From: a virus
Strand: one strand, 5' to 3'
IMG/VR virus record: IMGVR_UViG_3300023210_000011
Coordinates: 67,436-131,435 of that record
Length of the DNA stretch: 64,000 nt
How positions within the stretch are numbered: the stretch's first letter is position 1; each line of letters starts with the position of its first letter. The notes under the pieces are model-generated. The model was given only the letters and a program-made list of their open reading frames with translations. It made no database searches and had not been told where the DNA came from. Shown here piece after piece: positions 1 through 64,000 of the stretch. The translations under genes and the position numbers were made by a program.

Positions 1-692
1 CCTGGCAGATCCGCCCCACTGCGGAGGACGAGCACACATTCTGTTCTCTGACCTACGCAGAGCAAGACCTCCTCGTCAACGAGACAGGCCTGGCGGTGCT
101 CATGCGCGTGACGGTCGGCGACCGCAAGGCGTATGGGCAGACCAACGAGCCGCGCATTCCCTCTCCTGCGCTGCTTGCCATCGATGTGGGCAGTGGGCGC
201 TTCCTTCAGATCCAGTTCGTCTCAGATCTCCCGTCGTCAGACCCTGCGAGCCGCACGTTCGTGTTCGTCTCCCAGGACGCGCAGGACTACCTCGAGGTGC
301 TCAACCCGCGCTCTGCGCTGGGACAGCTCATCTCGGCCCCCATCGACCTGTCGGAAGAGCACTTCATCCTGGTCGCGTATCGGCCGCGTGGGGGCATCCA
401 GGTCTTCTTGGACATGGATCCGGCCCCTGCCATCGATATCCCCTGGGGCGAGAAGGATGTGGTTGCGCGGGAGGACGTAGCGAGCGTGCTGACCGGAACT
501 ACCGTGTCTATCGGCTCGATCCCGACGATTGACGCAGGAAACGTGATGGACGTGGATGTGCGGATGATCGCGTCGTCCCGTGGATCGGGACATGATTTTG
601 CCGTTACACTGGCGGTGCCAGAGGCGGACCTCGAGGACAAGATCTACGGGGCGCAGGCCAACGTCTTCATCGATGTCACGGACACTGACTGA
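1..692 (+). CDS. Hypothetical virion/baseplate-region protein (5' end outside the window)
   Basis: Frame is open from position 3 to TGA at 690-692 and overlaps the next ATG (TGATG); the ORF track shows only 96..692. Confidence 0.7.
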   Translation, partial: WQIRPTAEDEHTFCSLTYAEQDLLVNETGLAVLMRVTVGDRKAYGQTNEPRIPSPALLAIDVGSGRFLQIQFVSDLPSSDPASRTFVFVSQDAQDYLEVLNPRSALGQLISAPIDLSEEHFILVAYRPRGGIQVFLDMDPAPAIDIPWGEKDVVAREDVASVLTGTTVSIGSIPTIDAGNVMDVDVRMIASSRGSGHDFAVTLAVPEADLEDKIYGAQANVFIDVTDTD

Positions 693-3600
693 TGCCGAGC
701 ACCCTCGAGACTCACCGCCTCGGCGTGGCCGACCTGAATCGGCGGCCAACCGCGCGAGTGACTCCCGAAGAGGCGACCGGCATCCTCGGCGCCATTCTGC
801 CCATCAGTGGTGCAGGTTCCACCCTCGAGGGGCAGCCCTTCGACGACATGGCGTACACCTGGACCCTCCGCGCCCCCATCGGGAGCGAGGCCGAGCTGCG
901 CTTTGAGGATTCTCAGCAGCAGGTGGCGCAGCTCGAAGGGGACATCACCGGGGTCTACATCGTCAGCCTCGTAGTCTCCGCCAATGGCCTGGACAGTGAG
1001 GCGGCAGAAGCTGCGCTCTTCTTCTCGGCCGCCACGGTACCTGCAGTCCGCCGTCACAATGTGCCGGGCGACTTCATGTTCTCGGTGCTGTCGGATTTCT
1101 GGCGCTTGGTGAACGACCGGGAGGTCTTTCCCATCGTCTGGTCTTCCTACACGCAGGCGGTGGCCTCAGACTACCTGCGGGCATTCCAGATCGATCGAGC
1201 GAAGTCGATTGCGACTGTTCAGCCGCTCTTCCAGGCGCGGTGGATCGATTTCAGTCCTGTAGTGGAGATCTCCGCACCCGAGGTGGACGCCATCTTTGGG
1301 TACCCGCAGAGCGGGACTGGAGCGTTCACTGGCAGCGTGACCTTCGTGGGGCAGGGGATTGTGGTCTCCCGGAGGGAGCTCCGCCTTCTGGGCGGGACCA
1401 CGTCTCTGGCCATCGGGACTGACCTCCAGATCTTCGCCGGCTCCAGTGCAGGCGAGTACCAGATCAACCGGCTGAGCGCAGATGAGCAGGGGTACGTGGT
1501 GTCGGGCTCGACTCCGCTTCCCGGGAAAGATGTGGTCTTTTCCGGTGTGGACCTGGTGGCCCCTGTCTCTTCCCTGGATGCGCCCTACGCGCCCAGCACG
1601 GACTTCGAGGCAGAAGGAGTGGAGGTTGGAGACTTCCTTTCCATCTCTACGGGCCGTAATGCCGGGTACTACGAGGTGACTGCGGTGTCCGGGGCGACCC
1701 TGGCCGTCTCCCCCTCTCTGCCGTTCCGAGGGTCGAACATCTCGTTCGAGTTCCTGCGTCCGGTGCGCTGCAGCTTCCTGCGTCCTGCGGGCGCCGCCAC
1801 CTCCACGGTCTACATCCCGTTCGACGAGGCAGATCTGACTGTCTACGACGCGCAGGATGTCCGCGGGGCCGGAGAGGTGGTGGCGCCGTACGAGATCACA
1901 GTTCAGGCAGAGCACGTCCTGGATTCCGCCCTCGGGCGGGAGCTTGTGATCCTCTCGGGGTCGCTCTCTGGGCAAAGATTCCCGATCTCTACGATCAACT
2001 CGGCGGGCTCTGGGTACATCGTCTCGCGCGCCATCCCACTGGAGACGTTCCCGGAGACCGTCCAGTACGGCTTTGTCGTGGGACGGGGGATTCAGGAGCG
2101 AATCCTGGCCCTCGATGGCGTTGGGCACCAGATCGCGTCGTACGAAGTCATCCGAGGATTGCCGCCAGAGGACGCCGGAGGTCGCGGAGACCTCTGGGCC
2201 GTGCGACTTGCCTCCGCGACAGCACCGGCCGGCGTAGAGGCGCTGCCGTGGCGAATCAGCCCCATCCTGAGATCCTCCGAGCAGGATTTCCAGGGCTTGG
2301 CGGTTCGTGCGGGAGATCTGCTCTACCTTGAGGTGAGCCGAGTAGACCTCGAAACCGCCACGCTGGTCCCCGCACAGGTGACGGGGGTGTCCGGGTCTGT
2401 AGTGGCGTTCGAGCTCGGAACGGGAGAGCTCGAGTACGGAACGGACGAGGACGGCAGGTACTACCGGGGTGAGCTCTCTGCCGAGGAGATTCTGCAGATC
2501 TCCGGAGATCTCTCCATCCCGACGGTGACAATCGGGTCCACGGATGAGGCGCTGCTGACCAACGCGGCGCTGGACATCTACGCCCTGCTGAACGGGTCTA
2601 CGTTCCGGCGAGAGATGTCCAACCTGCCGCTGGATCCGACTACATCGGTGGATCTGGGCGGGTTCTTCACGATTCGCGTGTGGCCGAAGAAGATCGTGCG
2701 GAACTCCGCCATCCCGCTCCTCGACCTGGTTGATCCGATCTACTCGGTCCCCGCCCTGTTCGAGTACCCCACAGCAGAGAGCGTGGCAGAGACCGCAGAC
2801 GGCTGGCAGATCACCTACGAGGATCGGACCTCTGCCCTGCTGGACCGTGAGCCCGTACAGATGGTCGAGAACTCCGACTACCTGCTGGTCGGTTCCACGG
2901 TCTCTGGTGCCGCGCTGAGTACGACATCGGGTAGCGCCCGAGTCTCCATCGCAGACGTAGACCTTGTGTCCTCGGGCATCCGTGGTGGGGATAGCTTGGA
3001 GCTCCTGACGGGGCTTAGCAAGGGCACCTTCGTGGTTCGCGCGGTGCTGTCGGCATCGGATCTACTGATCACCCCTCGGGATGTGGATGGCCGCTACCCC
3101 GTGGCCACAGAGTCCGCGGTTGAGTTCACCATCTCCCGTGCGGAGGCGGTCACTACCCTTGAGATGGTGCGCAGCTTCTCTCCCTCGAGCCCTGCTCCAG
3201 AGGTCTTGTGGGCGCCGCTCGTCCTGCTGGAGAACACTCGGTACATCGAGGACAACTTCGGCCTCATGGTTGGGGCGGAGCGGGCAGATCTGGATGCGTT
3301 CGGCACGACGCAGATCACCTACCGCTCGGCGGTCGCGGGCCTCATGTACGCATGGGCGACCGGGCCAGTGCTCAGAAGCGCGGAGATCGGGGCGCACATC
3401 CTGGGAGATCTGCCGGTGACGGAGAAGCTCTGTGAGATCGTGGAGATCAACACGGAGTACACAGAGAACTACGGGCGCGTCCTGGTGGAAGAGCTCAACA
3501 ATGAGGGGACCGGGACAGGCCTTCTCCAGAGCTACCGGTACCGCCGTTCAGATCTCTACAGCCTCGCCACCTTCCGGGGCCTGGCACTCAACCCCGAAAC

Positions 3601-5455
3601 GGGGCTGACCTTCGCGGAGGGGGACATCCTCGCCCCGTTCACCCCACTCACGAACAGCATCCTGGTCACAGATCGGATCGAGCGCCCAAACTGGTGGCGC
3701 GAGTTCTCGGATGTCGCAGGAAGCGTAGAGCTCCAGAAGTACCACTCCTGGCAGGTGGAGGTAGATCTCCAGGCCACGGACTCGAGAGACCTGCCGCTGA
3801 TCGCGGACTTCCTGGGGAAGATTCGCCCGATCTACACCAAGCCCACAGTGCTCGGTGTCCTGTCTCTCTTGGACACAGTGACCGTAGAGGACGATCTCTC
3901 GTTCATCCTCGACGCGTTCCTCTACGACGATCCCGCGTTCAGCAGGCAGTCGAGCCACATGTTCGACGACTACAGCGGCAGCAGCCTGGCGCTACGTCGA
4001 GTGGACTTCGGGAGTCAGAGCGTCCGTTCGCTGTTCCAGGGAGATGACCTGGTGATGAGTGCCGGCTCAGGGGTGCTCACGTCTGCCCGTGGGGGGTTCC
4101 TCACAGGGACAGTGGGCGACGATGTCACCCTCCCGTACATCAACCGCATTTTTGAGGACGAAGTCCAGATTCGTGGAGAGGGCTTCGTGCGTGCGGGAGA
4201 CCACTTCTTCATCACCTCCGGCCCAAACCGGGGCCGCTACGAAGTGTCCACCGTAGACTCTGACACGCAGGTCACGGTGGTCCAAGCAGATGGAGAGGTG
4301 CCCCGAAGCCTGGAGATCTCCGCAGTCCAGGACGACTCCGAGGCGTACTTCCACATCGTCCGAGACACGAGCCCGATTCTGTCCACGGGAACCCTGACTG
4401 CGATCGACGCGAACACCGTCGTGGACTCCAGCGCGACGTTCCGGTCAGATGGGGTGACCTCGGAAGACCGGCTCATCGTGCTGTCCGGCGCCAACCAGGG
4501 GGTGTACCGGATCTTCGCAGCTGGGGTGTACGACCCCACCCCTGAGATCTTCGTAGATCAGGAGACAAAGCTCACCCTCGAGACTGAGCTCCCCGATTCT
4601 GGGGATCTGGAGGACTACCGGATCGAGAGGTGGGCGCTGGGAGCCAACCCCGTCTTCTCCTCCGCGGCTACCGGCACCATCGGGGGAACCATCATCACCG
4701 CTACGGATGTGTCGCTGTACGATGTCGAGCGGGATGACCGAGTCGTAGACCAGGCCTCCGGCGCGGTCTACCGGGTGATTGCCACTGTTGGGGATGAGAT
4801 CTTCGTAGACCGCGCCCTTGAGGCGACCATCGCAGGCGACATCGAGGTCAACAAGCTGGTCTTCGAGGGAGACGGGGATGATAGCGACTACCGCCTCGAG
4901 CGCCTCATGGGGTACGACCTGCTTGAGATGGACATCTACTGGCCCCTGACCCTCGTGGATACCTTCGTCTCCATGACGCTGACCATCGACGGGGACGTGG
5001 CGGATGCCGGAGCTGCGCCTTCTGCGGTGGCGGGAGACGTGCTCATCCTCCCGATTGAGTGGACCGACGCCGACGCCGACCTCACACCCGACCCTGACGA
5101 GGTCACCACAAGCGTGTCCCACGGGGCGTACCGGATCACCGGCATCTCCGGGAACGAGATCACAGTTGACTCGACCTTCCCCGGGGTAGAGGTGGGGGTC
5201 ACCCCCGAGTCCGGGGTTCCGGGGTACACCTACACTCCTGCAGCCTCCTTCCAGGTCACCGGGACCGGAGACACGATCGCCTGCGCAGACGACGTGGAGA
5301 TCTTGGGCGTGCGCCCCGGAGACTTCATCGAGATCGAGGATTGGACGGTGGCGATCTTGGGGGTCAGTGGGGCGTACCTGACTCTGGCGGAGACCACAGA
5401 TCTCACGATCGGGGCCTCCTACACTGGTAGAATCTTCAGGAAGGAAACTCCGTGA
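692..5455 (+). CDS. Large baseplate wedge-like / tail structural protein, 1587 aa
   Basis: Long ORF with strong G/C third-position codon bias. PKD/Ig-like N-terminus (YTWTL...GVYIVSLVVS), helical segments (FWRLVNDREVF..WSSYTQ; NFGLMVG..YRSAVAGLMYAW) reminiscent of wedge proteins, and repeated GDxLxIxxGxNxGxY beta modules. Confidence 0.6.
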   Translation: MPSTLETHRLGVADLNRRPTARVTPEEATGILGAILPISGAGSTLEGQPFDDMAYTWTLRAPIGSEAELRFEDSQQQVAQLEGDITGVYIVSLVVSANGLDSEAAEAALFFSAATVPAVRRHNVPGDFMFSVLSDFWRLVNDREVFPIVWSSYTQAVASDYLRAFQIDRAKSIATVQPLFQARWIDFSPVVEISAPEVDAIFGYPQSGTGAFTGSVTFVGQGIVVSRRELRLLGGTTSLAIGTDLQIFAGSSAGEYQINRLSADEQGYVVSGSTPLPGKDVVFSGVDLVAPVSSLDAPYAPSTDFEAEGVEVGDFLSISTGRNAGYYEVTAVSGATLAVSPSLPFRGSNISFEFLRPVRCSFLRPAGAATSTVYIPFDEADLTVYDAQDVRGAGEVVAPYEITVQAEHVLDSALGRELVILSGSLSGQRFPISTINSAGSGYIVSRAIPLETFPETVQYGFVVGRGIQERILALDGVGHQIASYEVIRGLPPEDAGGRGDLWAVRLASATAPAGVEALPWRISPILRSSEQDFQGLAVRAGDLLYLEVSRVDLETATLVPAQVTGVSGSVVAFELGTGELEYGTDEDGRYYRGELSAEEILQISGDLSIPTVTIGSTDEALLTNAALDIYALLNGSTFRREMSNLPLDPTTSVDLGGFFTIRVWPKKIVRNSAIPLLDLVDPIYSVPALFEYPTAESVAETADGWQITYEDRTSALLDREPVQMVENSDYLLVGSTVSGAALSTTSGSARVSIADVDLVSSGIRGGDSLELLTGLSKGTFVVRAVLSASDLLITPRDVDGRYPVATESAVEFTISRAEAVTTLEMVRSFSPSSPAPEVLWAPLVLLENTRYIEDNFGLMVGAERADLDAFGTTQITYRSAVAGLMYAWATGPVLRSAEIGAHILGDLPVTEKLCEIVEINTEYTENYGRVLVEELNNEGTGTGLLQSYRYRRSDLYSLATFRGLALNPETGLTFAEGDILAPFTPLTNSILVTDRIERPNWWREFSDVAGSVELQKYHSWQVEVDLQATDSRDLPLIADFLGKIRPIYTKPTVLGVLSLLDTVTVEDDLSFILDAFLYDDPAFSRQSSHMFDDYSGSSLALRRVDFGSQSVRSLFQGDDLVMSAGSGVLTSARGGFLTGTVGDDVTLPYINRIFEDEVQIRGEGFVRAGDHFFITSGPNRGRYEVSTVDSDTQVTVVQADGEVPRSLEISAVQDDSEAYFHIVRDTSPILSTGTLTAIDANTVVDSSATFRSDGVTSEDRLIVLSGANQGVYRIFAAGVYDPTPEIFVDQETKLTLETELPDSGDLEDYRIERWALGANPVFSSAATGTIGGTIITATDVSLYDVERDDRVVDQASGAVYRVIATVGDEIFVDRALEATIAGDIEVNKLVFEGDGDDSDYRLERLMGYDLLEMDIYWPLTLVDTFVSMTLTIDGDVADAGAAPSAVAGDVLILPIEWTDADADLTPDPDEVTTSVSHGAYRITGISGNEITVDSTFPGVEVGVTPESGVPGYTYTPAASFQVTGTGDTIACADDVEILGVRPGDFIEIEDWTVAILGVSGAYLTLAETTDLTIGASYTGRIFRKETP

Positions 5456-5634
5456 GGCACAAGGACGTCCCCAAGGTCCGAGACTCCCTCCTCATCCAGG
5501 GCGGTACTCGCGGCGAGAAGAGGGGTGGGCTAAGATCGGAAACCGGCGGACCCGTCGATCCCGCGCTCATCGCGAAGAACTTCGGTGTCAGCCTCGAAGA
5601 AGCCGAAGAGATCAGCCGGAGGCTGTCCCGATGA
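5452..5634 (+). CDS. Small hypothetical protein, 60 aa
   Basis: GTGA overlap with the upstream stop and ATGA overlap with the downstream start (coupled on both sides). Confidence 0.65.
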   Translation: MRHKDVPKVRDSLLIQGGTRGEKRGGLRSETGGPVDPALIAKNFGVSLEEAEEISRRLSR

Positions 5635-6254
5635 ACCTCAACTTCCTGAAGCTGCTCCCGTTCTTCGGAGCCAAGACTCTCGAAGACCACAAGACGGCCC
5701 CCGCGATCGAGGGATTCGTCAAGATCGAGACCCGAGAGGGCGGGAAGCGGCGGCAGTACGTCGAAGGAAAGAACATCTGGACGCTCACGGGACGTGAGTA
5801 CCTCTCGGAGCTCATCGCTCTTCGTGTGGTCACGCCGCGTGACACCTTCCGGAATGACCGAATCGCCTTCATCGGCATGGGAGGGGGATCTCAGGCGGAG
5901 GTGGCGAACATCAGCAGCCTGGTGGATCCCCTGCCCTACGCTCCCGCGGAGTTCCTGGCGAGAGTCAAGACCCCGGCGACGTTCCCGGCCTCGGCATCCT
6001 CGTCCGCCCGCACAGCGGTGCGCTTCGTGCGTGAGTACGGACAGACAGAGCTCAGTCTCGGTGCCACTGCCATCCTGACGGAAGCCGGTCTGTTCACCGA
6101 TGGCGACCCCGACAGTGATTGGGACACCTCGTCCCCGATCACAGGATTCAGTGCCAGCTCGGATCGTGCGCCCATGGCGTACAAGACCTTCGAGCCGGTC
6201 AGCAAGACCAGTGCATTCACCCTCCGGGTGATCTGGGAAGTGAGGTTCCTGTGA
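5631..6254 (+). CDS. Tail-collar / tail-fibre attachment-like baseplate protein, 207 aa
   Basis: Pattern N..T.GR..L...IAFIGMG.G...VRF....EAGLF...AYKTF.PV.KT..F.L.V.W.VRF resembles phage tail-collar fibre N-terminal domains; lies between two large tail genes. Confidence 0.55.
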   Translation: MNLNFLKLLPFFGAKTLEDHKTAPAIEGFVKIETREGGKRRQYVEGKNIWTLTGREYLSELIALRVVTPRDTFRNDRIAFIGMGGGSQAEVANISSLVDPLPYAPAEFLARVKTPATFPASASSSARTAVRFVREYGQTELSLGATAILTEAGLFTDGDPDSDWDTSSPITGFSASSDRAPMAYKTFEPVSKTSAFTLRVIWEVRFL

Positions 6255-9200
6255 GCGACTACACACGCCGCCCGTTCCTGGCGAGCCAGACCGACAAGGT
6301 CATCCTCTCCGAGCCGGTCATCTTCGGCGTCGTCCACGTCAATGTGGATGGCGACTACGACGACATGCCGGCGTCCGGGACGCTCGAGCTGGCCATCGAG
6401 ACTGAGTCCACTTCCAGTCCGACCATCGAGACCCAGCAGTGGGACGCCGCGGTCGATGACGTGTCTCTCGCAGGGCTTGTCGCGGCGATCAACGACTCTG
6501 GATCTCCGCTCTACCCCTTCGTCGAGGCCAGCGCCTTCGAGGGGGTCCTGCGCCTGGCGTCCAAGCAGACTGGCTACCTCTCGGCAGGAAACCCTGCCTA
6601 CCTGACCATCCACCCGCAGACCTCGGGTAGCGGTGTCACGGACCTCGGGCCGCTCGTAGGGTTCGCGCTCTCGCCGCACCCGACCGCCACTGTCCGGGCC
6701 GGAGATCTGGCGACATCCTCCGTGCGCGCCATGACCCAGGGGAACCGCCCCGGGTCGGTGTTCATCGCCCGAGGGGAAGACCGCACCGGGGAGAACTTCA
6801 ACCGCGCCCTGCATCGCCTGGCGATGAACCTCGACAACCACGAGGTCAAGCTGGTGCGGGATGTGGCGGTCCCGGTAGCCCTTGAGATCCCGGAAGGATC
6901 ATCGCGTTTCCGTACCGACGTGGCCACGGGGCAGATCCTCGGTGTGGAGCTCACGATCGGCTTCGGGGATGACCTCGACTCGGTCTTGGCCACCGGCATC
7001 TACGTGGGCGGCCCCGCCCATGATGCGTCCATCGACGAGATCTCCAAGTTCTACTCCGTCCTGGATCCCGACTGGAACGAGATCTCCGTGGTCTCCCACG
7101 ACGACCCAGGCCCCGGGGACGTGAAGGACACTGTGGTCCGAGTGGGCACAGTTGCCTACGTCCCCTCGTCTCCTCCCGGCTCCTACGCCGACAGCGACTT
7201 CGAGCTCGACGGATCTTCGCGCGCGGCCCTGTCCAACGACCCCACGTTCGACTCCTACCGCTCCGCCTTCCAGGACTCCTCGAATCAGCCGGGCAAGGCC
7301 ACCAGCGTCATCACGGAGATCGTGGATGGCGCCACAGTGGTCTGTGCGACCGCTACCTTCGAGACCGACCTGGTCGAAGCCGGCGACATCGCGATCATCT
7401 CGAGCTCGGGGGTCTCCAGCCCCATCAACCACGATGGCGAGTACATCGTTGATGTGGTGGTGTCTGAGACCGAACTGATCTTGCGTCCAGTGGACGAGGA
7501 CTCTCTGCATCTCCTGACCGACGATGGGCTGGGAAACATCGAGATCCGTCCCAACGGTGAGTTCGAAACCAGTCTGTACCTCGGCTTTGAGCCGCCGCTT
7601 CCTCGGGTCCCCTCTGGCGGAGTCAAGGTCATCCTGGGCATGCAGGACGGCTTCGGAGACATGCCGCGGGACTTCCTGCTGGTGCCCGCTGTCAACTCAG
7701 CTGACGAGGTCGATGGCTGGGTCCTGAAGAACCTCTTCCGTGCGCTCAACCTGCAGGGCATCTACGACGGGCAGGGACAGGACAAGGGCTCCGGGTTTCA
7801 TGCGGACGCCACGCATCGTCCTCTCACGATGCACTCCATCCCCGAGGCGAACTCTCCGTCCTCCGTCCGGACGGGGGCCTCTGGGACCATCCAGGCCGGC
7901 TCAAACTGGTTCACCATCGGCACAGGTGACGAGTTCACCCTGCCCGATGTGGGACGATCGTTCACGTTCACGCTGTCCGGCACGGAGCACCACGACTGGC
8001 GGATCTCTCGACTGATCGACGCGCGTACCGTGGAGCTGGTCCCTCCCCCGCATCAGATCGGTACTGTCCTGGCCACGGGCAGCGTCAGCGCCTGGGAGAT
8101 CTTCGATACGATGCTGCCGGACTTCCAGGCAGCCATCAGCTCGGTGACAGAGTCCGCCCGAGCCGGAGGATTCCACCACACGAAGGTCAACGACGGAACC
8201 TCGAGTGGTGACCTCTCCTTCGCCCACCTCGAGCACATCACTGAGTTCGAGGCGTTTGGCTCGAGCGTGGGGGCCGTCAGTCTCCCCACCCTGACTGCGG
8301 CGCTGTCTGGCGACGAGCTCACGTTTGCAACAGTGAACGTGGATGACTGTCCGAGCATCTTCCCGATCTCGGCCCATGCCTCTTCTCGGCGGAACGACAA
8401 CATCCGTGGAGGCGTCAGCTTCGCCAAGCTGACCTCTGGCACGGATGTGGGGCTGTACCTGGTCTACTCGACGCGCATCAGCGGGTCGGGGTCCATCGTG
8501 AAGCTCCAGAACCTGGACGGCACCTCCCCCAGCTTCGCGGCCGGGAGCGAGACCGTCTCGTTCTACACGCTGCGCGCTGGGTTCGGGGTTCCGCTCTTCG
8601 GCGGTGCAGATGACGCTGGGAGGGCGGCCCTGTCCCTCTTCGAGGACGGGGTGCAGAAGGGAGGGGATTCGTACGCCCTTCGCGCGGGCTGGGCCGGTCC
8701 TGGTGCGGGCGTTCTGGTCACCGCGAATGACTCCTCGTTCGAGGCGCTGCTCGCTACAGCGACGGACAAGGGCGCAGTGGGCCCCACCCTGAAGCTCGTC
8801 GCGTACGCCCCTGCCTACGGTGCGGATGTCGAGGTCCGCGGAGACCACTCGAGCTCGTCTGCGCAAGGCCGGGGCGAGTACGGCATCAAGATCGTGGTCG
8901 AGACCTACGCCCACGACATGAGCCAGGCGGACTCCACGTGGAGTGACGGCCTGCGTGGCGCTGGCGTGCAGGCGGTCCAGGAAGGGCTGGACCCCGCAGG
9001 CTCCTTCATCCGCAGGGCCGGCGGTAGCGGGTCTGTCGCGCTCCTGTACCCGGCCACCCTGTTCGTGGCGTCGCTGGGCGAGATCGACCATGTGGGCGCT
9101 GCCACGGGCATGACCCTCGTGGGAGACCTGTACCTCCCAGGCCACCAGTCCTCGGGCATCTACACCGGGGGCTCCGGCACCTTCAACGAGCTCCGTCCGG

Positions 9201-12200
9201 GCTACACCGATCTGGATGTCGATCCCCCGACCTTCTGGGGAGACGGCGCCGCCTGGCTGGGCGGTCCATACCTCCTGGCAGATGTGGGGTCCGTCACAGT
9301 CGCCGATCCCGACTACTCGCGGTTCAACTTCGACCACGACTTCGTCGTCGATCTGACCCGTGCAGACGCGCCAGATCTGGATGCGCGTTCTCCGGCGGAA
9401 ATCGTCCACATGGGGATCCGACTGGACCTGAGTGGCACTCCCTTCGGCGGGACCATCCTGGGCGTGTGGGACAACGGTTCCGGGGTGTACCGGATGGCAG
9501 TGCGTGCCCAGACGGGCACCAGCCACACCACAGGAACCCACGACATGAAGGCCTACGGCCGTCGGTGGTTCTACAGCTACATCGATATCGCGAACTACTC
9601 GGAGATCGGTACGGGCGTCATCGCCCCCTACCAGGATCCGGGCAGCTCGCAGACATCGAACACCGTCAGCACCTCCTCGATCCCGGCAGTCATGCCGGAT
9701 GTGGATCAGGGGCAGGACGGGGCCGGGGGTCTGCGCCCGCTGATCACCTACGACTTCGGAGACGGCTCCGCTGGGTTCGACTACGGGAAGCTGAACATCT
9801 CGACCCCGGATTCCGCGGGTCTGGGAGATCTGCTCTCCCTCTTCTCCTTCGGGCAGCGGTCTGGAGAGAACCTGGCGGACTACGCCACGGCGGTCGCGTC
9901 CAACGACGCGCGAGATGAGGACGCATGGCGGAACCTCGCGGGGGCGCTGACTTCGGCGATTGACGGGCACGTCTCCACTGCGCGTGCGGAGATTGGAGGC
10001 CCTGCTCCCTTCGTCAAGGGACAGGTGCCCTCTTCGCGGGATCTCCTCCGGTACGAGATGTTCTGGGACACGGATGCTGCCCTCGATCCCGCCATCAGCG
10101 GCTCCGCCCACGTAGAGGTGATCCCTAACGATGGGGTGCGGACCTTCGGCGGCTGGTCGTACTCGGCAACCCCACACTTCTCCGGAGGTGGTTCGAAGAT
10201 CGTGGTCTCTCGTGACCGTGCCGATGCGGATGCCGGCTACGTCTACCTCTACCTGAAGCTCGCACGCTCCATCGTGGAGGGGAACCTCGCGTTCCGGGTG
10301 CTCGTAGATGCCCTCCAGTTCAGCCTGGTGGACAAGAACATGATCGTGGAGATCGTGGAGGGCACCTCGGGGTCCACCGTTCTGGCTTCCAAGACGATCT
10401 CGGTCCCCACTGGCAACAACTACGACAGGTTCGTGATCGACTTCCTCGAGTGGACACCCGAGGATGAGCTCTCTCGGACAGACCAGGATGTGTTTCTCCG
10501 GATCTCGGCGTACCTCCACGGGCCCGCGGTCGTGGAGGCCGCAGGAGACACGTTCATGGGGGACGGGAGCTCGAACGGAGCTCCTCCCCTCTGGTACTTT
10601 CGGGGCATCAACGTCCACCCGCTCGAGCAGGGGCTCTTCAAGGGGAACCTGACGCTGCAGGGTGTGCTGCGGGCCGCCGGCCTGCGGTCGCATACTCCGA
10701 TTCTGGGCCACCAGGTCGTGGGTCCGAGCTCGGTGCAGCTTCTCCAGAACGTAGGCTACGGAGACCGGGAGTCTGACGCGGATACCTCGAGCTACGCTCG
10801 GACAACGGGAGACACGCCGACGATGCCGACCTTCGCGTCGGTGACGTACTCTCCTCTGAGTGACCCGGGAGGCATCCAGGAAGGTTCGAACGTCGGCACC
10901 CTGCCCATGTTCGAACTTTCGAGTCCTGTCCGGACGATTCAGGGCCGCGATACCCAGCCGCACAGCAAGCTGGCGTACTCCTACTCACGCTCGGACTACA
11001 CCGACGGGGGGCTGGGGGCCAGTGCGTGGGGGGACACACAACCGGATCTCGACTACGGATCCCAGAACATCTCGGTGCTTGCCGGCGTCTTCAATAGCGA
11101 AGGAAGTTCGCATGATTACACGTTCACGGCCGGCACGTACGTCATGCACACGTTCGTCGGAGTCCCGGGAATCTACGACCGGACGGATATCCCCGGTGGC
11201 GAGGTAGGCAGTCACTACCTGGACGGGACCCTGAAGATCCCCAACACGGCACGGTGGGGCTACGCAGCCTTTGCCCAGCCCCAGCTCATGTTTACGGGAG
11301 ACGGCGGGTCCCCCGGAACCAAGGGCCCTGCGGACGCAGACGTCCTCCACCTGTCCAACCATGTCGGCACGGTGGTTCGGTACTACCGGCCCAAATTCGA
11401 GTTTGGGTCGTTCTTCAAAGTGGGCTCTGGCAGTGCAACGGTTGACGCGTACCACCCGTACTTCGATCCCTTCTTCTACTGGGCGTACTGCGCCTCTGGG
11501 GTGGCAGACCGCTTGTCGGACGACGAGAAGGAGCACCTGGTGGAGACGTACGGCCTTCACGCCGACTTCTTCACAGACGTAGATCCCGATGGGAAACTGG
11601 GCTCCATGGTGCTGAAGGACCTGGTGGCCGAGGCAGACTACCGGGTGAACCCCGACTTCTGGGACATGCCGGGGCGCACAGGGTTTGTGATTCCTCTGGA
11701 TCCTCCGCATGGGGCCCTCCTCAGCCAGCTGGAGGTGAACCTCTCGTTCATCGCAGCCGATGGGCGCTCGCGAAATGCCGACGGAGAGTACTCAGCGTCA
11801 TCCTCCTTCTCGGTATGGAGGTCCAGCCCGGACAAGGATGCCCCCGCGTCGGAGTGGGTTGATCCCACAGCCTGGCGGGAGCGAGAAGGGGTGATTGTGC
11901 GTCTGTGGCGCCACAACCTCTTCGGAGAATTCGGGGCGCAGGCCCCCAACACAGGAGCATCCGGGGTCAGCAGCCCCTCCTCGGGATTCGCAGAGCTCTT
12001 GGCGGAGACGGAGGTAGATCTCAGCTCGACCACCGCCACCGCTGTTTCTGAGCATTTCGAGCTGGCGGTCGCCGAGCTGGCAGCGAACACTGCGCGAGTG
12101 GTAGACCGTCGCCGGTACAGCTATCACGCCACCGTAGAGTTCTATGTGGGGTGCCGCCGGGAGGCTCCGGACGGTCTGGAGATCCCCGGCCTGGGCTCCG

Positions 12201-12775
12201 ATGATCTCGAAAACGCCCAACGGACGTCCCCCCTGACGTGGACCACCGCGTTCTCGGGCATCTGGCCGAGCAGCCAGGGAGGCTTCGGAGATTGGCGGGA
12301 TTCTGCGTCATCCTTCCGGAAGGGGTACCAGAAAGCCGTCGCATGGGAGGGCCATCTCGTACGCAGACGGGGACGCGACAGCGACTCCGCGGCCGCGGTC
12401 GTCTATGGGGACTCGTTCTTCTCCCAAGCAGAGAACGAGAGCACCTGGACCTGGGGTAATGTTGAGTGGCACACCTCCACGTCCCCAAAAAATGGGTTCA
12501 ATCTCAGGCGGTCTGTGTACGATGCCCAGTCCTTTGTAGCGGCGGGCAGTAGCCCTGGGCCGTTCTACATTCTGCCGCCGCACACACACGGGGACGACGA
12601 GATCTTCACCGATCAGGCGAACACCCCCATAGCCTCGGTGGGGTTTACCGAGCTCGTGGAGTTCCCCTTCGAGAGCTCCTCCCGTGTGGACTCAGATCCC
12701 GCTACCCCCATGGTCAAGTTCCGCGGAGCGCGGCTCACCTGGGTGACTGATCGCCTCTCGGATGGCGGCTGGTAG
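6251..12775 (+). CDS. Very large virion structural / tail-fibre-like protein, about 2174 aa
   Basis: Likely GTG start at 6251 overlapping the upstream TGA (the track extends it to 6119). Rich in G/S/T/D, beta-rich, with no stop for 6.5 kb. Confidence 0.65.
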   Translation: MSDYTRRPFLASQTDKVILSEPVIFGVVHVNVDGDYDDMPASGTLELAIETESTSSPTIETQQWDAAVDDVSLAGLVAAINDSGSPLYPFVEASAFEGVLRLASKQTGYLSAGNPAYLTIHPQTSGSGVTDLGPLVGFALSPHPTATVRAGDLATSSVRAMTQGNRPGSVFIARGEDRTGENFNRALHRLAMNLDNHEVKLVRDVAVPVALEIPEGSSRFRTDVATGQILGVELTIGFGDDLDSVLATGIYVGGPAHDASIDEISKFYSVLDPDWNEISVVSHDDPGPGDVKDTVVRVGTVAYVPSSPPGSYADSDFELDGSSRAALSNDPTFDSYRSAFQDSSNQPGKATSVITEIVDGATVVCATATFETDLVEAGDIAIISSSGVSSPINHDGEYIVDVVVSETELILRPVDEDSLHLLTDDGLGNIEIRPNGEFETSLYLGFEPPLPRVPSGGVKVILGMQDGFGDMPRDFLLVPAVNSADEVDGWVLKNLFRALNLQGIYDGQGQDKGSGFHADATHRPLTMHSIPEANSPSSVRTGASGTIQAGSNWFTIGTGDEFTLPDVGRSFTFTLSGTEHHDWRISRLIDARTVELVPPPHQIGTVLATGSVSAWEIFDTMLPDFQAAISSVTESARAGGFHHTKVNDGTSSGDLSFAHLEHITEFEAFGSSVGAVSLPTLTAALSGDELTFATVNVDDCPSIFPISAHASSRRNDNIRGGVSFAKLTSGTDVGLYLVYSTRISGSGSIVKLQNLDGTSPSFAAGSETVSFYTLRAGFGVPLFGGADDAGRAALSLFEDGVQKGGDSYALRAGWAGPGAGVLVTANDSSFEALLATATDKGAVGPTLKLVAYAPAYGADVEVRGDHSSSSAQGRGEYGIKIVVETYAHDMSQADSTWSDGLRGAGVQAVQEGLDPAGSFIRRAGGSGSVALLYPATLFVASLGEIDHVGAATGMTLVGDLYLPGHQSSGIYTGGSGTFNELRPGYTDLDVDPPTFWGDGAAWLGGPYLLADVGSVTVADPDYSRFNFDHDFVVDLTRADAPDLDARSPAEIVHMGIRLDLSGTPFGGTILGVWDNGSGVYRMAVRAQTGTSHTTGTHDMKAYGRRWFYSYIDIANYSEIGTGVIAPYQDPGSSQTSNTVSTSSIPAVMPDVDQGQDGAGGLRPLITYDFGDGSAGFDYGKLNISTPDSAGLGDLLSLFSFGQRSGENLADYATAVASNDARDEDAWRNLAGALTSAIDGHVSTARAEIGGPAPFVKGQVPSSRDLLRYEMFWDTDAALDPAISGSAHVEVIPNDGVRTFGGWSYSATPHFSGGGSKIVVSRDRADADAGYVYLYLKLARSIVEGNLAFRVLVDALQFSLVDKNMIVEIVEGTSGSTVLASKTISVPTGNNYDRFVIDFLEWTPEDELSRTDQDVFLRISAYLHGPAVVEAAGDTFMGDGSSNGAPPLWYFRGINVHPLEQGLFKGNLTLQGVLRAAGLRSHTPILGHQVVGPSSVQLLQNVGYGDRESDADTSSYARTTGDTPTMPTFASVTYSPLSDPGGIQEGSNVGTLPMFELSSPVRTIQGRDTQPHSKLAYSYSRSDYTDGGLGASAWGDTQPDLDYGSQNISVLAGVFNSEGSSHDYTFTAGTYVMHTFVGVPGIYDRTDIPGGEVGSHYLDGTLKIPNTARWGYAAFAQPQLMFTGDGGSPGTKGPADADVLHLSNHVGTVVRYYRPKFEFGSFFKVGSGSATVDAYHPYFDPFFYWAYCASGVADRLSDDEKEHLVETYGLHADFFTDVDPDGKLGSMVLKDLVAEADYRVNPDFWDMPGRTGFVIPLDPPHGALLSQLEVNLSFIAADGRSRNADGEYSASSSFSVWRSSPDKDAPASEWVDPTAWREREGVIVRLWRHNLFGEFGAQAPNTGASGVSSPSSGFAELLAETEVDLSSTTATAVSEHFELAVAELAANTARVVDRRRYSYHATVEFYVGCRREAPDGLEIPGLGSDDLENAQRTSPLTWTTAFSGIWPSSQGGFGDWRDSASSFRKGYQKAVAWEGHLVRRRGRDSDSAAAVVYGDSFFSQAENESTWTWGNVEWHTSTSPKNGFNLRRSVYDAQSFVAAGSSPGPFYILPPHTHGDDEIFTDQANTPIASVGFTELVEFPFESSSRVDSDPATPMVKFRGARLTWVTDRLSDGGW

Positions 12776-12783
12776 TGTGAGCT

Positions 12784-12819
12784 AAAGAAAGGCGGCCCTC
12801 CAACAGTGGAAGGGCCGCC
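12784..12819 (-). terminator. Intrinsic terminator ending the leftward replication operon
   Basis: Minus strand GGCGGCCC-T-TCCA-CTGT-TGGA-GGGCCGCC followed by TTTCTTT, at the convergence of + and - genes. Confidence 0.8.
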
Positions 12820-12834
12820 CAGAAGTATGAAACG

Positions 12835-13017
12835 CTACACGGTGAGGCTGAGAACCAGCGCGACAGCCTGTTCGAGGGAATCCCCCCGATACAGGAAGCC
12901 GGCGTCGTTCAGCAGGGCCTTCACCTCCCGAAGCCCCATGTCTGCGAGGTCTCCCTCAGAGAACAGGGTGACTCGGTTCAGCTGCGCCAGTCCACGTCGC
13001 TCAGGCTCGTGATCTCG
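12835..13017 (-). CDS. Unannotated open -1 frame (60 codons): either a frameshift extension of the 12978..13895 gene or a 34-aa ORF from ATG 12939
   Basis: Reads RDHEPERRGLAQLNRVTLFSEGDLADMGLREVKALLNDAGFLYRGDSLEQAVALVLSLTV-TAG with coding-like codons and fills the gap up to the terminator. Confidence 0.5.
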   Translation of the reverse strand, partial: RDHEPERRGLAQLNRVTLFSEGDLADMGLREVKALLNDAGFLYRGDSLEQAVALVLSLTV

Positions 13018-13895
13018 TTTCCCGAGTCCACGTCCTGGTTGTACTGGTACGCCAGGTAGCCATCCAGGGTCTCCAGGTGCTCCAGGACACGGGTGAGGAC
13101 GGTCTCGACTCCCTCGAGCCGGGACGCCTGCGCATCGACGTGCTTGTCGAGCATGGTGCCGATGGTGGTGACCATGCCCTCGAGCTTCTCGAGATCGGCC
13201 GAAGCTGCCGCGGGGGCGGCGGGGGCGGCGGCCGTCTTCTTGGCCTTCGCGGGAGCACGACGGGCCGGCGCCTTCTTCACGGGTGCCTTCTTGGCCGGGG
13301 CCTTCTTCTCGACCTCCTCCTCCTCTTCCTCGGAAGCCTCTTCCTCGACCTCCTCCTCGACCTCCTCCTTGGGAGCGGGCTTCTTCCGGGGGCGGCGCGG
13401 CTTCTTGGCCGGGGCCTTCTTGGGGGGCGCCTCTTCCTCGGCCTTCTCCTCGGCCTTCTCCTCACCACCGCTACCCGCGGGGGCTCCGTTCTCCTTCAGG
13501 TCGGCGAGCAGCGTCTTGAGCTCCTCGACATCCAGGTCCCCGATGCTCTCGTAGGGCGCCGCGCCCTCATCGGTGGTGAACTTGGAGATCATCTCGGCCA
13601 GGTCAGCGGCGGGGATCTTGAAGGAGTTGCCGCCGCGGGGCGGGATCAGACCGAGGTGAATGGCGATTCCGCGCAGGTACCGCTTCTGTCCAACAGGCAT
13701 AGGTAGAGTCTCTCGTTTGGGGTTTTTCGTACAAACGGCGAAGGCGCCGAAGTCGAAGACGGCTCGAATTCGTGCGCGAGTCACCCCCTCATGGGATTCC
13801 TCGTGCAGGGAGCAACCTCCCCCGTCTTCGAGCATGACGGGGAAGACCTTCTTGCATTTCGCAAGCCGGGCGCAGCTAACACACGGCTCGAACAT
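12978..13895 (-). CDS. Histone-H1-like (PAKK repeat) and acidic low-complexity DNA-binding protein, about 305 aa
   Basis: KKAPAKKAPVKKAPARRAPAKAKK, EEEVEEEVEEE and KAEEKAEEE tracts. Start placed at ATG 13895 (TGATG overlap with the upstream gene); alternative start 13700. Confidence 0.65.
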   Translation of the reverse strand: MFEPCVSCARLAKCKKVFPVMLEDGGGCSLHEESHEGVTRARIRAVFDFGAFAVCTKNPKRETLPMPVGQKRYLRGIAIHLGLIPPRGGNSFKIPAADLAEMISKFTTDEGAAPYESIGDLDVEELKTLLADLKENGAPAGSGGEEKAEEKAEEEAPPKKAPAKKPRRPRKKPAPKEEVEEEVEEEASEEEEEEVEKKAPAKKAPVKKAPARRAPAKAKKTAAAPAAPAAASADLEKLEGMVTTIGTMLDKHVDAQASRLEGVETVLTRVLEHLETLDGYLAYQYNQDVDSGNEITSLSDVDWRS

Positions 13896-14188
13896 CACAG
13901 GATCTCGTTGCGGAACTTCGCCCAGCACCCGAGCACGATGGTGTCCGGACACCCGAAGGTGACGCAGGTACCGTCGCATGTGGGGAGCTGGGTTCGGATC
14001 CTGCGCCAGTTTCTCTTGATGTGGCGCTCCATCGTTTCTCGGTGCTCATCCAGGCGGCAGTTCTCCGGGACTTCGCCACCCTCGAGCGCATCCAGGACCG
14101 CAGCAGAGGAGCTGCCCCGAGACAGGTTCCCAAGGCCTTCTTCGCGCGCGATATCGATGAGTTCACTCTTGTTGATCTCGTCACCCAT
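13895..14188 (-). CDS. Hypothetical protein with HeH/Rho-N-like start and Cys-rich end, 97 aa
   Basis: KSELIDIAREEGL..LSRG helix pattern; CDGTCVTFGC; overlaps its neighbours. Confidence 0.6.
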   Translation of the reverse strand: MGDEINKSELIDIAREEGLGNLSRGSSSAAVLDALEGGEVPENCRLDEHRETMERHIKRNWRRIRTQLPTCDGTCVTFGCPDTIVLGCWAKFRNEIL

Positions 14189-14642
14189 CGGGGACTCCGA
14201 AGTCTTCTGGGTCAGAGGGCTCCAGGAGCAGGTGTACCCCTACTTTGTCTCCCATCTCTTTCCGCAGGTACAGCTCGAAGAAGAGGCAGTCGTCGATTGA
14301 CCCTCCAAGGGCTTCGACGAGGCAGTCCTCGATCAACTTCCGCCTATTTCCTACGTCGAATTTCTTATAGCGGGTTTTTGCCTTTCCTTTAGCCCACCCC
14401 TTGTTGATGACCGTTTCGAAGGTGAATGAGAGCGAGAGCGTGTAGATGGACCGCGGAGTGTGCTTCGCTACGAAACGGTTGATCTCCGTGAAGTAGTTCT
14501 CTCTGAGGTACTGCGTGAACACGATCTTGAAGTCGCGCGCCTCCTTGGAGTAGACCTGACCTCCCTGCCGACGGTGAACCCGGATTCGGTTCTCCGACGG
14601 AGGGAGGTACGGCACCCACAGCTCAAGATCTGCGGTACCCAT
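14181..14642 (-). CDS. rusA: RusA-like Holliday junction resolvase, 153 aa
   Basis: KFDVGNRRKLIEDCL...IDD matches the RusA DxDNxxKxxxDxL...DD signature, except that the second Asp is Gly. Confidence 0.6.
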   Translation of the reverse strand: MGTADLELWVPYLPPSENRIRVHRRQGGQVYSKEARDFKIVFTQYLRENYFTEINRFVAKHTPRSIYTLSLSFTFETVINKGWAKGKAKTRYKKFDVGNRRKLIEDCLVEALGGSIDDCLFFELYLRKEMGDKVGVHLLLEPSDPEDFGVPDG

Positions 14643-15174
14643 CTACGTTCCTCCGGCGCTTCTTGCCGTCCACCTCCATGCGCTTCGTCTCGATGAGCCG
14701 GGAGATGACCGCCCGGTCGCGAGAGGCGGACTTGGTGAGGCCCTCCAGGAGCTCGAGGTAGGTCTTCGCCTCGACGTAGTTCACGTCCGCTTCGACGTAG
14801 CGAATGTCCGTGAGGCACTCATCATCCTTCGTCTGGGCGCTCCCCGCCTTCTGCTTCCGAACCAGGGACTTGGTCAGCTTCAGCTTCCGGTCGGCGTTGA
14901 GGACCTCCGCCCGCGCCACTGTGGCCAGGTTCTCCAGGAAATCCGCGTAGCCGCACATCAGCGCGAAGATGGTCCCCAGCTCCTTGGAGGTGAAGTCCGT
15001 GATGTTGGAGGGCAGGTGCCCGTCGAAGGGGTCTCCGTTCTTGTCGTAGGGCCGCTGGGGGGTGTTCAGCCCCTGCTCCTCCAGTCGCGCGAGGGCGCGC
15101 TCTGCGGCGGTGTTGTACATCTCCTCGCCCTCTTCGAGGCCGACGGTGAAGTCTGTTCCTTTGGTGCGGCTCAC
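14623..15174 (-). CDS. Hypothetical coiled-coil protein, possibly a UvsY-like recombination mediator, 183 aa
   Basis: Helical C-terminal half (KDDECLTDIRY...YLELLEGL...ISRLIE) inside a recombination cluster; function is inferred from context only. Confidence 0.35.
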   Translation of the reverse strand: MSRTKGTDFTVGLEEGEEMYNTAAERALARLEEQGLNTPQRPYDKNGDPFDGHLPSNITDFTSKELGTIFALMCGYADFLENLATVARAEVLNADRKLKLTKSLVRKQKAGSAQTKDDECLTDIRYVEADVNYVEAKTYLELLEGLTKSASRDRAVISRLIETKRMEVDGKKRRRNVDGYRRS

Positions 15175-15980
15175 AGCTTGTGCTCACAGAAGTAGGCGTA
15201 GGGGCAGAAGTTGCACTGGTCCTTCGTGGCATCCGCGATGGGAGGCTTGCCCTCCTCGAGCGCAGCTTCCACGCGCGAACCCTTGTTCTTCCACCACCGT
15301 CGGTAGATCTTGGGGTCATACGGGACCACGAACTCCTTGACGGAGTGCGGCCACTTCTTCGCGACGTAGAGGAACGAGATGAAGGGAGTGTCCAGCGCAG
15401 TCGCGTAGATGCCCACAGCCTGGATCAGGTGCTCCTTCTTCGGAGCCTGCAGGCGATCGAACTCCGCCCCCATGCTCTTGATCTCCAGCAGAACCCGAGT
15501 CTGCGGAAGGTCCACCACCCCGTCCGTCCGGCTGTTGCTCACGAACGCCTCTGGGAGATCCACCCGGACCTCATCCCGGAACTGGCCCGGGAGCGCCGTA
15601 TGCAGTGCCTTCTGGACCACATCGTGGATGGCGTGGCCCATGGAGAAGGTGATCATCAGCTCGGGCTTGATCTTCTGCTTCGGGCGGAAGCTGCCATCTG
15701 CGTCGTAGTACAGCCGACGGATGCAGCCGTGGGCCGAGCTCGCGTGGATGGTCCCCACGCTCCGGTGGTACTTCTTGACCTTGCCGCCCCCATGACAGGT
15801 CCCGCACTCCAGGTCGGGCTCCTCTTCCTGCCACGCCTCGTACTCATCGAGAGTCAGCCCCTCTTCTGACCCATTTCGCTTCACTCCCGTGTAGTAGTAC
15901 CCGCGGAGGTTGATCGTGCTTCGAATCTCCTCGACTTCTCGTGAGTCAGCCTTGAGCAGATCGTCAATCGTTCGGATCAT
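15171..15980 (-). CDS. Cas4-like PD-(D/E)xK exonuclease, 269 aa
   Basis: HASS..GCIRRLYY, MGHAIH, RTDG, LLEIKS, QAVGIY and terminal CNFCPYAYFC (split 4-Cys Fe-S pattern). Confidence 0.8.
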   Translation of the reverse strand: MIRTIDDLLKADSREVEEIRSTINLRGYYYTGVKRNGSEEGLTLDEYEAWQEEEPDLECGTCHGGGKVKKYHRSVGTIHASSAHGCIRRLYYDADGSFRPKQKIKPELMITFSMGHAIHDVVQKALHTALPGQFRDEVRVDLPEAFVSNSRTDGVVDLPQTRVLLEIKSMGAEFDRLQAPKKEHLIQAVGIYATALDTPFISFLYVAKKWPHSVKEFVVPYDPKIYRRWWKNKGSRVEAALEEGKPPIADATKDQCNFCPYAYFCEHKL

Positions 15981-16425
15981 TCTGGTAGGTCTCCAGTAGT
16001 TGAAGGAACCAGTCCTCGGGGACGACGTAGTACGCCTCCCCCGACTCCCGGTACTCGATGTAGAACAGGGGAATCTGGTCCCCAGTGGCCTGTTCAGCCA
16101 CCTTCAGGAGGTCCGCCACCTTCAAGGTGAATGACTTCTTATCCGTGTACTTGCACTCAACGCGGACAGCGTCTGACCGCACGTCCCCTTTGTCGATGGG
16201 GGTCTGGCCGGAGGCGATCGTAGTGCGCCCGCCCACTTGCTTGGCGACGCGCTTCTCCTGCTTGTCCGACTGCTTCCGGTAGCTGCGGGCCCCAGAACGG
16301 AGCTTGTCCTTCTGGGGCGCCTCTCGCTTTGCCTTCCAGGTGCGCCCGCACTTCTGGCACTTCAGCTTGCCCAGTGCCCAGGGCCTCAAGAGGCCCCGGC
16401 ACACAGCGCATAGATCCTCGCTCAC
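15964..16425 (-). CDS. Hjc-like PD-(D/E)xK endonuclease / Holliday junction resolvase, 153 aa
   Basis: QEKRVAK..GGR....SG....KGDV....VECKYT..KSFTLK; N-terminal CxxC..CxxC. Confidence 0.7.
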   Translation of the reverse strand: MSEDLCAVCRGLLRPWALGKLKCQKCGRTWKAKREAPQKDKLRSGARSYRKQSDKQEKRVAKQVGGRTTIASGQTPIDKGDVRSDAVRVECKYTDKKSFTLKVADLLKVAEQATGDQIPLFYIEYRESGEAYYVVPEDWFLQLLETYQNDPND

Positions 16426-17588
16426 CCGTAGCTACAGCGAACGCCAGCTGCCGAGAGAGTCTTCTTCTCCAGGAGCTCCAGGAGCCCGTCCGTCTCTCGG
16501 ACAAACTCAGCAGCAGCCCGTGCTCCCTGCCCGATCTGCTCACCTTCGTAGGAGTACCACGCGCCCTTCCGGGTCACGATCCCGTAGTCGCCCGCTACCG
16601 CGACAGAGTGTGCTTCTCTGTCGATGCCGCAGTGCTCGTACATGAAGTCGAAGGTCCCGCGAGCACCCTCGTGCCCTCCCGCCTTCTGCTTGGTGATCTC
16701 CCAGCGGATGGTCTTGCCGGTCAACAGCTTGCCGTCCTTGATCTTGGCCTGGGGCGCCATCTCCACCGTCACCCATCGGGCGTGCTTCAGTGCCCAGCCG
16801 CCGGCCTCCAGCGTCTTCGGGCTGTACTTGTTGGCCCGGTCGGTGTTGTCCCGAACCTGGTTGATCCCGATGACGCAGGTGAGGTTGGGATTGCCGTCCT
16901 TGTCCGGAGACAGGGCCGTGTTGAGCTTGCGCGCGAACCTGGTGTTCAGCATCGCCGCTCCTCCCACTCGAGGGGAGTCTCCCAGCTCTCCCACGTTGTC
17001 GTGCTCCGTCAGAAGAGACCCGAAAGAGTCGATGACGACGATGTCGAACTCACGACTGGCGATGACATCGATCGCGATCTGCAGGGCCTCCTCCGCCGTA
17101 GACGGCGGGATGGTGGCAAACTCCCCGATCTGCTCGGTCAGCGCCCCCACGATCTCATCCGAGGGGTCCTCCAGGAGATCTTCACGGTACTCCGAGATGA
17201 AGTGAGCGACCTCGAGGTCCGAGAAGGAGACCTTCACGCCGCAGGCGTGGGCGAACTCCTTGTCGAAGACCATCTCGGTAGACACGACGGCCACCGAAGT
17301 CTTCTCCCCATGCTGCCGCTGGTGCTCTCGGATGACCTGGTTGGCCAGCCAGTTCTTCCCCACTCCCTGCTTGCCCGTGAAGAAGGACATCCCTCCAGCG
17401 GGGAGCCCTCCCCCAAGCGCGATGTCCAGATCCAGGACCCCTGTGGGCAGGCGCTTGACCTTCCAGGGCATCGTGTACTCCCCAGCCGTGAAGACCCGGC
17501 CGGGGTACTTGCTCTTCAGCTTGTTGATGACTGCAGAAGCCCGACTACCGGCTGCGGTGGCGGCGGGGGCCTTCTTCTTTCTTGGCAT
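16422..17588 (-). CDS. recA: RecA recombinase, about 388 aa
   Basis: PTGVLDLDIALGGGLPAG, P-loop GKQGVGKN, Walker B IVVIDSFGSL, INQVRD, GGWALKH, KGAWYSYEGEQIGQG. Confidence 0.92.
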   Translation of the reverse strand: MPRKKKAPAATAAGSRASAVINKLKSKYPGRVFTAGEYTMPWKVKRLPTGVLDLDIALGGGLPAGGMSFFTGKQGVGKNWLANQVIREHQRQHGEKTSVAVVSTEMVFDKEFAHACGVKVSFSDLEVAHFISEYREDLLEDPSDEIVGALTEQIGEFATIPPSTAEEALQIAIDVIASREFDIVVIDSFGSLLTEHDNVGELGDSPRVGGAAMLNTRFARKLNTALSPDKDGNPNLTCVIGINQVRDNTDRANKYSPKTLEAGGWALKHARWVTVEMAPQAKIKDGKLLTGKTIRWEITKQKAGGHEGARGTFDFMYEHCGIDREAHSVAVAGDYGIVTRKGAWYSYEGEQIGQGARAAAEFVRETDGLLELLEKKTLSAAGVRCSYG

Positions 17589-17739
17589 GCTTCTCCCAAG
17601 GGCGTGTCCCACAGTTGGGACAGTGGGGGGTCATCCCCCCGTGGTTGACGTTTCGAGAACCGCACTCAGGGCAGGGCGCAGCCCCATCCGTGGCGGTCTT
17701 CATGTGGTGGTTGTCCAGGACGACAGCGTATTTGTCCAT
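17545..17739 (-). CDS. Small zinc-ribbon protein, 64 aa
   Basis: CPECGS...CPNCGT; overlaps its neighbours. Confidence 0.6.
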   Translation of the reverse strand: MDKYAVVLDNHHMKTATDGAAPCPECGSRNVNHGGMTPHCPNCGTRPWEKHAKKEEGPRRHRSR

Positions 17740-18017
17740 GAGTTCATCTCCAGGCGGAAGGCACGGATGGGCTTGATGCCCAGCATCAGCCTAACCACCG
17801 TCTTCCTCTCTCGGTTCTCCGCACCCGGAGGAGAGGTGAAGGAACTGTGTTGTCGGGCAGAGCAGGTGATCCGGAACAGGCCTCGAAAGACCACCTCCTG
17901 CTGCCGTACAAGATTCTCGGCCATGACCTCCTTGAGGGAGTTCATCATCAGCTGTACCGCTGGCAGGGGGATGCCAGTCCTCTTCATGATTTCCTCTTCC
18001 ATTTCTCGCTGGGTCAC
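17700..18017 (-). CDS. HU/IHF-like DNA-binding protein, about 105 aa
   Basis: GTG start overlapping the upstream TGA; EEIMKRTGI....QLMMNSL.EVM.ENL..QQEVVFRGLFRI..SAR fits the HU/IHF helix-helix-beta-arm pattern. Confidence 0.7.
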   Translation of the reverse strand: MTQREMEEEIMKRTGIPLPAVQLMMNSLKEVMAENLVRQQEVVFRGLFRITCSARQHSSFTSPPGAENRERKTVVRLMLGIKPIRAFRLEMNSWTNTLSSWTTTT

Positions 18018-18217
18018 GGAGCCACCAGATCTTCCAGAAGGTGCGCGTGCTCCGAGCACGCTTCCCACGTCGTGCGGGAGTCCGTGAAGCCGCCGCGCCT
18101 CCAGCCGCTGCCGATGACATGCGGCCCCGGCTTGAGAGTCGCGGAGCACCAGTCGCACTTGATCTCGACGAGGACCGTCTCGCCCGTATCCTCTCGCCTG
18201 GCGTAGACGCGGCTCAC
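18014..18217 (-). CDS. Small hypothetical protein, 67 aa (paralogous N-terminus with 18591..18746)
   Basis: MSRVYARREDTGETVLVEIKCDWCSAT...; GTGA overlaps at both ends. Confidence 0.65.
   Translation of the reverse strand: MSRVYARREDTGETVLVEIKCDWCSATLKPGPHVIGSGWRRGGFTDSRTTWEACSEHAHLLEDLVAP
18141..18217. repeat. Copy 1 of an approximately 77-bp imperfect direct repeat
   Basis: gcggagcaccagtcgcacttgatctcgacgagga...cgcctggcgtaga shared with 18670..18746. Confidence 0.9.
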
Positions 18218-18594
18218 CCTTCTTCCGGGGCCGCTGCGTTGATCTCTTCGAATGTGCGTCGGTCTGACCGGCCCTCTCGCTGGCAGCGAGGAGGATCGCC
18301 CATGAAGCCGTCCATGCCGTCAGGATCGCGGCCCCCGCAGCGCATGGTTTCCCCGCAGACGCCGCAGTACTCCTGGCTCCCCCGCCCCCCGCACACAGGG
18401 CACGAGCGCGTCCGCTTCTTCGGGTCCCTGCCGGCGCCCTGACAACGGCTGCATCGGCCCTCGATGACGTTGCCGGGGAGGGCCCAGGATGCATAGGCGG
18501 CCGGCAGTGCGGCCTCTTGGTGCTCCCGCACCGAAGAGCGGGGGTCCATGGAGGCGCGCGCTCCTGCCATGAAGGCTTCTTTCTCGGTACTCAT
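18214..18594 (-). CDS. Protein with DnaJ-type CxxCxGxG zinc finger, 126 aa
   Basis: CSRCQGAG and CPVCGGRG, plus CGVCG; overlaps its neighbours. Confidence 0.65.
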   Translation of the reverse strand: MSTEKEAFMAGARASMDPRSSVREHQEAALPAAYASWALPGNVIEGRCSRCQGAGRDPKKRTRSCPVCGGRGSQEYCGVCGETMRCGGRDPDGMDGFMGDPPRCQREGRSDRRTFEEINAAAPEEG

Positions 18595-18746
18595 CGCTCA
18601 CCTGTGTCGTTGTGTGTGAAGAGCGCAGCGCGCTTCTCAATGGCCCAGTGGGTAGCCTCATCCTCGGTCGCGGAGCACCAGTCGCACTTGATCTCGACGA
18701 GGATGTCTTCGCCGGTGTCTTCCCGCCTGGCGTAGATGCGACTCAT
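18591..18746 (-). CDS. Small hypothetical protein, 51 aa (not in the ORF track)
   Basis: MSRIYARREDTGEDILVEIKCDWCSATEDEATHWAIEKRAALFTHNDTGER; ATGA overlaps at both ends; GAGG upstream. Confidence 0.7.
   Translation of the reverse strand: MSRIYARREDTGEDILVEIKCDWCSATEDEATHWAIEKRAALFTHNDTGER
18670..18746. repeat. Copy 2 of the approximately 77-bp imperfect direct repeat
   Basis: Same sequence as 18141..18217 with mostly synonymous differences. Confidence 0.9.
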
Positions 18747-19039
18747 TCCTCACCCTCATCGAGCTCGCGCACGGAAGAAAACCTCCCGACGAGCTCCCCT
18801 CCGGCCACCACATCAAAGGGCACATCGTCGTGCTGAAGTTGCGTGAAGATGGTCTCGATCGCGGGGTAGGGCTCGATGGTCTGCTGCGTGACCTCGTACA
18901 CGCCCTCCCCTGGCCGATCTTTGCGGAACTTGATCCCGTAGTGGGCACCTCGCGAGTGGCCGCAGAGGATGCAGGGAGAGTCGGGCGGCCCCCCGATATC
19001 GAGGCAGAAGTTTCGACAGGGCTTCTCGTGCTTGCTCAC
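18743..19039 (-). CDS. Hypothetical protein, about 98 aa
   Basis: GTG start overlapping the upstream TGA; CRNFC..CILCGH..H metal-binding pattern. Confidence 0.6.
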   Translation of the reverse strand: MSKHEKPCRNFCLDIGGPPDSPCILCGHSRGAHYGIKFRKDRPGEGVYEVTQQTIEPYPAIETIFTQLQHDDVPFDVVAGGELVGRFSSVRELDEGEE

Positions 19040-19224
19040 TTTTTGGTCTCCGTGCGAGGTGGCTTGATCGGCAAGCACTTGGGAACGAAGCCGGGGGACA
19101 GATGTGTCCGGATGAGGTCCGAGAAGTGCCCGAACTTCTCAGCGTCTTCGACTTTCTTGCGATCTTCCACCGAGAGACTGTCCAGGAACTCTTGTCTGCG
19201 CTCTTCAGAATCTTTGTCGATCAT
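19036..19224 (-). CDS. Hypothetical protein, 62 aa
   Basis: ATGA overlap with the polymerase stop. Confidence 0.6.
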   Translation of the reverse strand: MIDKDSEERRQEFLDSLSVEDRKKVEDAEKFGHFSDLIRTHLSPGFVPKCLPIKPPRTETKK

Positions 19225-21626
19225 TTGGCATCTCCCCAGGACAACGCGTCGTCCATGTCGATGAGAATGGGTACGGCCATGGGGAAGGGGTTCTCCATGT
19301 TGATTCGCACCCGATCGCGGACAGCTCGGATGAAGTCTTCGTCGTCCGGAACCTCGAAGACGAGCTCATCGTGGATCTGCATCAGCATCCGGGCACCGAA
19401 CGCGCGCATCTCCGGGTCGTTCTCACACCGCCGCATGGCCTTGTTGACGATGTCTGCAGCTGACCCCTGGACCTTGGAGTTGACAGACTGGCGCTGCGCC
19501 TGCATGGCCAGGCCGCGCTCACGAGACAGGATGTCTGGAAGCCGGCGGAATCTCCCTGCGAGTGTCTGGACAAGCAGGTCATTCTTGCATTCCCAGTGGG
19601 TCTGCTCGATGAACTCCAGAACCTCCGGGTAGATGTTGAAGTACTTGTCGATGAGGGCTTCTGCCTCGGGGCAGGTCTCGTAGGCGCGGCCCGCCCGAGA
19701 GATCCGCAGCTCCAGCGGAAGGCCCAGCTGCATCCCCAGCTTCTTGGGGCCAATCCCGTACAGAAGACCGAAGCCCACCGCCTTCATCGCGGCTCGGAGC
19801 TCGATGAGCTCCAACTGCTCCTTCGTGGGGTTGTCCGCCTTCTTGGCTGCGACGATGTCGTCGTAGTTGGCACCGACCGCCAGAGACGCGGTCATGGAGT
19901 GAAGGTCTTTCCCCGCATGAATCGTCTGGCACATCACGGGGTCACCACTCAGGTGCGCCATGATCCGCATCTCGAGCTGCTGGTAGTCCGCCACGATGAG
20001 TCGCATCGGGAAGTCCCGCGGCAAATCCGGCAGGGGGACATGCTCCACCGAAGGGAGACACCAGTGGTCGCAGGCACCCCAGGTGCCCGCCACGAACCAC
20101 TTCCGCATCTTCCGGCCCCACTCCCCGCGTGAGGGAATGTTCTGGAGATTCGGGTCCCCAGATGCGAGGCGCCCAGTCACCGTCCCTGCGATCTTCAGAT
20201 CGGTGTGGATGCGATCTCGGTTGTCCACCTTGGTCGGCAGCCCAGTCACGTAGGTGCCGTGCAGCTTCTTCAGAACGCGGTGATCTCGAAGGCACTCAGC
20301 CAACGGGTTCCCCTTGTCCGCCCACTTCTCGATCGTGGCCTTGTCCGTACTGGGGAGCTTGATCCCAGTCGTCCCGCCCGTGGTCATCTTCGTGGGCGGC
20401 ATCCCGAACGGGTCCTCCCACTTGTCTCCGACCTTCTTGAAGAAGAGCTCTCGGAGCTGCTTGGGGCTGTTGGGATTCACATCCCAGCCGGCCAGGCGCA
20501 CGAATTCACGCTCGAGCTTCTGGATCGTCTGGAGCATGGGGCCGTCCAGTTCTTCGATCTGCTCCAGGTCGAGCTGGAACCCTCGGCGCTCCATCATCCA
20601 CAGGACCCGCAAGAGCTCCGCGGTCTCTGCATGGTAGTAGTCGCAGAGGTTGCTCCCGTTCCCCATATCGACTTCTGCCAGCAGCTTCTCGAGGAGATTC
20701 GCCAGCATGATCGATGCCCAGGCGTCCAGAGAGGCGTAGTCCCCTACCAGGAGCTCCAGCAGCGCCAGGGGATCCACATCGGCAGCGGCCGTGTGGATGA
20801 GTTCCTCCAGGACCGCTTCGTGCGCCTCAAGGAGCACTTCGGGATCTGTGAGCAGGTGACGCTCGCCATCCCGGTCTTCCTTCGGGACGGGCGGCGCCCC
20901 AAGAATCTCGAAGAAGTCGGACACGTACCCGAGGCGGGTCCTCGTAGTCGGACACAGTCCCGTCTTCCTGGCGATGCTCAGGAGCTGGGAGGCCGTGAGG
21001 AGCCTCCCGAGGTCCGCACGACCCGCAGACGCCTTCTGGGAGACCTTCTTCAGCGATGTGAGGAGGGCCTCCGTTCCTTCCAACTGGCCCACGATGGCCA
21101 GGAGCTCCACCGCACGCCCCGCATCCTGCGCCTCCATCGCATCGTGCATGTCGCACAAGGTCTTGACCTCGTTGTCGATCTTGCCGACAGACCCGAACAC
21201 CTCCCGAAAAGGAGCCATCCGAAGGCCGAGGTAGTCAGCAGAGCACTGCTTGAGCCCGTGACGCCCGATGCGGTTCTCATCCAGGAGCCAGTCCATGGGG
21301 ACCGTGTCGAGGAGGTGCCCCTTCAGCTCGATTCCCTCATTCGCCACCATGTGCATGTCGAACTTGGCGTTCGTGAGGCACTTCTCGATGTTCGGGTCCT
21401 CCAGAACCCCGCGGAACACCTCCAGGAGTCGAACGGGGGCACAGATGCGCGTGTCCTCCGTCGCGAAGGAGAAGAACTTGACTCGCGCACCGAATTTGCT
21501 CAGTCCGGTGGTCTCCGTGTCGAACCCCACGCGGGGAGCCTTTGCGTAGAGCGCCGCGTACTGCTGCGCATCTGTCTCGGTGAAGAGGTAGACGGGGTCG
21601 GGGGTCTTTACGAAGGAAAAACGCAT
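19221..21626 (-). CDS. polA: Family A DNA polymerase with 3'-5' exonuclease, 801 aa
   Basis: Exo I GFDTETTGL, Exo II NAKFDMH, Exo III YASLDA; TVTGRLASGDPNLQNIP; motif A ADYQQLEMR; motif B KAVGFGLLYG; motif C QIHDELVFEV. No 5'-3' exonuclease domain. Confidence 0.95.
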   Translation of the reverse strand: MRFSFVKTPDPVYLFTETDAQQYAALYAKAPRVGFDTETTGLSKFGARVKFFSFATEDTRICAPVRLLEVFRGVLEDPNIEKCLTNAKFDMHMVANEGIELKGHLLDTVPMDWLLDENRIGRHGLKQCSADYLGLRMAPFREVFGSVGKIDNEVKTLCDMHDAMEAQDAGRAVELLAIVGQLEGTEALLTSLKKVSQKASAGRADLGRLLTASQLLSIARKTGLCPTTRTRLGYVSDFFEILGAPPVPKEDRDGERHLLTDPEVLLEAHEAVLEELIHTAAADVDPLALLELLVGDYASLDAWASIMLANLLEKLLAEVDMGNGSNLCDYYHAETAELLRVLWMMERRGFQLDLEQIEELDGPMLQTIQKLEREFVRLAGWDVNPNSPKQLRELFFKKVGDKWEDPFGMPPTKMTTGGTTGIKLPSTDKATIEKWADKGNPLAECLRDHRVLKKLHGTYVTGLPTKVDNRDRIHTDLKIAGTVTGRLASGDPNLQNIPSRGEWGRKMRKWFVAGTWGACDHWCLPSVEHVPLPDLPRDFPMRLIVADYQQLEMRIMAHLSGDPVMCQTIHAGKDLHSMTASLAVGANYDDIVAAKKADNPTKEQLELIELRAAMKAVGFGLLYGIGPKKLGMQLGLPLELRISRAGRAYETCPEAEALIDKYFNIYPEVLEFIEQTHWECKNDLLVQTLAGRFRRLPDILSRERGLAMQAQRQSVNSKVQGSAADIVNKAMRRCENDPEMRAFGARMLMQIHDELVFEVPDDEDFIRAVRDRVRINMENPFPMAVPILIDMDDALSWGDAK

Positions 21627-21644
21627 AGATGCCTAAACGCATGA

Positions 21645-21672
21645 GGGGCGGGCCCGAAGATGGACCCGCCCC
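21645..21672 (-). terminator. GC-rich hairpin between the putative SSB and polA (weak terminator or attenuator)
   Basis: Minus strand GGGGCGGGTCC-ATCTTC-GGGCCCGCCCC, 11 bp with one G-U pair; only a weak U-tract follows. Confidence 0.5.
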
Positions 21673-21681
21673 GTGTTGAAA

Positions 21682-22806
21682 TCAGCGCCGGAAGTTGCGG
21701 TCGTAGGACTTGGCACTCGACGCGTAGCCGATCTCGCCCTGCCGAAGCCCCAGCATCTGGCTGTACTCGGCGTCCGTCTTCGGAGCGGTGTAGCCCTCGA
21801 AGTCGAACTGGTTCTTGATCAGCTTGTCCAGTCCCTCGTCGTACGTGAGCTCCCCCGAGTCCGACACGTCCACGACGGGGCACGTCTGCTTGTCAGCCAG
21901 GGTGAAGTCCAGCAGGCTGACCACCTTCTCCAGGCTGTAGACGGGGAACCCATCATCGCCCTTCACGCGCTTCACCTGAGACGCGACCTGGTGGTACTCG
22001 TGCGGCCGGGGGTCGTCACAGGAGTCGCAGTCGTACTCGGCTCGCGGGAACTCCACCTCGCCACAGTGGCGGCAGCGGATCTCCTGGTCTCCGTAGGCAG
22101 AGACCTCTCCGTCGGACATGTCCGTGTCCTCGGTCTCGAGCAGCACCTCCTCGCAGTTGGGGCAGATGAACACCGACGGGAAGAGGGTGCCAGCACAGCG
22201 GCACATCTCACGCGCGCGACGGTTGATCTCCTGCACCACCTTGAAGTGCGAGGACGCCATCTCCAGGAACTTCTTCCGGAAGAAGCCGACCTCTTCCATG
22301 TTCCCGTCCTTGAGGATCTGCTTGCGCTCCCGGATGCTCGACACGGGATCCCAGCTGAAGACCTGCTTGCCCTTGAGCTTGCCCCGGGAGTAGAGCAGGG
22401 GGGACCCGTTCTTCATCACCGGAGTGCGCTGGTAGAGCGCGTAGTGGATGACTCCGACGTAGTAGCGGTTGACCTCGTCGTACTTCGGCTCGCTCACGTT
22501 GGGGTCTTCCGCGTCCGCCCGAGCCCGCAGAGTGCTCCCGTCCTCCGCTTCGCGGAAGTAGCCCCAGGAGGTGTTCCCCCGCTCGTTGGTGTACTGCAGC
22601 TTGAACATCGGCAGACCCAGGTAGGGTGCCGTGACTCCGGGGCGGTCATGGACCGGGTAGCTGCCGGGGGTGAGCTGAAGCCAGGTGCTCTCACCATCCT
22701 TCATCTTGAGCTGATCGGACCACTTGCAGCCCCATCCGTTCCGGCGTCCACCGCCACGGCCGCCACGGCGACCTCGATTTGCACTCAGGGGGATGTTGCG
22801 TCCCAT
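21682..22806 (-). CDS. Putative single-stranded DNA-binding / recombination protein with zinc fingers, about 374 aa
   Basis: Located between primase and polymerase; RGG-rich N-terminus, aromatic-rich core, several Cys pairs (CRC, CPNC, CRHC, CDSC). Function is inferred from position. Confidence 0.45.
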   Translation of the reverse strand: MGRNIPLSANRGRRGGRGGGRRNGWGCKWSDQLKMKDGESTWLQLTPGSYPVHDRPGVTAPYLGLPMFKLQYTNERGNTSWGYFREAEDGSTLRARADAEDPNVSEPKYDEVNRYYVGVIHYALYQRTPVMKNGSPLLYSRGKLKGKQVFSWDPVSSIRERKQILKDGNMEEVGFFRKKFLEMASSHFKVVQEINRRAREMCRCAGTLFPSVFICPNCEEVLLETEDTDMSDGEVSAYGDQEIRCRHCGEVEFPRAEYDCDSCDDPRPHEYHQVASQVKRVKGDDGFPVYSLEKVVSLLDFTLADKQTCPVVDVSDSGELTYDEGLDKLIKNQFDFEGYTAPKTDAEYSQMLGLRQGEIGYASSAKSYDRNFRR

Positions 22807-23747
22807 ACTTGCCTCGCTTGACTGATATTGATTGGGTTGCCGCACACGTGCACAAGTTCTTCTTCCAGAAGATCATCCGGTTGATGGATGCCGTCGGGAA
22901 GCGCCGCCACGTACACGCGCACTGCCTGAAGTTTATGGCTCGCTTTGAGCATCCCTCGACGGCCTGCCGGGTCGTTGTCCAGGCAGAGCACCACTCGGGA
23001 GCTCATCGCTTCTATCGATCTACACTGCGCATCAGACATGCTGCTGCCCATCAGGGCAACCACCGTCGTCAGCCCAGCCTGACAGAACCACAAGGCGGCC
23101 TTGAAGCCCTCGACCACGTACACGGGCTTCCGCTCGTGGCGAAGCTCCGCAACCACCTTGTCTGCTCTCCAGAGGTACTCCCCTTTGTTCAGGTGAGGTA
23201 CCTCGATTCCGTACCGGTGCAGCTCTGTCGTGTACACCTTGTACTTTCCGCCGAACTCTGAATCATGGCGGCGGCCGACAATGCCAACCAGCCGCCCCTT
23301 CTTGTCTCTAACCGGGTAGGTCACCCGGCTGAGCTCTCTGTCGTATCCCACGTCGTTTTCAAAGAGCACCCGCTCGTCGAACCCCTCTCTCAAGAGGTCT
23401 TCCGGGCACCAGTCAAACATCCCCAAGAGCTTCTCGGGGAGGAACACGGGGCCAGGAGAGCGTGCCTTCTTCTTAGTCCGTGACGTGTCTTTCTGCTGGA
23501 ATTTCTTCGACAAACGGACAACAGTTGTCCGCTCCTCGCCAGCCATCTCGAGGAACTTCCGGAGGTTTCCGCCCCCACACCCACCAAAGCAGTTCCACAG
23601 CCCGTTCTCGACGTTGACGGAGAAGCTCGGGGAGTTTCCTCCGTGGAAGGGGCAGAACCCCTTGTAGTTGGATTCCGAGCTTCTCCGGAGGTTTTCGACA
23701 TACTTGCCGTAGACCTCCAGGAAGTCAGGTTCGGAAGGGGTCTGCAC
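22785..23747 (-). CDS. dnaG: DnaG-type primase, about 320 aa
   Basis: CHC2 zinc finger CPFH..SPSFSVN..WNCFGGCG; TOPRIM VVEGFKAAL and CLDND. Start uncertain. Confidence 0.9.
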   Translation of the reverse strand: MQTPSEPDFLEVYGKYVENLRRSSESNYKGFCPFHGGNSPSFSVNVENGLWNCFGGCGGGNLRKFLEMAGEERTTVVRLSKKFQQKDTSRTKKKARSPGPVFLPEKLLGMFDWCPEDLLREGFDERVLFENDVGYDRELSRVTYPVRDKKGRLVGIVGRRHDSEFGGKYKVYTTELHRYGIEVPHLNKGEYLWRADKVVAELRHERKPVYVVEGFKAALWFCQAGLTTVVALMGSSMSDAQCRSIEAMSSRVVLCLDNDPAGRRGMLKASHKLQAVRVYVAALPDGIHQPDDLLEEELVHVCGNPINISQARQVWDATSP

Positions 23748-25137
23748 GCTTCTTCGCGGGCTTCTTCTTTGCGGGGTCTGCCTTCGGGGGCCCTCCGGCG
23801 CCACGCGCCGCGGCTTCGGATTCTTCCATCTTTGCCTTCTCCGCAAGGAACTGCTTGATGCTCACCGTGGACTGTTGAACGCTGAAGTCGGATCCTGGGT
23901 TGGCGTTGATGACGAAGGGCGGGATGACGGTCTCTCGAGACTTCGAGAAAACCAGCATGATCGAGGCCCCTCTGCCCGTGGGGTTGGGACCTCGGAAGGC
24001 CCGCACAGCGATGTCTGCGTCCTGTCCGATTCCATCTGCGAAGGACAGGTCGTCGAGGTCTCCAGACGGCTCCTTGGCGTTGGCGCGGTTGGCCTGGGTG
24101 GTGCCTACGACCGGGCACTCACAGAACTGAGCCATGCCCTTGAGGTCCTGTGAGATGTGCCCGATCTGCTTCCAGTCCGCGCTGCGCTGCCCAGAACGTC
24201 CATCCCGCATCAGGTAGAACCCGTCCACTACGATGAGATCCGGCTGGAACCGCTCAGCAGCAGCGATGAGGTTCTCGACCGTACTGGCCTTCCGCTTGCC
24301 CTTGTCGCTCAGAAACAGCAGTGAGCGAGTACGTCCGCGGGGGTTCGCGTCTTCTTCCTCCGTCTCCGCGAGGATCTCCAGCATGTCGAAGAACTCGTCC
24401 CTGTCTTCCGGGGTGAGCGCCCCTCTCCGGAGCCGGTCGTAGCAGACTCCGGCCAGGATTGAGCTCACACGCTTCAGCATCGCTACTCGAGAGATCTCCT
24501 TGGAGAAGATCATCACTCGGTAGTTGTCCAGGTACGCCTGCGCGGCGATGGCACAGGCCAGCCAGGTCTTCATGTTGCCTGGGCGGCCGTAGATGACGAT
24601 GAACTCTTCGTCCATCATCCCGCCCGTCTTCTGGTTCAGGAGCGTCCAGGGGTAGGGGATGCCAATGAGGCCCCCGCCTTCCTCCTGGGTGTTGTACTCC
24701 TGGCGCAGAAGATCGACCGAGGCCGAGAGCAGGATGCCCTCGTCTTCATGCGCCTCTACGTTCATCCTCCGGAACTTCGGCAGGAACCCATCGAGGATGG
24801 CCGTGGGGTCCTGTCCGTCTGCCAGCTCATCCTGTAGGTCATTCAGGAGGACCTGCAGGTCGACCTGCGACTTCTGGGTACGCACCTCACGGATCAACGC
24901 CGGGAGAGAGTTCCGAGAGGGGCTGAAGTCGAAGTCGGGGAACTTCCTCAGGAACCGCTCTACCGACGGCACCTCTCCGCGCTGTTGGGGGTCGTGGTAC
25001 TCAGACCAGAGCCAGGCGAAGCCCTCGTGCGCGGCCTCCAGCGCGAACATCTCAGGGGTGACCCCTTTCTTCTTTGGAGTCTGAAAGTCCCCGGTCTCCA
25101 GGATGTTGCTGATCAGCTCAAGCTCTGGGTGCGACAT
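23725..25137 (-). CDS. dnaB: DnaB-like replicative helicase, 470 aa
   Basis: YGRPGNMKTW P-loop, FSKEIS, LIVVDGFYLM, TTQANR, DGIGQDAD; adjacent to primase. Confidence 0.9.
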   Translation of the reverse strand: MSHPELELISNILETGDFQTPKKKGVTPEMFALEAAHEGFAWLWSEYHDPQQRGEVPSVERFLRKFPDFDFSPSRNSLPALIREVRTQKSQVDLQVLLNDLQDELADGQDPTAILDGFLPKFRRMNVEAHEDEGILLSASVDLLRQEYNTQEEGGGLIGIPYPWTLLNQKTGGMMDEEFIVIYGRPGNMKTWLACAIAAQAYLDNYRVMIFSKEISRVAMLKRVSSILAGVCYDRLRRGALTPEDRDEFFDMLEILAETEEEDANPRGRTRSLLFLSDKGKRKASTVENLIAAAERFQPDLIVVDGFYLMRDGRSGQRSADWKQIGHISQDLKGMAQFCECPVVGTTQANRANAKEPSGDLDDLSFADGIGQDADIAVRAFRGPNPTGRGASIMLVFSKSRETVIPPFVINANPGSDFSVQQSTVSIKQFLAEKAKMEESEAAARGAGGPPKADPAKKKPAKKRADPFRT

Positions 25138-25422
25138 CTACAGTTCTTCCTCGTTGTGCTGTGGGGTCTCAGGGGGCGCATCCACCAGCCCGAGGTCTTC
25201 GTTGATGACTGACTGGATGTCGCGCACCACCGCAAACAGCCGCGCCACGAGCTCTGCATGCTTCTCGTCCAGCGTCGTCTCCCCTCCCCCGATGGTTCCC
25301 TCGAAGGTGGGTGTGGTGAGGTTGACGACGTAGGCTGCGCGGACTGTGGACTGTCGGACGGAGGCCTCCACCGAGACGAGCTCGATGGAGGTGGTGCTAC
25401 GAGGTCCGGATGTCACGGTCAA
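25138..25422 (-). CDS. Hypothetical protein, about 94 aa
   Basis: Tiles the operon; its stop abuts the dnaB start. Confidence 0.55.
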   Translation of the reverse strand: MTVTSGPRSTTSIELVSVEASVRQSTVRAAYVVNLTTPTFEGTIGGGETTLDEKHAELVARLFAVVRDIQSVINEDLGLVDAPPETPQHNEEEL

Positions 25423-25705
25423 GCTCCTTGGCCTGCGACACCGCAGAAGCCAGGCTCTCGGACACCAGCTCCGCCGCGATTACAACCGCAGCCATCACGC
25501 CGTCCTCACTCTGGTCACAGGTCAGGGTGAGGCCGACTGAAACGTCAAAGCCGTTCCCGAAGTCCTTGTCCGAGTAGGACTGCCGGTAGTTGATCTGGGC
25601 CTTCTCGTCGCCGAGCAGCGAGATGAGCTGGTCGTCTTCCATATTGAGATGCTCCTGGGTGATTGGGACCGAGAAGTCCCGTCTGTCGCTCTTGCCGTTC
25701 CTCAC
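25397..25705 (-). CDS. Hypothetical protein, about 102 aa
   Basis: GGAGAA-GTG start; coding-like codons (the track's longer 5' part is the shadow of another gene). Confidence 0.55.
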   Translation of the reverse strand: MRNGKSDRRDFSVPITQEHLNMEDDQLISLLGDEKAQINYRQSYSDKDFGNGFDVSVGLTLTCDQSEDGVMAAVVIAAELVSESLASAVSQAKELDRDIRTS

Positions 25706-25737
25706 TTCTCCGTAGAGCTCGCCGACGGGCCGGCGCA

Positions 25738-26163
25738 CTACTGGAGGGCCTTCGGGATGGTCACGCGAAGCGTGCCCTTCTTCAAGGTGAACATCTGCCC
25801 GTAGATGGCGCGGAGCTCGGGGTTGAGCCGCTCCATCTGCGTGGGATTGACGGTGTACCCGATCACCCCGTACCGGAAGAGCTCGTCCATGTGTCCCCGC
25901 TCCTCCGCCTCCTCCACGATGTCCTCGGAATCGTACACCTTCTTGTCGGAGCCCGACGACACCCGGAACTGGTAGGCTCCGATCTTCGTGCTTCCGGCCC
26001 CGCCTTCGCGGAGCTCCTTCTTCGCCTCGTTCACGAGGGCGGGCCTCTTCGCCTCCAGCTCGCGGAGCATGTCCACGGCATCCGAGTCGGCCAGCTTCAG
26101 CCGCTCCCACAGGGCGGAAATCTCGTCGTTCGTCTCGAGCAGTGCGTCAACAGCGGTAGGCAT
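25738..26163 (-). CDS. Hypothetical protein, about 141 aa
   Basis: MPTAVDALLETNDE...; TGATG overlap with the UDG stop. Confidence 0.65.
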   Translation of the reverse strand: MPTAVDALLETNDEISALWERLKLADSDAVDMLRELEAKRPALVNEAKKELREGGAGSTKIGAYQFRVSSGSDKKVYDSEDIVEEAEERGHMDELFRYGVIGYTVNPTQMERLNPELRAIYGQMFTLKKGTLRVTIPKALQ

Positions 26164-26876
26164 CAGTGGCCTCCAATCAGGGTCTTGTGGTGGCTGATGA
26201 GGGACAGCGCAAAGCGCAAATCCCGGATGGTCTCGTAGGTGTGGCCTCGCCCCTCTTTCACAAGGGGTCCATCTCCCTTGCGCAGGAGGAAGCCAGGGCT
26301 CAGTGTAGGCAGCATGGCGTACCGCACCGGACGTCCGGTGCTCGGGGAGTCGATGGAGATGTCCATCAGTCCCCCGCGCTTGTCCATGATGGCCACCTTC
26401 TTCCCAAGGAGGGTCGTAGCGGCGACCTTCCCTCCTGCGATGATGAGCAGGGGGTCGATGGCGTAGATGGTCCGATGCAGGCGATTCCTGCACGCCTTCA
26501 CTTCTTTCGCGCTCGGGGTTCGATCGTCTTCAGGGCGGCACATCACCGCGTTGGTGAAGAAGATGTGGCCCTCGAGGTAGTTCCGCAGATTCTCGAAGAA
26601 GGCGTCGTTCTCCTCGATCATGCGTACTTCTTCCAGCTCTGGACTGTCCCACCACGCCTTCTCGAAGAGCTGAAGTAGGAGTCTCCCGGCAGGTCCCACG
26701 AATGGGTACCCCGCCTCATCATCTTCGATGCCTGGGGCCTCTCCCACGTAGAGGATTCGAGCACTGACGCTGCCAGATCCGAAGACTGGCTGCACTCGAC
26801 TCTCGCAGAGGAGTTCACAGGCGTCACATCGAGAATACTCCTCAAGGAGTGCCCTCAACGCAGTACTACCTATCAC
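26163..26876 (-). CDS. Family-4 uracil-DNA glycosylase, 237 aa
   Basis: CDACELC..R.QPVFG.G...ARILYVGEAPG..DDE.G.PFVGPAG.LL; TNAVMCRP..DRTP...EV.AC; LSPGFLLR. Confidence 0.88.
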   Translation of the reverse strand: MIGSTALRALLEEYSRCDACELLCESRVQPVFGSGSVSARILYVGEAPGIEDDEAGYPFVGPAGRLLLQLFEKAWWDSPELEEVRMIEENDAFFENLRNYLEGHIFFTNAVMCRPEDDRTPSAKEVKACRNRLHRTIYAIDPLLIIAGGKVAATTLLGKKVAIMDKRGGLMDISIDSPSTGRPVRYAMLPTLSPGFLLRKGDGPLVKEGRGHTYETIRDLRFALSLISHHKTLIGGH

Positions 26877-26888
26877 GATATTTTCTCC

Positions 26889-28268
26889 TTATGGTAGGTC
26901 TTCCCATCTCCACTTCCTTATGACTCGGTAGCCCTTTTCTCGGGATTTGCGGATCAGGGAGTGGATCATTCCCCGGAACGTGTCCACCGAGGAATCGAGT
27001 AGCAGGAAGACAAGAGGGTTCGGCTTTCCGTCGAGGGCACGCAGTACCCGGCCCACACTCTGCTCGTAGGCGATGGCAGAGTGAGACCTGGCAGCGAACG
27101 GGGTCATCAGGACCAGGGTGTCCAGGTCTTTCCGGTTGTACGCCGCGGCCCCCACCCCGAGAGAGGCGAAGACCAAGTCGGAGCCGTTGAGGCGTTCCAG
27201 GCGCTCCTTCGACTTCGTCTTCCCGTGGATCACTGTGCTCCCGGGGTTCTGGGCGTGCAGGTGCTCCAGGTGGTCGGGGCCATGGGAGAGGGCGTAGACG
27301 ATCCGTCCGCGCTTCTTGAGCTCATCCAAGAGCCGTTGGATGAGGGAGTTGCGGTCTTCGTTCTGCGCCAGAACCTTGTGGGCGCGGCCCACATTGAACT
27401 TCCCATTCCGATCCAGCATCCCCTTTCGCTCGTCCTCCCGGAAAAACACTCCCATGTCGAGCACGTAGACCGTGGGGTCGAGGTCCTGCTCCACGTTGGA
27501 GTGGAAGATGGGCCCCAGGTTGGTCAGGAAGATGCCCTCGCACCGGTCAGTCCGCACTGGCGTGGCGCTCAGCCCCAGACGCATCCCAGCCCCCACGGCG
27601 CACGCCTGGGAGAAGAAATCCGCGCCCATGATGTGGCACTCATCGTAGATCACCAGTCCGAACTTCCTGTAGAAGTCCGCAGGGAGTCTCCCGGTCTGCG
27701 CCCTGCGCGCCAGCATGTTCACTGTCGAAAGACAGATCCCAGCTTCGTAGTCGAACTTCTTCCCCTGGATCCAGCCAGTCTCCCCTCGGTAGTCGAAGAA
27801 CTCGTCGAGCTCTCCCAACCAGTTGTCCAGGTGCGCCCTCTGGGGGCTCACCACCAGAGTGGACACCTTCTCATGGGCGGCCTTGTTCCACGCCAAGACG
27901 GTCTTGCCCAGGCCACACGCCAGATTCAGGACGCCTGAGTGCGCTGCCTTCAGGTCCTCCCATGCCTCTACTTGGTTGTCGCGTAGTTGGAATGCCGGCT
28001 TGGCGGTGAGGTCGATGCTGTCGAACTCAGTGGGCCGCAGATCTACCACCTCGCAGCCAAGCTCCTCAACCTGCTTGTCCGTCAGGGTGTACAGCGGGAC
28101 CTGGTAGTGGAACTTGTGAGTCCGCATGAGGGCGCGGCGCTGCTCTTCCGGGTCGGCCCCGAAGGTCAGAAGACCTTCGAGGATCCCAGAAGACACCGCA
28201 GACCGGGGCAGGAACAGGTGCCTGCCCCGGTATACGACGCCCGCCTCGAGGTGAGGCAGTCTTGTCAC
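26889..28268 (-). CDS. Superfamily 2 (DExH) helicase, UvsW/ResIII-like, 459 aa
   Basis: LRDNQ, ACGLGKT, IYDECH, GLSATP, QSVGRVLR. Confidence 0.88.
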   Translation of the reverse strand: MTRLPHLEAGVVYRGRHLFLPRSAVSSGILEGLLTFGADPEEQRRALMRTHKFHYQVPLYTLTDKQVEELGCEVVDLRPTEFDSIDLTAKPAFQLRDNQVEAWEDLKAAHSGVLNLACGLGKTVLAWNKAAHEKVSTLVVSPQRAHLDNWLGELDEFFDYRGETGWIQGKKFDYEAGICLSTVNMLARRAQTGRLPADFYRKFGLVIYDECHIMGADFFSQACAVGAGMRLGLSATPVRTDRCEGIFLTNLGPIFHSNVEQDLDPTVYVLDMGVFFREDERKGMLDRNGKFNVGRAHKVLAQNEDRNSLIQRLLDELKKRGRIVYALSHGPDHLEHLHAQNPGSTVIHGKTKSKERLERLNGSDLVFASLGVGAAAYNRKDLDTLVLMTPFAARSHSAIAYEQSVGRVLRALDGKPNPLVFLLLDSSVDTFRGMIHSLIRKSREKGYRVIRKWRWEDLP

Positions 28269-28639
28269 TCCTTTCTCCTCTTCCGGAACGAGGGATACCT
28301 CTTTCGGGGGATCCCACTGAGAGCCTGCGTCAGCGTCTCGCTCATGGCGGTAGCGGCGTTGAGGCTCGAGTTGTACGTGAGCGCGGACACAAAGGTGTCC
28401 CCCTCGTCAGGATCCTCTGTGGGGACCGGAACTGACCGCCCGTTGGTGGGGTGCCCCTTCTTTGGCCCCGGGGTATCTCTGCTCCGGCCGGATTTCCCTG
28501 CCTGGACCTTGATCCGGCAGGTTCCTTTGTACCGGCAAGCCCGGCAAGTGCTATCCGTGATGTCGTAGTAGTCTTCCTCTCCGTAGCACCCTGGCTTCTC
28601 CTCGGTATGGGTTGAATATCGGCTTGTGAAGTCACCCAT
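28265..28639 (-). CDS. Hypothetical Cys-rich protein, first gene of the leftward replication operon, 124 aa
   Basis: PGCYG..YD....C.AC.Y...C; AGGAG RBS. Confidence 0.65.
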   Translation of the reverse strand: MGDFTSRYSTHTEEKPGCYGEEDYYDITDSTCRACRYKGTCRIKVQAGKSGRSRDTPGPKKGHPTNGRSVPVPTEDPDEGDTFVSALTYNSSLNAATAMSETLTQALSGIPRKRYPSFRKRRKE

Positions 28640-28652
28640 GGACGCTCCTAAG

Positions 28653-28676
28653 ACCCTGGTGATGTGCTACCAGGGT
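28653..28676. promoter_or_regulatory. 8-bp inverted repeat in the divergent intergenic region
   Basis: ACCCTGGT-gatgtgct-ACCAGGGT; overlaps the leftward CATAAC element. Confidence 0.5.
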
Positions 28677-28686
28677 TATGACAGAG

Positions 28687-28692
28687 TATGAT
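28687..28692 (+). promoter_or_regulatory. Candidate -10-only late promoter (TATGAT)
   Basis: 30 nt upstream of ATG 28723; same spacing class as four other sites. Confidence 0.55.
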
Positions 28693-28722
28693 GTTCCCTA
28701 CATCTGGCGCAGAGGTGCAGTG

Positions 28723-29754
28723 ATGGAAGTGATCGACCAGTACGATGACCTGGGCGAGCGGTTCTCGCGGTCGGAACTCGCAGCACTCGCCACCTCGCTG
28801 CTCAAAGAAGCCTCCTGGGTGGAGCGGGATGACCTCCTCGACCGGGACTTCGCGCTCATCCTGGTGGACGGCGAAGGGAAGGAGCACCGGAAGTTCGCTT
28901 GCTACGACGCAGGCTCCACTCTGGTCTCGCAGTGGTACCTCCTGAACGCGACCCACGGGCTCCCCGACACCGCGATGAAGGTCGCCTCGGTGAACCTGAC
29001 TCGAGCAGCGCAGCACTACGGAGTCATCACAGACGGAGATCTGGAGAAGGCCGCTTCTGCCCCGCTGGAGGGAGCAGATGAGCGCCGGGTCTTCCTCTCC
29101 GTCGCCCCGTCTCGCCCCTCGACCTCCCCGTCCGTCATCCGCAAGGTGGCATCGGCCTTCGACGTGATGACGGAGGTGACCCGGGAGTGGGCAGACCTCG
29201 ACCCCTACGATCGGCATGACGCCGCAGTGGACCTGGTGAAGATGGCGTCCCTCACGGGGGCCACGGTGCCAGATCACATCTTCCAGTACAGCGGCACGGA
29301 GCTCAGCCCGCGCTTCTCCAAGGTCGCACAGGCGCGGCGGGAGTTCACTACCCGTGAGGACACGCGAGAGGGGTACCTCCGCCTCTCGAAGATGGCCGCG
29401 GCGATGGACACCGAGGATGTCGTTGAGGCGATGTTCCTCCTGGACGAGCAGGCGGGTGTGACTGGCCGCTACGGCGCGCGTCTCCCCGATCCAGTTCTCG
29501 CGGTCTACGGGGCCACGAAGGAGGCCGAGTTCTCCTGGATCCAGGGCGGCGACTACGTCAACGAGCGCATGCTGAAGAGCTACTCCGGCAGCAGCGCGTT
29601 CAACGCCACCAGTGGCAAGGTCTTCACGGACGCGGTCTGCGACCGGTTCAAGAAGGACCCGATCGGCACCTTCAAGGCCATGCCTCCCGAGCAGCAGAAG
29701 CTCATGGCCCGCCTCGCCTCCCAGTCCCGAGACAGCAACGATGGCGGCAACTGA
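28723..29754 (+). CDS. Head-region protein with multiple KxA motifs, about 343 aa
   Basis: GAGG RBS before ATG 28723; MKVAS, EKAAS, RKVAS, VKMAS, SKMAA, TKEAE. Confidence 0.7.
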   Translation: MEVIDQYDDLGERFSRSELAALATSLLKEASWVERDDLLDRDFALILVDGEGKEHRKFACYDAGSTLVSQWYLLNATHGLPDTAMKVASVNLTRAAQHYGVITDGDLEKAASAPLEGADERRVFLSVAPSRPSTSPSVIRKVASAFDVMTEVTREWADLDPYDRHDAAVDLVKMASLTGATVPDHIFQYSGTELSPRFSKVAQARREFTTREDTREGYLRLSKMAAAMDTEDVVEAMFLLDEQAGVTGRYGARLPDPVLAVYGATKEAEFSWIQGGDYVNERMLKSYSGSSAFNATSGKVFTDAVCDRFKKDPIGTFKAMPPEQQKLMARLASQSRDSNDGGN

Positions 29755-30544
29755 TCTGCAGCTCTTCCGGGATGAGCAAGCTCACCCCCTGGTCCTACTC
29801 CGTGCCTGCCTCCGCCTGTTTGGGGCAGAGGTGCTGGAGTGGGAGCCCACGGTCGTGAAGAGGTCGATCGAAGACGCCACTGAGGCCACCGTATCTCGCG
29901 TGAACTTCGTGAAGATCCTGGCGGCCCTGACCGTCGCGAACCGCGACAACTTCTGGCTGGAGTGGGAGACCTTCCACTTCTTGTCCCAGGCGTTGAACAA
30001 CAACCTCCCCTCGGCAGGTGCCATCCAAGATCAGAGCGTCGGACAGATGATGGTGGCGGTGGACATCGCTGCCAGCATCCGGAAAGAGCTGGGGACGCTC
30101 TCGGAGGTCCCGGAGTTCAGCGACGAGGTGCGGCGGTACATCGCGGCCCAGCTCTCGGAGGCGGGAATCTGGTTCGTCCCAGAGCCCCTCACCTTCGTCA
30201 ACCCCCTCATCTCTGGACTCACCCAGGTTTGCGGTGAGTGTGACAATGAGGAGGAGCCGCAGGTGGACGGCCTCTGCAGCTACTGCACGGATCGGTACGA
30301 CGCGGACTCTCTGCTCAAGCTCGAACCGGACGAAGAGCTCAGCAAGAAGTACGACGGATCCAAGGTGCGGGTCATCGAGAAGTTCAAGACGCTCCCCGTC
30401 CAGAAGCGGCTCATGGACTACCTGACAAAGCCTGCTACGGTACTCCGCGAGACCCAGGCGGATATCTGTACCGCCAAGATCGTGACCGGATTGGAGTACA
30501 TGATGCACCGCCGGGCGCAGCTGAGCCGACAGGAGGCCGTATGA
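29741..30544 (+). CDS. Hypothetical virion-assembly protein, about 267 aa
   Basis: Overlaps its neighbours; CGEC...CSYC zinc pattern. Confidence 0.65.
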   Translation: MAATDLQLFRDEQAHPLVLLRACLRLFGAEVLEWEPTVVKRSIEDATEATVSRVNFVKILAALTVANRDNFWLEWETFHFLSQALNNNLPSAGAIQDQSVGQMMVAVDIAASIRKELGTLSEVPEFSDEVRRYIAAQLSEAGIWFVPEPLTFVNPLISGLTQVCGECDNEEEPQVDGLCSYCTDRYDADSLLKLEPDEELSKKYDGSKVRVIEKFKTLPVQKRLMDYLTKPATVLRETQADICTAKIVTGLEYMMHRRAQLSRQEAV

Positions 30545-31566
30545 CCCCGGAATCCCTGGCCGCCTTCGTAGACGAGATGCAGAAGCTCTCAGAAATGCCC
30601 GCACCGGCTGCCAAGGAGGAAGATCGCGGTGGGGTCGTCAGTCGCGCACGTAGCTCTCTGAAGCGGCACGCAGGAGTCGGAACCCTCGCCATGGGAGGCC
30701 TGACCGCGGCGCTGGCTGCGAAGAACCCGCAGGCAGCCGGGAAGTTCTTTCGGCACGCCAAAGAGCTGGTGACGAAGCCGGGTAAGAGTCTCGCGCGCGG
30801 GTGGAAGTCTGGAAGGACAGACATCACCTCTGGAGCTGGGGCATCGGACGCTGCGTCGAAGCGGGTCGGCATGTACAAGGACACGTTCCGCAGTGCCGGA
30901 GATGGGCGACTCCTCCAGCATGACGTGCTCACTCAGAAGGACCCAGGGTTCTTGCGGCGGCAGAACATCCTCGGCGTCGGAGAGCGCAGCAAAGAGGGCC
31001 TAAAGCTGAACAAGGCGCTGGCACAGCGGGTCAAGGAGACTCAGGGCAGGTTGGACGCTGGGGAGCGGATTCCGGAGAGTCAGTTGCGCGCACTCTACGA
31101 CGAGATCGGCCAGGCTGGTAGCGCCCAGAAGCTCAAGCCGGCGGCGGGCCTGACGACGTACATGCCCGGAGAGAGGTCTGCTAACGTGGGCCTCGGGACC
31201 GTCGGAGGAGTGGCAGGAGGCCTCGAGTCGCACGATCCCGAGACGGGGCGTAAGCGTGGGGTAGGAGAGCGCCTGGCCCGTGGTGCTGCTGGGGCAGGCA
31301 CCGCCATTGGGCTGGGACACATGTTCATGGGTCGAGGCACTGGGATGGACGCCGGGAACTTCATCCCCAAGAGCCTCCGGGCTAAGCTGCCGAAGACGTT
31401 CCGCGGTAACCAGATCCCCCTCACAGGGGATAGGTCGATGCTCTCCCAGAAGGGGCTGCTGCCGCTGGCCGCTGGCGGCGTACTCGCAGCAGGAGAGGGC
31501 GTAGCCGCAGATGCTGCAGGTGCGGGCGGGCAGTTGGTAGATCGGGCCTTCGGGCAGGGGGAGTAG
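30541..31566 (+). CDS. Leader + basic glycine-zipper cargo protein, 341 aa
   Basis: N-terminal LAAFVDEMQKLS; several GxxxG-rich hydrophobic helices. Confidence 0.7.
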   Translation: MTPESLAAFVDEMQKLSEMPAPAAKEEDRGGVVSRARSSLKRHAGVGTLAMGGLTAALAAKNPQAAGKFFRHAKELVTKPGKSLARGWKSGRTDITSGAGASDAASKRVGMYKDTFRSAGDGRLLQHDVLTQKDPGFLRRQNILGVGERSKEGLKLNKALAQRVKETQGRLDAGERIPESQLRALYDEIGQAGSAQKLKPAAGLTTYMPGERSANVGLGTVGGVAGGLESHDPETGRKRGVGERLARGAAGAGTAIGLGHMFMGRGTGMDAGNFIPKSLRAKLPKTFRGNQIPLTGDRSMLSQKGLLPLAAGGVLAAGEGVAADAAGAGGQLVDRAFGQGE

Positions 31567-33630
31567 ATGTCGGTCTCAGGCGAGCTCAGTCGGTTCAATC
31601 CGCGTCGCGCCAGTGTGGACGGGAGCCGTGGATTCGGTATCCAATACCCGTCCCCCTTCTTCGACATCGCGCAGCAGTTCCTCCCGACGAACCAGCACCA
31701 GCTGCACAAGTGGTGTCGGTACTACTTCCTCACGAATCCGGTCATCAACGCCGCCTGCTCCAAGATGGCCGAGTACCCGGTCACCCCTCTGGTGTTCGAG
31801 ACAGAGGACCCGGAGCTCCAGAAGCTCGGACGCAAGGTCGAGGGGCAGCTCAAGCTGCGCTCGTTCCAGGTCGAGGTGGGCCTGGACTACTTCGTGTACG
31901 GCAACGCCTTCGTCTCGGTGTTCCTGCCGTTCGAGAAGTACCTCATCTGCTCGAGCTGCAAGGCCCGGTACCGGGCGAAGACGAACCGCTTCCGCTACAC
32001 CTGGCGCAACTCCCGTTTCTACCTCAAGAAGTGCAAGTGTGGGCACGTCGGCTACGCCAAGCAGCACGACGTCTACATGCGGAGCTTCCGGCAGATCAAA
32101 CTGGTCCGCTGGAACCCCGAGAACATCACGATCAAGCACAACGAGATCACAGGGGAGACGAAGTACTTCTTCAAGCTCCCCCGTGCGGTGCTCAATGACA
32201 TCAAGCTGGGGGACAAGGACACCATCGAGACGCTGCCCATCGAGTTCCTCGAGGCGGCGCGGCGTCGGAAGTCTCTGCTCTTCTCGAAGGACAACCTGTA
32301 CCACCTGAAGCGTCCGACCATCGCGCAGAAGGACCAGGGGTGGGGAACCCCCCTGATCTACCCGCTGCTGAAGGATGCGTACTACCTGCAGGTGATGAAG
32401 AAGGCGAACGAGGCAGTCCTCCAGGAGAGCATCGTCCCCCTCCGCATTCTCTTCCCGGGCCAGAGCACGGGAGGTAACGAGGGGCCGTACGGCGCGTACA
32501 ACCTGACGAACTGGAAGAAGCGTGTTGATGAAGAGATCAACATGTGGAAGCGGGACCACAACTACATCCCTGTCCTTCCGGTGAACGTCGGCTTCCAGCA
32601 GATCGGCGGCCAGGGGCGCTCCCTCCTGCTCTACCAGGAGATGCGACTCCTCGCGGAGCAGATGCTGGCCGGTGCCGGCATCCCCGTAGAGTTCATCTTC
32701 GGCGGCCTCCAGTGGAGTGGGTCGAGTACCTCTCTCCGTGCCCTGGAGAACATGTTCCTGGGCTTCAACATGCAGCGGCATGAGCTCGTGAATGAGTTCA
32801 TCCTCGGGAAGATCTTCTCCTTCATGGACTGGCCGAAGGTCCCTGCGCGGTTCGACAAGTTCCGCATGGCCGACGATCTCCAGAGGAGCATGTTCTACCT
32901 GCAGCTCAACCAGGCACAGAAGATCAGCAACCGCCGGCTCATGGAGGAGGTCGGAGAGAACTTCGACCTCGAGACCGAGCGCATGGAAGACGAGATCGCG
33001 ACGCAGCTCCAGGCCAACCGCAAGATGCAGGTGGCTTCTGCCGACATCCAGGGCGAAGCCCAGCTGCGTGGATCCCGCTACCAGACCAAGGCCCAGGAGC
33101 TCCAGATGCGCTCCCAGGCCAAGGTACAGATGGAGATGCAGCAGGAGCAGATGCAGGCTCAGGCGGCCATGCAGGGCGGAGCTCCGGGGCAGCCTCCCCC
33201 ACAGCAGCCCGCGCAGCCTCCACAGCAGCCTTCACAGCAGCCTCAGCAGGGCGGAGATCAGGCCCAGCAGACTGCAGGTCTCCCAGAAGGGGCCACGGCG
33301 TACGACGAGAACGCACAGAACCCCAACGCCACGGGCATGCCGGCAGCGATGGCGGGAATGCAGTCACAGGTACAGCCCGGTGGAGGAGGCGTAGACCTCC
33401 GGTACATCGCGCAGCGAGCCGCGGCATTCCTGCGCACCGTGAAGGCTGAGCAGGGTGAGGAGGCGATGTTCCAGTCTCTTGCGCAGATGCAGACCTCCAA
33501 CCCCGCGCTCTACCAGCTGGTAGTCCAGCTAATGAATGAGACGGGGTCGAAGCAGGATCCGACAAACGCGATGTCGAATCCTGCTCCGAATGGAACTCCG
33601 CAGGCCAGTGCGGGACGCCAGGTCGGCTAA
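31567..33630 (+). CDS. Portal protein, 687 aa
   Basis: YPSPFFD...WCRYYFLTNPVINAA.SKMAEYP, DYFVYGNAFV, YHLKRPT...WG.PLIYPLLKD: portal-like organisation next to head genes, with a Q/P-rich C-terminal tail. Confidence 0.75.
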   Translation: MSVSGELSRFNPRRASVDGSRGFGIQYPSPFFDIAQQFLPTNQHQLHKWCRYYFLTNPVINAACSKMAEYPVTPLVFETEDPELQKLGRKVEGQLKLRSFQVEVGLDYFVYGNAFVSVFLPFEKYLICSSCKARYRAKTNRFRYTWRNSRFYLKKCKCGHVGYAKQHDVYMRSFRQIKLVRWNPENITIKHNEITGETKYFFKLPRAVLNDIKLGDKDTIETLPIEFLEAARRRKSLLFSKDNLYHLKRPTIAQKDQGWGTPLIYPLLKDAYYLQVMKKANEAVLQESIVPLRILFPGQSTGGNEGPYGAYNLTNWKKRVDEEINMWKRDHNYIPVLPVNVGFQQIGGQGRSLLLYQEMRLLAEQMLAGAGIPVEFIFGGLQWSGSSTSLRALENMFLGFNMQRHELVNEFILGKIFSFMDWPKVPARFDKFRMADDLQRSMFYLQLNQAQKISNRRLMEEVGENFDLETERMEDEIATQLQANRKMQVASADIQGEAQLRGSRYQTKAQELQMRSQAKVQMEMQQEQMQAQAAMQGGAPGQPPPQQPAQPPQQPSQQPQQGGDQAQQTAGLPEGATAYDENAQNPNATGMPAAMAGMQSQVQPGGGGVDLRYIAQRAAAFLRTVKAEQGEEAMFQSLAQMQTSNPALYQLVVQLMNETGSKQDPTNAMSNPAPNGTPQASAGRQVG

Positions 33631-33890
33631 TCCCACTGCGGTGGGTTGATCGCCCACTTGCGAGGCTTTGAGATCTGGATTCCTTCCAGCAGAGCCCCCA
33701 AGATCTTGGGGGCATGTTCCACGAAGCACGCCTCATGGAACATGACTTCGTGATCTCCCGTAGTGAACGTCTCTACTTCTGCGGTCCACCGCACGGCCCG
33801 TCGGAAAATCCGGTGTCGGGAGAGACAGAGGGCGGCCTCCCGCCGCACAATGTGAGCTCCGCAGTACTCACAGTAGTAGCTGGGGGTCAC
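33627..33890 (-). CDS. Small zinc-binding hypothetical protein, about 87 aa
   Basis: YCEYCG...FHEAC; GTGA overlap with the upstream gene. Confidence 0.55.
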   Translation of the reverse strand: MTPSYYCEYCGAHIVRREAALCLSRHRIFRRAVRWTAEVETFTTGDHEVMFHEACFVEHAPKILGALLEGIQISKPRKWAINPPQWD

Positions 33891-34048
33891 GGCATCACCG
33901 CCAGCAGGAAACTCGAGTAGTCTCCGCAGCCAGCACATTCTCCTGCGCCCCAAAAGGGGAGAGCCGGTAGGGCCCCCGCGCAGGCAGAGCACAACCACAG
34001 GGCATCGGGTACTTCCTCCTTCAACTCTGGGCAGCCCTTGCAGTCCAT
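33887..34048 (-). CDS. Small Cys-rich protein, about 53 aa
   Basis: MDCKGC...CSAC...CAGCG; CATACT 29 nt upstream of ATG 34048. Confidence 0.5.
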   Translation of the reverse strand: MDCKGCPELKEEVPDALWLCSACAGALPALPFWGAGECAGCGDYSSFLLAVMP

Positions 34049-34138
34049 GTCCCCACAGCGTCCCTCTACGATCGGGCAGTATGCTGCGAGGATGTCCTCT
34101 TCTGCGGTTCGAGGGGCTATAGAAATCTCGGGAGGACG

Positions 34139-34181
34139 GAGAGAAAGCCCCTCGAGGCCGGCATCACGCCGACCTCGAAGG
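34139..34181 (-). terminator. Intrinsic terminator of a short leftward transcript
   Basis: Minus strand CCTTCGAGGTCGGC-GTGAT-GCCGGCCTCGAGGG (14 bp, two G-U pairs) followed by GCTTTCTCT. Confidence 0.65.
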
Positions 34182-34199
34182 ACACTCTCCCGGGGCCTC

Positions 34200-34307
34200 C
34201 TACCCATCCTGGGCATCGTCCAAGTCCTCGATGTGATCCTCGAAGACGTCAGACGATGTTCTCACGGCGGCAGCAATCACTGCCGCCCAGAAGGCCCACG
34301 TCAGCAT
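34200..34307 (-). CDS. Micro-ORF, 35 aa, hydrophobic N-terminus and acidic C-terminus
   Basis: MLTWAFWAAVIAAAVRTSSDVFEDHIEDLDDAQDG; starts 1 nt after the upstream TGA. Confidence 0.45.
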   Translation of the reverse strand: MLTWAFWAAVIAAAVRTSSDVFEDHIEDLDDAQDG

Positions 34308-34308
34308 C

Positions 34309-34392
34309 TCAGAGCCCTCCCCAATCATCGGGCCACTCCGGCTCGATGGGCTGGGGGTCGGGATCGGTCTTGGTACGCTGCTGCTTGATCAT
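34309..34392 (-). CDS. Micro-ORF, 27 aa
   Basis: MIKQQRTKTDPDPQPIEPEWPDDWGGL; GGAG RBS; TATAAC 33 nt upstream. Confidence 0.45.
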   Translation of the reverse strand: MIKQQRTKTDPDPQPIEPEWPDDWGGL

Positions 34393-34425
34393 GTGCTGCT
34401 CCAGCGTCGGCGCTACTTGCCGACT

Positions 34426-34433
34426 GTTATACT
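34426..34433. promoter_or_regulatory. Overlapping divergent -10 elements (TATACT on +, TATAAC on -)
   Basis: TATACT at 34428-34433 is 27 nt before the RNAP GTG; TATAAC on the minus strand (34431-34426) precedes the micro-ORFs. Confidence 0.55.
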
Positions 34434-34460
34434 TATGGCCTCGATCTGTGGAGTATTTAG

Positions 34461-37400
34461 GTGTCCAATCTGAACCCTGAAGCAGCCCACCGCTCCCTGG
34501 TCCAGAAGACCAAAGAGGCGATCTCCTCTCACTTTCCGATTGAGGGCAGGAAGCACCGCCTGGAGCTCCTCTCTCTCGTCATTGAGGAAGGGCCGAAGTT
34601 CAGTTCGGCCAACTACGAGTCCCAGGCGGGCGCGCGACTGACGGGGAAGACCTGGGGACCGGACATCAAGGCGAAGTTCCGCCTGGTGGACATCGAGACC
34701 AAGAAGGTTCTGGACGAGAAGACCCGGACGATCGGCACTCTGCCCAAGATCACCACTCGGTACAGCTACATCGTAGCAGGCAGCGAGCGGCAGTTCGATG
34801 GGGTGTTTCGGCTGAACCCCGGTGCCTACCACGCAGAGGCCAGCAACGGCGACCTCCTCGCGAAGTGGAATGTCGCTGCTGGGTCAAAGATCGGGTCCTT
34901 CAAGATCTTCATCGAGCGGAAGGACCCGAAGAAGGTCGGGCGCATGCACCTGATCGTGAAGAGCGGGGATGCGTCCACCGTGAAGATCGCGATCTACCCG
35001 GTGCTCAAGGCCATGGGCATCAGCGATGAGCAGATGAAGTCCAAGTTCGGAGAGAAGATCTTCGAGGCCAACAGGGCTGCGGCAAAGCCCGGAACCCTGC
35101 AGCGGTTCCACAAGGCGATCGAGAACCGGAAGAAGTCTCAGGACTACAAGCCCCCGCCCCCAGCAGAGGCTGCCCAGTTCGCCAAGCAGGTGTTTGAGGG
35201 AGCCGAAGTCAGCGCCGACACGATGCAGTCCGCGCTGGGCAAGAAGTTCGAGAAGATCTCCGGGGAGGCCCTGCTCCTCTCCGCGGCGAAGCTGGTGGGG
35301 ATCAGCAAGGGTCGCGTGAAGGAGGACGATCGACAGTCCCTCTCGAACAAGCGCCTCTTCGGGGCCGAGGATTTCATCCACGAGCATCTGACGAAGGGCG
35401 CCAACATCTACTCGTTGCAGCGGAAGATTCGCAACAACGTCGATCGCCGCGATCGCATCTCGGAGATCATCCCCGCACCTGGCGTGGGGTACGGCGCGGC
35501 CATCCTGTCGAAGTTCAAGGCGGGACAGCTCCCCACCCAGACGAACCCCCTGCAGTTCGTCTCGAACCACACGAAGACCACGATCCTCGGAGCGGAGTTC
35601 GGCGGCATCAAGGGCGACAACGTCAACATGATGCAGGACAAGCTGATCAACCCGAGTCACCTCGGGCTCCTCGATCCGCTTCAGACCCCTGAGAACTCCG
35701 CCACTGGCGTAGTCCTCCATGTACCTCTCGGCGCCAAGAAGAAGGGCCACCGGCTGATGGCGCAGGTCATCAACGTGAAGACCCGTCGGGTCGAAGAGAA
35801 GAGCGCCGCCGAGCTCGAGAACGCGGTGGTCGCTTACCCAGACCAGGTCAAGGTCACGAAGAAGGCCGACGGCACGTACAGCCTGAAGCCTCGGTTCTCG
35901 AATGTCGTTGTCTACGACGACGAGCGCAACACCTCCAAGCGCCCATGGAATCAGGTCCAGTACGTGCTCCCCTCGGCTCGGAACCTCTTCGCGATCAGCG
36001 CCAACCTGGTGCCGTTCATCCAGAACGACAACGGCAACCGTGCGATGATGGCCGCCAAGCACCAGGAGCAGGCCGTGGGGCTCCAGAAGCGGGAGGCCCC
36101 ACTGGTACAGTCAGTCCAGAAGGGGAAGGCCTCCTACGAGCGCCTGGTGGGCGCCATGGCCGCTATCACAGCGGTCACGGATGGGACGGTCTCCTCTGTC
36201 TCCAAGAAGGCCATCGTGGTGAAGGGCCCGGACGGCAAGGCCTCGAAGTACCCCCTGTACGATCACTACCCGCTGAACGGCGCGAAGCACATGATGCACT
36301 CCACCCCTCTGGTAGAGGTGGGGGACAAGGTCAAGCGCGGCCAGGTCATCGCGGACTCCAACTTCACCCACAAGGGCACCCTGGCCCTGGGTACCAACCT
36401 GCGTGTGGCCTACATCCCGTACAAGGGCCTGAACTTCGAGGATGGCATCGTCATCTCGGAGAGTGCCGCGTCCAGCCTGGTGTCCAGTCACCTGCACAGC
36501 GTCGAAGTCGAGATGACGCCGAACGTGGTGGTGAACCGGAAGCTGTGGCGGCAGTACGCTGGGGCGATCAAGGCCACTCCTGAGGCGCTTCGGAAGCTGG
36601 ATGAGAATGGCGTGATCAAGAAGGGGACCCGGGTTCAGCCCGGAGATGTCCTGATCGCGAAGCTGCGCAAGCAGGACAACACCAAGGAGACCCAGGTAGT
36701 CAAGGCCGCGCTGAAGAAGGCGATCCGGGACTACGTCGATGCCGCTGAGATCTGGGATCACGAGTACGGCGGCACAGTCGTTCGCGTGGTGAACACCGGG
36801 AAGAAGCTGGCGGTCTACGTCCGGACTGAGCAGACGATGGAGATCGGGGACAAGCTCTCAGGTCGACATGGCAACAAGGGCATCGTCACCAAGATCCTCC
36901 CCGATGACCAGATGCCGCGGGACAAGAGCGGGAAGCACGTCGAGGTTCTCCACAGCCCGGCGGGCATCCCCTCACGCATGAACGTCGGACAGGTCCTCGA
37001 GACCGCAGCGGGCAAGATCGCGAAGAAGACGGGCAAGCCCTTCCTGGTTGAGAACTTCGACCCGGACAAGGACTACAGCCAGTTCGTGAAGGACGAGCTC
37101 AAGAAGCACAAGCTCTCGGACACCGAAGAGCTCTTCGATCCGGAGACGGGGGAGAGCCTCGGTCAGATCTTCACGGGGTTCCAGTACACGCTGAAGCTGG
37201 ACCATCAGGCGGAGAAGAAGGTCACGGCTCGCGCTGGTGGATTCGGGTACAAGTACCGTCCCACTGGGGAGGCAGCTCAGGGCTCTGGCGTCGGGCAGGG
37301 AGGCCAGCGCATTGGTGGCCTGGATCTGTACTCCATGCTGGCTCACGGAGCTGTACACAACCTTCGGGAGATGCAGACCTACAAGTCTGACCGAGAGCAG

Positions 37401-40400
37401 GCCGAGGATGTGTGGCTGCGGATCATGCGGGGAGAGCGCCCGCCGCCCCCGAAGGTCCCCCGCTCCATGGTCCACTTCCAGCACTACCTCCGTGCGATGG
37501 GGGTGAGTACATCCGAGAAGGGTGGAAAGTACAGCCTCATGCCCATGACGGATGCCCAGGCCGTTGCCCAGAGCAGTGGTCAGCTCACCCTCCCAGAGAA
37601 GACGCTCGCGGCCAAGGGCTCGCTGACTCGAGAGGAGCGGGGCGGCCTCTTTGACCGCGGCAAGACCGGAGGGCTTGACGGCCGGAAGTGGAGTCACATG
37701 GACCTGGGCATGCGCGTGCCCAACCCGGTCTTCGAAGAGCCTGTCCGGCTGCTGCTCCGGATGAAGAAGCCCGAGTTCCGGAAGCTCCTGTCCGAGTCCG
37801 GTGCGCAGGGTCGCAAGTCCGGCTTCACGATCATCGAGGAGAAGCTCCGCGCGTTGAACGTGGACACTGAGCTCAAGAAGAGCGAGAAGTCCCTGACGGA
37901 TGCGAAGAAGGGCAAGCTCAACGTGGAGTACAAGCGTGTTCGCTATCTCCGCGCCCTGAAGAAGCTGAAGCTGAAGCCGATCGACGCGTACACCAACCGT
38001 GTGATCCCGGTGCTTCCTCCGCAGCTCCGGAAGGTGAGCATCGGCTTTGACGGCACGCAGATCATCGACCCCGTCAACCAGATGTACGCCATCACCGGGT
38101 CTATGGTGAGGCAGCTCAAGAACGCGGAGAAGGAGCGTCTGCCGGTGGGGGACATCCAGAAGCTCCAGGCGGAGATCTACACGACCGTCAAGGCGCTGCG
38201 CACAACCGGGATGACGCTCGAGGGCAAGCAGCTCCCGAGTCTGATGGACAAGCTTTCGGGGGCGAGCAGCCAGCCGAAATATTCGTTCTTCCAGACGGGC
38301 GTACTCGGCAAGCGTCAGGATCTCTCTGGTCGCTCTGTGATCACACCAGATCCAGACCTCCCGCTGGATGAGGTCGGGGTCCCCCGCTCCATGGCCATGG
38401 AGATGTACAAGCCGTTCGTCATCCGGGAGCTCTGGCGCCGCATGGGGCGCGCGCGTACTCCACGAGAGGCGCGGGAGATGATCAAGAAGAACCACCCCGC
38501 CGCCAACGAGGCGCTGGCCCGCGTGGTGAAGGACCGTCCCGCGATCATGAAGCGGGACCCCGCCCTTCACATGTTCTCGATGATGGCCTTCCGCCCGAAG
38601 ATCGTAGAGGGCCGCTCCATCAAGATCCATCCCCTGGTCGTCGGAGGCTTCAACGCTGACTTCGATGGGGACACCATGGCCATGTACGTCCCGATCTCAG
38701 ACAAGGCGGTGGAAGAGGCGAAGGGCATGCTCCCCTCGAAGAATCTCTTCTCGCCCACTTCTGGCAACCTGATGGTCGCCCCGAGCCAAGATGGCGTCCT
38801 GGGGATCTACCAGGCGACCCGCTGGGGGAAGAAGAAGTCCGGATCCTTCACGCAGGAGGAGGCCCTCAAACTCATGAAGCAGGGCAAGCTGAAGTCCTAC
38901 GATGTGATCTCAGTCAAGGGGATGACGAAGCCCACCACCCCGGGCCGCCTGGCGCTGAACAAGACGCTCCCCGCGGAGTTCAAGGGAGATGCCGAGCTCC
39001 TGCATGACCCCAGCTTCCGCATGGCCAAGGGGAAGATGAAGGGTCTCGCTACGCGGGTCGCTCGAGCGCACCCAGGTGAGTTCGCCTCGATGATCGATCA
39101 GTGGAAGACGCTGGGGCACAATCTGGCCTACAAGAACGGGTCGAGCGTCAGCCTCAACGACTTCCATGACGGCTTCAAGCTCCGAGATGAGCGCCTCAAG
39201 AAGTACCAGGTGAAGGAGCGGGAGATCCGCAAGGGCTCCGGCAGCCAGAAGGAGAAGGACCAGAAGATCGTCAACCTGTACCGCAAGGCGCAGACAGAGC
39301 TCCGTGAGGTCGGCACCGCTCGGTACAACCGCACGGACAGCAACCGCATGTGGGACTGGGCGCAGAGCGGGGCGAAGGGCAACTGGAACCAGTTCGGCCA
39401 GCTCGTGATGGGCCCGATCTTGGTCCAAGATCCGATGAACAAGGAGGTCCCGTTCCCGATCGTGAAGTCGTTCGGAGAAGGCCTCCCCATCTCCCAGTAT
39501 TGGGCATCCCTGCATGGAGCGCGGAAGGGAACCATCGACCGCGCGAGCGCGACGGCGAAGCCTGGCGCGCTCACCAAGGAGCTTATCAACACGGTCATCG
39601 ACCAGACGATCAAGTCGGAAGACTGTGGCACCACGAAGGGCACCCTCCTCCCCGTGACGGATGCAGATGTTGGCGGCCGCTACCTGGCTGCTGATGTCCC
39701 CCTGAAGGGCGGCGATTCCCTCAAGAAGGGCACGCTCATCACTGAGCCCCTCCGCACGCGCCTCAAGAACTCGGGCCCCAAGAAGGTGCTGGTCCGGTCT
39801 CCCCTGGCCTGCAAGGAAGTGAAGGGGATCTGCGCCACCTGCTACGGGCTGAGCGAGCGCGGGAAGAACTACAAGGTCGGCACCAACGTCGGGGTCATCG
39901 CGGGGCACGCCCTCGGAGAGCCCATCACCCAGATGCAGATGCGGACGTTCCACACAGGTGGTGTGGGCGGTGCGGGAGATGTCGGAGACTACTTCACCGC
40001 GGCGGAAGACCTCCTCAAGGTCCCGAAGAAGCTGCGCGGTGAGGCGACGCTGGCGACCGTGTCGGGCCGCGTAGAGAAGATCATGAGCGACGCCCTGGGT
40101 GGAAAGATCGTGACGATCACTGGGAAGCAGCACACGGTCCCGCACACCAACCAGCTCCTCCCCAAGATTCGGGTAGGCGCGGAAGTGAAGAAGGCGGAGG
40201 CCCTCTCCACAGGCAGGAAGAACCCGAACCACATCCTCGAGATCACAAAGAGCATGGGTGCGGTTCGGAACCACCTGACGGAGAACCTGAACAGCCTCTA
40301 CGTGGAGACCACAGGGAACGAGCGGAGGCGCAACATCGAGACGGTGATCCGGGCGATGACCGATCTCACCAAGGTGAACAACCCCGGTGACGCCCCCAAC

Positions 40401-40787
40401 ATCCTGCGCGGGCAGATGCTCCCTCTGAGTGAGGTCGAGAACCTGAACAAAGACCTGCGCCGGGCAGGCAGGAAGGAGATCACCCACAGCCCCACGCTCA
40501 AGCCCCTCAACCAGGCTCCGCTGGCAGGGTCAGAGGACTGGATGGCGCGGCTCAACTTCCAGCGGCTGAAGGAGACGTACGTGGAAGGAGGGGCCCAGAA
40601 CTGGGTCTCTGACATCCACGGCCACCCCATCCCCGGAGCTGCCCACGGTGCTTCCTTCGGGCTCACTCCGCCGTCCCCCGCTACAATGCCCAAGTCGGCC
40701 CCCAAGCCACTTCCTGTCTCGCGGCCTGCGCCCCAAAAGAAGGCCCCGGCCTCGCCACCCTCCAGGTTCTCATTCTTCGGGAAATGA
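34461..40787 (+). CDS. rpoBC: Multisubunit-type RNA polymerase, beta-beta' fusion, 2108 aa
   Basis: beta: QTNPL, GLNFEDGIVIS, GDKLSGRHGNKG, PSRMNVGQ, GGQRIG, TYKSD. beta': VLPPQLR, LGKRQDLSGRSVI, catalytic NADFDGD (38652-38672), GARKG bridge helix, EDCGT, RSPLAC..GICATCYG, GEPITQMQMRTFHTGG trigger loop. One uninterrupted ORF. Confidence 0.97.
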   Translation: MSNLNPEAAHRSLVQKTKEAISSHFPIEGRKHRLELLSLVIEEGPKFSSANYESQAGARLTGKTWGPDIKAKFRLVDIETKKVLDEKTRTIGTLPKITTRYSYIVAGSERQFDGVFRLNPGAYHAEASNGDLLAKWNVAAGSKIGSFKIFIERKDPKKVGRMHLIVKSGDASTVKIAIYPVLKAMGISDEQMKSKFGEKIFEANRAAAKPGTLQRFHKAIENRKKSQDYKPPPPAEAAQFAKQVFEGAEVSADTMQSALGKKFEKISGEALLLSAAKLVGISKGRVKEDDRQSLSNKRLFGAEDFIHEHLTKGANIYSLQRKIRNNVDRRDRISEIIPAPGVGYGAAILSKFKAGQLPTQTNPLQFVSNHTKTTILGAEFGGIKGDNVNMMQDKLINPSHLGLLDPLQTPENSATGVVLHVPLGAKKKGHRLMAQVINVKTRRVEEKSAAELENAVVAYPDQVKVTKKADGTYSLKPRFSNVVVYDDERNTSKRPWNQVQYVLPSARNLFAISANLVPFIQNDNGNRAMMAAKHQEQAVGLQKREAPLVQSVQKGKASYERLVGAMAAITAVTDGTVSSVSKKAIVVKGPDGKASKYPLYDHYPLNGAKHMMHSTPLVEVGDKVKRGQVIADSNFTHKGTLALGTNLRVAYIPYKGLNFEDGIVISESAASSLVSSHLHSVEVEMTPNVVVNRKLWRQYAGAIKATPEALRKLDENGVIKKGTRVQPGDVLIAKLRKQDNTKETQVVKAALKKAIRDYVDAAEIWDHEYGGTVVRVVNTGKKLAVYVRTEQTMEIGDKLSGRHGNKGIVTKILPDDQMPRDKSGKHVEVLHSPAGIPSRMNVGQVLETAAGKIAKKTGKPFLVENFDPDKDYSQFVKDELKKHKLSDTEELFDPETGESLGQIFTGFQYTLKLDHQAEKKVTARAGGFGYKYRPTGEAAQGSGVGQGGQRIGGLDLYSMLAHGAVHNLREMQTYKSDREQAEDVWLRIMRGERPPPPKVPRSMVHFQHYLRAMGVSTSEKGGKYSLMPMTDAQAVAQSSGQLTLPEKTLAAKGSLTREERGGLFDRGKTGGLDGRKWSHMDLGMRVPNPVFEEPVRLLLRMKKPEFRKLLSESGAQGRKSGFTIIEEKLRALNVDTELKKSEKSLTDAKKGKLNVEYKRVRYLRALKKLKLKPIDAYTNRVIPVLPPQLRKVSIGFDGTQIIDPVNQMYAITGSMVRQLKNAEKERLPVGDIQKLQAEIYTTVKALRTTGMTLEGKQLPSLMDKLSGASSQPKYSFFQTGVLGKRQDLSGRSVITPDPDLPLDEVGVPRSMAMEMYKPFVIRELWRRMGRARTPREAREMIKKNHPAANEALARVVKDRPAIMKRDPALHMFSMMAFRPKIVEGRSIKIHPLVVGGFNADFDGDTMAMYVPISDKAVEEAKGMLPSKNLFSPTSGNLMVAPSQDGVLGIYQATRWGKKKSGSFTQEEALKLMKQGKLKSYDVISVKGMTKPTTPGRLALNKTLPAEFKGDAELLHDPSFRMAKGKMKGLATRVARAHPGEFASMIDQWKTLGHNLAYKNGSSVSLNDFHDGFKLRDERLKKYQVKEREIRKGSGSQKEKDQKIVNLYRKAQTELREVGTARYNRTDSNRMWDWAQSGAKGNWNQFGQLVMGPILVQDPMNKEVPFPIVKSFGEGLPISQYWASLHGARKGTIDRASATAKPGALTKELINTVIDQTIKSEDCGTTKGTLLPVTDADVGGRYLAADVPLKGGDSLKKGTLITEPLRTRLKNSGPKKVLVRSPLACKEVKGICATCYGLSERGKNYKVGTNVGVIAGHALGEPITQMQMRTFHTGGVGGAGDVGDYFTAAEDLLKVPKKLRGEATLATVSGRVEKIMSDALGGKIVTITGKQHTVPHTNQLLPKIRVGAEVKKAEALSTGRKNPNHILEITKSMGAVRNHLTENLNSLYVETTGNERRRNIETVIRAMTDLTKVNNPGDAPNILRGQMLPLSEVENLNKDLRRAGRKEITHSPTLKPLNQAPLAGSEDWMARLNFQRLKETYVEGGAQNWVSDIHGHPIPGAAHGASFGLTPPSPATMPKSAPKPLPVSRPAPQKKAPASPPSRFSFFGK

Positions 40788-41242
40788 CCATGAACAAGAT
40801 CGCCGCCTACGAAGCCGCTCTCGCACGCCTCGACGCAGAGAAGACCGCCGAGGCGATCATCGACGCATACGGCACTTCTGAGGGCTACATGCCGGGCCCG
40901 TACCTTCTCGCCTTCGACCAGATGGAGAAGGAGGCGGGCATCAAGGCCCTGCAGGAGTTCGGGAAGGGGTTGTTCCGCTCTGGCATGAAGGGAGCGAAGA
41001 CTGTCGGAACTCGGGTGGGGGGCACCCGAGAGGGGGGTAAGTTCGTCCGTGGCGGCTGGAAGATGAACAAGGGCATGGGCGCAGGAGATCAGCTCAAGTG
41101 GCTCGGGAGCCGCGCCCAGATGCACGTTGGTCGCGCCCTCCAGACCGGCGGCGGCCAGGCAGCCCTCGGTGCCGCGGGCGCTGCTGGAGTGGGTGCCGCC
41201 GGCTACGGAGGCTACCGCGTCCTCGGCGGTGGCCAGAAGTAG
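40784..41242 (+). CDS. KIAAYE-leader + basic amphipathic cargo protein, 152 aa
   Basis: MNKIAAYEAAL..EKTA...MEKEAG then K/G-rich cargo ending in an Ala/Gly helix. Confidence 0.75.
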   Translation: MTMNKIAAYEAALARLDAEKTAEAIIDAYGTSEGYMPGPYLLAFDQMEKEAGIKALQEFGKGLFRSGMKGAKTVGTRVGGTREGGKFVRGGWKMNKGMGAGDQLKWLGSRAQMHVGRALQTGGGQAALGAAGAAGVGAAGYGGYRVLGGGQK

Positions 41243-42340
41243 ATGGAGAGTCCCGCCACGCCAACCCGGGCGGTCTCAGCGCAGATCCACCTCGGCCGAG
41301 TGGTCGAGGTGGACCCCGACCGCTGGATCTGCCGCGTGATCGGCGATGACCCACCGAAGGAGTTCACTCCTGTTCTGGTGTCATCGCTGTTCATGGGCGC
41401 GTTGGGGGAAGGCATCCATGCCATGCCTGAGGTCGGTGCTCGGGTGTACGTGGCCGTACCGTCAGACGGGTCGCAGAAGTTCCTCGTCGGGTACGCGTAC
41501 ACCATGGATCCGACGACAGAGGATGCGCGCAAAGCGGGCTCTTTCCATTCCGGTCGCCCCTACTTGAACCCGGGGGATATCGCCGCGCTCTCTCGAGATC
41601 AGAACGGGGTGGTGATCCGGCGTGGGGGCATCGTAGAGATCCGCAGCACTCCGCTGGCTCGGACCATCTTCAACCCCCAGCAGAACCAGGTACTCACCCT
41701 GGCGGAGAACTGGGAGGTGGAGACATTCGGCGGGAAGATTTCCTGGCGAAACCTCCACAGAGAAGATGATCGAGATGGAGAGCTGACAGCTCAGTACGAG
41801 CACCAAGTACGCCAGTATGTGGATTCCCCCAGCTCTACGCTCCGCCTGCAGATGGGGGCTACCGAGGGGACCCGACTGGAGCTCGATGAGCCGGTAGACC
41901 GGCCTCCTCTGAAGGATGTCTCGACCAAGGTGACACTCCTTGCGGCAGGTGCCCTCGCGCCTCTGCCCATCACGATCCCTGTGCGGAGGCCCGACGCACC
42001 GGACCCCGCAGCGCGAGTAGTGGACTTCCGGGTCTACGACGACGAGATGGCCCCGGTGTCAGCCGAGAGCCTGACGTTCGGGATCTCCCGCCAGGGAGCG
42101 GCGCTCCTCGAGACTGCTGAGAAGATCAGGATCGCCAAGGACGTAGACACCGGCAATAGTGAGCCGGTCCTCCGGGGCAGTTCCTTCCTCTCCGCCCTCT
42201 CCAAGTCTCTCGCTGAGATCCAAGCAGGCCTGAACGCTCTGGGGGTCCCTACCCCGGACACGGCGGTCTTCTTGGGCGAGCTCGCCGCATCAGAGATCAC
42301 AGGGGAGCCCTTCCTTTCCTCCACGCTCGAGAGCGAGTAG
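41243..42340 (+). CDS. Baseplate central spike (gpV/gp5-like) protein, 365 aa
   Basis: N-terminal OB-fold pattern GRVVEVDPD...CRV...EGIHAMPEVGARVYV, followed by beta-rich repeats. Confidence 0.65.
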   Translation: MESPATPTRAVSAQIHLGRVVEVDPDRWICRVIGDDPPKEFTPVLVSSLFMGALGEGIHAMPEVGARVYVAVPSDGSQKFLVGYAYTMDPTTEDARKAGSFHSGRPYLNPGDIAALSRDQNGVVIRRGGIVEIRSTPLARTIFNPQQNQVLTLAENWEVETFGGKISWRNLHREDDRDGELTAQYEHQVRQYVDSPSSTLRLQMGATEGTRLELDEPVDRPPLKDVSTKVTLLAAGALAPLPITIPVRRPDAPDPAARVVDFRVYDDEMAPVSAESLTFGISRQGAALLETAEKIRIAKDVDTGNSEPVLRGSSFLSALSKSLAEIQAGLNALGVPTPDTAVFLGELAASEITGEPFLSSTLESE

Positions 42341-42341
42341 T

Positions 42342-42440
42342 ATGGGTTCACCCGTGCCTGCGAACATCACCTCTTGTTTGGAGGTTACGAGGCAGGCGAA
42401 CCTGGCTACGCGCGCCGGCACCAGTTCAGCCGTCCTGTAG
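42342..42440 (+). CDS. Possible micro-ORF, 32 aa
   Basis: MGSPVPANITSCLEVTRQANLATRAGTSSAVL fills the gap; its TAG overlaps the next RBS (TAGGAG). Confidence 0.3.
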   Translation: MGSPVPANITSCLEVTRQANLATRAGTSSAVL

Positions 42441-42450
42441 GAGCACCTCG

Positions 42451-43650
42451 ATGACTGCCCTCTTCCTTCCCGAGGTCGACCCGCATTCCTTCTTCGAGAA
42501 GGCGGCGTCCATCGCCAAGATGCCGGACGACGAGACGAAGTGGCCTGCGCATGTGCTGTCGAACCTGCACCAGCAGCTCCCGTTCCTCAGCCAGTTCGAA
42601 GTCAACATTGACATCCAGCGCATGGAGCCGGAGGCCGGATTCGCATTCGGGCACGCCATGCTGCTGCCGAAGAGTGATCCCGCTGCGGCGACCGAGTCGA
42701 AGAATCCTGAGAACATGCTCCGGATTCCGATCATCATCTCGGACCGACAGCTGCAGCCCTTCCACGTATTCGAGGTCGCGGGGAACGCGTTCCCCCTGAC
42801 CGCGGAGCGTGTGCAGTCTGCGCTCACCAGCCCGGCCATCTTCGACGGTCCGGCCAAGCGTCCGTCTGGGCAGAAGTCTCTGATCGACCAGCTGCACCCG
42901 CCCTACCAGCAGCGTCAGGGCTTTGGCCTCCACAAGTCTGCGGGGGCGCCGAACTACGAGAACATGAGTGCCGACCAGCTCCAGCAGATGGCGGAGCTCA
43001 AGCGGACGAAGAAGCTCGACAAATACCAGCGCGGGCTCTCCGGGAAGGAGAGGGTCGAAGGGGCCGTTCGTCAGTCCACCATCCCTATCGGGGTTGGTGC
43101 CGGTCTCGGGGCGCTCAGGGCGATGGGAGCATCGAAGGCCAAATGGGACAAGAAGGGCATCCAGCAGCGGCTTGGAGCCGGCCTCGGTGGCGCTCTTGTT
43201 GGTACTGGAACGGGTGCGGCCATCACCGCCGCCAATCAGGGAGTCCAGAACTGGCGGCGGAAGAAGCGAGATGCGGCGCGTAGGGAGATGGGCCTTCTCA
43301 AGAAGGAAGGTTCCGTCACCCTCAGTTTCAGCTCCTCGAACATGGTCCCGGCTTCTGCAGTAGTGGGGAGCCAGCGGCTTCCTCTGAAGAGCGGGGCCAC
43401 GGTGGCTTCCCTCGCCTTCTACCAGGTGCCCGGCACGAAGTTCGTGATGGCCGTACCTCGGAGCATGGCGAAGAAGCTCGAGAAGGTCTCGGACCAGCAG
43501 AAGCTCCGCAGCATGCTCAGCGGTGGGATGCGCGAGGAGATCCGGGCTGCACGCAGCGGACTCCCTTCCCCCGGCCTGTTCATGGTCTTCGAGAAGGCCA
43601 AGAAGGGCTACCGCTACCTCAAGCCCAGTCCCATCGCCGGCATGCGCTGA
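42451..43650 (+). CDS. Modular head protein: globular N-domain + KxA-bounded glycine-zipper cargo, 399 aa
   Basis: FEKAAS, HKSAG, KKEGS boundaries; GVGAGLGAL and GAGLGGALVGTGTGAA helices. Confidence 0.7.
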   Translation: MTALFLPEVDPHSFFEKAASIAKMPDDETKWPAHVLSNLHQQLPFLSQFEVNIDIQRMEPEAGFAFGHAMLLPKSDPAAATESKNPENMLRIPIIISDRQLQPFHVFEVAGNAFPLTAERVQSALTSPAIFDGPAKRPSGQKSLIDQLHPPYQQRQGFGLHKSAGAPNYENMSADQLQQMAELKRTKKLDKYQRGLSGKERVEGAVRQSTIPIGVGAGLGALRAMGASKAKWDKKGIQQRLGAGLGGALVGTGTGAAITAANQGVQNWRRKKRDAARREMGLLKKEGSVTLSFSSSNMVPASAVVGSQRLPLKSGATVASLAFYQVPGTKFVMAVPRSMAKKLEKVSDQQKLRSMLSGGMREEIRAARSGLPSPGLFMVFEKAKKGYRYLKPSPIAGMR

Positions 43651-44054
43651 TGCTCCCGTTCTACCCCAAGCTGGCTGCGGCATCCGACGCCCCGGGGTAC
43701 ACCCCGATCTCGTCGAGGGATGAGAAGTGCGAGGACTGCCGCTTCTACCGGGCCATCGCTTCCGGGGGCGGGTACTGCGAACAGTTCTCCTTCGGGGCAA
43801 CTCCAGAGGGTGTCTGCGATGACTACTCCCGGGTGGAGCGAGACCAGGTCAAGACAAGTTCGGCCATCGATCCGGCGCTCAGTGAATTGAAGCTGCGGAA
43901 GCAGTATGCCAGCCAGGCGGCCAGAGATTTGACTCGGGGAAAGGTCTCGAAAGACACTGCACTTGCGGCGATCCGTGCGGCCGAAACATCTCGGACTGCC
44001 AAGTTCCTCAAGCTGGTCGATACGATCGATCAGGAATACCCCAAGAAATCCTGA
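43650..44054 (+). CDS. Small protein with a HiPIP-like 4-Cys motif, 134 aa
   Basis: GY...CEDCRFY...GYCEQF...EGVCDDY; TGATG overlap. Confidence 0.6.
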   Translation: MLPFYPKLAAASDAPGYTPISSRDEKCEDCRFYRAIASGGGYCEQFSFGATPEGVCDDYSRVERDQVKTSSAIDPALSELKLRKQYASQAARDLTRGKVSKDTALAAIRAAETSRTAKFLKLVDTIDQEYPKKS

Positions 44055-44067
44055 GTAGGAGAAGCCC

Positions 44068-45579
44068 GTGACCACGCATTCTGGAGGGTCTCTCTGTCAG
44101 GCCATCTCAGGTACGCTCAACGAGAGCGACTTCGGCGCGTTCAACCAGGAGTTCGCAGACCCCAAGGTTCGCCGGCTCATCGAGAAGAACGCCTCGGTGA
44201 TGGCCTGTCTCGCCCGGCTCACTGAGCGCCCCATCACCAGCTCGGAGAAGCTGGCCTCTGCTGCTCGTTCCGCCTTCCGTCCGGGTACCGATGTCGTACA
44301 GGTGCGGCCAGACGGCTACGGCTACGTCATCAAGGTCTCTGCTGCCCCACAGGGCATGGCCCCGCAGGAGACCAAGGTGACGGCTCAGCAGGCCCAGCAG
44401 GCGCTCCCTCCGGAGATGCTGCAGGCCGCTGACCAGCAGGGAGCGGCTACCGTCACCAACGTCCAGGCTGCGCCCGACCCTCTGCAGGAGCAGGCGGTTC
44501 CGGTGAGTCAGTTCGGCATCTACAAGGTCACTGACGCCTCCACCGGGAAGCAGGTGGTGGGTTTTGTGCTCCCCACGCTGTTCGACCCGGTTGCGGGTCA
44601 GCCGACTCCGATGAAGCTCTTCACCAACGGGAGTCAGTATTCGGTGCAGCCGGAGATCGTGGGATCTCTCGTGGGGGTGAGCCACAACCTGCCGCTGCCC
44701 CAGAAGCCTGAAGTCCGAGGCTTCGGCGTCTTCGTGAAGGTCAACGAGAAGGCGATCGTCGCCACCGTGCCCTACACGATCCTCACCAAGGTCACGGTGG
44801 AGGGTCGTGGGTACTTCGCAGCGCAGGACATGAACCGACAGGACATCCGGATCATCCCCTCGGAGGGCCTGGCGTCTCCGGTCGCGTCATCTCCTACCGA
44901 GATCGCAATCCCTGCCGACTACAAGTTCCTCCCTCTGGACAACCCGGTGCAGCTCACCGCGGGGCCCGAGCTCATGAAGGCGGCGCAGGCCAACGCGTAC
45001 CCCACGATGGTGGAGATCCGCGCCTGGCAGGGCGGCTGTCGGCTTGACGGTCCGGTTTTCGACAAGCTCGGCTCCGGGGAGCATGACTGGGTGGACGGGG
45101 CCTTCTGGTTGGCTGCGGCGGGCATGCCGCAGAATCTCACCACTGCGATCTTCGAGAAGGCCGCAGCATCGGGAGAGGCGGTTCGCCTCTTCGGGCTCCA
45201 GCCGCTCTCGAGTCGGGATGAGTACCAGGTCGAGGCGGCGAAGGAAGCCGCGGTGGACATGCTCGACGTGCAGATCCCCAAGCGGGTCAACCTGATCAAG
45301 GAGATCAGCGCCATCTCCTTTGACAAGCGGGCCTCCGCCATGGTGGACACCGCGTCCGTGGATGCTGTCCTCGCGCTCAACTTCCTGAACCCCGAGAACG
45401 TGGACACCTTCGTGGAGTTCCTGCCCCAGCTCGAGGATGCGTCCACGAAGCTGGCGGGAGTAGTCCTCGCGGCGCAGGTCGGCCTGCAGTCCATCCCCAA
45501 GACCGCAGCGGTCCGTGCGCTGTTCGCACTTGAGGACGTCATCACCGGCCTCAAGAGCCTCAAGAAATACACCGTGTAG
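44068..45579 (+). CDS. Head-region protein with many KxA motifs, 503 aa
   Basis: AGGAG RBS, GTG start; EKNAS, EKLAS, MKAAQ, EKAAA, AKEAA, DKRAS. Confidence 0.75.
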   Translation: MTTHSGGSLCQAISGTLNESDFGAFNQEFADPKVRRLIEKNASVMACLARLTERPITSSEKLASAARSAFRPGTDVVQVRPDGYGYVIKVSAAPQGMAPQETKVTAQQAQQALPPEMLQAADQQGAATVTNVQAAPDPLQEQAVPVSQFGIYKVTDASTGKQVVGFVLPTLFDPVAGQPTPMKLFTNGSQYSVQPEIVGSLVGVSHNLPLPQKPEVRGFGVFVKVNEKAIVATVPYTILTKVTVEGRGYFAAQDMNRQDIRIIPSEGLASPVASSPTEIAIPADYKFLPLDNPVQLTAGPELMKAAQANAYPTMVEIRAWQGGCRLDGPVFDKLGSGEHDWVDGAFWLAAAGMPQNLTTAIFEKAAASGEAVRLFGLQPLSSRDEYQVEAAKEAAVDMLDVQIPKRVNLIKEISAISFDKRASAMVDTASVDAVLALNFLNPENVDTFVEFLPQLEDASTKLAGVVLAAQVGLQSIPKTAAVRALFALEDVITGLKSLKKYTV

Positions 45580-45588
45580 GAGGCCGCA

Positions 45589-46290
45589 GTGGCCCCGCAG
45601 CTCATCGAGATCGGAAACATGACGCCTGCCGAGGTCCGGCAGGCGTACGACTCCTTCCGGAAGATGGAGATGGAGAAGAAGCAGCAGCTCGCTGAAACTC
45701 CTCCGGGCACCCTGCGCCACCGGTGGCGCTCTCGGCAGTACAAGAACCACCGCAGGGACGCGGAGTCCTTCTTGGCGAAACAGGGAGCCGCCCCCATGGA
45801 CAAGCTCGCACGCATTTTCGGCGCCCAAGAGCCGGATGTATCAGAAGCTGCAATCCCGTACGGCGTTCGGAAGCGTCAGTACTCTCGGTACGCCAAGGCC
45901 AAGGCCAAGGAGAAGGCTACCCCCATGGGTAAGGCCTCCCTGGTGGGCGGCCTTGTTGGGGGCGGCATCGGGGCGCTCGGCGCGGCCCTGAGCGGACCGT
46001 CACGGCGTGCGGCACCCAACGCTGTGATCGGGGGAGTCCTCGGTGGCCTCGGTGGGGCCCTGGTTGGCGCCGGGCTGTCTGCCCAAGATGAGAGCCACAT
46101 CCGGGCGGCCAAGAGCATCGTCCGCAACAACAACTACGACCGGGCCACCCTGGGGGCCGTCCGCCGGCAGCTCGATACCAAGCAGCACCAGCGGGAGTTG
46201 AACGAGTTCTACAAGGAGCAGCGGGCGGAAGATCGCCACCATGAGCTCCGCAATCGCCTGGATCGCATCGATCGGCATAGCCGCTACTGA
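45589..46290 (+). CDS. Glycine-zipper cargo protein, 233 aa
   Basis: AKQGAAPMDKLA; GGLVGGGIGALGAA and GGVLGGLGGALVGAGL. Confidence 0.7.
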   Translation: MAPQLIEIGNMTPAEVRQAYDSFRKMEMEKKQQLAETPPGTLRHRWRSRQYKNHRRDAESFLAKQGAAPMDKLARIFGAQEPDVSEAAIPYGVRKRQYSRYAKAKAKEKATPMGKASLVGGLVGGGIGALGAALSGPSRRAAPNAVIGGVLGGLGGALVGAGLSAQDESHIRAAKSIVRNNNYDRATLGAVRRQLDTKQHQRELNEFYKEQRAEDRHHELRNRLDRIDRHSRY

Positions 46291-46298
46291 GGACCACC

Positions 46299-46742
46299 GT
46301 GGACAAACTCGCAGCATACGAATCTCTTTTGGAAGGCCACCCACTCTGGGAGGATTTCGAAAAGTCTGCAGCCTGGGCCCCAGTTGGGGCCCTAACCGGC
46401 GTGGTGGGCGGAGCTGCGCTTGGCTACGCCAAGAGCCGAGAGCTGCCCCGGAAGTCTCGTGTTCGCGGAACTATCGCAGGCGGGGCGCTCGGCGGTGCCG
46501 TAGGTATGACCGCGGGGGGAATGGCAGATGTGACCAGCTCTTTCCGCCGGGCCAATGCGGCGCTGGAACGCGCGCACGCAGGGGGGCTGTTGCAGGATGC
46601 CCTGGACAATCGAAATCACTTGGCTGCCCTGCGAGAGTTGGACCTCTCGAGTGCCCGCGTCGATAGAATTCGAGGCAAAATGAATTCCTTGGAGAAGGAG
46701 ATCAAATCCCTGGATGACCTCGATCGGTTTATGACGGAGTAG
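46299..46742 (+). CDS. KLAAYE-leader + glycine-zipper cargo protein, 147 aa
   Basis: MDKLAAYESLLEGHPLWEDFEKSAA; GALTGVVGGAALG and AGGALGGAVGMTAGG. Confidence 0.75.
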   Translation: MDKLAAYESLLEGHPLWEDFEKSAAWAPVGALTGVVGGAALGYAKSRELPRKSRVRGTIAGGALGGAVGMTAGGMADVTSSFRRANAALERAHAGGLLQDALDNRNHLAALRELDLSSARVDRIRGKMNSLEKEIKSLDDLDRFMTE

Positions 46743-46746
46743 CTCT

Positions 46747-47610
46747 ATGGCGCACCCGGCTGAATTCTTCATCAAGTACCTCCTCGTGATCGGGGCGGCG
46801 CTGTCGTATGAAGAGGTGGTGCTGAACCTTGAGATCCACGGCCTCTCCGCGCATTCCGAGGAAGACCACGACCGGCTCCAGAGGGAGGTGTCGGGGGGAC
46901 CAAAGGACTTCCGGCCCTGGGACCCGAAGCACCGCGCCTCCACTCGTTGGCTAAGGGAGAAGAAGATCTTCTCCCTGGTTCACCCAGACGCCGCGACGCA
47001 TGCGATGAAGCGTCTGATCCTCGGCAATCCCCATGTGCGGGAGAAGGCAGAGGCTCTGGTGATGAGCGGGGTCCCGTTCCACGAGGCCGCCGCAAACCTG
47101 GGGGAGCTCGGGTGCGCGGTCCCGGAGCTCGCGGTTGCGGAGTTCCGGCACTACTTCTGGAATCCAGACATCATGGGTGTGGGGGATTGGGCCGAGTACC
47201 TTCAGACGGACTCCACAAAGCGCACCTACCCGCTGCAGAGCGCGTACCAGCTTGCAGTGCGCGCAGGTCCGGAGGCTGCGGCCTACCGCCTGGGGGTTCA
47301 CCGGGAGCTGGACGGGAAGAAGATCATGGTCGAGGTGCAGCGGGAGCTGTACCACTCGTTCCTCGAGGCCCGGTCACTACCGCTCTCGTCCAAGAAGGTG
47401 GAGATGCTGGGGAACCTGGCGCGCGGCCTGGCGCGAATCGACGAGCGCGTTCAGGCAGGTGATAGTGCCCTGCAGGAGACGCTCAAGAAGTTCGAGAAGT
47501 TCAAGGTCCTCCACGGTCGGAAAGAGATGCCCAGTTTGATAGACTTGGCCCCCACAGGCTCTGTGAGCAATCGCTCCCGGGACGAGATTCTCCAGTCCGA
47601 GGGGAGCTGA
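46747..47610 (+). CDS. Hypothetical helical protein, 287 aa
   Basis: Long ORF with typical codon bias; no motif recognised. Confidence 0.65.
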   Translation: MAHPAEFFIKYLLVIGAALSYEEVVLNLEIHGLSAHSEEDHDRLQREVSGGPKDFRPWDPKHRASTRWLREKKIFSLVHPDAATHAMKRLILGNPHVREKAEALVMSGVPFHEAAANLGELGCAVPELAVAEFRHYFWNPDIMGVGDWAEYLQTDSTKRTYPLQSAYQLAVRAGPEAAAYRLGVHRELDGKKIMVEVQRELYHSFLEARSLPLSSKKVEMLGNLARGLARIDERVQAGDSALQETLKKFEKFKVLHGRKEMPSLIDLAPTGSVSNRSRDEILQSEGS

Positions 47611-47658
47611 CGTTGCGGCCCAATGACAGCTTCTCCGGCCTGGGTAGCGGCCACGGGG

Positions 47659-47664
47659 TACACT
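47659..47664 (+). promoter_or_regulatory. Candidate -10-only promoter (TACACT)
   Basis: 29 nt upstream of ATG 47694. Confidence 0.45.
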
Positions 47665-47693
47665 CCCAGAACTTCGCGTAGCAGGAGCCGCAC

Positions 47694-48077
47694 ATGGGAC
47701 AGACTTCCCGGTCGTTCGCGACCATCTTCGAGCTCAAGACCTACATGGCGGACAACGACGTCGCGTCGTCTGCGATCCTGAGCATCGACCGCAATGCCTC
47801 CGGCCACATCAACCTGCTCCATGACGGCGACTACGATCACGCGTCGGGCACCGGAGGCGCGACCGTGACTGTCCCCGCGGGAGCCACGGTCCAGAAGATC
47901 ACGGCCTTCGCCAACGGCGCAGATGGCACGATCACGATCGACGGCGGAGACCCAATCACGGTGCGCACGAGCGGCGGGTTCGAGGACTCCCCTACGGGAC
48001 TGGTCTCTCCGGTCGGCGGGGCGATCGACATCGTCTTCTCCGCGTCGATGGACTACTTCGTCTCCTGGACTCTGTAG
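47694..48077 (+). CDS. Small beta-rich structural protein, 127 aa
   Basis: AGGAG RBS; T/G/A/V-rich. Confidence 0.65.
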   Translation: MGQTSRSFATIFELKTYMADNDVASSAILSIDRNASGHINLLHDGDYDHASGTGGATVTVPAGATVQKITAFANGADGTITIDGGDPITVRTSGGFEDSPTGLVSPVGGAIDIVFSASMDYFVSWTL

Positions 48078-48086
48078 GAGGGCGCG

Positions 48087-49991
48087 GTGGGCTTCACTGG
48101 AATCATGGGCGGCGGAGCTGCGATCGTCCCCAGAGAGGGGGCGGATCTCCAGGTGTCCACCCTCGGGCCCCATGCGATTGCCACGCCGGCAGGCTCGCTG
48201 GGGACGTTCAACGGATGGACGGCCACCGTCGTTCCGGCGGCCAACGATCCTGCATTCCCGAATGGGACGACAACCGGGGCCGTCGTCATCGCGGATGCCG
48301 CTGCGTCCAGCACGACCATCACCCTTCCGGGGCCTGGCTACTATGAGCTGGAAGCGGACATCGGCGGTGAGATCGAGACGCTGGGAATCTACTGCACTCG
48401 TCCGCTTCCGCAGCTTGCTGTGGCAGGCCGTACGAATGCCGAAGCGTTCAACTCCGCGGCCGGCGCGCGCTCTGCCACGCTCTCCGACTCCGGAGGGTCC
48501 GACAGCCCCGCGCACAGCACTGTGGCCGCCCAGGGCTCCGACGGAGCCCCCCTCACGGTGACGGGCAGCACGACGGCGTCTCCGTCGTGGACCAACCCGT
48601 CGACTGCCACAGGCGACGGGGTGCAGCTGTCGCATGTGCTGACCGACGCGTACGGGCGTGTCAGTGTGTTCGCGTACTCCGAGCGCATCGCGGGCGCGGG
48701 CGGCGGGAGCAGCCTCGATCCTGACGCAAACACGCCATCCATCCTCGAGCTGAATGTCTCTGCCTCGCCCTCGGGCACGACGGTCGGGTCTGTCGCATTC
48801 CGCGGCCCCGTGGACGCGGACGGGGCCACGCTCGGCGGTGCGGATGCTTCATCCTTCACGGTGTCTGGCAACGGCGACGGCAGCTTCGACATCGTGGCCG
48901 CCACAGACCTCACCGAGGCGACGCGCATCATCACGGCGACGGTGGGTGGCTACACGACCGGCAACATCGAGATCCAGACGTACCCGGACACCGCCACGCT
49001 GCTCACGGCTGTCACCTCAGACGGCGAGACCCTCTGGAGGCACGGCGGTGGCTCGTGGACCGTCCACGAAACGTGGTCAGGACAGAACCTCCTGGGCATC
49101 GACACCAGCGAGGACGGCAACCTCCTCTCGTTCCTGTGCCGCTTCGATCAGACAACCGGTGTGGACACCGCCCAGACCACGGACCTCGTCACTCCGTCCT
49201 GGGGCGGGAACACCAACATTGGTGGCACCAGCTATGCCACGCAGACCGTCTATATCGACAGCGTGAACGGGTACGCGCTGACCGGTCACAACAATGGGCG
49301 CGGCAGGTACAAGTCCATCGCGGACGTGCTCGCCGACGGGAACTTCAACAGCTCGGTCGAGATGAGGTTCAACTCCGGCGGCCACTGGACTGGCAACAAC
49401 TACTCCCTGGCTGACGACTTCCTCACCCTCGCCAGCGGGCGCATGCTCGCATGCGGGTGGCACTGGAACAGCGGCAACGGTCAACCTCACCTCTCGACGA
49501 GTGATACCGGCCCCGGCGGGACATGGACCGAACGCGCCATCGGTACGTGGACAGTCGGGTTCCCGCGAATGATGGCAACAGATGGCACGCTGATTGTCGT
49601 CGTTGGAGGCTCATCGACCTGGGGTGTCCTGGGCTACTCCGCCGACAGCGGGACCACCTGGGCCACGGGCGGCGCCATTGCCGGAACCAACTTCTATGCC
49701 GTGGCGTGCAAGCCAGATGGCAGCCTGTGGGTTGCTGTTGGGGCTTCAGGCGCCGTTGCCACGACCGCAGACCCCACCCTGCTATCGTGGGATCTGCGCA
49801 CCAGTGGCACGGCCGAGGATCTGCGTGGCGTGGCGTGGGACGCCTCCGCAGGCGAGTTCGTCGCCGTCGGCACGACCCAGACGGTGATCACGTCGTCCGA
49901 CGGCATCACCTGGACGGCGGAGACACTGCCGGCCGGGGTGAACGGGACGATCAACGCTATCCGCGCGCGCACCACAGCCGCACCGACGTGA
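48087..49991 (+). CDS. Adhesin/fibre-like protein with Ig-like domains and an Asp-box beta-propeller, 634 aa
   Basis: Cadherin/Ig-like stretches, then S-x-D-x-G-x-x-W Asp-box repeats (TSDGETLW, STSDTGPGGTW, YSADSGTTW, SSDGITW). Confidence 0.7.
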   Translation: MGFTGIMGGGAAIVPREGADLQVSTLGPHAIATPAGSLGTFNGWTATVVPAANDPAFPNGTTTGAVVIADAAASSTTITLPGPGYYELEADIGGEIETLGIYCTRPLPQLAVAGRTNAEAFNSAAGARSATLSDSGGSDSPAHSTVAAQGSDGAPLTVTGSTTASPSWTNPSTATGDGVQLSHVLTDAYGRVSVFAYSERIAGAGGGSSLDPDANTPSILELNVSASPSGTTVGSVAFRGPVDADGATLGGADASSFTVSGNGDGSFDIVAATDLTEATRIITATVGGYTTGNIEIQTYPDTATLLTAVTSDGETLWRHGGGSWTVHETWSGQNLLGIDTSEDGNLLSFLCRFDQTTGVDTAQTTDLVTPSWGGNTNIGGTSYATQTVYIDSVNGYALTGHNNGRGRYKSIADVLADGNFNSSVEMRFNSGGHWTGNNYSLADDFLTLASGRMLACGWHWNSGNGQPHLSTSDTGPGGTWTERAIGTWTVGFPRMMATDGTLIVVVGGSSTWGVLGYSADSGTTWATGGAIAGTNFYAVACKPDGSLWVAVGASGAVATTADPTLLSWDLRTSGTAEDLRGVAWDASAGEFVAVGTTQTVITSSDGITWTAETLPAGVNGTINAIRARTTAAPT

Positions 49992-49999
49992 GGTGACTC

Positions 50000-50485
50000 G
50001 TGAGCATCATCGACCGCATCGCCGACCACGGGCGCTATCTCGCCCCCACAGACCGGCCGCCCACCGGGGACCCTTCCAATCCCGCGTCTCCTGAGTCCAT
50101 CGCCTACCGTGAGTGGGAGCGCGCCGCGCCGCGCCGGCTCAACTGCATGGGCGAGGACCTGCGTGGACTGGACTTCAATGAGGCCAGCCTCCGCATGGCG
50201 GGACTGAAGGGTGCCGACCTGCGGAACTGTGACCTGCGTAAGTGCGACCTGCACGGTGCAGATCTACGGGACTGCGCGTTGGAGGGCGCGAACCTCGCTG
50301 GGGCCCATGTCGACGCAAGCACTCGTATTGCCCACATCGACCTGGGCACGGGCCTCGCCAACCGCACGAGCCTCGTGCTGCTGTTGGAGGCCGTAGGTGG
50401 CGACCCCGAGGAGGAGCAGACCCGCGCCCTCGTGGAGGCGCTCAAGGGGCGGACGGGCAGACCCGGCGGCAGGGTCACGAGGTAG
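50000..50485 (+). CDS. Pentapeptide repeat protein, 161 aa
   Basis: EDLRG LDFNE ASLRM AGLKG ADLRN CDLRK CDLHG ADLRD CALEG ANLAG. Confidence 0.85.
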   Translation: MSIIDRIADHGRYLAPTDRPPTGDPSNPASPESIAYREWERAAPRRLNCMGEDLRGLDFNEASLRMAGLKGADLRNCDLRKCDLHGADLRDCALEGANLAGAHVDASTRIAHIDLGTGLANRTSLVLLLEAVGGDPEEEQTRALVEALKGRTGRPGGRVTR

Positions 50486-50534
50486 GGCGATAGTTCGTCG
50501 AGCTCCCCATCACCATCACCAAGGTTACAGCCTG

Positions 50535-50894
50535 ATGCACACTCCCGACTTCATGAAAGACCCTGACCGTTCAGCGCCAGGGCACGAAGTCAAGCTCGAT
50601 ACTCCGCCGCGTGCCGAGTACCGAGGCACGCACTTCCGCGCCGAGATCGTGGCCAAGAACGGGGACCTGATCTACCAGTTCTTCGACGTCAAGAACGCGG
50701 ACTTCCGCAGCTTCCTCGCAGAGATCGTCGAGTCCCACTTCGGCTCCACCGAGGCGTTCAGTGCGGACTACATCCCCGAGGTCCAGTCACACGGACTGCG
50801 TGCGAAGGGCGTGACCGATTCTCCCTTCTTCAGCTACGACCACTACACGTCAGACTTCCTGGGTCTGGTGGATCGATGCCTTCAGGAGTCCTGA
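50535..50894 (+). CDS. Hypothetical protein, about 119 aa
   Basis: MHTPDFMKD...; coding-like codons. Confidence 0.6.
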   Translation: MHTPDFMKDPDRSAPGHEVKLDTPPRAEYRGTHFRAEIVAKNGDLIYQFFDVKNADFRSFLAEIVESHFGSTEAFSADYIPEVQSHGLRAKGVTDSPFFSYDHYTSDFLGLVDRCLQES

Positions 50895-50895
50895 C

Positions 50896-51225
50896 ATGGA
50901 CAAGATTGCCGCGTACGAAAAGATTCTCGCCGAGCATCCGCTGTGGGAGAAGACTGCCGTGACGGAGATGGGTGCGCTGATCCTTGCGGGGCTGGGAGCT
51001 GCTACTGCGCTGGGGGCAGCAGCCGGAGGAGCTGCAGGCGCCATGACTACCCACGAGGGAAATAGACTTCGGGGGGCCGGAGTCGGTGCGATGGCTGGGG
51101 GCATTGGCGGACTTCTGATGGCCTCGCCGGTGGGTTCCCCCGTTGCTGGCGGCGTGGCGGGCGGCCTTGCTGCCCACTACCTGGCGGGACCCGGCGCCAC
51201 GAAGGAAGCGAAGCTGCTGCGGTAG
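50896..51225 (+). CDS. KIAAYE-leader + hydrophobic glycine-zipper peptide, 109 aa
   Basis: MDKIAAYEKILAEHPLWEKTA then ALILAGLGAATALGAAAGGAAG and GVGAMAGGIGGLL. Confidence 0.8.
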   Translation: MDKIAAYEKILAEHPLWEKTAVTEMGALILAGLGAATALGAAAGGAAGAMTTHEGNRLRGAGVGAMAGGIGGLLMASPVGSPVAGGVAGGLAAHYLAGPGATKEAKLLR

Positions 51226-51232
51226 CGTCTCG

Positions 51233-51532
51233 CTACAAGAGGTCAAAAGGGCTGTTGTCCTGCACGGGACCCAGCCCTTTGATGAAGATCAGCGCCCGGA
51301 AGTCCCACTTCTTCCAGGTTGACTTCCGGTAGACCGCGTCGTTGGCCTCGCACCATTCCGAGAGGAGGGACCTAAGAAAAGGTACTTCTTCTTTGCGGAT
51401 CCACCGCTTGAGCCGCAGGTGGACCACCCAGCGAAGGGGGTCCACCTGCGGCTTCAGTTCCCACGAGTAGAGGTCACCAAGTAGAGATCTCCGGAAGCTG
51501 GCTTCCGCCTGCTCCGACCAGCGTAGGCTCAT
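51233..51532 (-). CDS. Hypothetical protein, about 99 aa
   Basis: Convergent with 50896..51225; the two TAG stops sit in a GTAGCG-tct-CGCTAC inverted repeat. Confidence 0.55.
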   Translation of the reverse strand: MSLRWSEQAEASFRRSLLGDLYSWELKPQVDPLRWVVHLRLKRWIRKEEVPFLRSLLSEWCEANDAVYRKSTWKKWDFRALIFIKGLGPVQDNSPFDLL

Positions 51533-52118
51533 CGGGAGACTCACTGGGGGACTGGTCGTTGACGACATACTTCCCATGGTAGCCCACCTTGAGCGGCCAG
51601 ACGCTCCCCAGGGGGAGCACCTCGCTCAGGTTCCCGATGAGCTCCCGGACCAGGATCCCCCAGCGGCCATCCTCCGGGATCTCCTCTCCGATGAGATCTT
51701 GGAGGACCCCTTCGATGTTCTCCTCCCGGATTTCCTGCACCAGTGCGGGGACCACCGAAGAGCCGAACTTGTCGGTGATCTCCGCTGCCGCCCAGAGCTG
51801 GATCCCGTGCTTCTTGTGGTAGGTCACCCGCCACCCGCGACAGATGCCGGTGGTCTCATCCCCCGCCGTCTGCCGGTGGTGACGGTGCAGCGCCTTGCGG
51901 CGGTAGTACTCTGCGACCATGCAGGACCCGAACTTCGTCGGATCCTGCGCCTTCTCGGTGAGGGCGCCCTGCAGGGCGCCCAGCTCTCCCGTGCTGTGGA
52001 TGCACGTGTGCAGCTTTCCGCTGCGGTCCTCCACTACGAGGGCGAGCATGTGCTCGCCCGTATTCCTGATGGCGCGCACCTCTGCGCCGACCACCAGGAC
52101 ACTCAAGTCATCATTCAT
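51474..52118 (-). CDS. Hypothetical protein, 214 aa
   Basis: GGAGG RBS; CATAAC 35 nt upstream. Confidence 0.65.
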   Translation of the reverse strand: MNDDLSVLVVGAEVRAIRNTGEHMLALVVEDRSGKLHTCIHSTGELGALQGALTEKAQDPTKFGSCMVAEYYRRKALHRHHRQTAGDETTGICRGWRVTYHKKHGIQLWAAAEITDKFGSSVVPALVQEIREENIEGVLQDLIGEEIPEDGRWGILVRELIGNLSEVLPLGSVWPLKVGYHGKYVVNDQSPSESPDEPTLVGAGGSQLPEISTW

Positions 52119-52134
52119 GGGAAAATCCTCCGTG

Positions 52135-52140
52135 TATAGT
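52135..52140 (+). promoter_or_regulatory. Candidate -10-only late promoter (TATAGT)
   Basis: 29 nt upstream of the terL ATG. Confidence 0.55.
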
Positions 52141-52169
52141 GTCTTCCGAAAGCGTTATGCCGGATTTCT

Positions 52170-53885
52170 ATGAGTTTTTCCAAAGACCATTCGGGGCCAT
52201 GGGAGTACCAGGCGCCGCGTAGGGAGAGGCAGAAGTCGGCAGATCTACGCCGTGCGCCGATCCCCGTGCGTCCCTCCGAGTTCGTCGAGACCACGGTTCT
52301 CATGCCGGACGCGCACACCCGGTCCCTCACGAACTTCTCGTTCGCAGAGCGGGGGTACCTTCGGGAGATCTACGACATCCAGGCACCCCGCACGTTGCTG
52401 ATGTGCGGCAGACAGGTCGAGAAGAGCACGACGCTCGGCAACAAGATGCTGGCCTACTCGTGTCTCATCCCCCACTTCAAGGTTCTCTACGTCTCGCCCT
52501 CGAGCACGCAGACGAAGGAGTTCTCGAAGACGCGGCTGAAGGAGTCGATCGATACGTGTCCAGATCTACGGACCTGGTTCCCGTCGCACCTCACGGACAA
52601 CGTCTTCGAGAAGAAGGCGATCAACCGTAGCAAGCTCACCCTGCGGTACGCCTTCCTCAACGCTGACCGGTGCCGTGGGCTGTCCGCCGATCTCATCGCG
52701 ATGGACGAGTTTCAGGATCTCCTGCTCGACAACATCCCGGTCATCGAAGAGGCCGCATCCCACAGCCCCTTCAAGTGGTTCATCTACAGCGGCACCCCCA
52801 AGTCGCTGGACAACCCCATCCAGGTCTACTGGGACTCGTATTCGACGAAGAACGAGTGGGTGGTGCCTTGTGATAGGCATGGCCTCCCCAACAACCCCGG
52901 GTCGTGGCACTGGAACATCCTGGGGGAGAAGAACATCGGCCTTCGAGGCCTCTCCTGTGATCGGTGTGGGGAGCCCATCCACGCGAACCACCCGATGGCT
53001 CAGTGGATCCGGACCGGCAACCCGAACCCGAAGTTCGACACCTTCGAGGGCTTCCGCATCCCTCAGTTGATGGTGCCCTGGATCTCTTGGAGCAACATTC
53101 TAACGAAGTACAACGGGTACTCGAGAGGCAAGTTCTACAATGAGGTCCTTGGCCAGAGCTTTGACTCCGGCCAGCGCCCCCTGACGCAGAGCGACGTCCA
53201 GGCGAACTGCGACCCCGAATTCAGCATGGCCGCGGACAAGCTGAAGGAGGCGATGGGCAAGGTCCGGGGCAAGAAGGTCTACGCTGGGATCGACTGGGGG
53301 CAGGACAGCAACAACTCGTACACGATCTTGATGATCGGTGCGTACATCGACGGGTTCTTCCGCATCATCTTCTCGCACAGATTCAGCGGTGCGGAGGCGG
53401 AGCCGAAGGAGCAGATCACCAAGATCAAGAAGCTCCTCAAGGCGTTCAATATCGACCGAGTGGGGGTCGATTACGGTGGAGGCTACTGGCCGAATGATGA
53501 GCTCTTGCGGACGTACGGATCCCAGCGCGTCGTCAGGTACCAGTACTCCACTCCGAAGACGATCATGAAGTACGACTCCTCGAAGGGGCGCTTCCTGATT
53601 CACCGCTCTGAGGTGATGAGCGCGGTCTTCAACGCCATCAAGCGGCGGTCGGTCTTCCGATTCCCGAAATGGTCGGAGTTCCGGAGCCCCTTCGCGTCGG
53701 ACATGCTGGCGATCTTCTCTGAGTACAACGAGCGCACGCGGATGACGGAGTACCGGAAGTCTCCGAACACCACGGATGACTCCTTCCACGCCCTGCTGCT
53801 CTGTTTCATCGTCTCCATGATCGACAACCCGCGTCCGGACATCCTGGTACCGAGTGCTAAGATCGATCGGGAACTGGATGACTGA
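52170..53885 (+). CDS. terL: Terminase large subunit, 571 aa
   Basis: Walker A-like CGRQVEKST, Walker B IAMDEFQD, SGTPKS, nuclease YAGIDWG, VGVDYGG, DDSFHA. Confidence 0.88.
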   Translation: MSFSKDHSGPWEYQAPRRERQKSADLRRAPIPVRPSEFVETTVLMPDAHTRSLTNFSFAERGYLREIYDIQAPRTLLMCGRQVEKSTTLGNKMLAYSCLIPHFKVLYVSPSSTQTKEFSKTRLKESIDTCPDLRTWFPSHLTDNVFEKKAINRSKLTLRYAFLNADRCRGLSADLIAMDEFQDLLLDNIPVIEEAASHSPFKWFIYSGTPKSLDNPIQVYWDSYSTKNEWVVPCDRHGLPNNPGSWHWNILGEKNIGLRGLSCDRCGEPIHANHPMAQWIRTGNPNPKFDTFEGFRIPQLMVPWISWSNILTKYNGYSRGKFYNEVLGQSFDSGQRPLTQSDVQANCDPEFSMAADKLKEAMGKVRGKKVYAGIDWGQDSNNSYTILMIGAYIDGFFRIIFSHRFSGAEAEPKEQITKIKKLLKAFNIDRVGVDYGGGYWPNDELLRTYGSQRVVRYQYSTPKTIMKYDSSKGRFLIHRSEVMSAVFNAIKRRSVFRFPKWSEFRSPFASDMLAIFSEYNERTRMTEYRKSPNTTDDSFHALLLCFIVSMIDNPRPDILVPSAKIDRELDD

Positions 53886-53906
53886 CGGCCCCGAAGGGCC
53901 GCCAGT
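53881..53906 (-). terminator. Hairpin with a cUUCGg tetraloop at the terL convergence point
   Basis: Minus strand ACTGGCGGCCC-TTCG-GGGCCGTCAGT (11 bp, one G-U pair); no clear U-tract. Confidence 0.55.
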
Positions 53907-53918
53907 CGCCAGGTCTTC

Positions 53919-54344
53919 TCAGCCCCGTCCGCCACCGCGGTTCCGGAGCACCTCGGGCCCCTGCTGGGCGCCCCCATCATCCATGCCCATGGCGCTGCGC
54001 ATGTCCCGCGCCTCCGCGATGGCCTTCGCCATCGCGGGGTTGTTGGCCTCCGCCTTCCGGAGGCGCTCGAGCGCCATCAGCGCCTTCTGTCCGTCATCAA
54101 GCAGCATCGCATCCGCCGCGAAGGTGCCGATGAACCCTCCCACGAACCCGGCCCCGATGGCCGGGATCATGTTCTCCTGGATGATCTCGATGCCGCCGTA
54201 CGTGCCGGCGGCCCAGACTCCACCGGCGACGGCGACTCCGTGGAGCGCACGGCGGCCGTTCGGACCGACCCCGAGCCCGTCTTCGACGAACAGGTTGTAC
54301 TTCGCGTACCCACTCATCTCGGTGGTTGCCTTGTTGTTGGCCAT
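53919..54344 (-). CDS. Hypothetical membrane protein, about 141 aa
   Basis: Two Gly-rich hydrophobic segments (GVAVAGGVWAAG; AIGAGFVGGFIGTFAA). Confidence 0.6.
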   Translation of the reverse strand: MANNKATTEMSGYAKYNLFVEDGLGVGPNGRRALHGVAVAGGVWAAGTYGGIEIIQENMIPAIGAGFVGGFIGTFAADAMLLDDGQKALMALERLRKAEANNPAMAKAIAEARDMRSAMGMDDGGAQQGPEVLRNRGGGRG

Positions 54345-54346
54345 TT

Positions 54347-54736
54347 CTACCCTCGCTTCTGCTTCTGTGTGGTGATGAATCCCGCCTTGAGGACCGCGTG
54401 AAGCGTCCTCGGGGGGCGGGGATCGATGCCGTGGCTTTCTGCCAGGGCGTGTGTGTGCTGCTCCATGATCCCCACGACGTGGTCGACGATGCTGTCGAGC
54501 CACGCGGTGATGATCTTCTCCGTGTTCTCCGGATTCTCCAGGCAGGCCGCCAGGAGGTCTCCCGCCGGCTTGCCCGGGAGGAAGAGGACCTCGAACGGTC
54601 CCATCATCGACGCCATCTGGAGGGCGTTCCGCTCCAGCACGGCAACCCGCGCCTCGAGGAGCGCACTCTTCTCCTTCTCTTTCTCGAAGAGGCCCTCAAG
54701 GGCCTCCACCCGTGCCGTCAGGGTCACTTTGGGCAT
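54347..54736 (-). CDS. Hypothetical coiled-coil protein, 129 aa
   Basis: AAGGAGG RBS; heptad pattern at the N-terminus. Confidence 0.7.
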   Translation of the reverse strand: MPKVTLTARVEALEGLFEKEKEKSALLEARVAVLERNALQMASMMGPFEVLFLPGKPAGDLLAACLENPENTEKIITAWLDSIVDHVVGIMEQHTHALAESHGIDPRPPRTLHAVLKAGFITTQKQKRG

Positions 54737-54770
54737 TAGGTACCTCCTTTGCCACAGAGGTTATGGCCGT

Positions 54771-55451
54771 TTATTCCCCGAATTTTACTCTGTGAAAGAG
54801 GTCCTCCTTCACAGTCGCGCCTTCTCGAAACTCCGGAGGCAGCGCCCCCTTGAGTTCGCGGTAGACGAAGCAGGAAATTCGCAGCCGGCGGCGCGCGTCT
54901 GCCAGCAGTTTGTGGACTTCCTGCGCAGCGAGGGAGTTCTTGTAGTCCGCCCTCGCCACGACCTCGGAGATCATCCGGCTGCTCAGGCGCAGGAGCTCCA
55001 CCCACGCGGTCGGATGCCCCGCCCTCTCGAAGACCGCGAGGTCTTCCTCATCTGCGCGACCGAAGATGTCGGCCCAGCTCTCCAGGTCTCTCAGGGTGTA
55101 CGACCCTTGGGGACGCGCAGCCTGATCTCGGAGCAGTCCCATCACGGCATTGGCGTAGTCCGGGGTCATCCCCAGCTTGGCGTTCCGTAGATCCAAGATC
55201 TGCTGGACCACAGCCATCTGGGATTCCAATCGCCGCACTTTCGCGCGCAGCGTTCGGATCTCCGCCAACTTCGGCCGCTCCAGCATCCCCTCTGTCTTGA
55301 GCTCATGGACCTCTTCGGGGTCCAGGTGCTGGCGCCGCCCAGACCGCTGGCTCGACAGCTGGCCCGAGTTGATGTAGTTGCGTATAGTACGCTCGGAGCG
55401 ACCCAGAACGCGCGCAGCTTCTGAGATCGTCATTGTATACTGAGTGCCCAT
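54771..55451 (-). CDS. Excisionase/MerR-type HTH DNA-binding protein, about 226 aa
   Basis: MTISEAARVLGRSERTIRNYINSGQLSSQR followed by a coiled coil; start at 55451 or 55433 (the track's 5' extension is antisense shadow). Confidence 0.75.
   Translation of the reverse strand: MGTQYTMTISEAARVLGRSERTIRNYINSGQLSSQRSGRRQHLDPEEVHELKTEGMLERPKLAEIRTLRAKVRRLESQMAVVQQILDLRNAKLGMTPDYANAVMGLLRDQAARPQGSYTLRDLESWADIFGRADEEDLAVFERAGHPTAWVELLRLSSRMISEVVARADYKNSLAAQEVHKLLADARRRLRISCFVYRELKGALPPEFREGATVKEDLFHRVKFGE
55436..55441 (+). promoter_or_regulatory. Candidate -10-only late promoter (TATACT)
   Basis: 28 nt upstream of ATG 55470, the first gene of the capsid operon. Confidence 0.55.
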
Positions 55452-55469
55452 TCTCTCCCCGGATGATGA

Positions 55470-56414
55470 ATGTTCAGCGGGCCCACAATCACGCGCAGCT
55501 ACCTTCAGGGCCTTGCTCGCAACGCGACTACCGATTTCCTCACGCACGGAACTCCGCTCACCGAAGCCGTGGTGAAGCAGGCGAGTGCGGTAGACGCGAC
55601 CCTCACCGCGGAACACGTCCGGCGTGTGTGTGAGATGACGTACCACGACGCGTACGAGCGGATGCACAAGCAGGCGGGCAGCGCAGATCGCTACATCGTC
55701 TTCGACCCGCCCGACCCCTGTGTCGCGGCAGGGATGCTCAACGCTGCGAAGGTGGCTTCCGCGCAGGCGCGAACTACTTCCACCTCGGGATCTCTTATGA
55801 CAGAGAAAATCGCCTCTGCCCAGCCTCGCGTCAAGTTCCAGCGGGCCAACGCTTTCGACGAACTGATGAAGACCGCCAGCGGCGAGGATGAGGCGTTCGA
55901 GAACAAGAAGCTCGCCCGCCAGGTGCAGGATCTCGATCGGAATCTCCGAGAGGCTTCCAGTGCCCTCGAGGGGCAGATCGAGGCGTGCAAGACGGCGTCC
56001 GCCATGGCGTGGGACGCGCTGGTGAAGACGGCGTACAACACCTACAAAGACGGGCACTCCCTGGAGGAGGTTCTGCACGCAGGCTTCTCCGGCATGGACT
56101 CCTCCGTCAACCATGCTGAGGCCACCAAGGTCGCTTCCCAGCTCGCGGAGTTCTTCGCGGACAAGGTCGAAAAGACCGCAGGCCTCAAGGTCCACCGGAC
56201 GCAGCGCCTGGGTGAGATCGACCCCGACCATCCGTTGCCATCCCGCTTCAACAAGATGGCTGCCCTGGCGACGCAGCGCGCTCACATGGAGATCGCGTTG
56301 AGTGACCTCCAGCGGGATCGCAAGTACCTCAACGAGGAGATCTCCGAGACCCTCTTCGGGGACAAGACCGCAAGTATCCGCCAGATCTCCGCTCTCCAGA
56401 CTCGAGGTTCCTGA
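55470..56414 (+). CDS. Head assembly (scaffold/core-like) protein with about 10 KxA motifs, 314 aa
   Basis: VKQAS, AKVAS, EKIAS, MKTAS, CKTAS, VKTAY, TKVAS, EKTAG, NKMAA, DKTAS. Confidence 0.7.
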   Translation: MFSGPTITRSYLQGLARNATTDFLTHGTPLTEAVVKQASAVDATLTAEHVRRVCEMTYHDAYERMHKQAGSADRYIVFDPPDPCVAAGMLNAAKVASAQARTTSTSGSLMTEKIASAQPRVKFQRANAFDELMKTASGEDEAFENKKLARQVQDLDRNLREASSALEGQIEACKTASAMAWDALVKTAYNTYKDGHSLEEVLHAGFSGMDSSVNHAEATKVASQLAEFFADKVEKTAGLKVHRTQRLGEIDPDHPLPSRFNKMAALATQRAHMEIALSDLQRDRKYLNEEISETLFGDKTASIRQISALQTRGS

Positions 56415-56968
56415 TGTCTGTCTCTGTGCCCGCCGATGCCTACGCCGCCTACGCTCGCGGTGAGATCTCCCAGGACGAGCTGGCCGAGCTCGAGAAGTTC
56501 GCAGACGCGCTCAACAAGGAGGCGGGGGCCCCCATGGGCGGACTGTCTACCGCCCAGCTCGGGGGTCTGATGCTGGCAGCTCCCACGGCAGTGTGGGCGG
56601 GATCCAAGATCCCCCAGGCCCTCGACAACACGCTCAGTGCGATGACCTTCAACCGGGACTACAACCGGATGCTGAAGGTGAACCCGCAGCTGGGTGCCCC
56701 GGACGACCCGAACCTTCGGATGGCCTTCAAGACCCTCCGGAGTACCAATCCGAGCTACTCGAAGGATCCGCTCATCGCCGGGACCATCCTCGACATGGTG
56801 ATGACCAACCGCATGGACCCGGATGACCCCTCGAGTGCTCCGCGCTTCGATCCGGCTCTCCTGCAGCAGCTCCAGAACCGAGGGTCGGACCCTGCGGCCA
56901 CTGAGGCAGGCAAGGCGGTGAGTCGTGTTCCGCAGCAGATGATGGCCGGATTTGGCGGCGGGGACTGA
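56414..56968 (+). CDS. Head-region protein, 184 aa
   Basis: EKFADALNKEAG followed by a hydrophobic helix; TGATG overlaps. Confidence 0.7.
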   Translation: MSVSVPADAYAAYARGEISQDELAELEKFADALNKEAGAPMGGLSTAQLGGLMLAAPTAVWAGSKIPQALDNTLSAMTFNRDYNRMLKVNPQLGAPDDPNLRMAFKTLRSTNPSYSKDPLIAGTILDMVMTNRMDPDDPSSAPRFDPALLQQLQNRGSDPAATEAGKAVSRVPQQMMAGFGGGD

Positions 56969-58905
56969 TGGACAAGGAAGCCCTCTTCAGAGGCACTTCT
57001 CGTGATGGATCTCCCCTGATCCATCGAGTAGAGCCCGGCTCCGCCCACGGGGCCTCCGAAACTGGAGGTCTCTGCAAGACTGCGTCTGGAGAGCACCTTC
57101 CTGAAGTCCTGGAACTTCTGGAGTCCATCGAGGCCCAGCCAGGCCGCCTGTACCTGGTGAACTCCGCCCTGGGGGCCGGTGAGTACGTGGGGTTCAACCT
57201 CCGCGGCGATTGGTTCACCGAAGCTGGACTGCGGAGAGCGCCTCCCGGCTTCGAGGACATTCCCGTGTGGGACATCGATGCGCGGCGTCGTGCGGCGAAC
57301 CAGACTGAGGCCCTCCCTCGCTGGGGGTCCCTGACCTGGGGATACCCCACGTTCTACAACGCGCACCGCTTCCGGCACCACGTCAACAAGGACCCCAATA
57401 AGGCGTACGGCTTCATCCTCGGCGCCTTCTGGGACGACCGCATGAAGCGGGTCATCCTGGTCTCGGAGCTCGTGAGGGACATGTGCGCCAAAATGGGCGC
57501 TCTCGATCTCTACGATCGGATCCGGAATGGGGAGTTTCCTGACACATCCATGGGCTCCAAGGTGCCCTACGATCGCTGCTCGATCTGCGACAACCACGCA
57601 CGCACCCCACTCGAGTACTGCAAGCACGTCCAGCGAGGCGCCCCAGCTCCGTATGGGATGAAGACCCTTCTGCCAGACGGCCGCATCTGCGGGGTCTACA
57701 ACGACTACCCTCGCTTTTTCGATGACTCCTACGTGTTCGTCGGAGCGGAGCGGTCTGCGAAGGTCATGTCGAATGTGACGGACCAGGTGCTCGGCTCAAA
57801 CGGGTACTCCCAGACGATCTACCCGTTCATCCCGCCCCGCATGCGGAAGACCGCAGGAGCAGAGGAGCCGGCAGCGGCACCTATGCCCGATTTCGTCATT
57901 GAAGAGAAGCTGACGCGTGCCCTGGGTTCGATCCCGGCATCGACCCCGATGGAGCGGGAGGCTCTGCGCTTCTTCATGCAGGAACGCCTGGCTGAAGAGC
58001 GCCTGTTGATCGGAACCATGTCTGCGACTGAGTTCGAGATGTGGAAGGAGATCGCGGTCAACACGTTCTCGCGCCAGTACGGACTCCCGCCGCACCATCT
58101 TTCGCACCTGAAGGACGTCTTCAACCAGAGGGTCAACCTCTCCGGGGTAACGAAGGTCGCGGAGATGCCCAAGTGGGCGGAGATGCTCAAGCGGATCCCC
58201 GCCCCGACTGCTGCGCAGATGAGCCTGCTCCGCAAAGAAGAGCAGAGTCTCCCGGAGCTCCCACGAGAGGTTCTGGACCAGATGGCGGAGTCTCCGGGCC
58301 CCAACCTACGCGCCGCGGCGCGATTGGGGATCGTGGTACGTCCGCACGAATTCCAGAGGATCCTTCTCTCACGAAAGAACCCCGCCTTGGCGGATGAGCT
58401 CTACCAGAACCGGGAAGTGTTCCGTCCCTGTGCGCTGAAGTCTCAGGCGTCTCCCTTCGACGCCGCGTCTTTCGTGCCTCAAGAGGCGATGTCTCGGATC
58501 ATCTCTCTTCTGACGGATTTTCTTCCGAAACGGTCGTTCGCCCCATCGGCGATTCGCATTCGGCTTGTCCGAGGTCCCACAGAAGACAGCTTCTCCCCCC
58601 TGCGTGAGCGGGCGGGGTTGGATCACATCTCTCGGCTGTACAATGCGTACCGGCTGGGAATCATCACGAAAAAGCCTGACCTCCAGGCGATTCGTGTCCC
58701 TGGTGGGTATTCGAGAGATCTTCGCAGTGATGTGAAGACGGCGGAAGATGCCGTCGAACTCTCAAATATTCTGCTACATGTTGCCTACTGGCCGGGCCTT
58801 GCATTAGGCTTGAGTCAGCCGGCCGAGGGACGTCCTCCCGAAGACGCCTCTCAATCACACGAACCTGATCCTGAGAGTACCCATGTCCCTCCTTACGGAG
58901 CTTGA
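56968..58905 (+). CDS. Putative prohead maturation protease with a long C-terminal extension, 645 aa
   Basis: N.RGDWF, FRHH.NKD, G.ILGA.WD, SMGSKVPYDRCSICDN...YCKH...N..P.FFDDSYV..GAE..A fits phage prohead protease architecture; upstream of scaffold and capsid genes. Confidence 0.6.
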   Translation: MDKEALFRGTSRDGSPLIHRVEPGSAHGASETGGLCKTASGEHLPEVLELLESIEAQPGRLYLVNSALGAGEYVGFNLRGDWFTEAGLRRAPPGFEDIPVWDIDARRRAANQTEALPRWGSLTWGYPTFYNAHRFRHHVNKDPNKAYGFILGAFWDDRMKRVILVSELVRDMCAKMGALDLYDRIRNGEFPDTSMGSKVPYDRCSICDNHARTPLEYCKHVQRGAPAPYGMKTLLPDGRICGVYNDYPRFFDDSYVFVGAERSAKVMSNVTDQVLGSNGYSQTIYPFIPPRMRKTAGAEEPAAAPMPDFVIEEKLTRALGSIPASTPMEREALRFFMQERLAEERLLIGTMSATEFEMWKEIAVNTFSRQYGLPPHHLSHLKDVFNQRVNLSGVTKVAEMPKWAEMLKRIPAPTAAQMSLLRKEEQSLPELPREVLDQMAESPGPNLRAAARLGIVVRPHEFQRILLSRKNPALADELYQNREVFRPCALKSQASPFDAASFVPQEAMSRIISLLTDFLPKRSFAPSAIRIRLVRGPTEDSFSPLRERAGLDHISRLYNAYRLGIITKKPDLQAIRVPGGYSRDLRSDVKTAEDAVELSNILLHVAYWPGLALGLSQPAEGRPPEDASQSHEPDPESTHVPPYGA

Positions 58906-59986
58906 GGCACGGGGCGTCACGGCCGAAGACCTGGAGAAGGCGGCGTCTGTCCGCTTCTTCGAGAAGGCCGCCGCCGCTGAAGGCGTGAACCTCGACGAGC
59001 TTGGCGAGAGCCAGGTCGAAGAGCTGTACGCTTCCTTCATCCACAACCACTCGTCCGTCGAGGACGATCACTCCAAAGAGGCATCCGCCATGAATGACGA
59101 GATCGTCGACCTGTTCGAGAAGACCGCTGCAGCCGAGGGCATCGACCTCGACGTGATGGAAGACGCTGAGCTTGCTGAGCTCTACAACCACTACGTCGAG
59201 AACGTCCTCCCCGAGCAGATCGGCGAGTACGAGAAGGAGGCCTCCCACGAGGACGAGGCGTACGAGGACGAGGCGTACGAGAAGCTGGCGGAGGCTGAGA
59301 TCCTCGGTCGTCACATGGCGCGTGCCTACATGGACGAGATGGACAAGGAAGCCGGAGAGAAGAAGAAGAAGTACCGTACGGGCCTCGGCCCGCGCGTTCG
59401 GGCAATGAATCGCGGCCAGGACCCCGCCAGCGGGGGACGCCGGCAGATTGGCTCCAGCATGACGTCCAACCTCGGTGGCAAGCTCAAGGAGTTGGTGACG
59501 GGGCACCAGGCAGCAGCGTCACGGGCCGGTGAGAAGATCAAGGGAGATGCCTCCCTCAATGTCACTGCGCGTGAGCGCAAGCAGCTCATGGACGAAGCCA
59601 AGAACCTGGGCGACGAGGGCAGCCTCCCGCGCCGAGGTATCGGAGCGAGCCGAAACCGGGGCGGCGGCACTCGTTCGGCAGCTCGGTACTCCGACGGTGC
59701 GCGTAGCACTGCTGCGAAGCTCCGTCGGCAGAAGGGCGTCTTCCGGGCCGAGCGGTTCAAGGGCTACGGGAAGCGCGGCCTGGTCGCGGGCGGAGCGATC
59801 GCCGCTGCCGCAGGCGGTAAGGCGCTGATGGACAAGAAGTCGTCCGCCGACGATCTCTTCGACATGGCGTACGAGCGGGCGGATGAGTTCGCCAAGCTGG
59901 GCAGCATCGACGACTACGACGGGTCGTTCATCGACGACTGCGCGCTCGACATCCTCGACGAGCACGGCTTCGAGCTGGTGGACTGA
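58883..59986 (+). CDS. Acidic scaffold-like protein with an internal basic KxA-bounded cargo, 367 aa
   Basis: Duplicated FEKxAAAEG.xLD.....LxELY module; acidic-basic-acidic layout bounded by DKEAG and KKSSA. Confidence 0.65.
   Translation: MSLLTELEARGVTAEDLEKAASVRFFEKAAAAEGVNLDELGESQVEELYASFIHNHSSVEDDHSKEASAMNDEIVDLFEKTAAAEGIDLDVMEDAELAELYNHYVENVLPEQIGEYEKEASHEDEAYEDEAYEKLAEAEILGRHMARAYMDEMDKEAGEKKKKYRTGLGPRVRAMNRGQDPASGGRRQIGSSMTSNLGGKLKELVTGHQAAASRAGEKIKGDASLNVTARERKQLMDEAKNLGDEGSLPRRGIGASRNRGGGTRSAARYSDGARSTAAKLRRQKGVFRAERFKGYGKRGLVAGGAIAAAAGGKALMDKKSSADDLFDMAYERADEFAKLGSIDDYDGSFIDDCALDILDEHGFELVD
59249..59278. repeat. 15-bp tandem repeat (EDEAY x2)
   Basis: gaggacgaggcgtac twice in tandem. 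Confidence 0.9.
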
Positions 59987-60618
59987 TGCCCCTCCCAAGG
60001 ACCCTCATCGGTGCAGGAATCGGGTCAGTTGCTGGAGCAGCTGGCGGCGCCCTCACTGGTGACAAAAACCAGTCCGTAGCCAATCGAGTCGGTCGTGGGA
60101 TCCTTGGGGGGATGGCAGGAGCAGGCATGGGTACCGGAGTCCACACCGGACTCCGGTACCGCGGCCTCACCAAGAATCTCGGGTTCCAAAAGGGCCTCGG
60201 AACCCTGGAGGATGCTGCCCTCGGTACGAAGAGTCGCAAGTCCCTGGGGGACGCAGTTGAGGGGATAAAGAACAACATCGCCAAGAACGATGCAGCCGCC
60301 AAGGCCGCCAAGGTCCAGCAGGTTGCTGCTGACGATGCTGCCTTCAAGTTCACTGGATCTCCTGCGGACATGAAGAAGCAGTACCGCAAGCTCTCCCGGG
60401 AGCACCACCCCGATCACGCCATCAGGGAGGGGCTCTCGGAGTCCGCGGCCAACAAGCGGTTCGCCGAGCTGAAGGAGGCGTATGATCGTGCGGTCGCAGG
60501 GGGAGTCAAGGAAGCGTCGTTCATCAAGACCGCTGCGTTCTTCCACGAGCTCGCCAGCCAGCAGATCACTTCGGATGACTACTACTTCTGGTACGATCAG
60601 TTGAGGTCTCTTTCGTGA
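59986..60618 (+). CDS. Glycine-zipper protein fused to a J-domain (HPD), 210 aa
   Basis: IGAGIGSVAGAAGGAL / GILGGMAGAGMG; MKKQYRKLSREHHPDH...NKRFAELKEAYD; C-terminal VKEASFIKTAAF. Confidence 0.8.
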   Translation: MPLPRTLIGAGIGSVAGAAGGALTGDKNQSVANRVGRGILGGMAGAGMGTGVHTGLRYRGLTKNLGFQKGLGTLEDAALGTKSRKSLGDAVEGIKNNIAKNDAAAKAAKVQQVAADDAAFKFTGSPADMKKQYRKLSREHHPDHAIREGLSESAANKRFAELKEAYDRAVAGGVKEASFIKTAAFFHELASQQITSDDYYFWYDQLRSLS

Positions 60619-60935
60619 GCTTGAAAGACCCAGCATGGGGATTCTTCATGGATGAACTCCTACAGCAGGGCCTTTTGCTAAAGGAAGCGGCCAATAGCCT
60701 CTCAGACGGGATCAAGGTCCCGGGCATGGCCAACTCCGGCATACCCAAGGGGTTGGTGAACCCCACCCGCGCAGGCGGGCAGAATCTCGCCAAATTTCAA
60801 CTCGCTGGGCCCGGAAAGACTCCCATGACTGGCGGCACCAAGTCAGTCGTAGCGTCGCAGTCTCTCTCCACTTCTGGGCAGACCGGCTCCCTGTCCCTTC
60901 CCGCTCCCATGACTACCCCACGAGGCCCCAAATGA
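60615..60935 (+). CDS. Small head-region protein, 106 aa
   Basis: FFMDELL...LLKEAA leader-like start; GTGA/ATGA overlaps. Confidence 0.6.
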   Translation: MSLKDPAWGFFMDELLQQGLLLKEAANSLSDGIKVPGMANSGIPKGLVNPTRAGGQNLAKFQLAGPGKTPMTGGTKSVVASQSLSTSGQTGSLSLPAPMTTPRGPK

Positions 60936-61666
60936 GTGCGTACCGCAGCATGATCGACGAGGCCCTCGCGGCTGCTCGTACCCGGGTCGGCACCCCTGCT
61001 GCCGATCTCCAGAAGACCGCTTCCGCCGATGACGGCCTCCTCAAGGAGGCGTCCGATCTCGCCAACGCACTCGAGTTCGTCTCCCTCAGTGCATCTGGCG
61101 ATGGTGCGGTGGGCAGTTTCCGCTCCGAGATGGTCCGCGACTACTACAAGCAGGCCGCCGCTGGCGGGCCCGCTGAGAGCTCGACCTCCGTGTCGGGCAC
61201 ACAGGGCCAGGCGCCCGCCGCAGGCAAGAAGAAGCTGAATCCGAAGGGCCTGGTCGGCGGGAACTCCCCGGCGGAGTCTTCGGCTTCCCCCGCGGGCAAG
61301 GATGGGCAGAAGGCCCTGCTCGAGTCCTTCAAGGAGGCCGAGGGTCAGTCGCTCTACGACATCCTGATGGCCAACAACAAGGAAGCCGCCGCGGGCGGCC
61401 CCGCCGAGTACTGCGCCGAGTCCAAGGGTCCGCTCAAGGACCGACTTCGTAGTGCCCTGGGCTCGAACTCCGCGCCCGTCGCGGCCAAGAAGCGGGCGCT
61501 CAAGGCCCCGACCCGTGAGCGTCTCCGCGAGGCGTTCGCCAATGTCGGAGACGTCACCAGTGATGCCTCGGCTCGTGCGATCTGGCCCCAGGCTCACAGT
61601 CGCGGGAGTCTGAAGGTGGCGGCGGTCAAGGATCGTTTGCAGCGCGTTGTGGACGGGCAGGTCTGA
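60932..61666 (+). CDS. Head core/scaffold-like protein, 244 aa
   Basis: QKTAS, LKEAS, YKQAAAGGPAES, NKEAAAGGPAEY (internal repeat). Confidence 0.7.
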   Translation: MSAYRSMIDEALAAARTRVGTPAADLQKTASADDGLLKEASDLANALEFVSLSASGDGAVGSFRSEMVRDYYKQAAAGGPAESSTSVSGTQGQAPAAGKKKLNPKGLVGGNSPAESSASPAGKDGQKALLESFKEAEGQSLYDILMANNKEAAAGGPAEYCAESKGPLKDRLRSALGSNSAPVAAKKRALKAPTRERLREAFANVGDVTSDASARAIWPQAHSRGSLKVAAVKDRLQRVVDGQV

Positions 61667-61938
61667 TGACGTCTCTCTCCGATTTCGTAGGACTGACCAG
61701 GACCCGGCAGGGTTTCGCACGTCAGCGGGCGAAGATCGCTTCCCTGGCCGAGTACTCGGTCTTGTACGATCTCATCGAGGAGGGCCAGCTCGGTCCTCAC
61801 GTCAAAGAGGCCATGGCCGGTGTGTGCAAGGGATTGGATTCCTCGCTACACTCTGGTACAAAGATCGCATCTGCGCCGGGTGCGGCGACTGAGCGGGATG
61901 CCCGCCAGGCCCGTCTCGATCAACTCCTTCGTCGCTGA
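61666..61938 (+). CDS. Small head-region protein, 90 aa
   Basis: AKIAS, VKEAM, TKIAS; TGATG overlap. Confidence 0.65.
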   Translation: MTSLSDFVGLTRTRQGFARQRAKIASLAEYSVLYDLIEEGQLGPHVKEAMAGVCKGLDSSLHSGTKIASAPGAATERDARQARLDQLLRR

Positions 61939-61952
61939 CACCGAGGACTTCA

Positions 61953-62318
61953 ATGCTGAAAATCAGTCAGGCTGAACTGGCGGCGGTCTCTGCGAAGAGT
62001 GCCCGCACCATTCGTGCCCTCTCCGAGAAGGTGGCAAGCCTTGAGGGTGAGAACCTTCAGTTGCGCACCAAGCTCGCCTCCAACGGCCGCGACGCGGAGA
62101 TCTCCGATCTCGCCCGCGAGATGGAAGAGAAGGGCCTGAACGCGGACATGACGTTCGAAGAGAAGATCGCGCATCTCCGGGGTCACGCGCATCTCGAGAA
62201 TGTCAAGGAAGCTGTCAAGATGGCGAGCGCAGGCTCCGTCCACCTGGCCGCCGTCTCTGACCATCCTGGGACTTCTGCCCTGGACCCCTTCACTTCCTTC
62301 TGCCTTTCCGGCGACTGA
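61953..62318 (+). CDS. Scaffold-like coiled-coil protein, 121 aa
   Basis: EKVAS, TKLAS, VKMAS; GAGG RBS; directly upstream of the decoration and capsid genes. Confidence 0.7.
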   Translation: MLKISQAELAAVSAKSARTIRALSEKVASLEGENLQLRTKLASNGRDAEISDLAREMEEKGLNADMTFEEKIAHLRGHAHLENVKEAVKMASAGSVHLAAVSDHPGTSALDPFTSFCLSGD

Positions 62319-62333
62319 CAATAGGAGATCACG

Positions 62334-62939
62334 ATGGCTGGTTCTTTCGTGAAGCTGCTCAACCCTGGCTACTCGGCCCTCTACACCCGGGACCTGCCCT
62401 TCCTGGTCAACACCTACGTCGACGCCACTGGTGCGAACGTCTTCGACCCCGACGCTACGAACCCCCTTCAGGAGGGTGAGTGGCTGTCGATGAGCGCGGG
62501 CAAGTTCACCCGCGGTGCCGGTGCCACCGGCGCAGTCACGGCGGCCACTGGGGCAACCCGTGTCACGCTCGTGGACGACGCTCAGAACGACGCGCTCGCC
62601 GTCCCGGGGCACATGTACTTCCAGGAGCGGGGCCGCTACGACGCCCAGCTCACCAAGAAGGCGCATTGCCTCATCGGCCCCACGGGCTTCGAGTTCCGCA
62701 CGCAGATGATCGACTGTGCCGCGGACGATGATGGCGAGAAGGTCTACGTGATGATCTGCGAGGACAGTTCCGGCCGGCTCGTCCAGGCCCTCGTCTCGTC
62801 CAGCGTCATCGAGGCTGCGACCAACGCCAATGGTGGCAGCGCGCCCGTCGCAGGAGATGGCAACTGGTTCGCCGGCGTCATCACCCAGGCGCACGGCACC
62901 AGCGACGCCACCATCCTCTTCCAGCCCGGCTGGATCTGA
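62334..62939 (+). CDS. Putative head decoration/stabilising protein, 201 aa
   Basis: AGGAG RBS; beta-rich; immediately upstream of the major capsid gene, the usual position of decoration proteins. Confidence 0.55.
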   Translation: MAGSFVKLLNPGYSALYTRDLPFLVNTYVDATGANVFDPDATNPLQEGEWLSMSAGKFTRGAGATGAVTAATGATRVTLVDDAQNDALAVPGHMYFQERGRYDAQLTKKAHCLIGPTGFEFRTQMIDCAADDDGEKVYVMICEDSSGRLVQALVSSSVIEAATNANGGSAPVAGDGNWFAGVITQAHGTSDATILFQPGWI

Positions 62940-62965
62940 TCCCTCACCGTCCTTAGGAGGACATC

Positions 62966-64000
62966 ATGGATTACTCTGCAGAGATGGTGAACTCGGGCTT
63001 CATCGAGCGCCTCGAGACCGAGGGCGCCACGAAGACGGCTGCCGCTTCCCTCAACTACATCAAGGACCGCCTCCGCGAGTCCAGCTTCGCCGACATGATC
63101 GTTCCGAACGAGCGTGTCGTTCGCGGCGACCTGCAGCGGAGCACCGAGCACGACACGATGGTGAAGATCGTCGACATCGAGCCCGGTTCCCGCGCGATGG
63201 CCGTGAACTTCCGTGGTCAGCCGACCGCGGAGTACGTGAACGGCAAGCGGTTCGCGATCGGCTTCTTCACCATCTCGAGCCTCAAGTTCGAGATCGTGGA
63301 GCAGGAGCTGATGGCGTACGAGATGCCCGTCACCAAGATCATCGAGGAGAACAGCCTCAAGGACATGGTCGAGGTGAAGGACCGCGAGTTCCTGAACCAC
63401 GTCGAGTCCTGCATCGACGCCATGCAGGAGGAGGGTACCGGTGCTACCGCCTTCTCCGTCACTGGCGGAGAGGCGAGTGTCTCGAAGGTGAAGGGCATCC
63501 TGGCCCAGCAGTCGGGCGACAGCGCCACGACCTACACGACCTACGCCATCCAGCGTGCGGACATCGTGCAGATCAAGAAGCTGCTCAAGCGCCAGGTGCT
63601 CGACTCGTCGGGCAACATCGTCCGGGCTGGGCGCCTGCGCCCCGTCCTGATGCTGATGACCGAGAGCGACTCCGACGACTTCGACCAGTGGACGCATGAG
63701 GACTACGGCGACAAGCTGCAGTCCGAGACGGCCCTGGACGGCTTCACCTACAACAAGGTGCTCGGCCTTCGCATCGTCCGCACGATCAAGAACGACATCC
63801 TGCGCGAGGGCAACGTCTACGTCTTCACCGCGCCGGAGTTCTTCGGTCGGAACTACACGCTCAACGACGTGAAGTTCTACATCGACAAGCAGGCCAACCG
63901 GATCTTCTGGCAGGCCTGGATGGATGTGGGCATGGGCTTCGGCAACATCGCTGCGGTGGTGAAGCTCGAGCTCTACGCTGGTGACGCCTCGGACAGCTCG
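62966..64000 (+). CDS. Major capsid protein (HK97-fold), runs off the window end; not in the ORF track
   Basis: AGGAGG RBS; MDYSAEMVNSGFIERLETEGATKTAAASLNYIKDRLRESSF...; 345 open codons with very strong codon bias; terminal position in the head operon. Confidence 0.8.
   Translation, partial: MDYSAEMVNSGFIERLETEGATKTAAASLNYIKDRLRESSFADMIVPNERVVRGDLQRSTEHDTMVKIVDIEPGSRAMAVNFRGQPTAEYVNGKRFAIGFFTISSLKFEIVEQELMAYEMPVTKIIEENSLKDMVEVKDREFLNHVESCIDAMQEEGTGATAFSVTGGEASVSKVKGILAQQSGDSATTYTTYAIQRADIVQIKKLLKRQVLDSSGNIVRAGRLRPVLMLMTESDSDDFDQWTHEDYGDKLQSETALDGFTYNKVLGLRIVRTIKNDILREGNVYVFTAPEFFGRNYTLNDVKFYIDKQANRIFWQAWMDVGMGFGNIAAVVKLELYAGDASDSS

Follow-up and report, generated by a model that had tools for sequence, protein, structure and literature searches.

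We have identified, in the genome of an uncultured phage, a short N-terminal segment of the form MDKIAAYE..LL..HPLW..K-x-A which, judged from sequence, a structural model and analogy, appears to be a portable propeptide that probably works like the capsid-targeting sequence (CTS) of phage T4. The window that we analysed is a stretch of 64,000 nucleotides within this 131,435-bp genome, and genes are named here by their first position in it. The tag is real, N-terminal and modular, is under protein-level selection and ends in K-x-A. Since it sits on unrelated basic proteins and ends in a likely protease motif, it is probably a signal for loading into the capsid followed by trimming. We infer that its amphipathic, mildly acidic helix would bind the assembling head core and so bring the attached protein into the prohead, where a predicted gp21/assemblin-fold protease (residues 40–295 of the 56968 protein) would cut after Ala, probably at K-x-A|S/A/G. 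The freed small basic protein would remain in the head with the DNA and would likely reach the host together with it. By this K-x-A rule the phage would also trim its capsid protein, detach the protease from the scaffold-like domain at its C-terminus, fragment core proteins (55470 and the acidic half of 58883) and divide polyproteins into modules.

The CTS of T4 is carried by IPI, IPII, IPIII and Alt and is removed by the prohead protease gp21; these targeting propeptides, 10–19 residues long, belong to internal proteins that are small, basic and little conserved (PMC9026906). The tag described here is likewise a short N-terminal propeptide common to otherwise unrelated proteins and ends in the motif found at the other, here presumed, maturation sites of the head. 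Its cargoes, too, are small and basic and show little conservation among related phages, and its genes lie among head genes together with that of a protease with a gp21-fold model match. The differences are that the tag is about 20 residues long (twice as long) and unrelated in sequence to MKTYQEFIAE, that the presumed cut follows the Ala of K-x-A whereas T4 cuts after the Glu of L/I-x-E, that the protease carries a fused helical, scaffold-like domain and that the range of cargoes is much wider (101 groups from 144 representatives, among the matches listed); for this tag, targeting and cutting are both proposed. The tag probably works like the T4 CTS, yet it is not a member of the CTS family. 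If the tag is a loading signal, a simple sequence rule would suffice to list the proteins injected by phages of a large uncultured clade, which package their own RNA polymerase. T4 IPI is an anti-defence protein, and such a list would include candidate anti-defence proteins of this kind. The tag would also represent a second, independent T4-style capsid targeting with a cutting rule nearer to that of herpesviruses, would bear on the extent to which tailed phages and herpesviruses share head maturation and could serve as a portable tag for packing foreign proteins.

The pattern K[ILVM]AA[YFW]E matched exactly three times in the whole genome (2,646 six-frame fragments scanned), each time at residues 2–8 of a plus-strand ORF (40790, 46299 and 50896; Table 1). 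The three leaders, which we term type 1, follow M-[DN]-K-[IL]-A-A-Y-E...HPLW...K-x-A, the 40790 variant lacking HPLW. A hidden Markov model built from them recovered its own members with E values of 2e-11 to 4e-16, while all other fragments of the genome scored E values of at least 5, and BLASTP alignments among the three tagged proteins were limited to the first 11–21 residues. The initial annotation had claimed that three dispersed genes start alike and are unrelated beyond the leader; both points hold, similarity ending after about 20 residues. It had also begun the 40784 ORF at its second Met, and this start at 40790 is correct because the orthologues begin MDKIAAY. Every synonymous codon is in use at the invariant residues of the tag, which shows conservation at the protein level. 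A second K-x-A (EKEA) is present at residues 46–49 of the 40790 protein.

Table 1. Features of the window that bear on the tag and on the K-x-A motif.
Feature	Position	Strand	Description
Gene pair 29738-30544 and 30541-31566	29738..31566	+	Fused in six relatives (one ORF, about 630 aa)
Type 2 leader, gene 30541-31566	30541..30594	+	..AAFVDEMQKLS
Type 1 leader, gene 40790-41242	40790..40849	+	20 aa, MNKIAAYE...EKTA, without HPLW
Cargo of gene 40790	40850..41242	+	Small conserved YGT(S/C)EG segment, then Gly-rich basic tail
Basic Gly-rich insert in gene 42451-43650	42928..43305	+	About 120 aa, bounded by HKSAG and KKEGS
Gene with decayed internal leader	45589..46290	+	Residues 70-75 are MDKLAR
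Type 1 leader, gene 46299-46742	46299..46370	+	24 aa, GTG start, ...HPLWEDFEKSA
Cargo of gene 46299	46371..46742	+	Glycine-zipper hairpin (8 GxxxG) and C-terminal coiled-coil-like part
Type 1 leader, gene 50896-51225	50896..50958	+	21 aa, ...HPLWEKTA
Cargo of gene 50896	50959..51225	+	88 aa, 50% Gly+Ala, hydrophobic G/A-rich stretches
Head-module protein	55470..56414	+	10 K-x-A-(S/A/G) sites versus 0.7 expected
Protease-scaffold protein (putative)	56968..58905	+	39-aa N-terminus, protease domain, linker, helical C-terminal domain
Predicted protease domain of 56968 protein	57085-57852	+	Residues 40-295
Gene 58883	58883..59986	+	Acidic N-terminal half, repeats ending Phi-E-K-x-A (7 sites)
Gene with Gly-zipper N-terminus, J domain and C-terminal KEAS/IKTAAFFHEL	59986..60618	+	
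Type 2 leader gene	60615..60935	+	..FFMDELL..LLKEA|A
Major capsid protein, clipped by contig end	62966..64000	+	Residues 1-25 end in T-K-T-A|AAS

Related contigs carry three or four tagged genes each, with differing cargoes and often in tandem (IMG/VR pattern scan and profile search). Against 1.84 billion metagenome representatives, the tag profile gave 163 matches at E <= 1e-3; the 150 of these that were listed comprise about 145 separate protein clusters with a true tag, which almost always begins at residue 1. Among these listed matches, K-x-A follows HPLW within 20 residues in 138 of the 145 clusters, 90 of the 138 having the form W-x-K-x-A, and the consensus of the tag is MDKIAAYExLLxxHPLWxKxA. 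The search of this genome and its relatives with a leader model, as suggested at the outset, bore out the shared leader. Tandem and internal leaders are preceded by a K-x-A. The D-K-I-A-A at the start of the tag is itself a K-x-A, which is as compatible with a binding motif as with a cut site.

The terminal motif of the tag is shared with the surrounding head proteins. The density of K-x-A-[SAG] is 5.0 per 1000 residues in the head block and 0.85 elsewhere (about sixfold), the context Phi-E-K-x-A-S-A occurs in the head block only, and K-x-A lies within the first 50 residues in 17 of 30 head-block genes compared with 5 of 65 minus-strand genes (Fisher p = 5e-7). Within the RNA polymerase of relatives, K-x-A shows no significant depletion. 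The three tagged genes are situated within this module, interleaved with head genes. The excess of sites in the 55470 protein makes it a likely core or scaffold protein that is cut into pieces. In the capsid protein the K-x-A precedes the conserved body; four relatives have exactly the same site, and gp226 of Salmonella phage Arash has it in the form V-K-E-A|G. K-x-A clusters in head-module proteins and at the junctions between modules, and its placement and analogy make it likely that it marks the cutting sites of the head protease.

A candidate for this protease, itself flanked by K-x-A, is encoded in the head module, and its modelled domain matches the gp21/assemblin fold of prohead proteases. 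In the 56968 protein the N-terminal 39 residues end in K-T-A|S, the linker after the domain contains K293-x-A295, and the helical domain (about residues 310–605) contains K402-x-A404, with a further K-T-A near the end; these sites fall in low-confidence (disordered) linkers of the model. An exhaustive structural search of 48,161 chains with the domain model (pLDDT 76) returned T4 gp21 (Z 8.4, rmsd 2.9, 132 aligned) followed by the proteases of VZV, HCMV and KSHV as its top four matches. Nearly all of the top ~45 Foldseek matches belong to the gp21 and herpesvirus protease families (E 7e-3); the fold matches of both searches are of moderate strength. At the sequence level the domain has no match in the PDB, and a PHROG family of head maturation proteases matches it weakly (E 1e-4). 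In 30 homologues His138 and Ser194 never vary and His220 is kept in at least 90%; the spacings of this candidate triad, 56 and 26 residues, resemble those of the assemblin His-Ser-His triad. Inteins are present in some homologues of the 56968 protein.

Herpesvirus proteases cut by an Ala|Ser rule at their R and M sites, and the presumed scissile bond in the phage proteins is also Ala|Ser. An HCMV substrate sequence backs this rule only in part (bioRxiv 10.1101/2025.10.17.683123). The 56968 protein further recalls herpesvirus pUL26 (assemblin, R-site, scaffold, M-site; PMC4498786) in its N-terminal domain modelled as an assemblin fold, in the order of presumed linker site, helical domain and presumed site near the C-terminus, and in candidate catalytic residues with assemblin-like spacing. 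It differs in belonging to a tailed phage, in having Lys at P3 as the strongest determinant, in its extra 39-residue N-terminal propeptide and in a motif that is also leader or linker on dozens of other proteins. In phiKZ-like giant phages, whose head and ejection proteins have propeptides (SPN3US gp245, motif A-x-E; PMC10052503), one prohead protease likewise serves many internal head proteins, as presumed here, propeptides may be cut at several sites and the head contains a virion RNA polymerase among other proteins. The cleavage motif is different, however, most SPN3US propeptides are long (111–254 residues) with no single shared portable tag, and about 80% of the head proteins there stay uncut.

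Phage Arash, a myovirus, is a cultured distant relative (PMC10585845). The type 1 tag was not found in Arash, the only cultured relative. Its capsid protein, protease and their neighbours carry the same K-x-A motif, and x-x-E-[SAG] is not enriched in its head proteins. The Arash orthologues of the K-x-A-bearing RNA polymerase and helicase are among the most abundant virion proteins (data from PMC10585845). Its virion proteome comprises 116 proteins, a large share of them given as '100% coverage', and includes no termini, so that packaged and contaminating proteins are not cleanly separable in it.

The cargoes behind the tag are diverse. Among the matches listed, the 144 cargoes (cluster representatives) fall into 101 unrelated groups (BLAST components) with a median length of 100 residues and a median charge of +8; 137 are net basic, 64 have at least three GxxxG, eight contain a strongly hydrophobic stretch (a 19-residue window with Kyte-Doolittle >= 1.6) and 67 have neither zipper nor hydrophobic stretch. 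Long tagged cargoes (220–340 residues) look globular and have no assigned family. One type that recurs is a glycine-zipper hairpin of two helices joined by a basic loop, and in relatives this module recurs both with leaders and inside polyproteins. The cargoes in the window proved to be basic and Gly/Ala-rich, as initially described (net charges of +8, or +13 past the second K-x-A, for 40790, +4 for 46299 and +2 for 50896; G+A fraction 0.29–0.50). Kyte-Doolittle values reach 1.77 in the 50896 cargo and about 1.8 in 45589, and in every relative gene 40790 stands immediately behind that for RNA polymerase. These cargoes show the GxxxG pattern, but they scored 16.8–21.7 bits against the Pfam glycine-zipper families PF13488, PF05433, PF13436 and PF13441, below the cut-offs of 24–29. 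Bacterial outer-membrane lipoproteins of such families (PF13488, PF05433, PF13441) share with them two GxxxG-rich helices and a short loop; the phage cargoes differ in having no signal peptide or lipobox, a strongly basic loop and a phage-head context. Structural look-alikes, YMGG/Omp-type zipper proteins, are a lead only. The cargo set changes fast among related phages, as with T4-type internal proteins.

These properties bear on what the released proteins do. The initial annotation had proposed that the leader routes glycine-zipper cargo into the prohead and that the released peptides form a membrane conduit or act as effectors. The routing part finds indirect backing in the portable module, its K-x-A end, the head-module genes, the protease-fold domain and the abundant virion orthologues of other K-x-A-bearing proteins in Arash; membrane-active zipper cargo as a general rule does not agree with the cargo counts. 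It seems rather unlikely that the main role of the cargoes is to enter host membranes after ejection and build or assist a conduit through which, for example, the 2,108-residue RNA polymerase and the DNA would pass. The GxxxG arrays, the hydrophobic G/A stretches of 45589 and 50896, the sub-threshold Pfam matches, the look-alikes and the recurrence of the hairpin all point that way, but hydrophobic cargoes are few, nearly all cargoes are strongly basic, as expected of DNA-associated internal proteins, and the longest look globular. Arash, moreover, is a myovirus (PMC10585845), a kind of phage with no reliance on an internal ejectosome, and a literature search yielded no glycine-zipper ejection protein. 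The idea fits the zipper subset only; a membrane role is possible for that subset, the three window genes included, and the tagged set overall looks more like the small basic internal proteins of T4 than like pore formers. A bolder combination, which we regard as doubtful, is that in a widespread uncultured clade of 130–190-kb phages the 20-residue tag and a herpesvirus-like K-x-A|S rule load a fast-changing set of more than 100 kinds of small basic proteins, ejected zipper hairpins then entering the host envelope to help the single-chain RNA polymerase and the DNA across.

The tag, and K-x-A generally, could instead be an uncut, retained docking motif for the scaffold, portal, capsid interior or helical domain of the protease. 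The presence of K-x-A at both ends of the tag suits such a role, as does the motif array in the acidic half of 58883, since short linear motifs repeated in series are often binding sites and not cut sites. We consider it quite improbable, however, because K-x-A lies at gene fission or fusion points and indel boundaries, flanks the protease domain in disordered linkers and comes ahead of the conserved capsid protein body here and in Arash, places where T4, phiKZ-like phages and herpesviruses have their processing sites (PMC9026906, PMC10052503, PMC4498786). A conserved leader with short variable cargo also has the general form of a leader recognised by an enzyme for modification or export (RiPP or bacteriocin style), with no capsid link. 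This is very improbable: no radical-SAM gene was found in the contig (about 70% complete) although controls matched, the double-glycine site is absent, the tagged genes lie within the head module and share their end motif with the capsid protein, protease and scaffold-like proteins, and tagged cargoes reach 340 residues. Hardly any weight falls on holin-like lysis or membrane proteins with the tag as a cytoplasmic regulatory N-terminus, which the small 50896 protein resembles in its two or three G/A-rich hydrophobic stretches and charged C-terminus; the majority of tagged cargoes are not hydrophobic, their genes are interleaved with head genes, and the same modules are found inside head-module polyproteins.

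Under the preferred reading of the tag as a loading and trimming signal, cuts at K-x-A would also divide larger proteins into modules. Cargo embedded between such sites had been noted in 42451, 45589 and 58883, and comparison with relatives supports it in each. The insert in 42451, whose N-terminus has a conserved FFEK(A/Q/M)AS, is absent from two orthologues (indel), and its flanking sites are K-x-A-like. The 45589 protein comprises an N-terminal phrog_1875-like domain, a decayed leader and a Gly-zipper cargo; where it reads MDKLAR its relatives have DKLAAYQ..HPLWTKEA|RVFG, and the 16 missing residues span from the first K-x-A to the second. The C-terminal half of 58883 is variable and basic, and relatives have duplicated Gly-zipper modules between K-x-A sites instead; variable, sometimes duplicated, basic modules of this kind occur between K-x-A sites in the orthologues of 58883, 60932 and 61666. 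In the relatives in which 29738 and 30541 are fused, [ST]-K-T-A-G stands exactly where the window genes part, and the split-off second genes have their own leader.

The second type of leader that had been described is conserved in the orthologues of 30541 and 60615, but only as a looser class. Orthologues of 30541 that are separate genes start ..F-x-x-E-[LM]-x-K-x-[AS], and those of 60615 start ..FF-x-DE-[LM]-x-K-[IL]-[AS]. The 59986 gene, which carries a related segment at its C-terminus, is missing from four relatives.

The N-terminal tag of ~20 residues that the initial annotation had recognized in three dispersed genes (40790, corresponding to ORF 40784, 46299 and 50896, named by start coordinate) is borne out by searches of the genome. 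The six-frame translation of the whole genome contains the pattern K[ILVM]AA[YFW]E three times, always at residues 2–8 of plus-strand ORFs; with an HMM built from the three tags everything else in the genome scores no better than E = 5, and pairwise BLASTP of the three proteins aligns the first 11–21 residues only. The start of ORF 40784 had been placed correctly at its second Met, because the orthologues begin MDKIAAY. Among 25 copies of the tag from this and related phages, Lys3, Ala5, Ala6 and Tyr7 are invariant and are written with all of their synonymous codons, as are the conserved Pro and Leu of HPLW. The constraint therefore acts on the peptide and not on the RNA, and RNA-level conservation of the 5′ ends is ruled out. 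The six-frame scan, the limits of the BLASTP alignments and the grouping of the cargoes (the parts that follow the tag) likewise reject chance or recent paralogy as the source of the shared tag. Its consensus is MDKIAAYExLLxxHPLW followed by K-x-A, the presumed cut motif of the head protease, in 138 of 145 sequences (as W-x-K-x-A in 90); Glu, Thr or Asn is commonest before the Lys of this motif and Gly, Glu, Ser or Ala after the Ala. The tag ranges from neutral to acidic (charge 0 to −5 in the window), whereas the cargo is basic. The first residues of the protease-scaffold protein, the product of gene 56968, bear a faint likeness to the tag start MDKIAAY.

The tag recurs in related genomes and in metagenomes. 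Scanning IMG/VR with a degenerate DNA pattern that encodes M-[DN]-K-x-A-A-Y-E retrieved 16 stretches, mostly on relatives of the source phage, with mutually different C-terminal parts of 68–336 amino acids. Of five related contigs searched with a profile, four have tagged genes, 3–4 apiece and often adjacent. When a 25-sequence tag profile was run against 1.84 billion cluster representatives, 163 proteins matched at E ≤ 1e-3; among the 150 matches listed, four are low-complexity false matches. The tag starts at residue 1 in nearly all of the remainder, and the exceptions look like mis-called starts or fusions. The pattern match in L014, a 41-residue ORF on a 50 kb contig lacking the protease, is likely to be due to chance, and L019 contains a near-identical 41-residue ORF. 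The IMG/VR contigs behind stretches L017 and L027 (G007 and G008) are complete, terminally repeated phage genomes of 166 and 174 kb. Their G+C content is only 36–38%, compared with ~63% in the window, and their protease is merely ~40% identical, and one gene begins MDKIAAYE..KEAS or MNKVAAYE; the tag therefore covers a wide G+C range. A search for the type 1 tag in Arash, a cultured and distantly related Salmonella phage, found none.

The window is the final 64 kb of a 131,435 bp viral contig, and from 28.7 kb to the contig end almost all genes lie on the plus strand and form the head or virion block (see table). Portals of 73–81% identity occur on ten IMG/VR contigs.

Coordinates of the features discussed, with counts of the K-x-A motif in enriched genes
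Feature	Position	Strand or region	Evidence
Tagged ORFs	40790, 46299, 50896	+	six-frame pattern scan
Gene 28678	28678		motif observed 6, shuffled 0.4
Gene 44068	44068		motif observed 7, shuffled 0.8
Gene 55470	55470		motif observed 10, shuffled 0.7
Gene 58883	58883		motif observed 6, shuffled 1.1
Gene 60932	60932		motif observed 5, shuffled 1.2
Portal	31567–33630	head block	30% identity with Arash portal
RNA polymerase, single-chain beta-beta′, 2,108 aa	34461–40787	+	Pfam Rpb2 and Rpb1 domains, one ORF
phrog_1875-like start of 45589	45589–45795	+	E 2e-5
Pentapeptide-repeat protein	50000–50485	+	Pfam E 1e-12
Large terminase	52170–53885	head block	
Reverse-oriented ORF	54771–55400	−	coding-type GC3
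Longer reverse-oriented ORF	54771–56285	−	
Protease-scaffold protein	56968–58905	head block	
N-terminus of protease-scaffold protein	56968–56990	+	MDKEALF (family consensus MEKYSLF)
Zipper and J-domain protein	59986–60618	+	DnaJ, 32 bits (cut-off 27.8); HPD motif present
Major capsid protein	62966 to contig end	head block	

K-x-A-[SAG] occurs 53 times in the 10,529 residues encoded by this block versus 25 times in 29,576 residues elsewhere, and 17 of the 30 head-block genes have a site among their first 50 residues, versus five of 65 minus-strand genes (p = 5e-7). A sequence context around the motif is seen in the head block alone: among its 53 motifs, position K−2 is hydrophobic in 34 and K−1 is Glu in 15, while the residue after the Ala is Ser in 28 and next Ala in 22. 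K-x-A seemed to be depleted within the RNA polymerase of the window (one versus 4.0 expected), but relatives do not bear this out (1–3 versus ~3.4); the N-terminus of this polymerase has a conserved T-K-E-A-I at residues 17–21. Orthologue conservation also supports the looser, second type of leader that had been proposed for 30541 and 60615: the two unrelated families conserve F-x-x-E-[LM]-x-K-x-[AS] and FF-x-DE-[LM]-x-K-[IL]-[AS], respectively, 42451 has a conserved FFEK(A/Q/M)AS at its N-terminus, and the type 1 tag ends in the same manner (W-E-K-T-A). The second type is an extended K-x-A site on other N-termini.

Comparison among relatives further suggests that K-x-A marks the borders of modules. 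Genes 29738 and 30541 form a single ORF of ~630 codons in six relatives, where [ST]-K-T-A-G lies exactly at the stop and new start of the window and of stretches L003, L004 and L010; only the second genes of split pairs have a leader of their own. A basic, Gly-rich stretch of 120 residues in 42451 is absent from two orthologues and is edged by K-x-(A/S)-type sites, and orthologues of 58883, 60932 and 61666 combine a conserved core with variable, at times duplicated, basic zipper (GxxxG-rich) modules between K-x-A motifs. Such indels and variable modules uphold the earlier description of cargo embedded between K-x-A sites for 42451 and 58883; in 45589 the tag has decayed, with 16 residues deleted that extend from its first K-x-A to the final one. 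A match to phrog_1875, an 82-position family of unknown function, covers the first ~70 residues of 45589, and in the metagenomic protein P0268 a phrog_1875-like domain precedes an intact internal leader. In some phages a 'GGALGG..EKRKKRA..GGALGG' hairpin is joined to the type 1 tag, and in others it lies inside multi-module chains; some metagenomic proteins have two tandem tags, or a tag behind an N-terminal domain, with K-x-A-S preceding the inner tag.

The candidate enzyme is the protease-scaffold protein. Its N-terminal 280 residues match Arash gp222, Vibrio phage proteins and gp19 of phage G, the gene of which sits between the portal and capsid genes, and weakly match a PHROG 'head maturation protease' family; more than 140 metagenomic relatives lie on contigs of up to ~199 kb. 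Across 30 homologues His138 and Ser194 are conserved, as is His220 in at least 90%, together with K-T-A-S at 37–40, K293-x-A295, K402-x-A404 and a K-x-A near the C-terminus. Several homologues of ~1,010–1,046 residues (P0079, P0088, P0095, P0097, P0102, P0106 and others) contain inteins (Hint_2, Intein_splicing, LAGLIDADG), consistent with an essential enzyme. Phmmer and profile searches of PDB chains gave no relevant match. A model of all 645 residues (pLDDT 69.5), in which the first three K-x-A sites lie in or beside low-confidence linkers, yielded non-significant Foldseek rows and a VIA re-alignment taken up by the helical domain; the protease domain was therefore folded alone. In an exhaustive structural search the resulting model (pLDDT 76) ranked T4 gp21 first (Z 8.4), followed by the VZV, HCMV and KSHV proteases, with unrelated folds from Z 4.8 down, and the first ~45 Foldseek rows are almost all gp21 or herpesvirus protease families (best E 7e-3). 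The modelled domain is thus predicted to have the gp21/herpesvirus-protease fold. Herpesvirus proteases cut Ala↓Ser. An HCMV substrate contains ..Asn-Ala-Ser-Ser.. (bioRxiv 10.1101/2025.10.17.683123), and the 56968 protein resembles herpesvirus pUL26 in its order of protease, site, helical domain and site (PMC4498786).

Residues 1–25 of the capsid protein end at the presumed cut T-K-T-A↓AAS in the source phage and four relatives, and in Arash gp226, 26% identical to it, V-K-E-A↓G occupies the corresponding position. The motif is likewise enriched in Arash gp222, gp223 and gp225, whereas x-x-E-[SAG] is not. The single RNA polymerase chain of the window corresponds to two Arash subunits combined, gp206 and gp216, which rank first and fifth by abundance in purified particles, and the helicase gp217 is likewise among the most abundant of the 116 particle proteins (PMC10585845).

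By analogy, the closest working model for the tag is the capsid-targeting sequence of T4, from which it differs in length and sequence; the presumed cut is K-x-A↓S here and L/I-x-E↓ in T4, the protease is fused to a scaffold-like domain here, and the number of cargo types differs. As a rival, the tag could be a docking motif that is retained. Peptide coverage in Arash particles (86.6% of the capsid protein and 84.9% of the protease homologue) is compatible with trimming but not diagnostic, and the supplement is a gene table without peptides or termini (PMC10585845). A RiPP-type leader is another rival, against which no radical-SAM partner was found on the contig, estimated to be 70% complete.

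What a capsid-targeting tag would deliver is diverse. BLAST sorts the 144 tag-stripped representatives, of median length 100 residues and median net charge +8, into 101 components, and the family of gene 40790 is the largest of these. The cargoes had been described as unrelated, basic and GxxxG-rich: the first holds, as does the second (positive in 137), and the third applies in part, with three or more GxxxG in 64. The three cargoes of the window belong to the Gly/Ala-rich kind. A 19-residue window with a Kyte–Doolittle value of at least 1.6 is present in only eight of the 144, and 67 have neither zipper nor hydrophobic feature. These counts speak against a further rival, that the tagged proteins are holin-like. 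The proposed membrane conduit is possible for the zipper hairpins but does not fit the tagged proteins taken together. No glycine-zipper ejection protein turned up in a search of the literature. Pfam assigned no family to ten long cargoes, with only sub-threshold glycine-zipper and coiled-coil matches, and Pfam and PHROGs gave nothing, or sub-threshold glycine-zipper matches, for the three leader genes and most of the genes around them. Structural look-alikes of 46299 are YMGG/Omp-type zipper proteins, a lead only.

Among the neighbours, the pentapeptide-repeat gene lies in the virion block directly upstream of leader gene 50896. The reverse-oriented ORF between the terminase and head genes encodes a product beginning with a helix-turn-helix-like segment; the longer ORF, which overlaps gene 55470, is probably not real past ~55400. 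Gene 59986 encodes an N-terminal glycine zipper and a J domain, and is missing in four close relatives, where the orthologues of 58883 and 60615 adjoin.

What the first reader, a model, noticed from the sequence alone, without database searches (positions are those of the whole stretch)
34461..40787. Single-chain beta-beta' RNA polymerase in a tailed phage
One 2108-aa ORF holds bacterial-type beta motifs, then beta' motifs, joined at about 37500-37540 (VPRSMVHFQHYLRAMGV-STSEKGGKY-SLMPMTD). The NADFDGD centre, bridge helix, trigger loop and second zinc site are intact. Each half is about 1000 aa, well short of E. coli beta (1342) and beta' (1407). Beta-beta' fusions are known in Helicobacter and Wolbachia, and phiKZ-like phage RNAPs are split rather than fused. 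Metagenomic phages with beta/beta' genes have been reported, so novelty needs checking. No alpha, omega or sigma gene is visible in the window.
Basis: partly seen in the sequence, partly recalled or inferred. Interest (0 to 1): 0.8.

Follow-up and report, generated by a model that had tools for sequence, protein, structure and literature searches.

The report
Single-chain bacterial-type phage RNA polymerase
An uncultured marine tailed phage encodes both large subunits of a bacterial-type RNA polymerase as one 2108-residue protein next to its portal gene; the enzyme is real, belongs to a large and barely described phage family, and probably works with the phage's own sigma factor, possibly after delivery inside the virus particle.

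Summary
Window 34461-40787 (+) is one uninterrupted 2108-codon frame: a complete beta half (residues 1-1022) runs straight into a beta' half (1023-2108). Contigs from four independent marine runs cross the junction with no difference.

The fusion is not a curiosity of this contig. At least 150 protein clusters (50% identity) and at least 585 IMG/VR stretches are relatives, and all 150 clusters and the best 80 stretches carry the same fused architecture. The closest cultured relatives are Salmonella phage Arash and Vibrio phages D69/D181/D148. They share the beta-beta' junction but are split later, inside beta'.

New points:
- The whole family lacks the beta' N-terminal zinc finger.
- A sigma70-family gene lies outside the window in the same contig, and in 13 of 16 long relatives.
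- No alpha or omega gene was found, and each genome has only one RNAP.
- The gene sits between the portal gene and a baseplate-spike-like gene across the family.

Arash virion proteomics found the homologous RNAP and sigma in particles, so a packaged two-protein holoenzyme is the best reading, but this is inferred. No paper describing the full fusion was found. This scan has already reported the same family on other genomes.

The parts
34461..40787 (+). Fused beta-beta' RNA polymerase gene, 2108 aa, GTG start preceded by GGAG
   Evidence: N-terminus aligns with relatives that start at the same residue
34461..37526 (+). Beta half (residues 1-1022). Aligns to E. coli beta 52-1342 but lacks SI1 and SI2. 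Includes the rifampicin-pocket region (residues ~351-382), NFED (658-664), the flap tip (744-758) and GDK..RHGNKG (796-807).
37497..37553 (+). Junction. The beta C-terminal strand and the beta' N-terminal strand are joined by a Gly-Gly turn with no linker; the first ~15-18 residues of bacterial beta' are absent.
   Evidence: alignment; AF2 model of residues 941-1300 puts the junction in a beta-hairpin with pLDDT 87-89; the model matches the bacterial beta' clamp
37527..40784 (+). Beta' half (residues 1023-2108). Clamp helices ~1204-1249, NADFDGD 1398-1404 (nt 38652-38672), bridge helix (nt 39498-39596), second zinc site Cys 1722/1784/1791/1794 (nt 39624-39842), trigger loop without SI3 (nt 39915-40016).
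37644..37697 (+). Site where the bacterial beta' N-terminal zinc-binding domain (E. coli Cys70/72/85/88) is missing. The 32-residue gap is shared by all fused relatives examined and by Arash and D69.
40659..40784 (+). Pro/Ala/Ser-rich C-terminal tail ending in an aromatic motif. The tail is variable in the family, but the end is usually aromatic.
31567..33630 (+). Portal protein gene, upstream neighbour on the same strand
   Evidence: 30% identity, E 5e-84, to Arash portal gp204; a homologue lies upstream on the same strand in 52 of 80 family loci
33627..33890 (-). Small Cys/His protein (87 aa) on the opposite strand between portal and RNAP. Conserved only in the closer relatives.
34433..34458 (-). 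Leftward promoter-like motif (AAA-N-GGCCATAA) abutting the RNAP start codon. Its reverse complement gives TATACT 27 nt before the GTG.
40784..41242 (+). 152-aa protein whose start overlaps the RNAP stop (ATGA). Gly-rich C-terminus, function unknown.
41243..42340 (+). 365-aa protein resembling baseplate assembly protein V / central spike (a lead only)
   Evidence: ESM Atlas feature and structure neighbours carry PF04717; downstream of the RNAP in 57 of 80 family loci; no Pfam or PHROG hit
52266..53885 (+). Large terminase subunit
   Evidence: 29% identity to Arash gp1; Pfam GpA_ATPase

Best explanation
The gene encodes the complete catalytic core of a bacterial-type RNA polymerase as one polypeptide. 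The beta C-terminus is joined directly to the beta' N-terminus inside the clamp module.

The chain keeps everything needed for catalysis. It also keeps the two sigma docking sites: the beta flap tip and the beta' clamp helices. It has lost the beta' N-terminal zinc finger and the lineage-specific insertions.

I propose that it needs no alpha dimer or omega, because covalent linkage replaces the assembly platform. I further propose that it pairs with the phage's own 270-residue sigma70-family factor to form a two-protein holoenzyme that reads phage-specific promoters.

Both genes lie among virion genes, and the homologous proteins of phage Arash are abundant in purified particles. The enzyme and its sigma are therefore most likely made late, packed into the capsid and delivered with the DNA to start early transcription. 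Newly made copies of this enzyme, the only RNAP gene found in complete relatives' genomes, would continue later transcription.

Shown: identity, integrity, fusion, zinc-finger loss, sigma presence and co-occurrence, absence of alpha/omega homologues, and gene context. Inferred: sigma partnership, independence from alpha, packaging and promoter class.
For: - Enzyme identity and intact motifs.
- Ordered junction within a clamp-like fold.
- Fusion conserved in at least 150 clusters at 50% identity and in the best 80 of at least 585 IMG/VR relatives.
- Sigma gene at G000 54128-54940: homologous to Arash gp10; Pfam Sigma70_r3 44 bits against a cut-off of 25; family profile matches SigA/RpoS over regions 2-4 at E 5e-17; top fold matches are all sigma factors.
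- One Sigma70_r3 ORF in 13 of 16 long family records, and in 8 of 10 that are at least 90% complete.
- No alpha N-terminal domain in any of the 16 records (PF01193). PF01000 and the omega family PF01192 are absent from the two records searched, G000 and G001.
- Exactly one RNAP gene per record.
- Portal lies upstream in 52 of 80 family loci, and a baseplate-V-like gene downstream in 57 of 80.
- The Arash virion mass spectrometry lists gp206, gp216 and sigma gp10 among particle proteins, with gp206 the most abundant (PMC10585845).
- A promoter-like motif occurs 25 times on the minus strand and never on the plus strand, where fewer than 1 is expected. It lies mostly upstream of leftward small genes, and its -35-like element is unlike TTGACA.
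Against: - There are no protein or expression data for this phage. No RNA run holds the sequence, so timing is inferred from position only.
- The Arash authors themselves allow that abundant non-structural proteins might co-purify with particles.
- The RNAP lacks the N-terminal K-x-A type leader that the sigma and some other plus-strand proteins carry.
- Natural split forms exist: Arash/D69 are split inside beta', and one relative has separate beta and beta' ORFs overlapping by ATGA. A single chain is therefore not strictly required.
- Three of the 16 long records show no Sigma70_r3 match.
- Many phages use their own sigma factors to redirect the host core enzyme, so the sigma partnership is not proven.
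- Host alpha and omega could still be recruited.
Confidence: 0.6

Rival explanations
1. Non-virion phage polymerase. Host RNA polymerase reads the early genes; the fused enzyme is made during infection and transcribes middle or late genes, as with the phiKZ or AR9 non-virion enzymes. Its presence in Arash particles would then be carry-over.
For: No direct packaging data exist for this phage. The RNAP lacks the leader motif seen on the sigma and other putative cargo proteins. The Arash authors mention possible co-purification. The -10-like part of the leftward motif (CATAAT) is close to a sigma70 -10 element.
Against: The gene sits between portal and baseplate genes across the family. That is where late, structural genes lie, and it is a poor place for an enzyme needed before late expression. 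Only one RNAP is encoded per genome. In Arash the homologue gave the highest spectral count of all particle proteins, with 100% coverage.
Confidence: 0.25
2. The phage sigma does not serve the fused enzyme. It redirects the host core polymerase, as T4 gp55 or SPO1 gp28 do, while the fused enzyme uses another, unrecognised specificity factor or none.
For: Phage sigmas acting on host core are common (established knowledge). Three of the 16 long records lack a detectable Sigma70_r3 ORF. phiKZ- and AR9-type phage RNAPs work without a sigma70-family factor (PMC7824862).
Against: Sigma and fused RNAP co-occur in 13 of 16 records across 35-72% RNAP identity. The fused chain keeps a flap tip and full-length clamp helices, which are the sigma4 and sigma2 docking sites. 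Sigma and RNAP are both particle-associated in Arash.
Confidence: 0.12
3. The fused chain still needs the host alpha dimer and omega. It would be a replacement of the two large subunits within an otherwise host-built enzyme.
For: The halves are about 30% identical to bacterial beta and beta', so alpha-binding surfaces could persist. Absence of phage alpha and omega genes is equally expected under this model.
Against: Related phages span many habitats and base compositions, which would demand compatibility with many different host alphas. An enzyme delivered in the particle would have to meet host alpha after entry. Other phage two-barrel polymerases work without alpha (PMC7598289).
Confidence: 0.15
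4. Artefact: a mis-assembled, frameshifted or contaminating bacterial rpoB-rpoC pair read as one ORF.
For: None found. One relative does show a one-base difference that separates the two halves, so indels at this spot occur.
Against: Four independent runs give identical sequence across the junction. Hundreds of diverged relatives keep the same frame. Flanking genes are phage genes. The best cellular match is about 33% identity.
Confidence: 0.01

Closest known systems
RNA polymerase of Salmonella phage Arash (gp206 + gp216, with sigma gp10) and of Vibrio phages D69, D181 and D148
   Same: Same beta-beta' junction and same deletion of the beta' zinc finger. Portal two genes upstream. Homologous sigma, portal, terminase and helicase. 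Together they form one clade against three bacteria (100% SH-aLRT). Arash is a myovirus of 181 kb.
   Different: About 30% identity. In those phages the chain is cut inside beta', near residue 1490-1500 of this protein, into about 1525 + about 606 residues. The two pieces are separated by other genes, including homing endonucleases in D181/D148. Here the chain is continuous. The Arash paper annotates the pieces as beta and beta' and does not describe a fusion.
Natural beta-beta' fusions of Helicobacter and Wolbachia, and engineered E. coli fusions (from established knowledge, not tested against their sequences)
   Same: The beta C-terminus is joined in frame to the beta' N-terminus. This shows that the topology is compatible with an active enzyme.
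   Different: Those are chromosomal housekeeping genes that work with alpha, omega and host sigmas, and as far as I know they keep the zinc finger. This one is phage-encoded, lacks the zinc finger, and is at most 33% identical to any cellular rpoBC in the GTDB scan, whose top 80 records name neither genus.
mReC, the metagenomic Caudovirales with deep-branching beta and beta' (Weinheimer and Aylward 2020, PMC7481178)
   Same: Tailed phages from metagenomes with recognisable bacterial-type beta and beta', some with halves of about 1000 residues each.
   Different: Every mReC entry read in Supplementary Data 2 lists beta and beta' as different ORFs, and the paper mentions fusion only for crAss-like phages. 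Whether the fused family falls inside mReC was not tested, because no mReC sequences were in hand.
phiKZ / AR9-type jumbo-phage virion and non-virion RNA polymerases
   Same: Phage-encoded relatives of beta/beta' that work without alpha and omega. In those phages one set is packaged and injected to read early genes (PMC7598289).
   Different: There, beta and beta' are each split into two or more polypeptides, two enzyme sets are encoded, the sequences are far more diverged, and no sigma70-family factor is used. Here there is one chain, one enzyme and a sigma.
Single-chain virion polymerases of N4-like (about 3500 aa, T7-type) and crAss-like phages (two-barrel, RNAi-polymerase-like)
   Same: Very large single polypeptides carried in the particle and delivered to begin transcription (abstracts). 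These are functional analogues of the proposed role.
   Different: Unrelated (N4) or only distantly related (crAss) in sequence and fold. This protein is a canonical bacterial-type core at about 30% identity to cellular enzymes.

Membership tests
Bacterial-type multisubunit RNA polymerase core (beta + beta') | Beta' double-psi barrel with the NADFDGD magnesium site | tested here: met
   NADFDGD at 1398-1404; the three Asp are invariant in 17 family members
Bacterial-type multisubunit RNA polymerase core (beta + beta') | Beta barrel with active-site lysines (GDK..RHGNKG) and the NFED motif | tested here: met
   12 of 21 residues identical to E. coli 1060-1080, and 9 of 16 to 805-820
Bacterial-type multisubunit RNA polymerase core (beta + beta') | Bridge helix, trigger loop and second (Cys4) zinc site | tested here: met
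   27 of 67 residues identical over the F-loop and bridge helix; trigger loop present without SI3; Cys1722/1784/1791/1794 invariant
Bacterial-type multisubunit RNA polymerase core (beta + beta') | Beta' N-terminal zinc-binding domain (E. coli Cys70, 72, 85, 88) | tested here: not met
   32-residue gap at this site in the window protein, 10 fused relatives, Arash and D69
Bacterial-type multisubunit RNA polymerase core (beta + beta') | Alpha dimer and omega encoded alongside | tested here: not met
   PF01000 and PF01192 are absent from G000 and G001; PF01193 is absent from 16 records, 10 of them at least 90% complete; all controls were positive. Use of host alpha/omega cannot be excluded.
Bacterial-type multisubunit RNA polymerase core (beta + beta') | Initiation through a sigma70-family factor | tested here: inconclusive
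   A sigma70-family gene is present and co-occurs with the RNAP, and the docking elements are kept. Binding itself cannot be tested with these tools.
Bacterial chromosomal beta-beta' fusions (Helicobacter, Wolbachia) | In-frame joining of the beta C-terminus to the beta' N-terminus | tested here: met
Bacterial chromosomal beta-beta' fusions (Helicobacter, Wolbachia) | Descent within those bacterial lineages and a chromosomal housekeeping context | tested here: not met
   The contig is a phage contig with portal and terminase. Cellular matches are at most 33% identical, and the 80 best GTDB loci name neither genus. No direct alignment with their sequences was made.
Arash-type phage RNA polymerase | Shared junction, shared zinc-finger deletion, homologous sigma and portal adjacency | tested here: met
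Arash-type phage RNA polymerase | Beta' split into two genes | tested here: not met
   The frame is continuous here. Arash gp206 ends near residue 1495, and gp216 aligns from residue 1488.
Arash-type phage RNA polymerase | Presence of the enzyme in purified particles | not testable with these tools
   Known only for Arash itself
mReC lineage (PMC7481178) | Beta and beta' on separate ORFs | tested here: not met
   All entries read in Supplementary Data 2 name two ORFs; here there is one
mReC lineage (PMC7481178) | Placement inside the mReC clade in an RNAP tree | not tested
phiKZ/AR9-type jumbo phage RNA polymerases | Beta and beta' each split into several polypeptides, two enzyme sets, no sigma | tested here: not met
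   One continuous gene and one RNAP per genome; sigma present

The most novel reading that the evidence does not exclude
A minimal bacterial-type transcription machine made of only two proteins: a 233-kDa beta-beta' chain without alpha, omega or the beta' zinc finger, plus one phage sigma. It would be loaded into the capsid of widespread 165-200 kb marine and other myoviruses, and ejected into the cell as a single chain that refolds without an assembly platform. It would be the only polymerase the phage needs from first to last gene, giving host-polymerase-independent (and probably rifampicin-insensitive) infection outside the nucleus-forming jumbo phages.
Probability: 0.4. Interest if true: 0.8.

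Novelty: new variant of a known kind. Interest (0 to 1): 0.6.

Why it matters
If the two-protein model holds, this is the simplest known enzyme of the cellular RNA polymerase type. It would be one chain plus one sigma, roughly 30% identical to bacterial enzymes and therefore interpretable with existing structures.

It would allow direct tests of three questions: what alpha, omega and the beta' zinc finger are really needed for; how a very large polymerase can be packaged and delivered by a contractile-tail phage; and how promoter recognition co-evolves with a private sigma.

The family is abundant in marine, freshwater and host-associated viromes, so it describes the transcription strategy of a sizeable group of environmental phages that has cultured entry points (Arash, Vibrio D69). 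It could also serve as a compact orthogonal transcription module.

The relationship between fused, ATGA-overlapping and split forms shows how subunit fusion and fission happen by single-base or mobile-element events.

Tried and rejected
- Megablast of 30000-45000 against 50,697 phage records found no match.
- PHROGs on ten neighbouring ORFs gave almost nothing. Pfam on most structural-side ORFs gave nothing.
- A Sigma70_r2 (PF04542) search of the genome and two relatives was negative, although a sigma is there. Only region 3 scores above threshold, so the r2 blank was misleading.
- No RNA holder was listed among the sequencing runs, so expression could not be examined.
- No tRNA and no Rfam family were found in the window.
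- The + strand ORF 34038-34388 between portal and RNAP is not conserved in relatives and was dropped in favour of the minus-strand 87-aa gene.
- I looked for the K-x-A type leader (a lead from earlier notes) on the RNAP. None lies in its first 25 residues, and 14 K-x-A triplets in 2108 residues is about the chance number.
- I tried to test whether the sigma family occurs in phages without the RNAP. The sigma alignment has no stretch conserved enough for a collection scan.
The context of the unfused relative was obtained from IMG/VR instead; the context of P0273, a 994-aa separate beta' on a 172-kb contig, was not examined.
- Literature searches for a described phage beta-beta' fusion found only crAss-type and P23-45-type enzymes and bacterial or engineered fusions.

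Full report
**Observation**

Window 34461-40787 (+) is a single ORF of 2108 codons with a GTG start and no internal stop. Pfam places Rpb2 domain 6 at residues 575-927 and domain 7 at 947-1016. These are followed by Rpb1 domain 2 (1283-1423), domain 3 (1428-1567) and domain 5 (1674-1974). The best solved-structure matches are bacterial beta' chains, for example 8i23_D at E 3e-114, with query 1101-2049 against chain residues 173-1153.

**Is the fusion real?**

- The window is the second half of a 131,435-bp IMG/VR virus record that CheckV rates about 70% complete.
- Eight public marine or seawater metagenome runs from five studies hold at least 99% of the words of 36000-39000.
- Contigs from four of those runs, from four studies, cover the 3 kb around the junction with no substitutions and no indels, at word depths of 14-143.
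- The identical protein is recorded on 18 contigs, the longest 168,161 bp.
- Independent relatives at 35-86% identity keep the same single frame.

Mis-assembly and frameshift are excluded.

**Anatomy**

BLAST and MAFFT against E. coli RpoB and RpoC give these correspondences:

| Window protein | E. coli |
|---|---|
| residues 20-202 | beta 52-231 |
| residues 232-776 | beta 375-931 |
| residues 781-1016 | beta 1048-1336 |
| residues 1119-1834 | beta' 179-939 |

- The beta half therefore lacks only the lineage-specific insertions SI1 and SI2. The beta' half lacks SI3.
- The last beta residue corresponds to residue 1022. The next residues align with E. coli beta' from about residue 16-20, so there is no linker and the first few beta' residues are gone.
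- An AlphaFold2 model of residues 941-1300, built on 43 family sequences (mean pLDDT 80, pTM 0.74), puts the junction in a beta-hairpin with pLDDT 87-89. It shows two long helices at about 1204-1249, the clamp helices.
- That model superposes on the N-terminal clamp of bacterial beta' chains (TM by query about 0.58).
- Between the conserved GLF..G and W.H motifs, E. coli has the 32-residue zinc-binding domain with Cys70/72/85/88. This protein, ten fused relatives, Arash gp206 and Vibrio D69 all have a gap there.
- The second zinc site, the three catalytic Asp, the beta lysine motif, the bridge helix and the trigger loop are kept. A flap-tip segment is also present.
- In the rifampicin pocket the equivalents of E. 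coli D516, H526 and S531 are T, N and T. In 17 family members position 526 is never His. Reduced rifampicin sensitivity is an inference from known resistance positions.

**How common is it?**

- A word-indexed search of 5.8 billion proteins listed 120 clusters of about 2040-2120 residues at 40-100% identity, on contigs up to 200 kb.
- An exhaustive HMMER search with residues 700-1500, which span the junction, was run against 1.84 billion 50%-identity representatives. It gave 150 listed hits, all with E at or below 1e-143 and all crossing the junction.
- A scan of IMG/VR found at least 585 stretches that encode a relative. The best 80 all match residues of about 1-2070 as one block.
- Longer members (2400-4739 residues) carry inteins with LAGLIDADG endonuclease domains. 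One common insertion point is directly after NADFDGD.
- In 185,579 GTDB species genomes only two records hold a fused relative: a 162-kb contig in a cyanobacterial bin and a 204-kb contig in a Bacteroidales bin. Both have phage-like contig sizes. All true cellular rpoB-rpoC pairs reach only 27-33% identity.

The enzyme therefore does not fall inside a cellular fused clade.

**Cultured relatives**

Among 50,697 phage records the best matches are Vibrio phages D69, D181 and D148 (about 187 kb) and Salmonella phage Arash (181 kb), at 29-30% identity. In these phages one gene (Arash gp206, 1525 aa; D69 0261, 1527 aa) covers beta plus the first part of beta'. A second gene (Arash gp216; D69 0264; about 606 aa) covers the rest. 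They share the junction and the zinc-finger deletion.

In a maximum-likelihood tree of 22 sequences, the phage proteins form one clade against three bacteria (100% SH-aLRT). Arash/D69 sit in an unresolved basal three-way split with fused lineages. The tree has only three bacterial outgroups, so it supports a single origin of the junction but not a donor.

One relative, present in two IMG/VR records, has separate beta and beta' ORFs that overlap by ATGA exactly at the junction. It differs from the fused frame by one base. A relative 75% identical to its beta' protein is fused. Fused and two-gene states thus interconvert easily, and the single chain is favoured but not obligatory.

**Partners**

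- Sigma70_r2 was not found in the contig. However, tblastn with Arash proteins located a homologue of the Arash sigma gp10 at G000 54128-54940, outside the window (31% identity, E 2e-21).
- This homologue scores 44 bits on Sigma70_r3 against a cut-off of 25.3.
- A profile of 11 family members matches SigA and RpoS chains over regions 2 to 4 at E 5e-17.
- Its AlphaFold2 model (pLDDT 76) retrieves only sigma factors as top fold matches.
- In 16 long family records (10 at least 90% complete, four with terminal repeats, 163-198 kb), 13 have exactly one Sigma70_r3 ORF. None has an alpha N-terminal domain. Each has exactly one RNAP gene.
- Alpha (PF01000) and omega (PF01192) are also absent from this contig and its 89%-complete relative.

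**Context**

- The window carries a leftward replication block: a RecA-like protein, family A DNA polymerase, DnaB-type helicase and an SF2 helicase.
- It also carries a rightward block with portal (31567-33630), the RNAP, a 152-aa protein whose start overlaps the RNAP stop, a 365-aa protein resembling baseplate protein V (Atlas lead), and the large terminase.
- Portal lies upstream on the same strand in 52 of 80 family loci. The 365-aa protein lies downstream in 57 of 80. Portal also lies two genes upstream of gp206 in Arash.
- The sigma gene lies among very large putative structural genes that are syntenic with Arash gp6-gp13.
- The Arash paper reports gp206 as the protein with the most spectra in purified particles (3516; 100% coverage). 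It also finds gp216, sigma gp10 and helicase gp217 there, while noting that abundant enzymes might co-purify (PMC10585845).

**Promoter-like motifs**

The word G[GC]CATAA occurs 25 times on the minus strand of the contig and never on the plus strand. A second-order Markov model predicts fewer than one per strand. Of 36 [GCT]CATAA sites, 28 are intergenic and lie upstream of leftward genes, mostly the small genes of the first 45 kb. These sites have:
- an AAAttt-like element about 16-17 nt upstream;
- a TAGTAG-like stretch;
- a GGAGG ribosome site downstream.

The pattern with its upstream AAA is strand-specific in this contig (18 against 0; reversed control 1). It is also strand-specific in relatives at 66% and 47% RNAP identity (9:0 and 6:0).

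Three copies lie in the window. One abuts the RNAP start codon on the opposite strand. Its reverse complement gives TATACT 27 nt before the RNAP start, and the same hexamer lies 25-28 nt before two other rightward starts. Which polymerase reads either element is unknown. The non-canonical -35-like element and its conservation across diverged phages make the phage holoenzyme a reasonable candidate.

**Interpretation**

- Shown: a complete, conserved, single-chain bacterial-type core without the N-terminal zinc finger; a private sigma70-family factor; no alpha or omega homologue; one RNAP per genome; a fixed place in the virion gene block.
- Inferred: the chain assembles without alpha because the halves are tethered within the clamp; it binds the phage sigma through the retained flap tip and clamp helices; it is packaged with sigma and injected to read early genes; later copies continue the programme.
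- Main rival: a non-virion enzyme, with host polymerase reading the early genes.

I found such a leader on five of 143 predicted proteins, where about 1.6 are expected. The five include the sigma and the homologue of the particle-associated Arash helicase, but not the RNAP.

**Novelty**

I found no paper that describes a bacterial-type beta-beta' fusion in phages.
- The mReC paper lists separate ORFs and mentions fusion only for crAss-like phages.
- The jumbo-phage reviews cover split enzymes.
- The Arash paper annotates beta and beta' without comment.

This scan has already reported the same family on other genomes with the same conclusions. I re-tested each point here and added five things: the junction model, the read evidence, the family-wide counts, the unfused ATGA variant and the strand-specific motif.

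It is a new architectural variant of a known kind of enzyme. The open mechanistic question of packaging and a two-protein holoenzyme can be answered in cultured relatives.

Noticed in passing
window 34433-34458 (-), 52155-52179 (-), 54761-54785 (-); about 22 more copies in G000 1-45 kb, outside the window: A strand-specific promoter-like motif, AAAttt-N16-G[GC]CATAA(t/g)-TAGTAG-GGAGG. It occurs 25 times on the minus strand and never on the plus strand, where fewer than 1 is expected. It lies mostly upstream of leftward small genes, and the same strand bias is seen in two relatives.
   Followed up: partly
window 34428-34433 (+), 55434-55439 (+); also G000 about 44684-44689: The hexamer TATACT lies 25-28 nt before the start codons of the RNAP gene, the 314-aa gene at 55470 and the first large structural gene. 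In two of the three cases it is the reverse complement of the leftward motif, suggesting divergent overlapping promoters.
   Followed up: no
relatives P0047, P0182, P0193 and many others (2400-4739 aa): Up to three or four inteins with LAGLIDADG endonuclease domains interrupt the fused polymerase in relatives. Recurrent sites are directly after NADFDGD (about residue 1406), at the zinc-finger deletion site (about 1074), and near residues 840-870 and 1273.
   Followed up: partly
L194:1780-8210 (IMGVR_UViG_3300020193_000004) and L193: This relative has beta and beta' as two ORFs overlapping by ATGA exactly at the junction. It differs from the fused frame by one base. The same sequence occurs in two records, and a relative 75% identical to its beta' protein is fused.
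   Followed up: partly
window 33627-33890 (-): An 87-aa protein with a CxxC ... HExC pattern lies between portal and RNAP on the opposite strand. It is conserved only in relatives with at least 64% RNAP identity. Function unknown.
   Followed up: partly
G000 54128-54940 (sigma) and 36877-39753, both outside the window; window 42451, 46299 and 58883 gene starts: Five plus-strand proteins start with a short leader of the type hydrophobic-E-K-x-A within 25 residues, where about 1.6 are expected. The sigma's leader is followed by a low-confidence linker in the model. The RNAP has no such leader.
   Followed up: partly
window 40659-40784 (+): The RNAP ends in a Pro/Ala/Ser-rich tail of about 40 residues that terminates in aromatic residues. 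More distant relatives lack the long tail but still end in Y or F.
   Followed up: no
window 12978-28268 (-): A leftward replication block: RecA-like protein (16422-17612), family A DNA polymerase with 3'-5' exonuclease (19221-21626), DnaB-type helicase (23725-25137) and an SF2 helicase (26889-28268).
   Followed up: partly
window 692-5455 (+) and 6251-12775 (+): Two very large ORFs (1587 and 2174 aa) have no Pfam match. They follow a 2243-aa and a 771-aa ORF that lie mostly or wholly outside the window. They are probably virion, tail-fibre or ejection proteins.
   Followed up: no
window 59986-60618 (+): A 210-aa protein with an N-terminal glycine-zipper segment and a DnaJ (J-domain) match.
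   Followed up: no
L113 (CBDHHL010000046.1, 162,553 bp) and L114 (DAOQAF010000001.1, 204,271 bp): Two contigs filed in bacterial MAGs (Leptolyngbyaceae, Bacteroidales) carry fused polymerases of this family and have phage-genome sizes. They are probably phage genomes binned with possible hosts.
   Followed up: no
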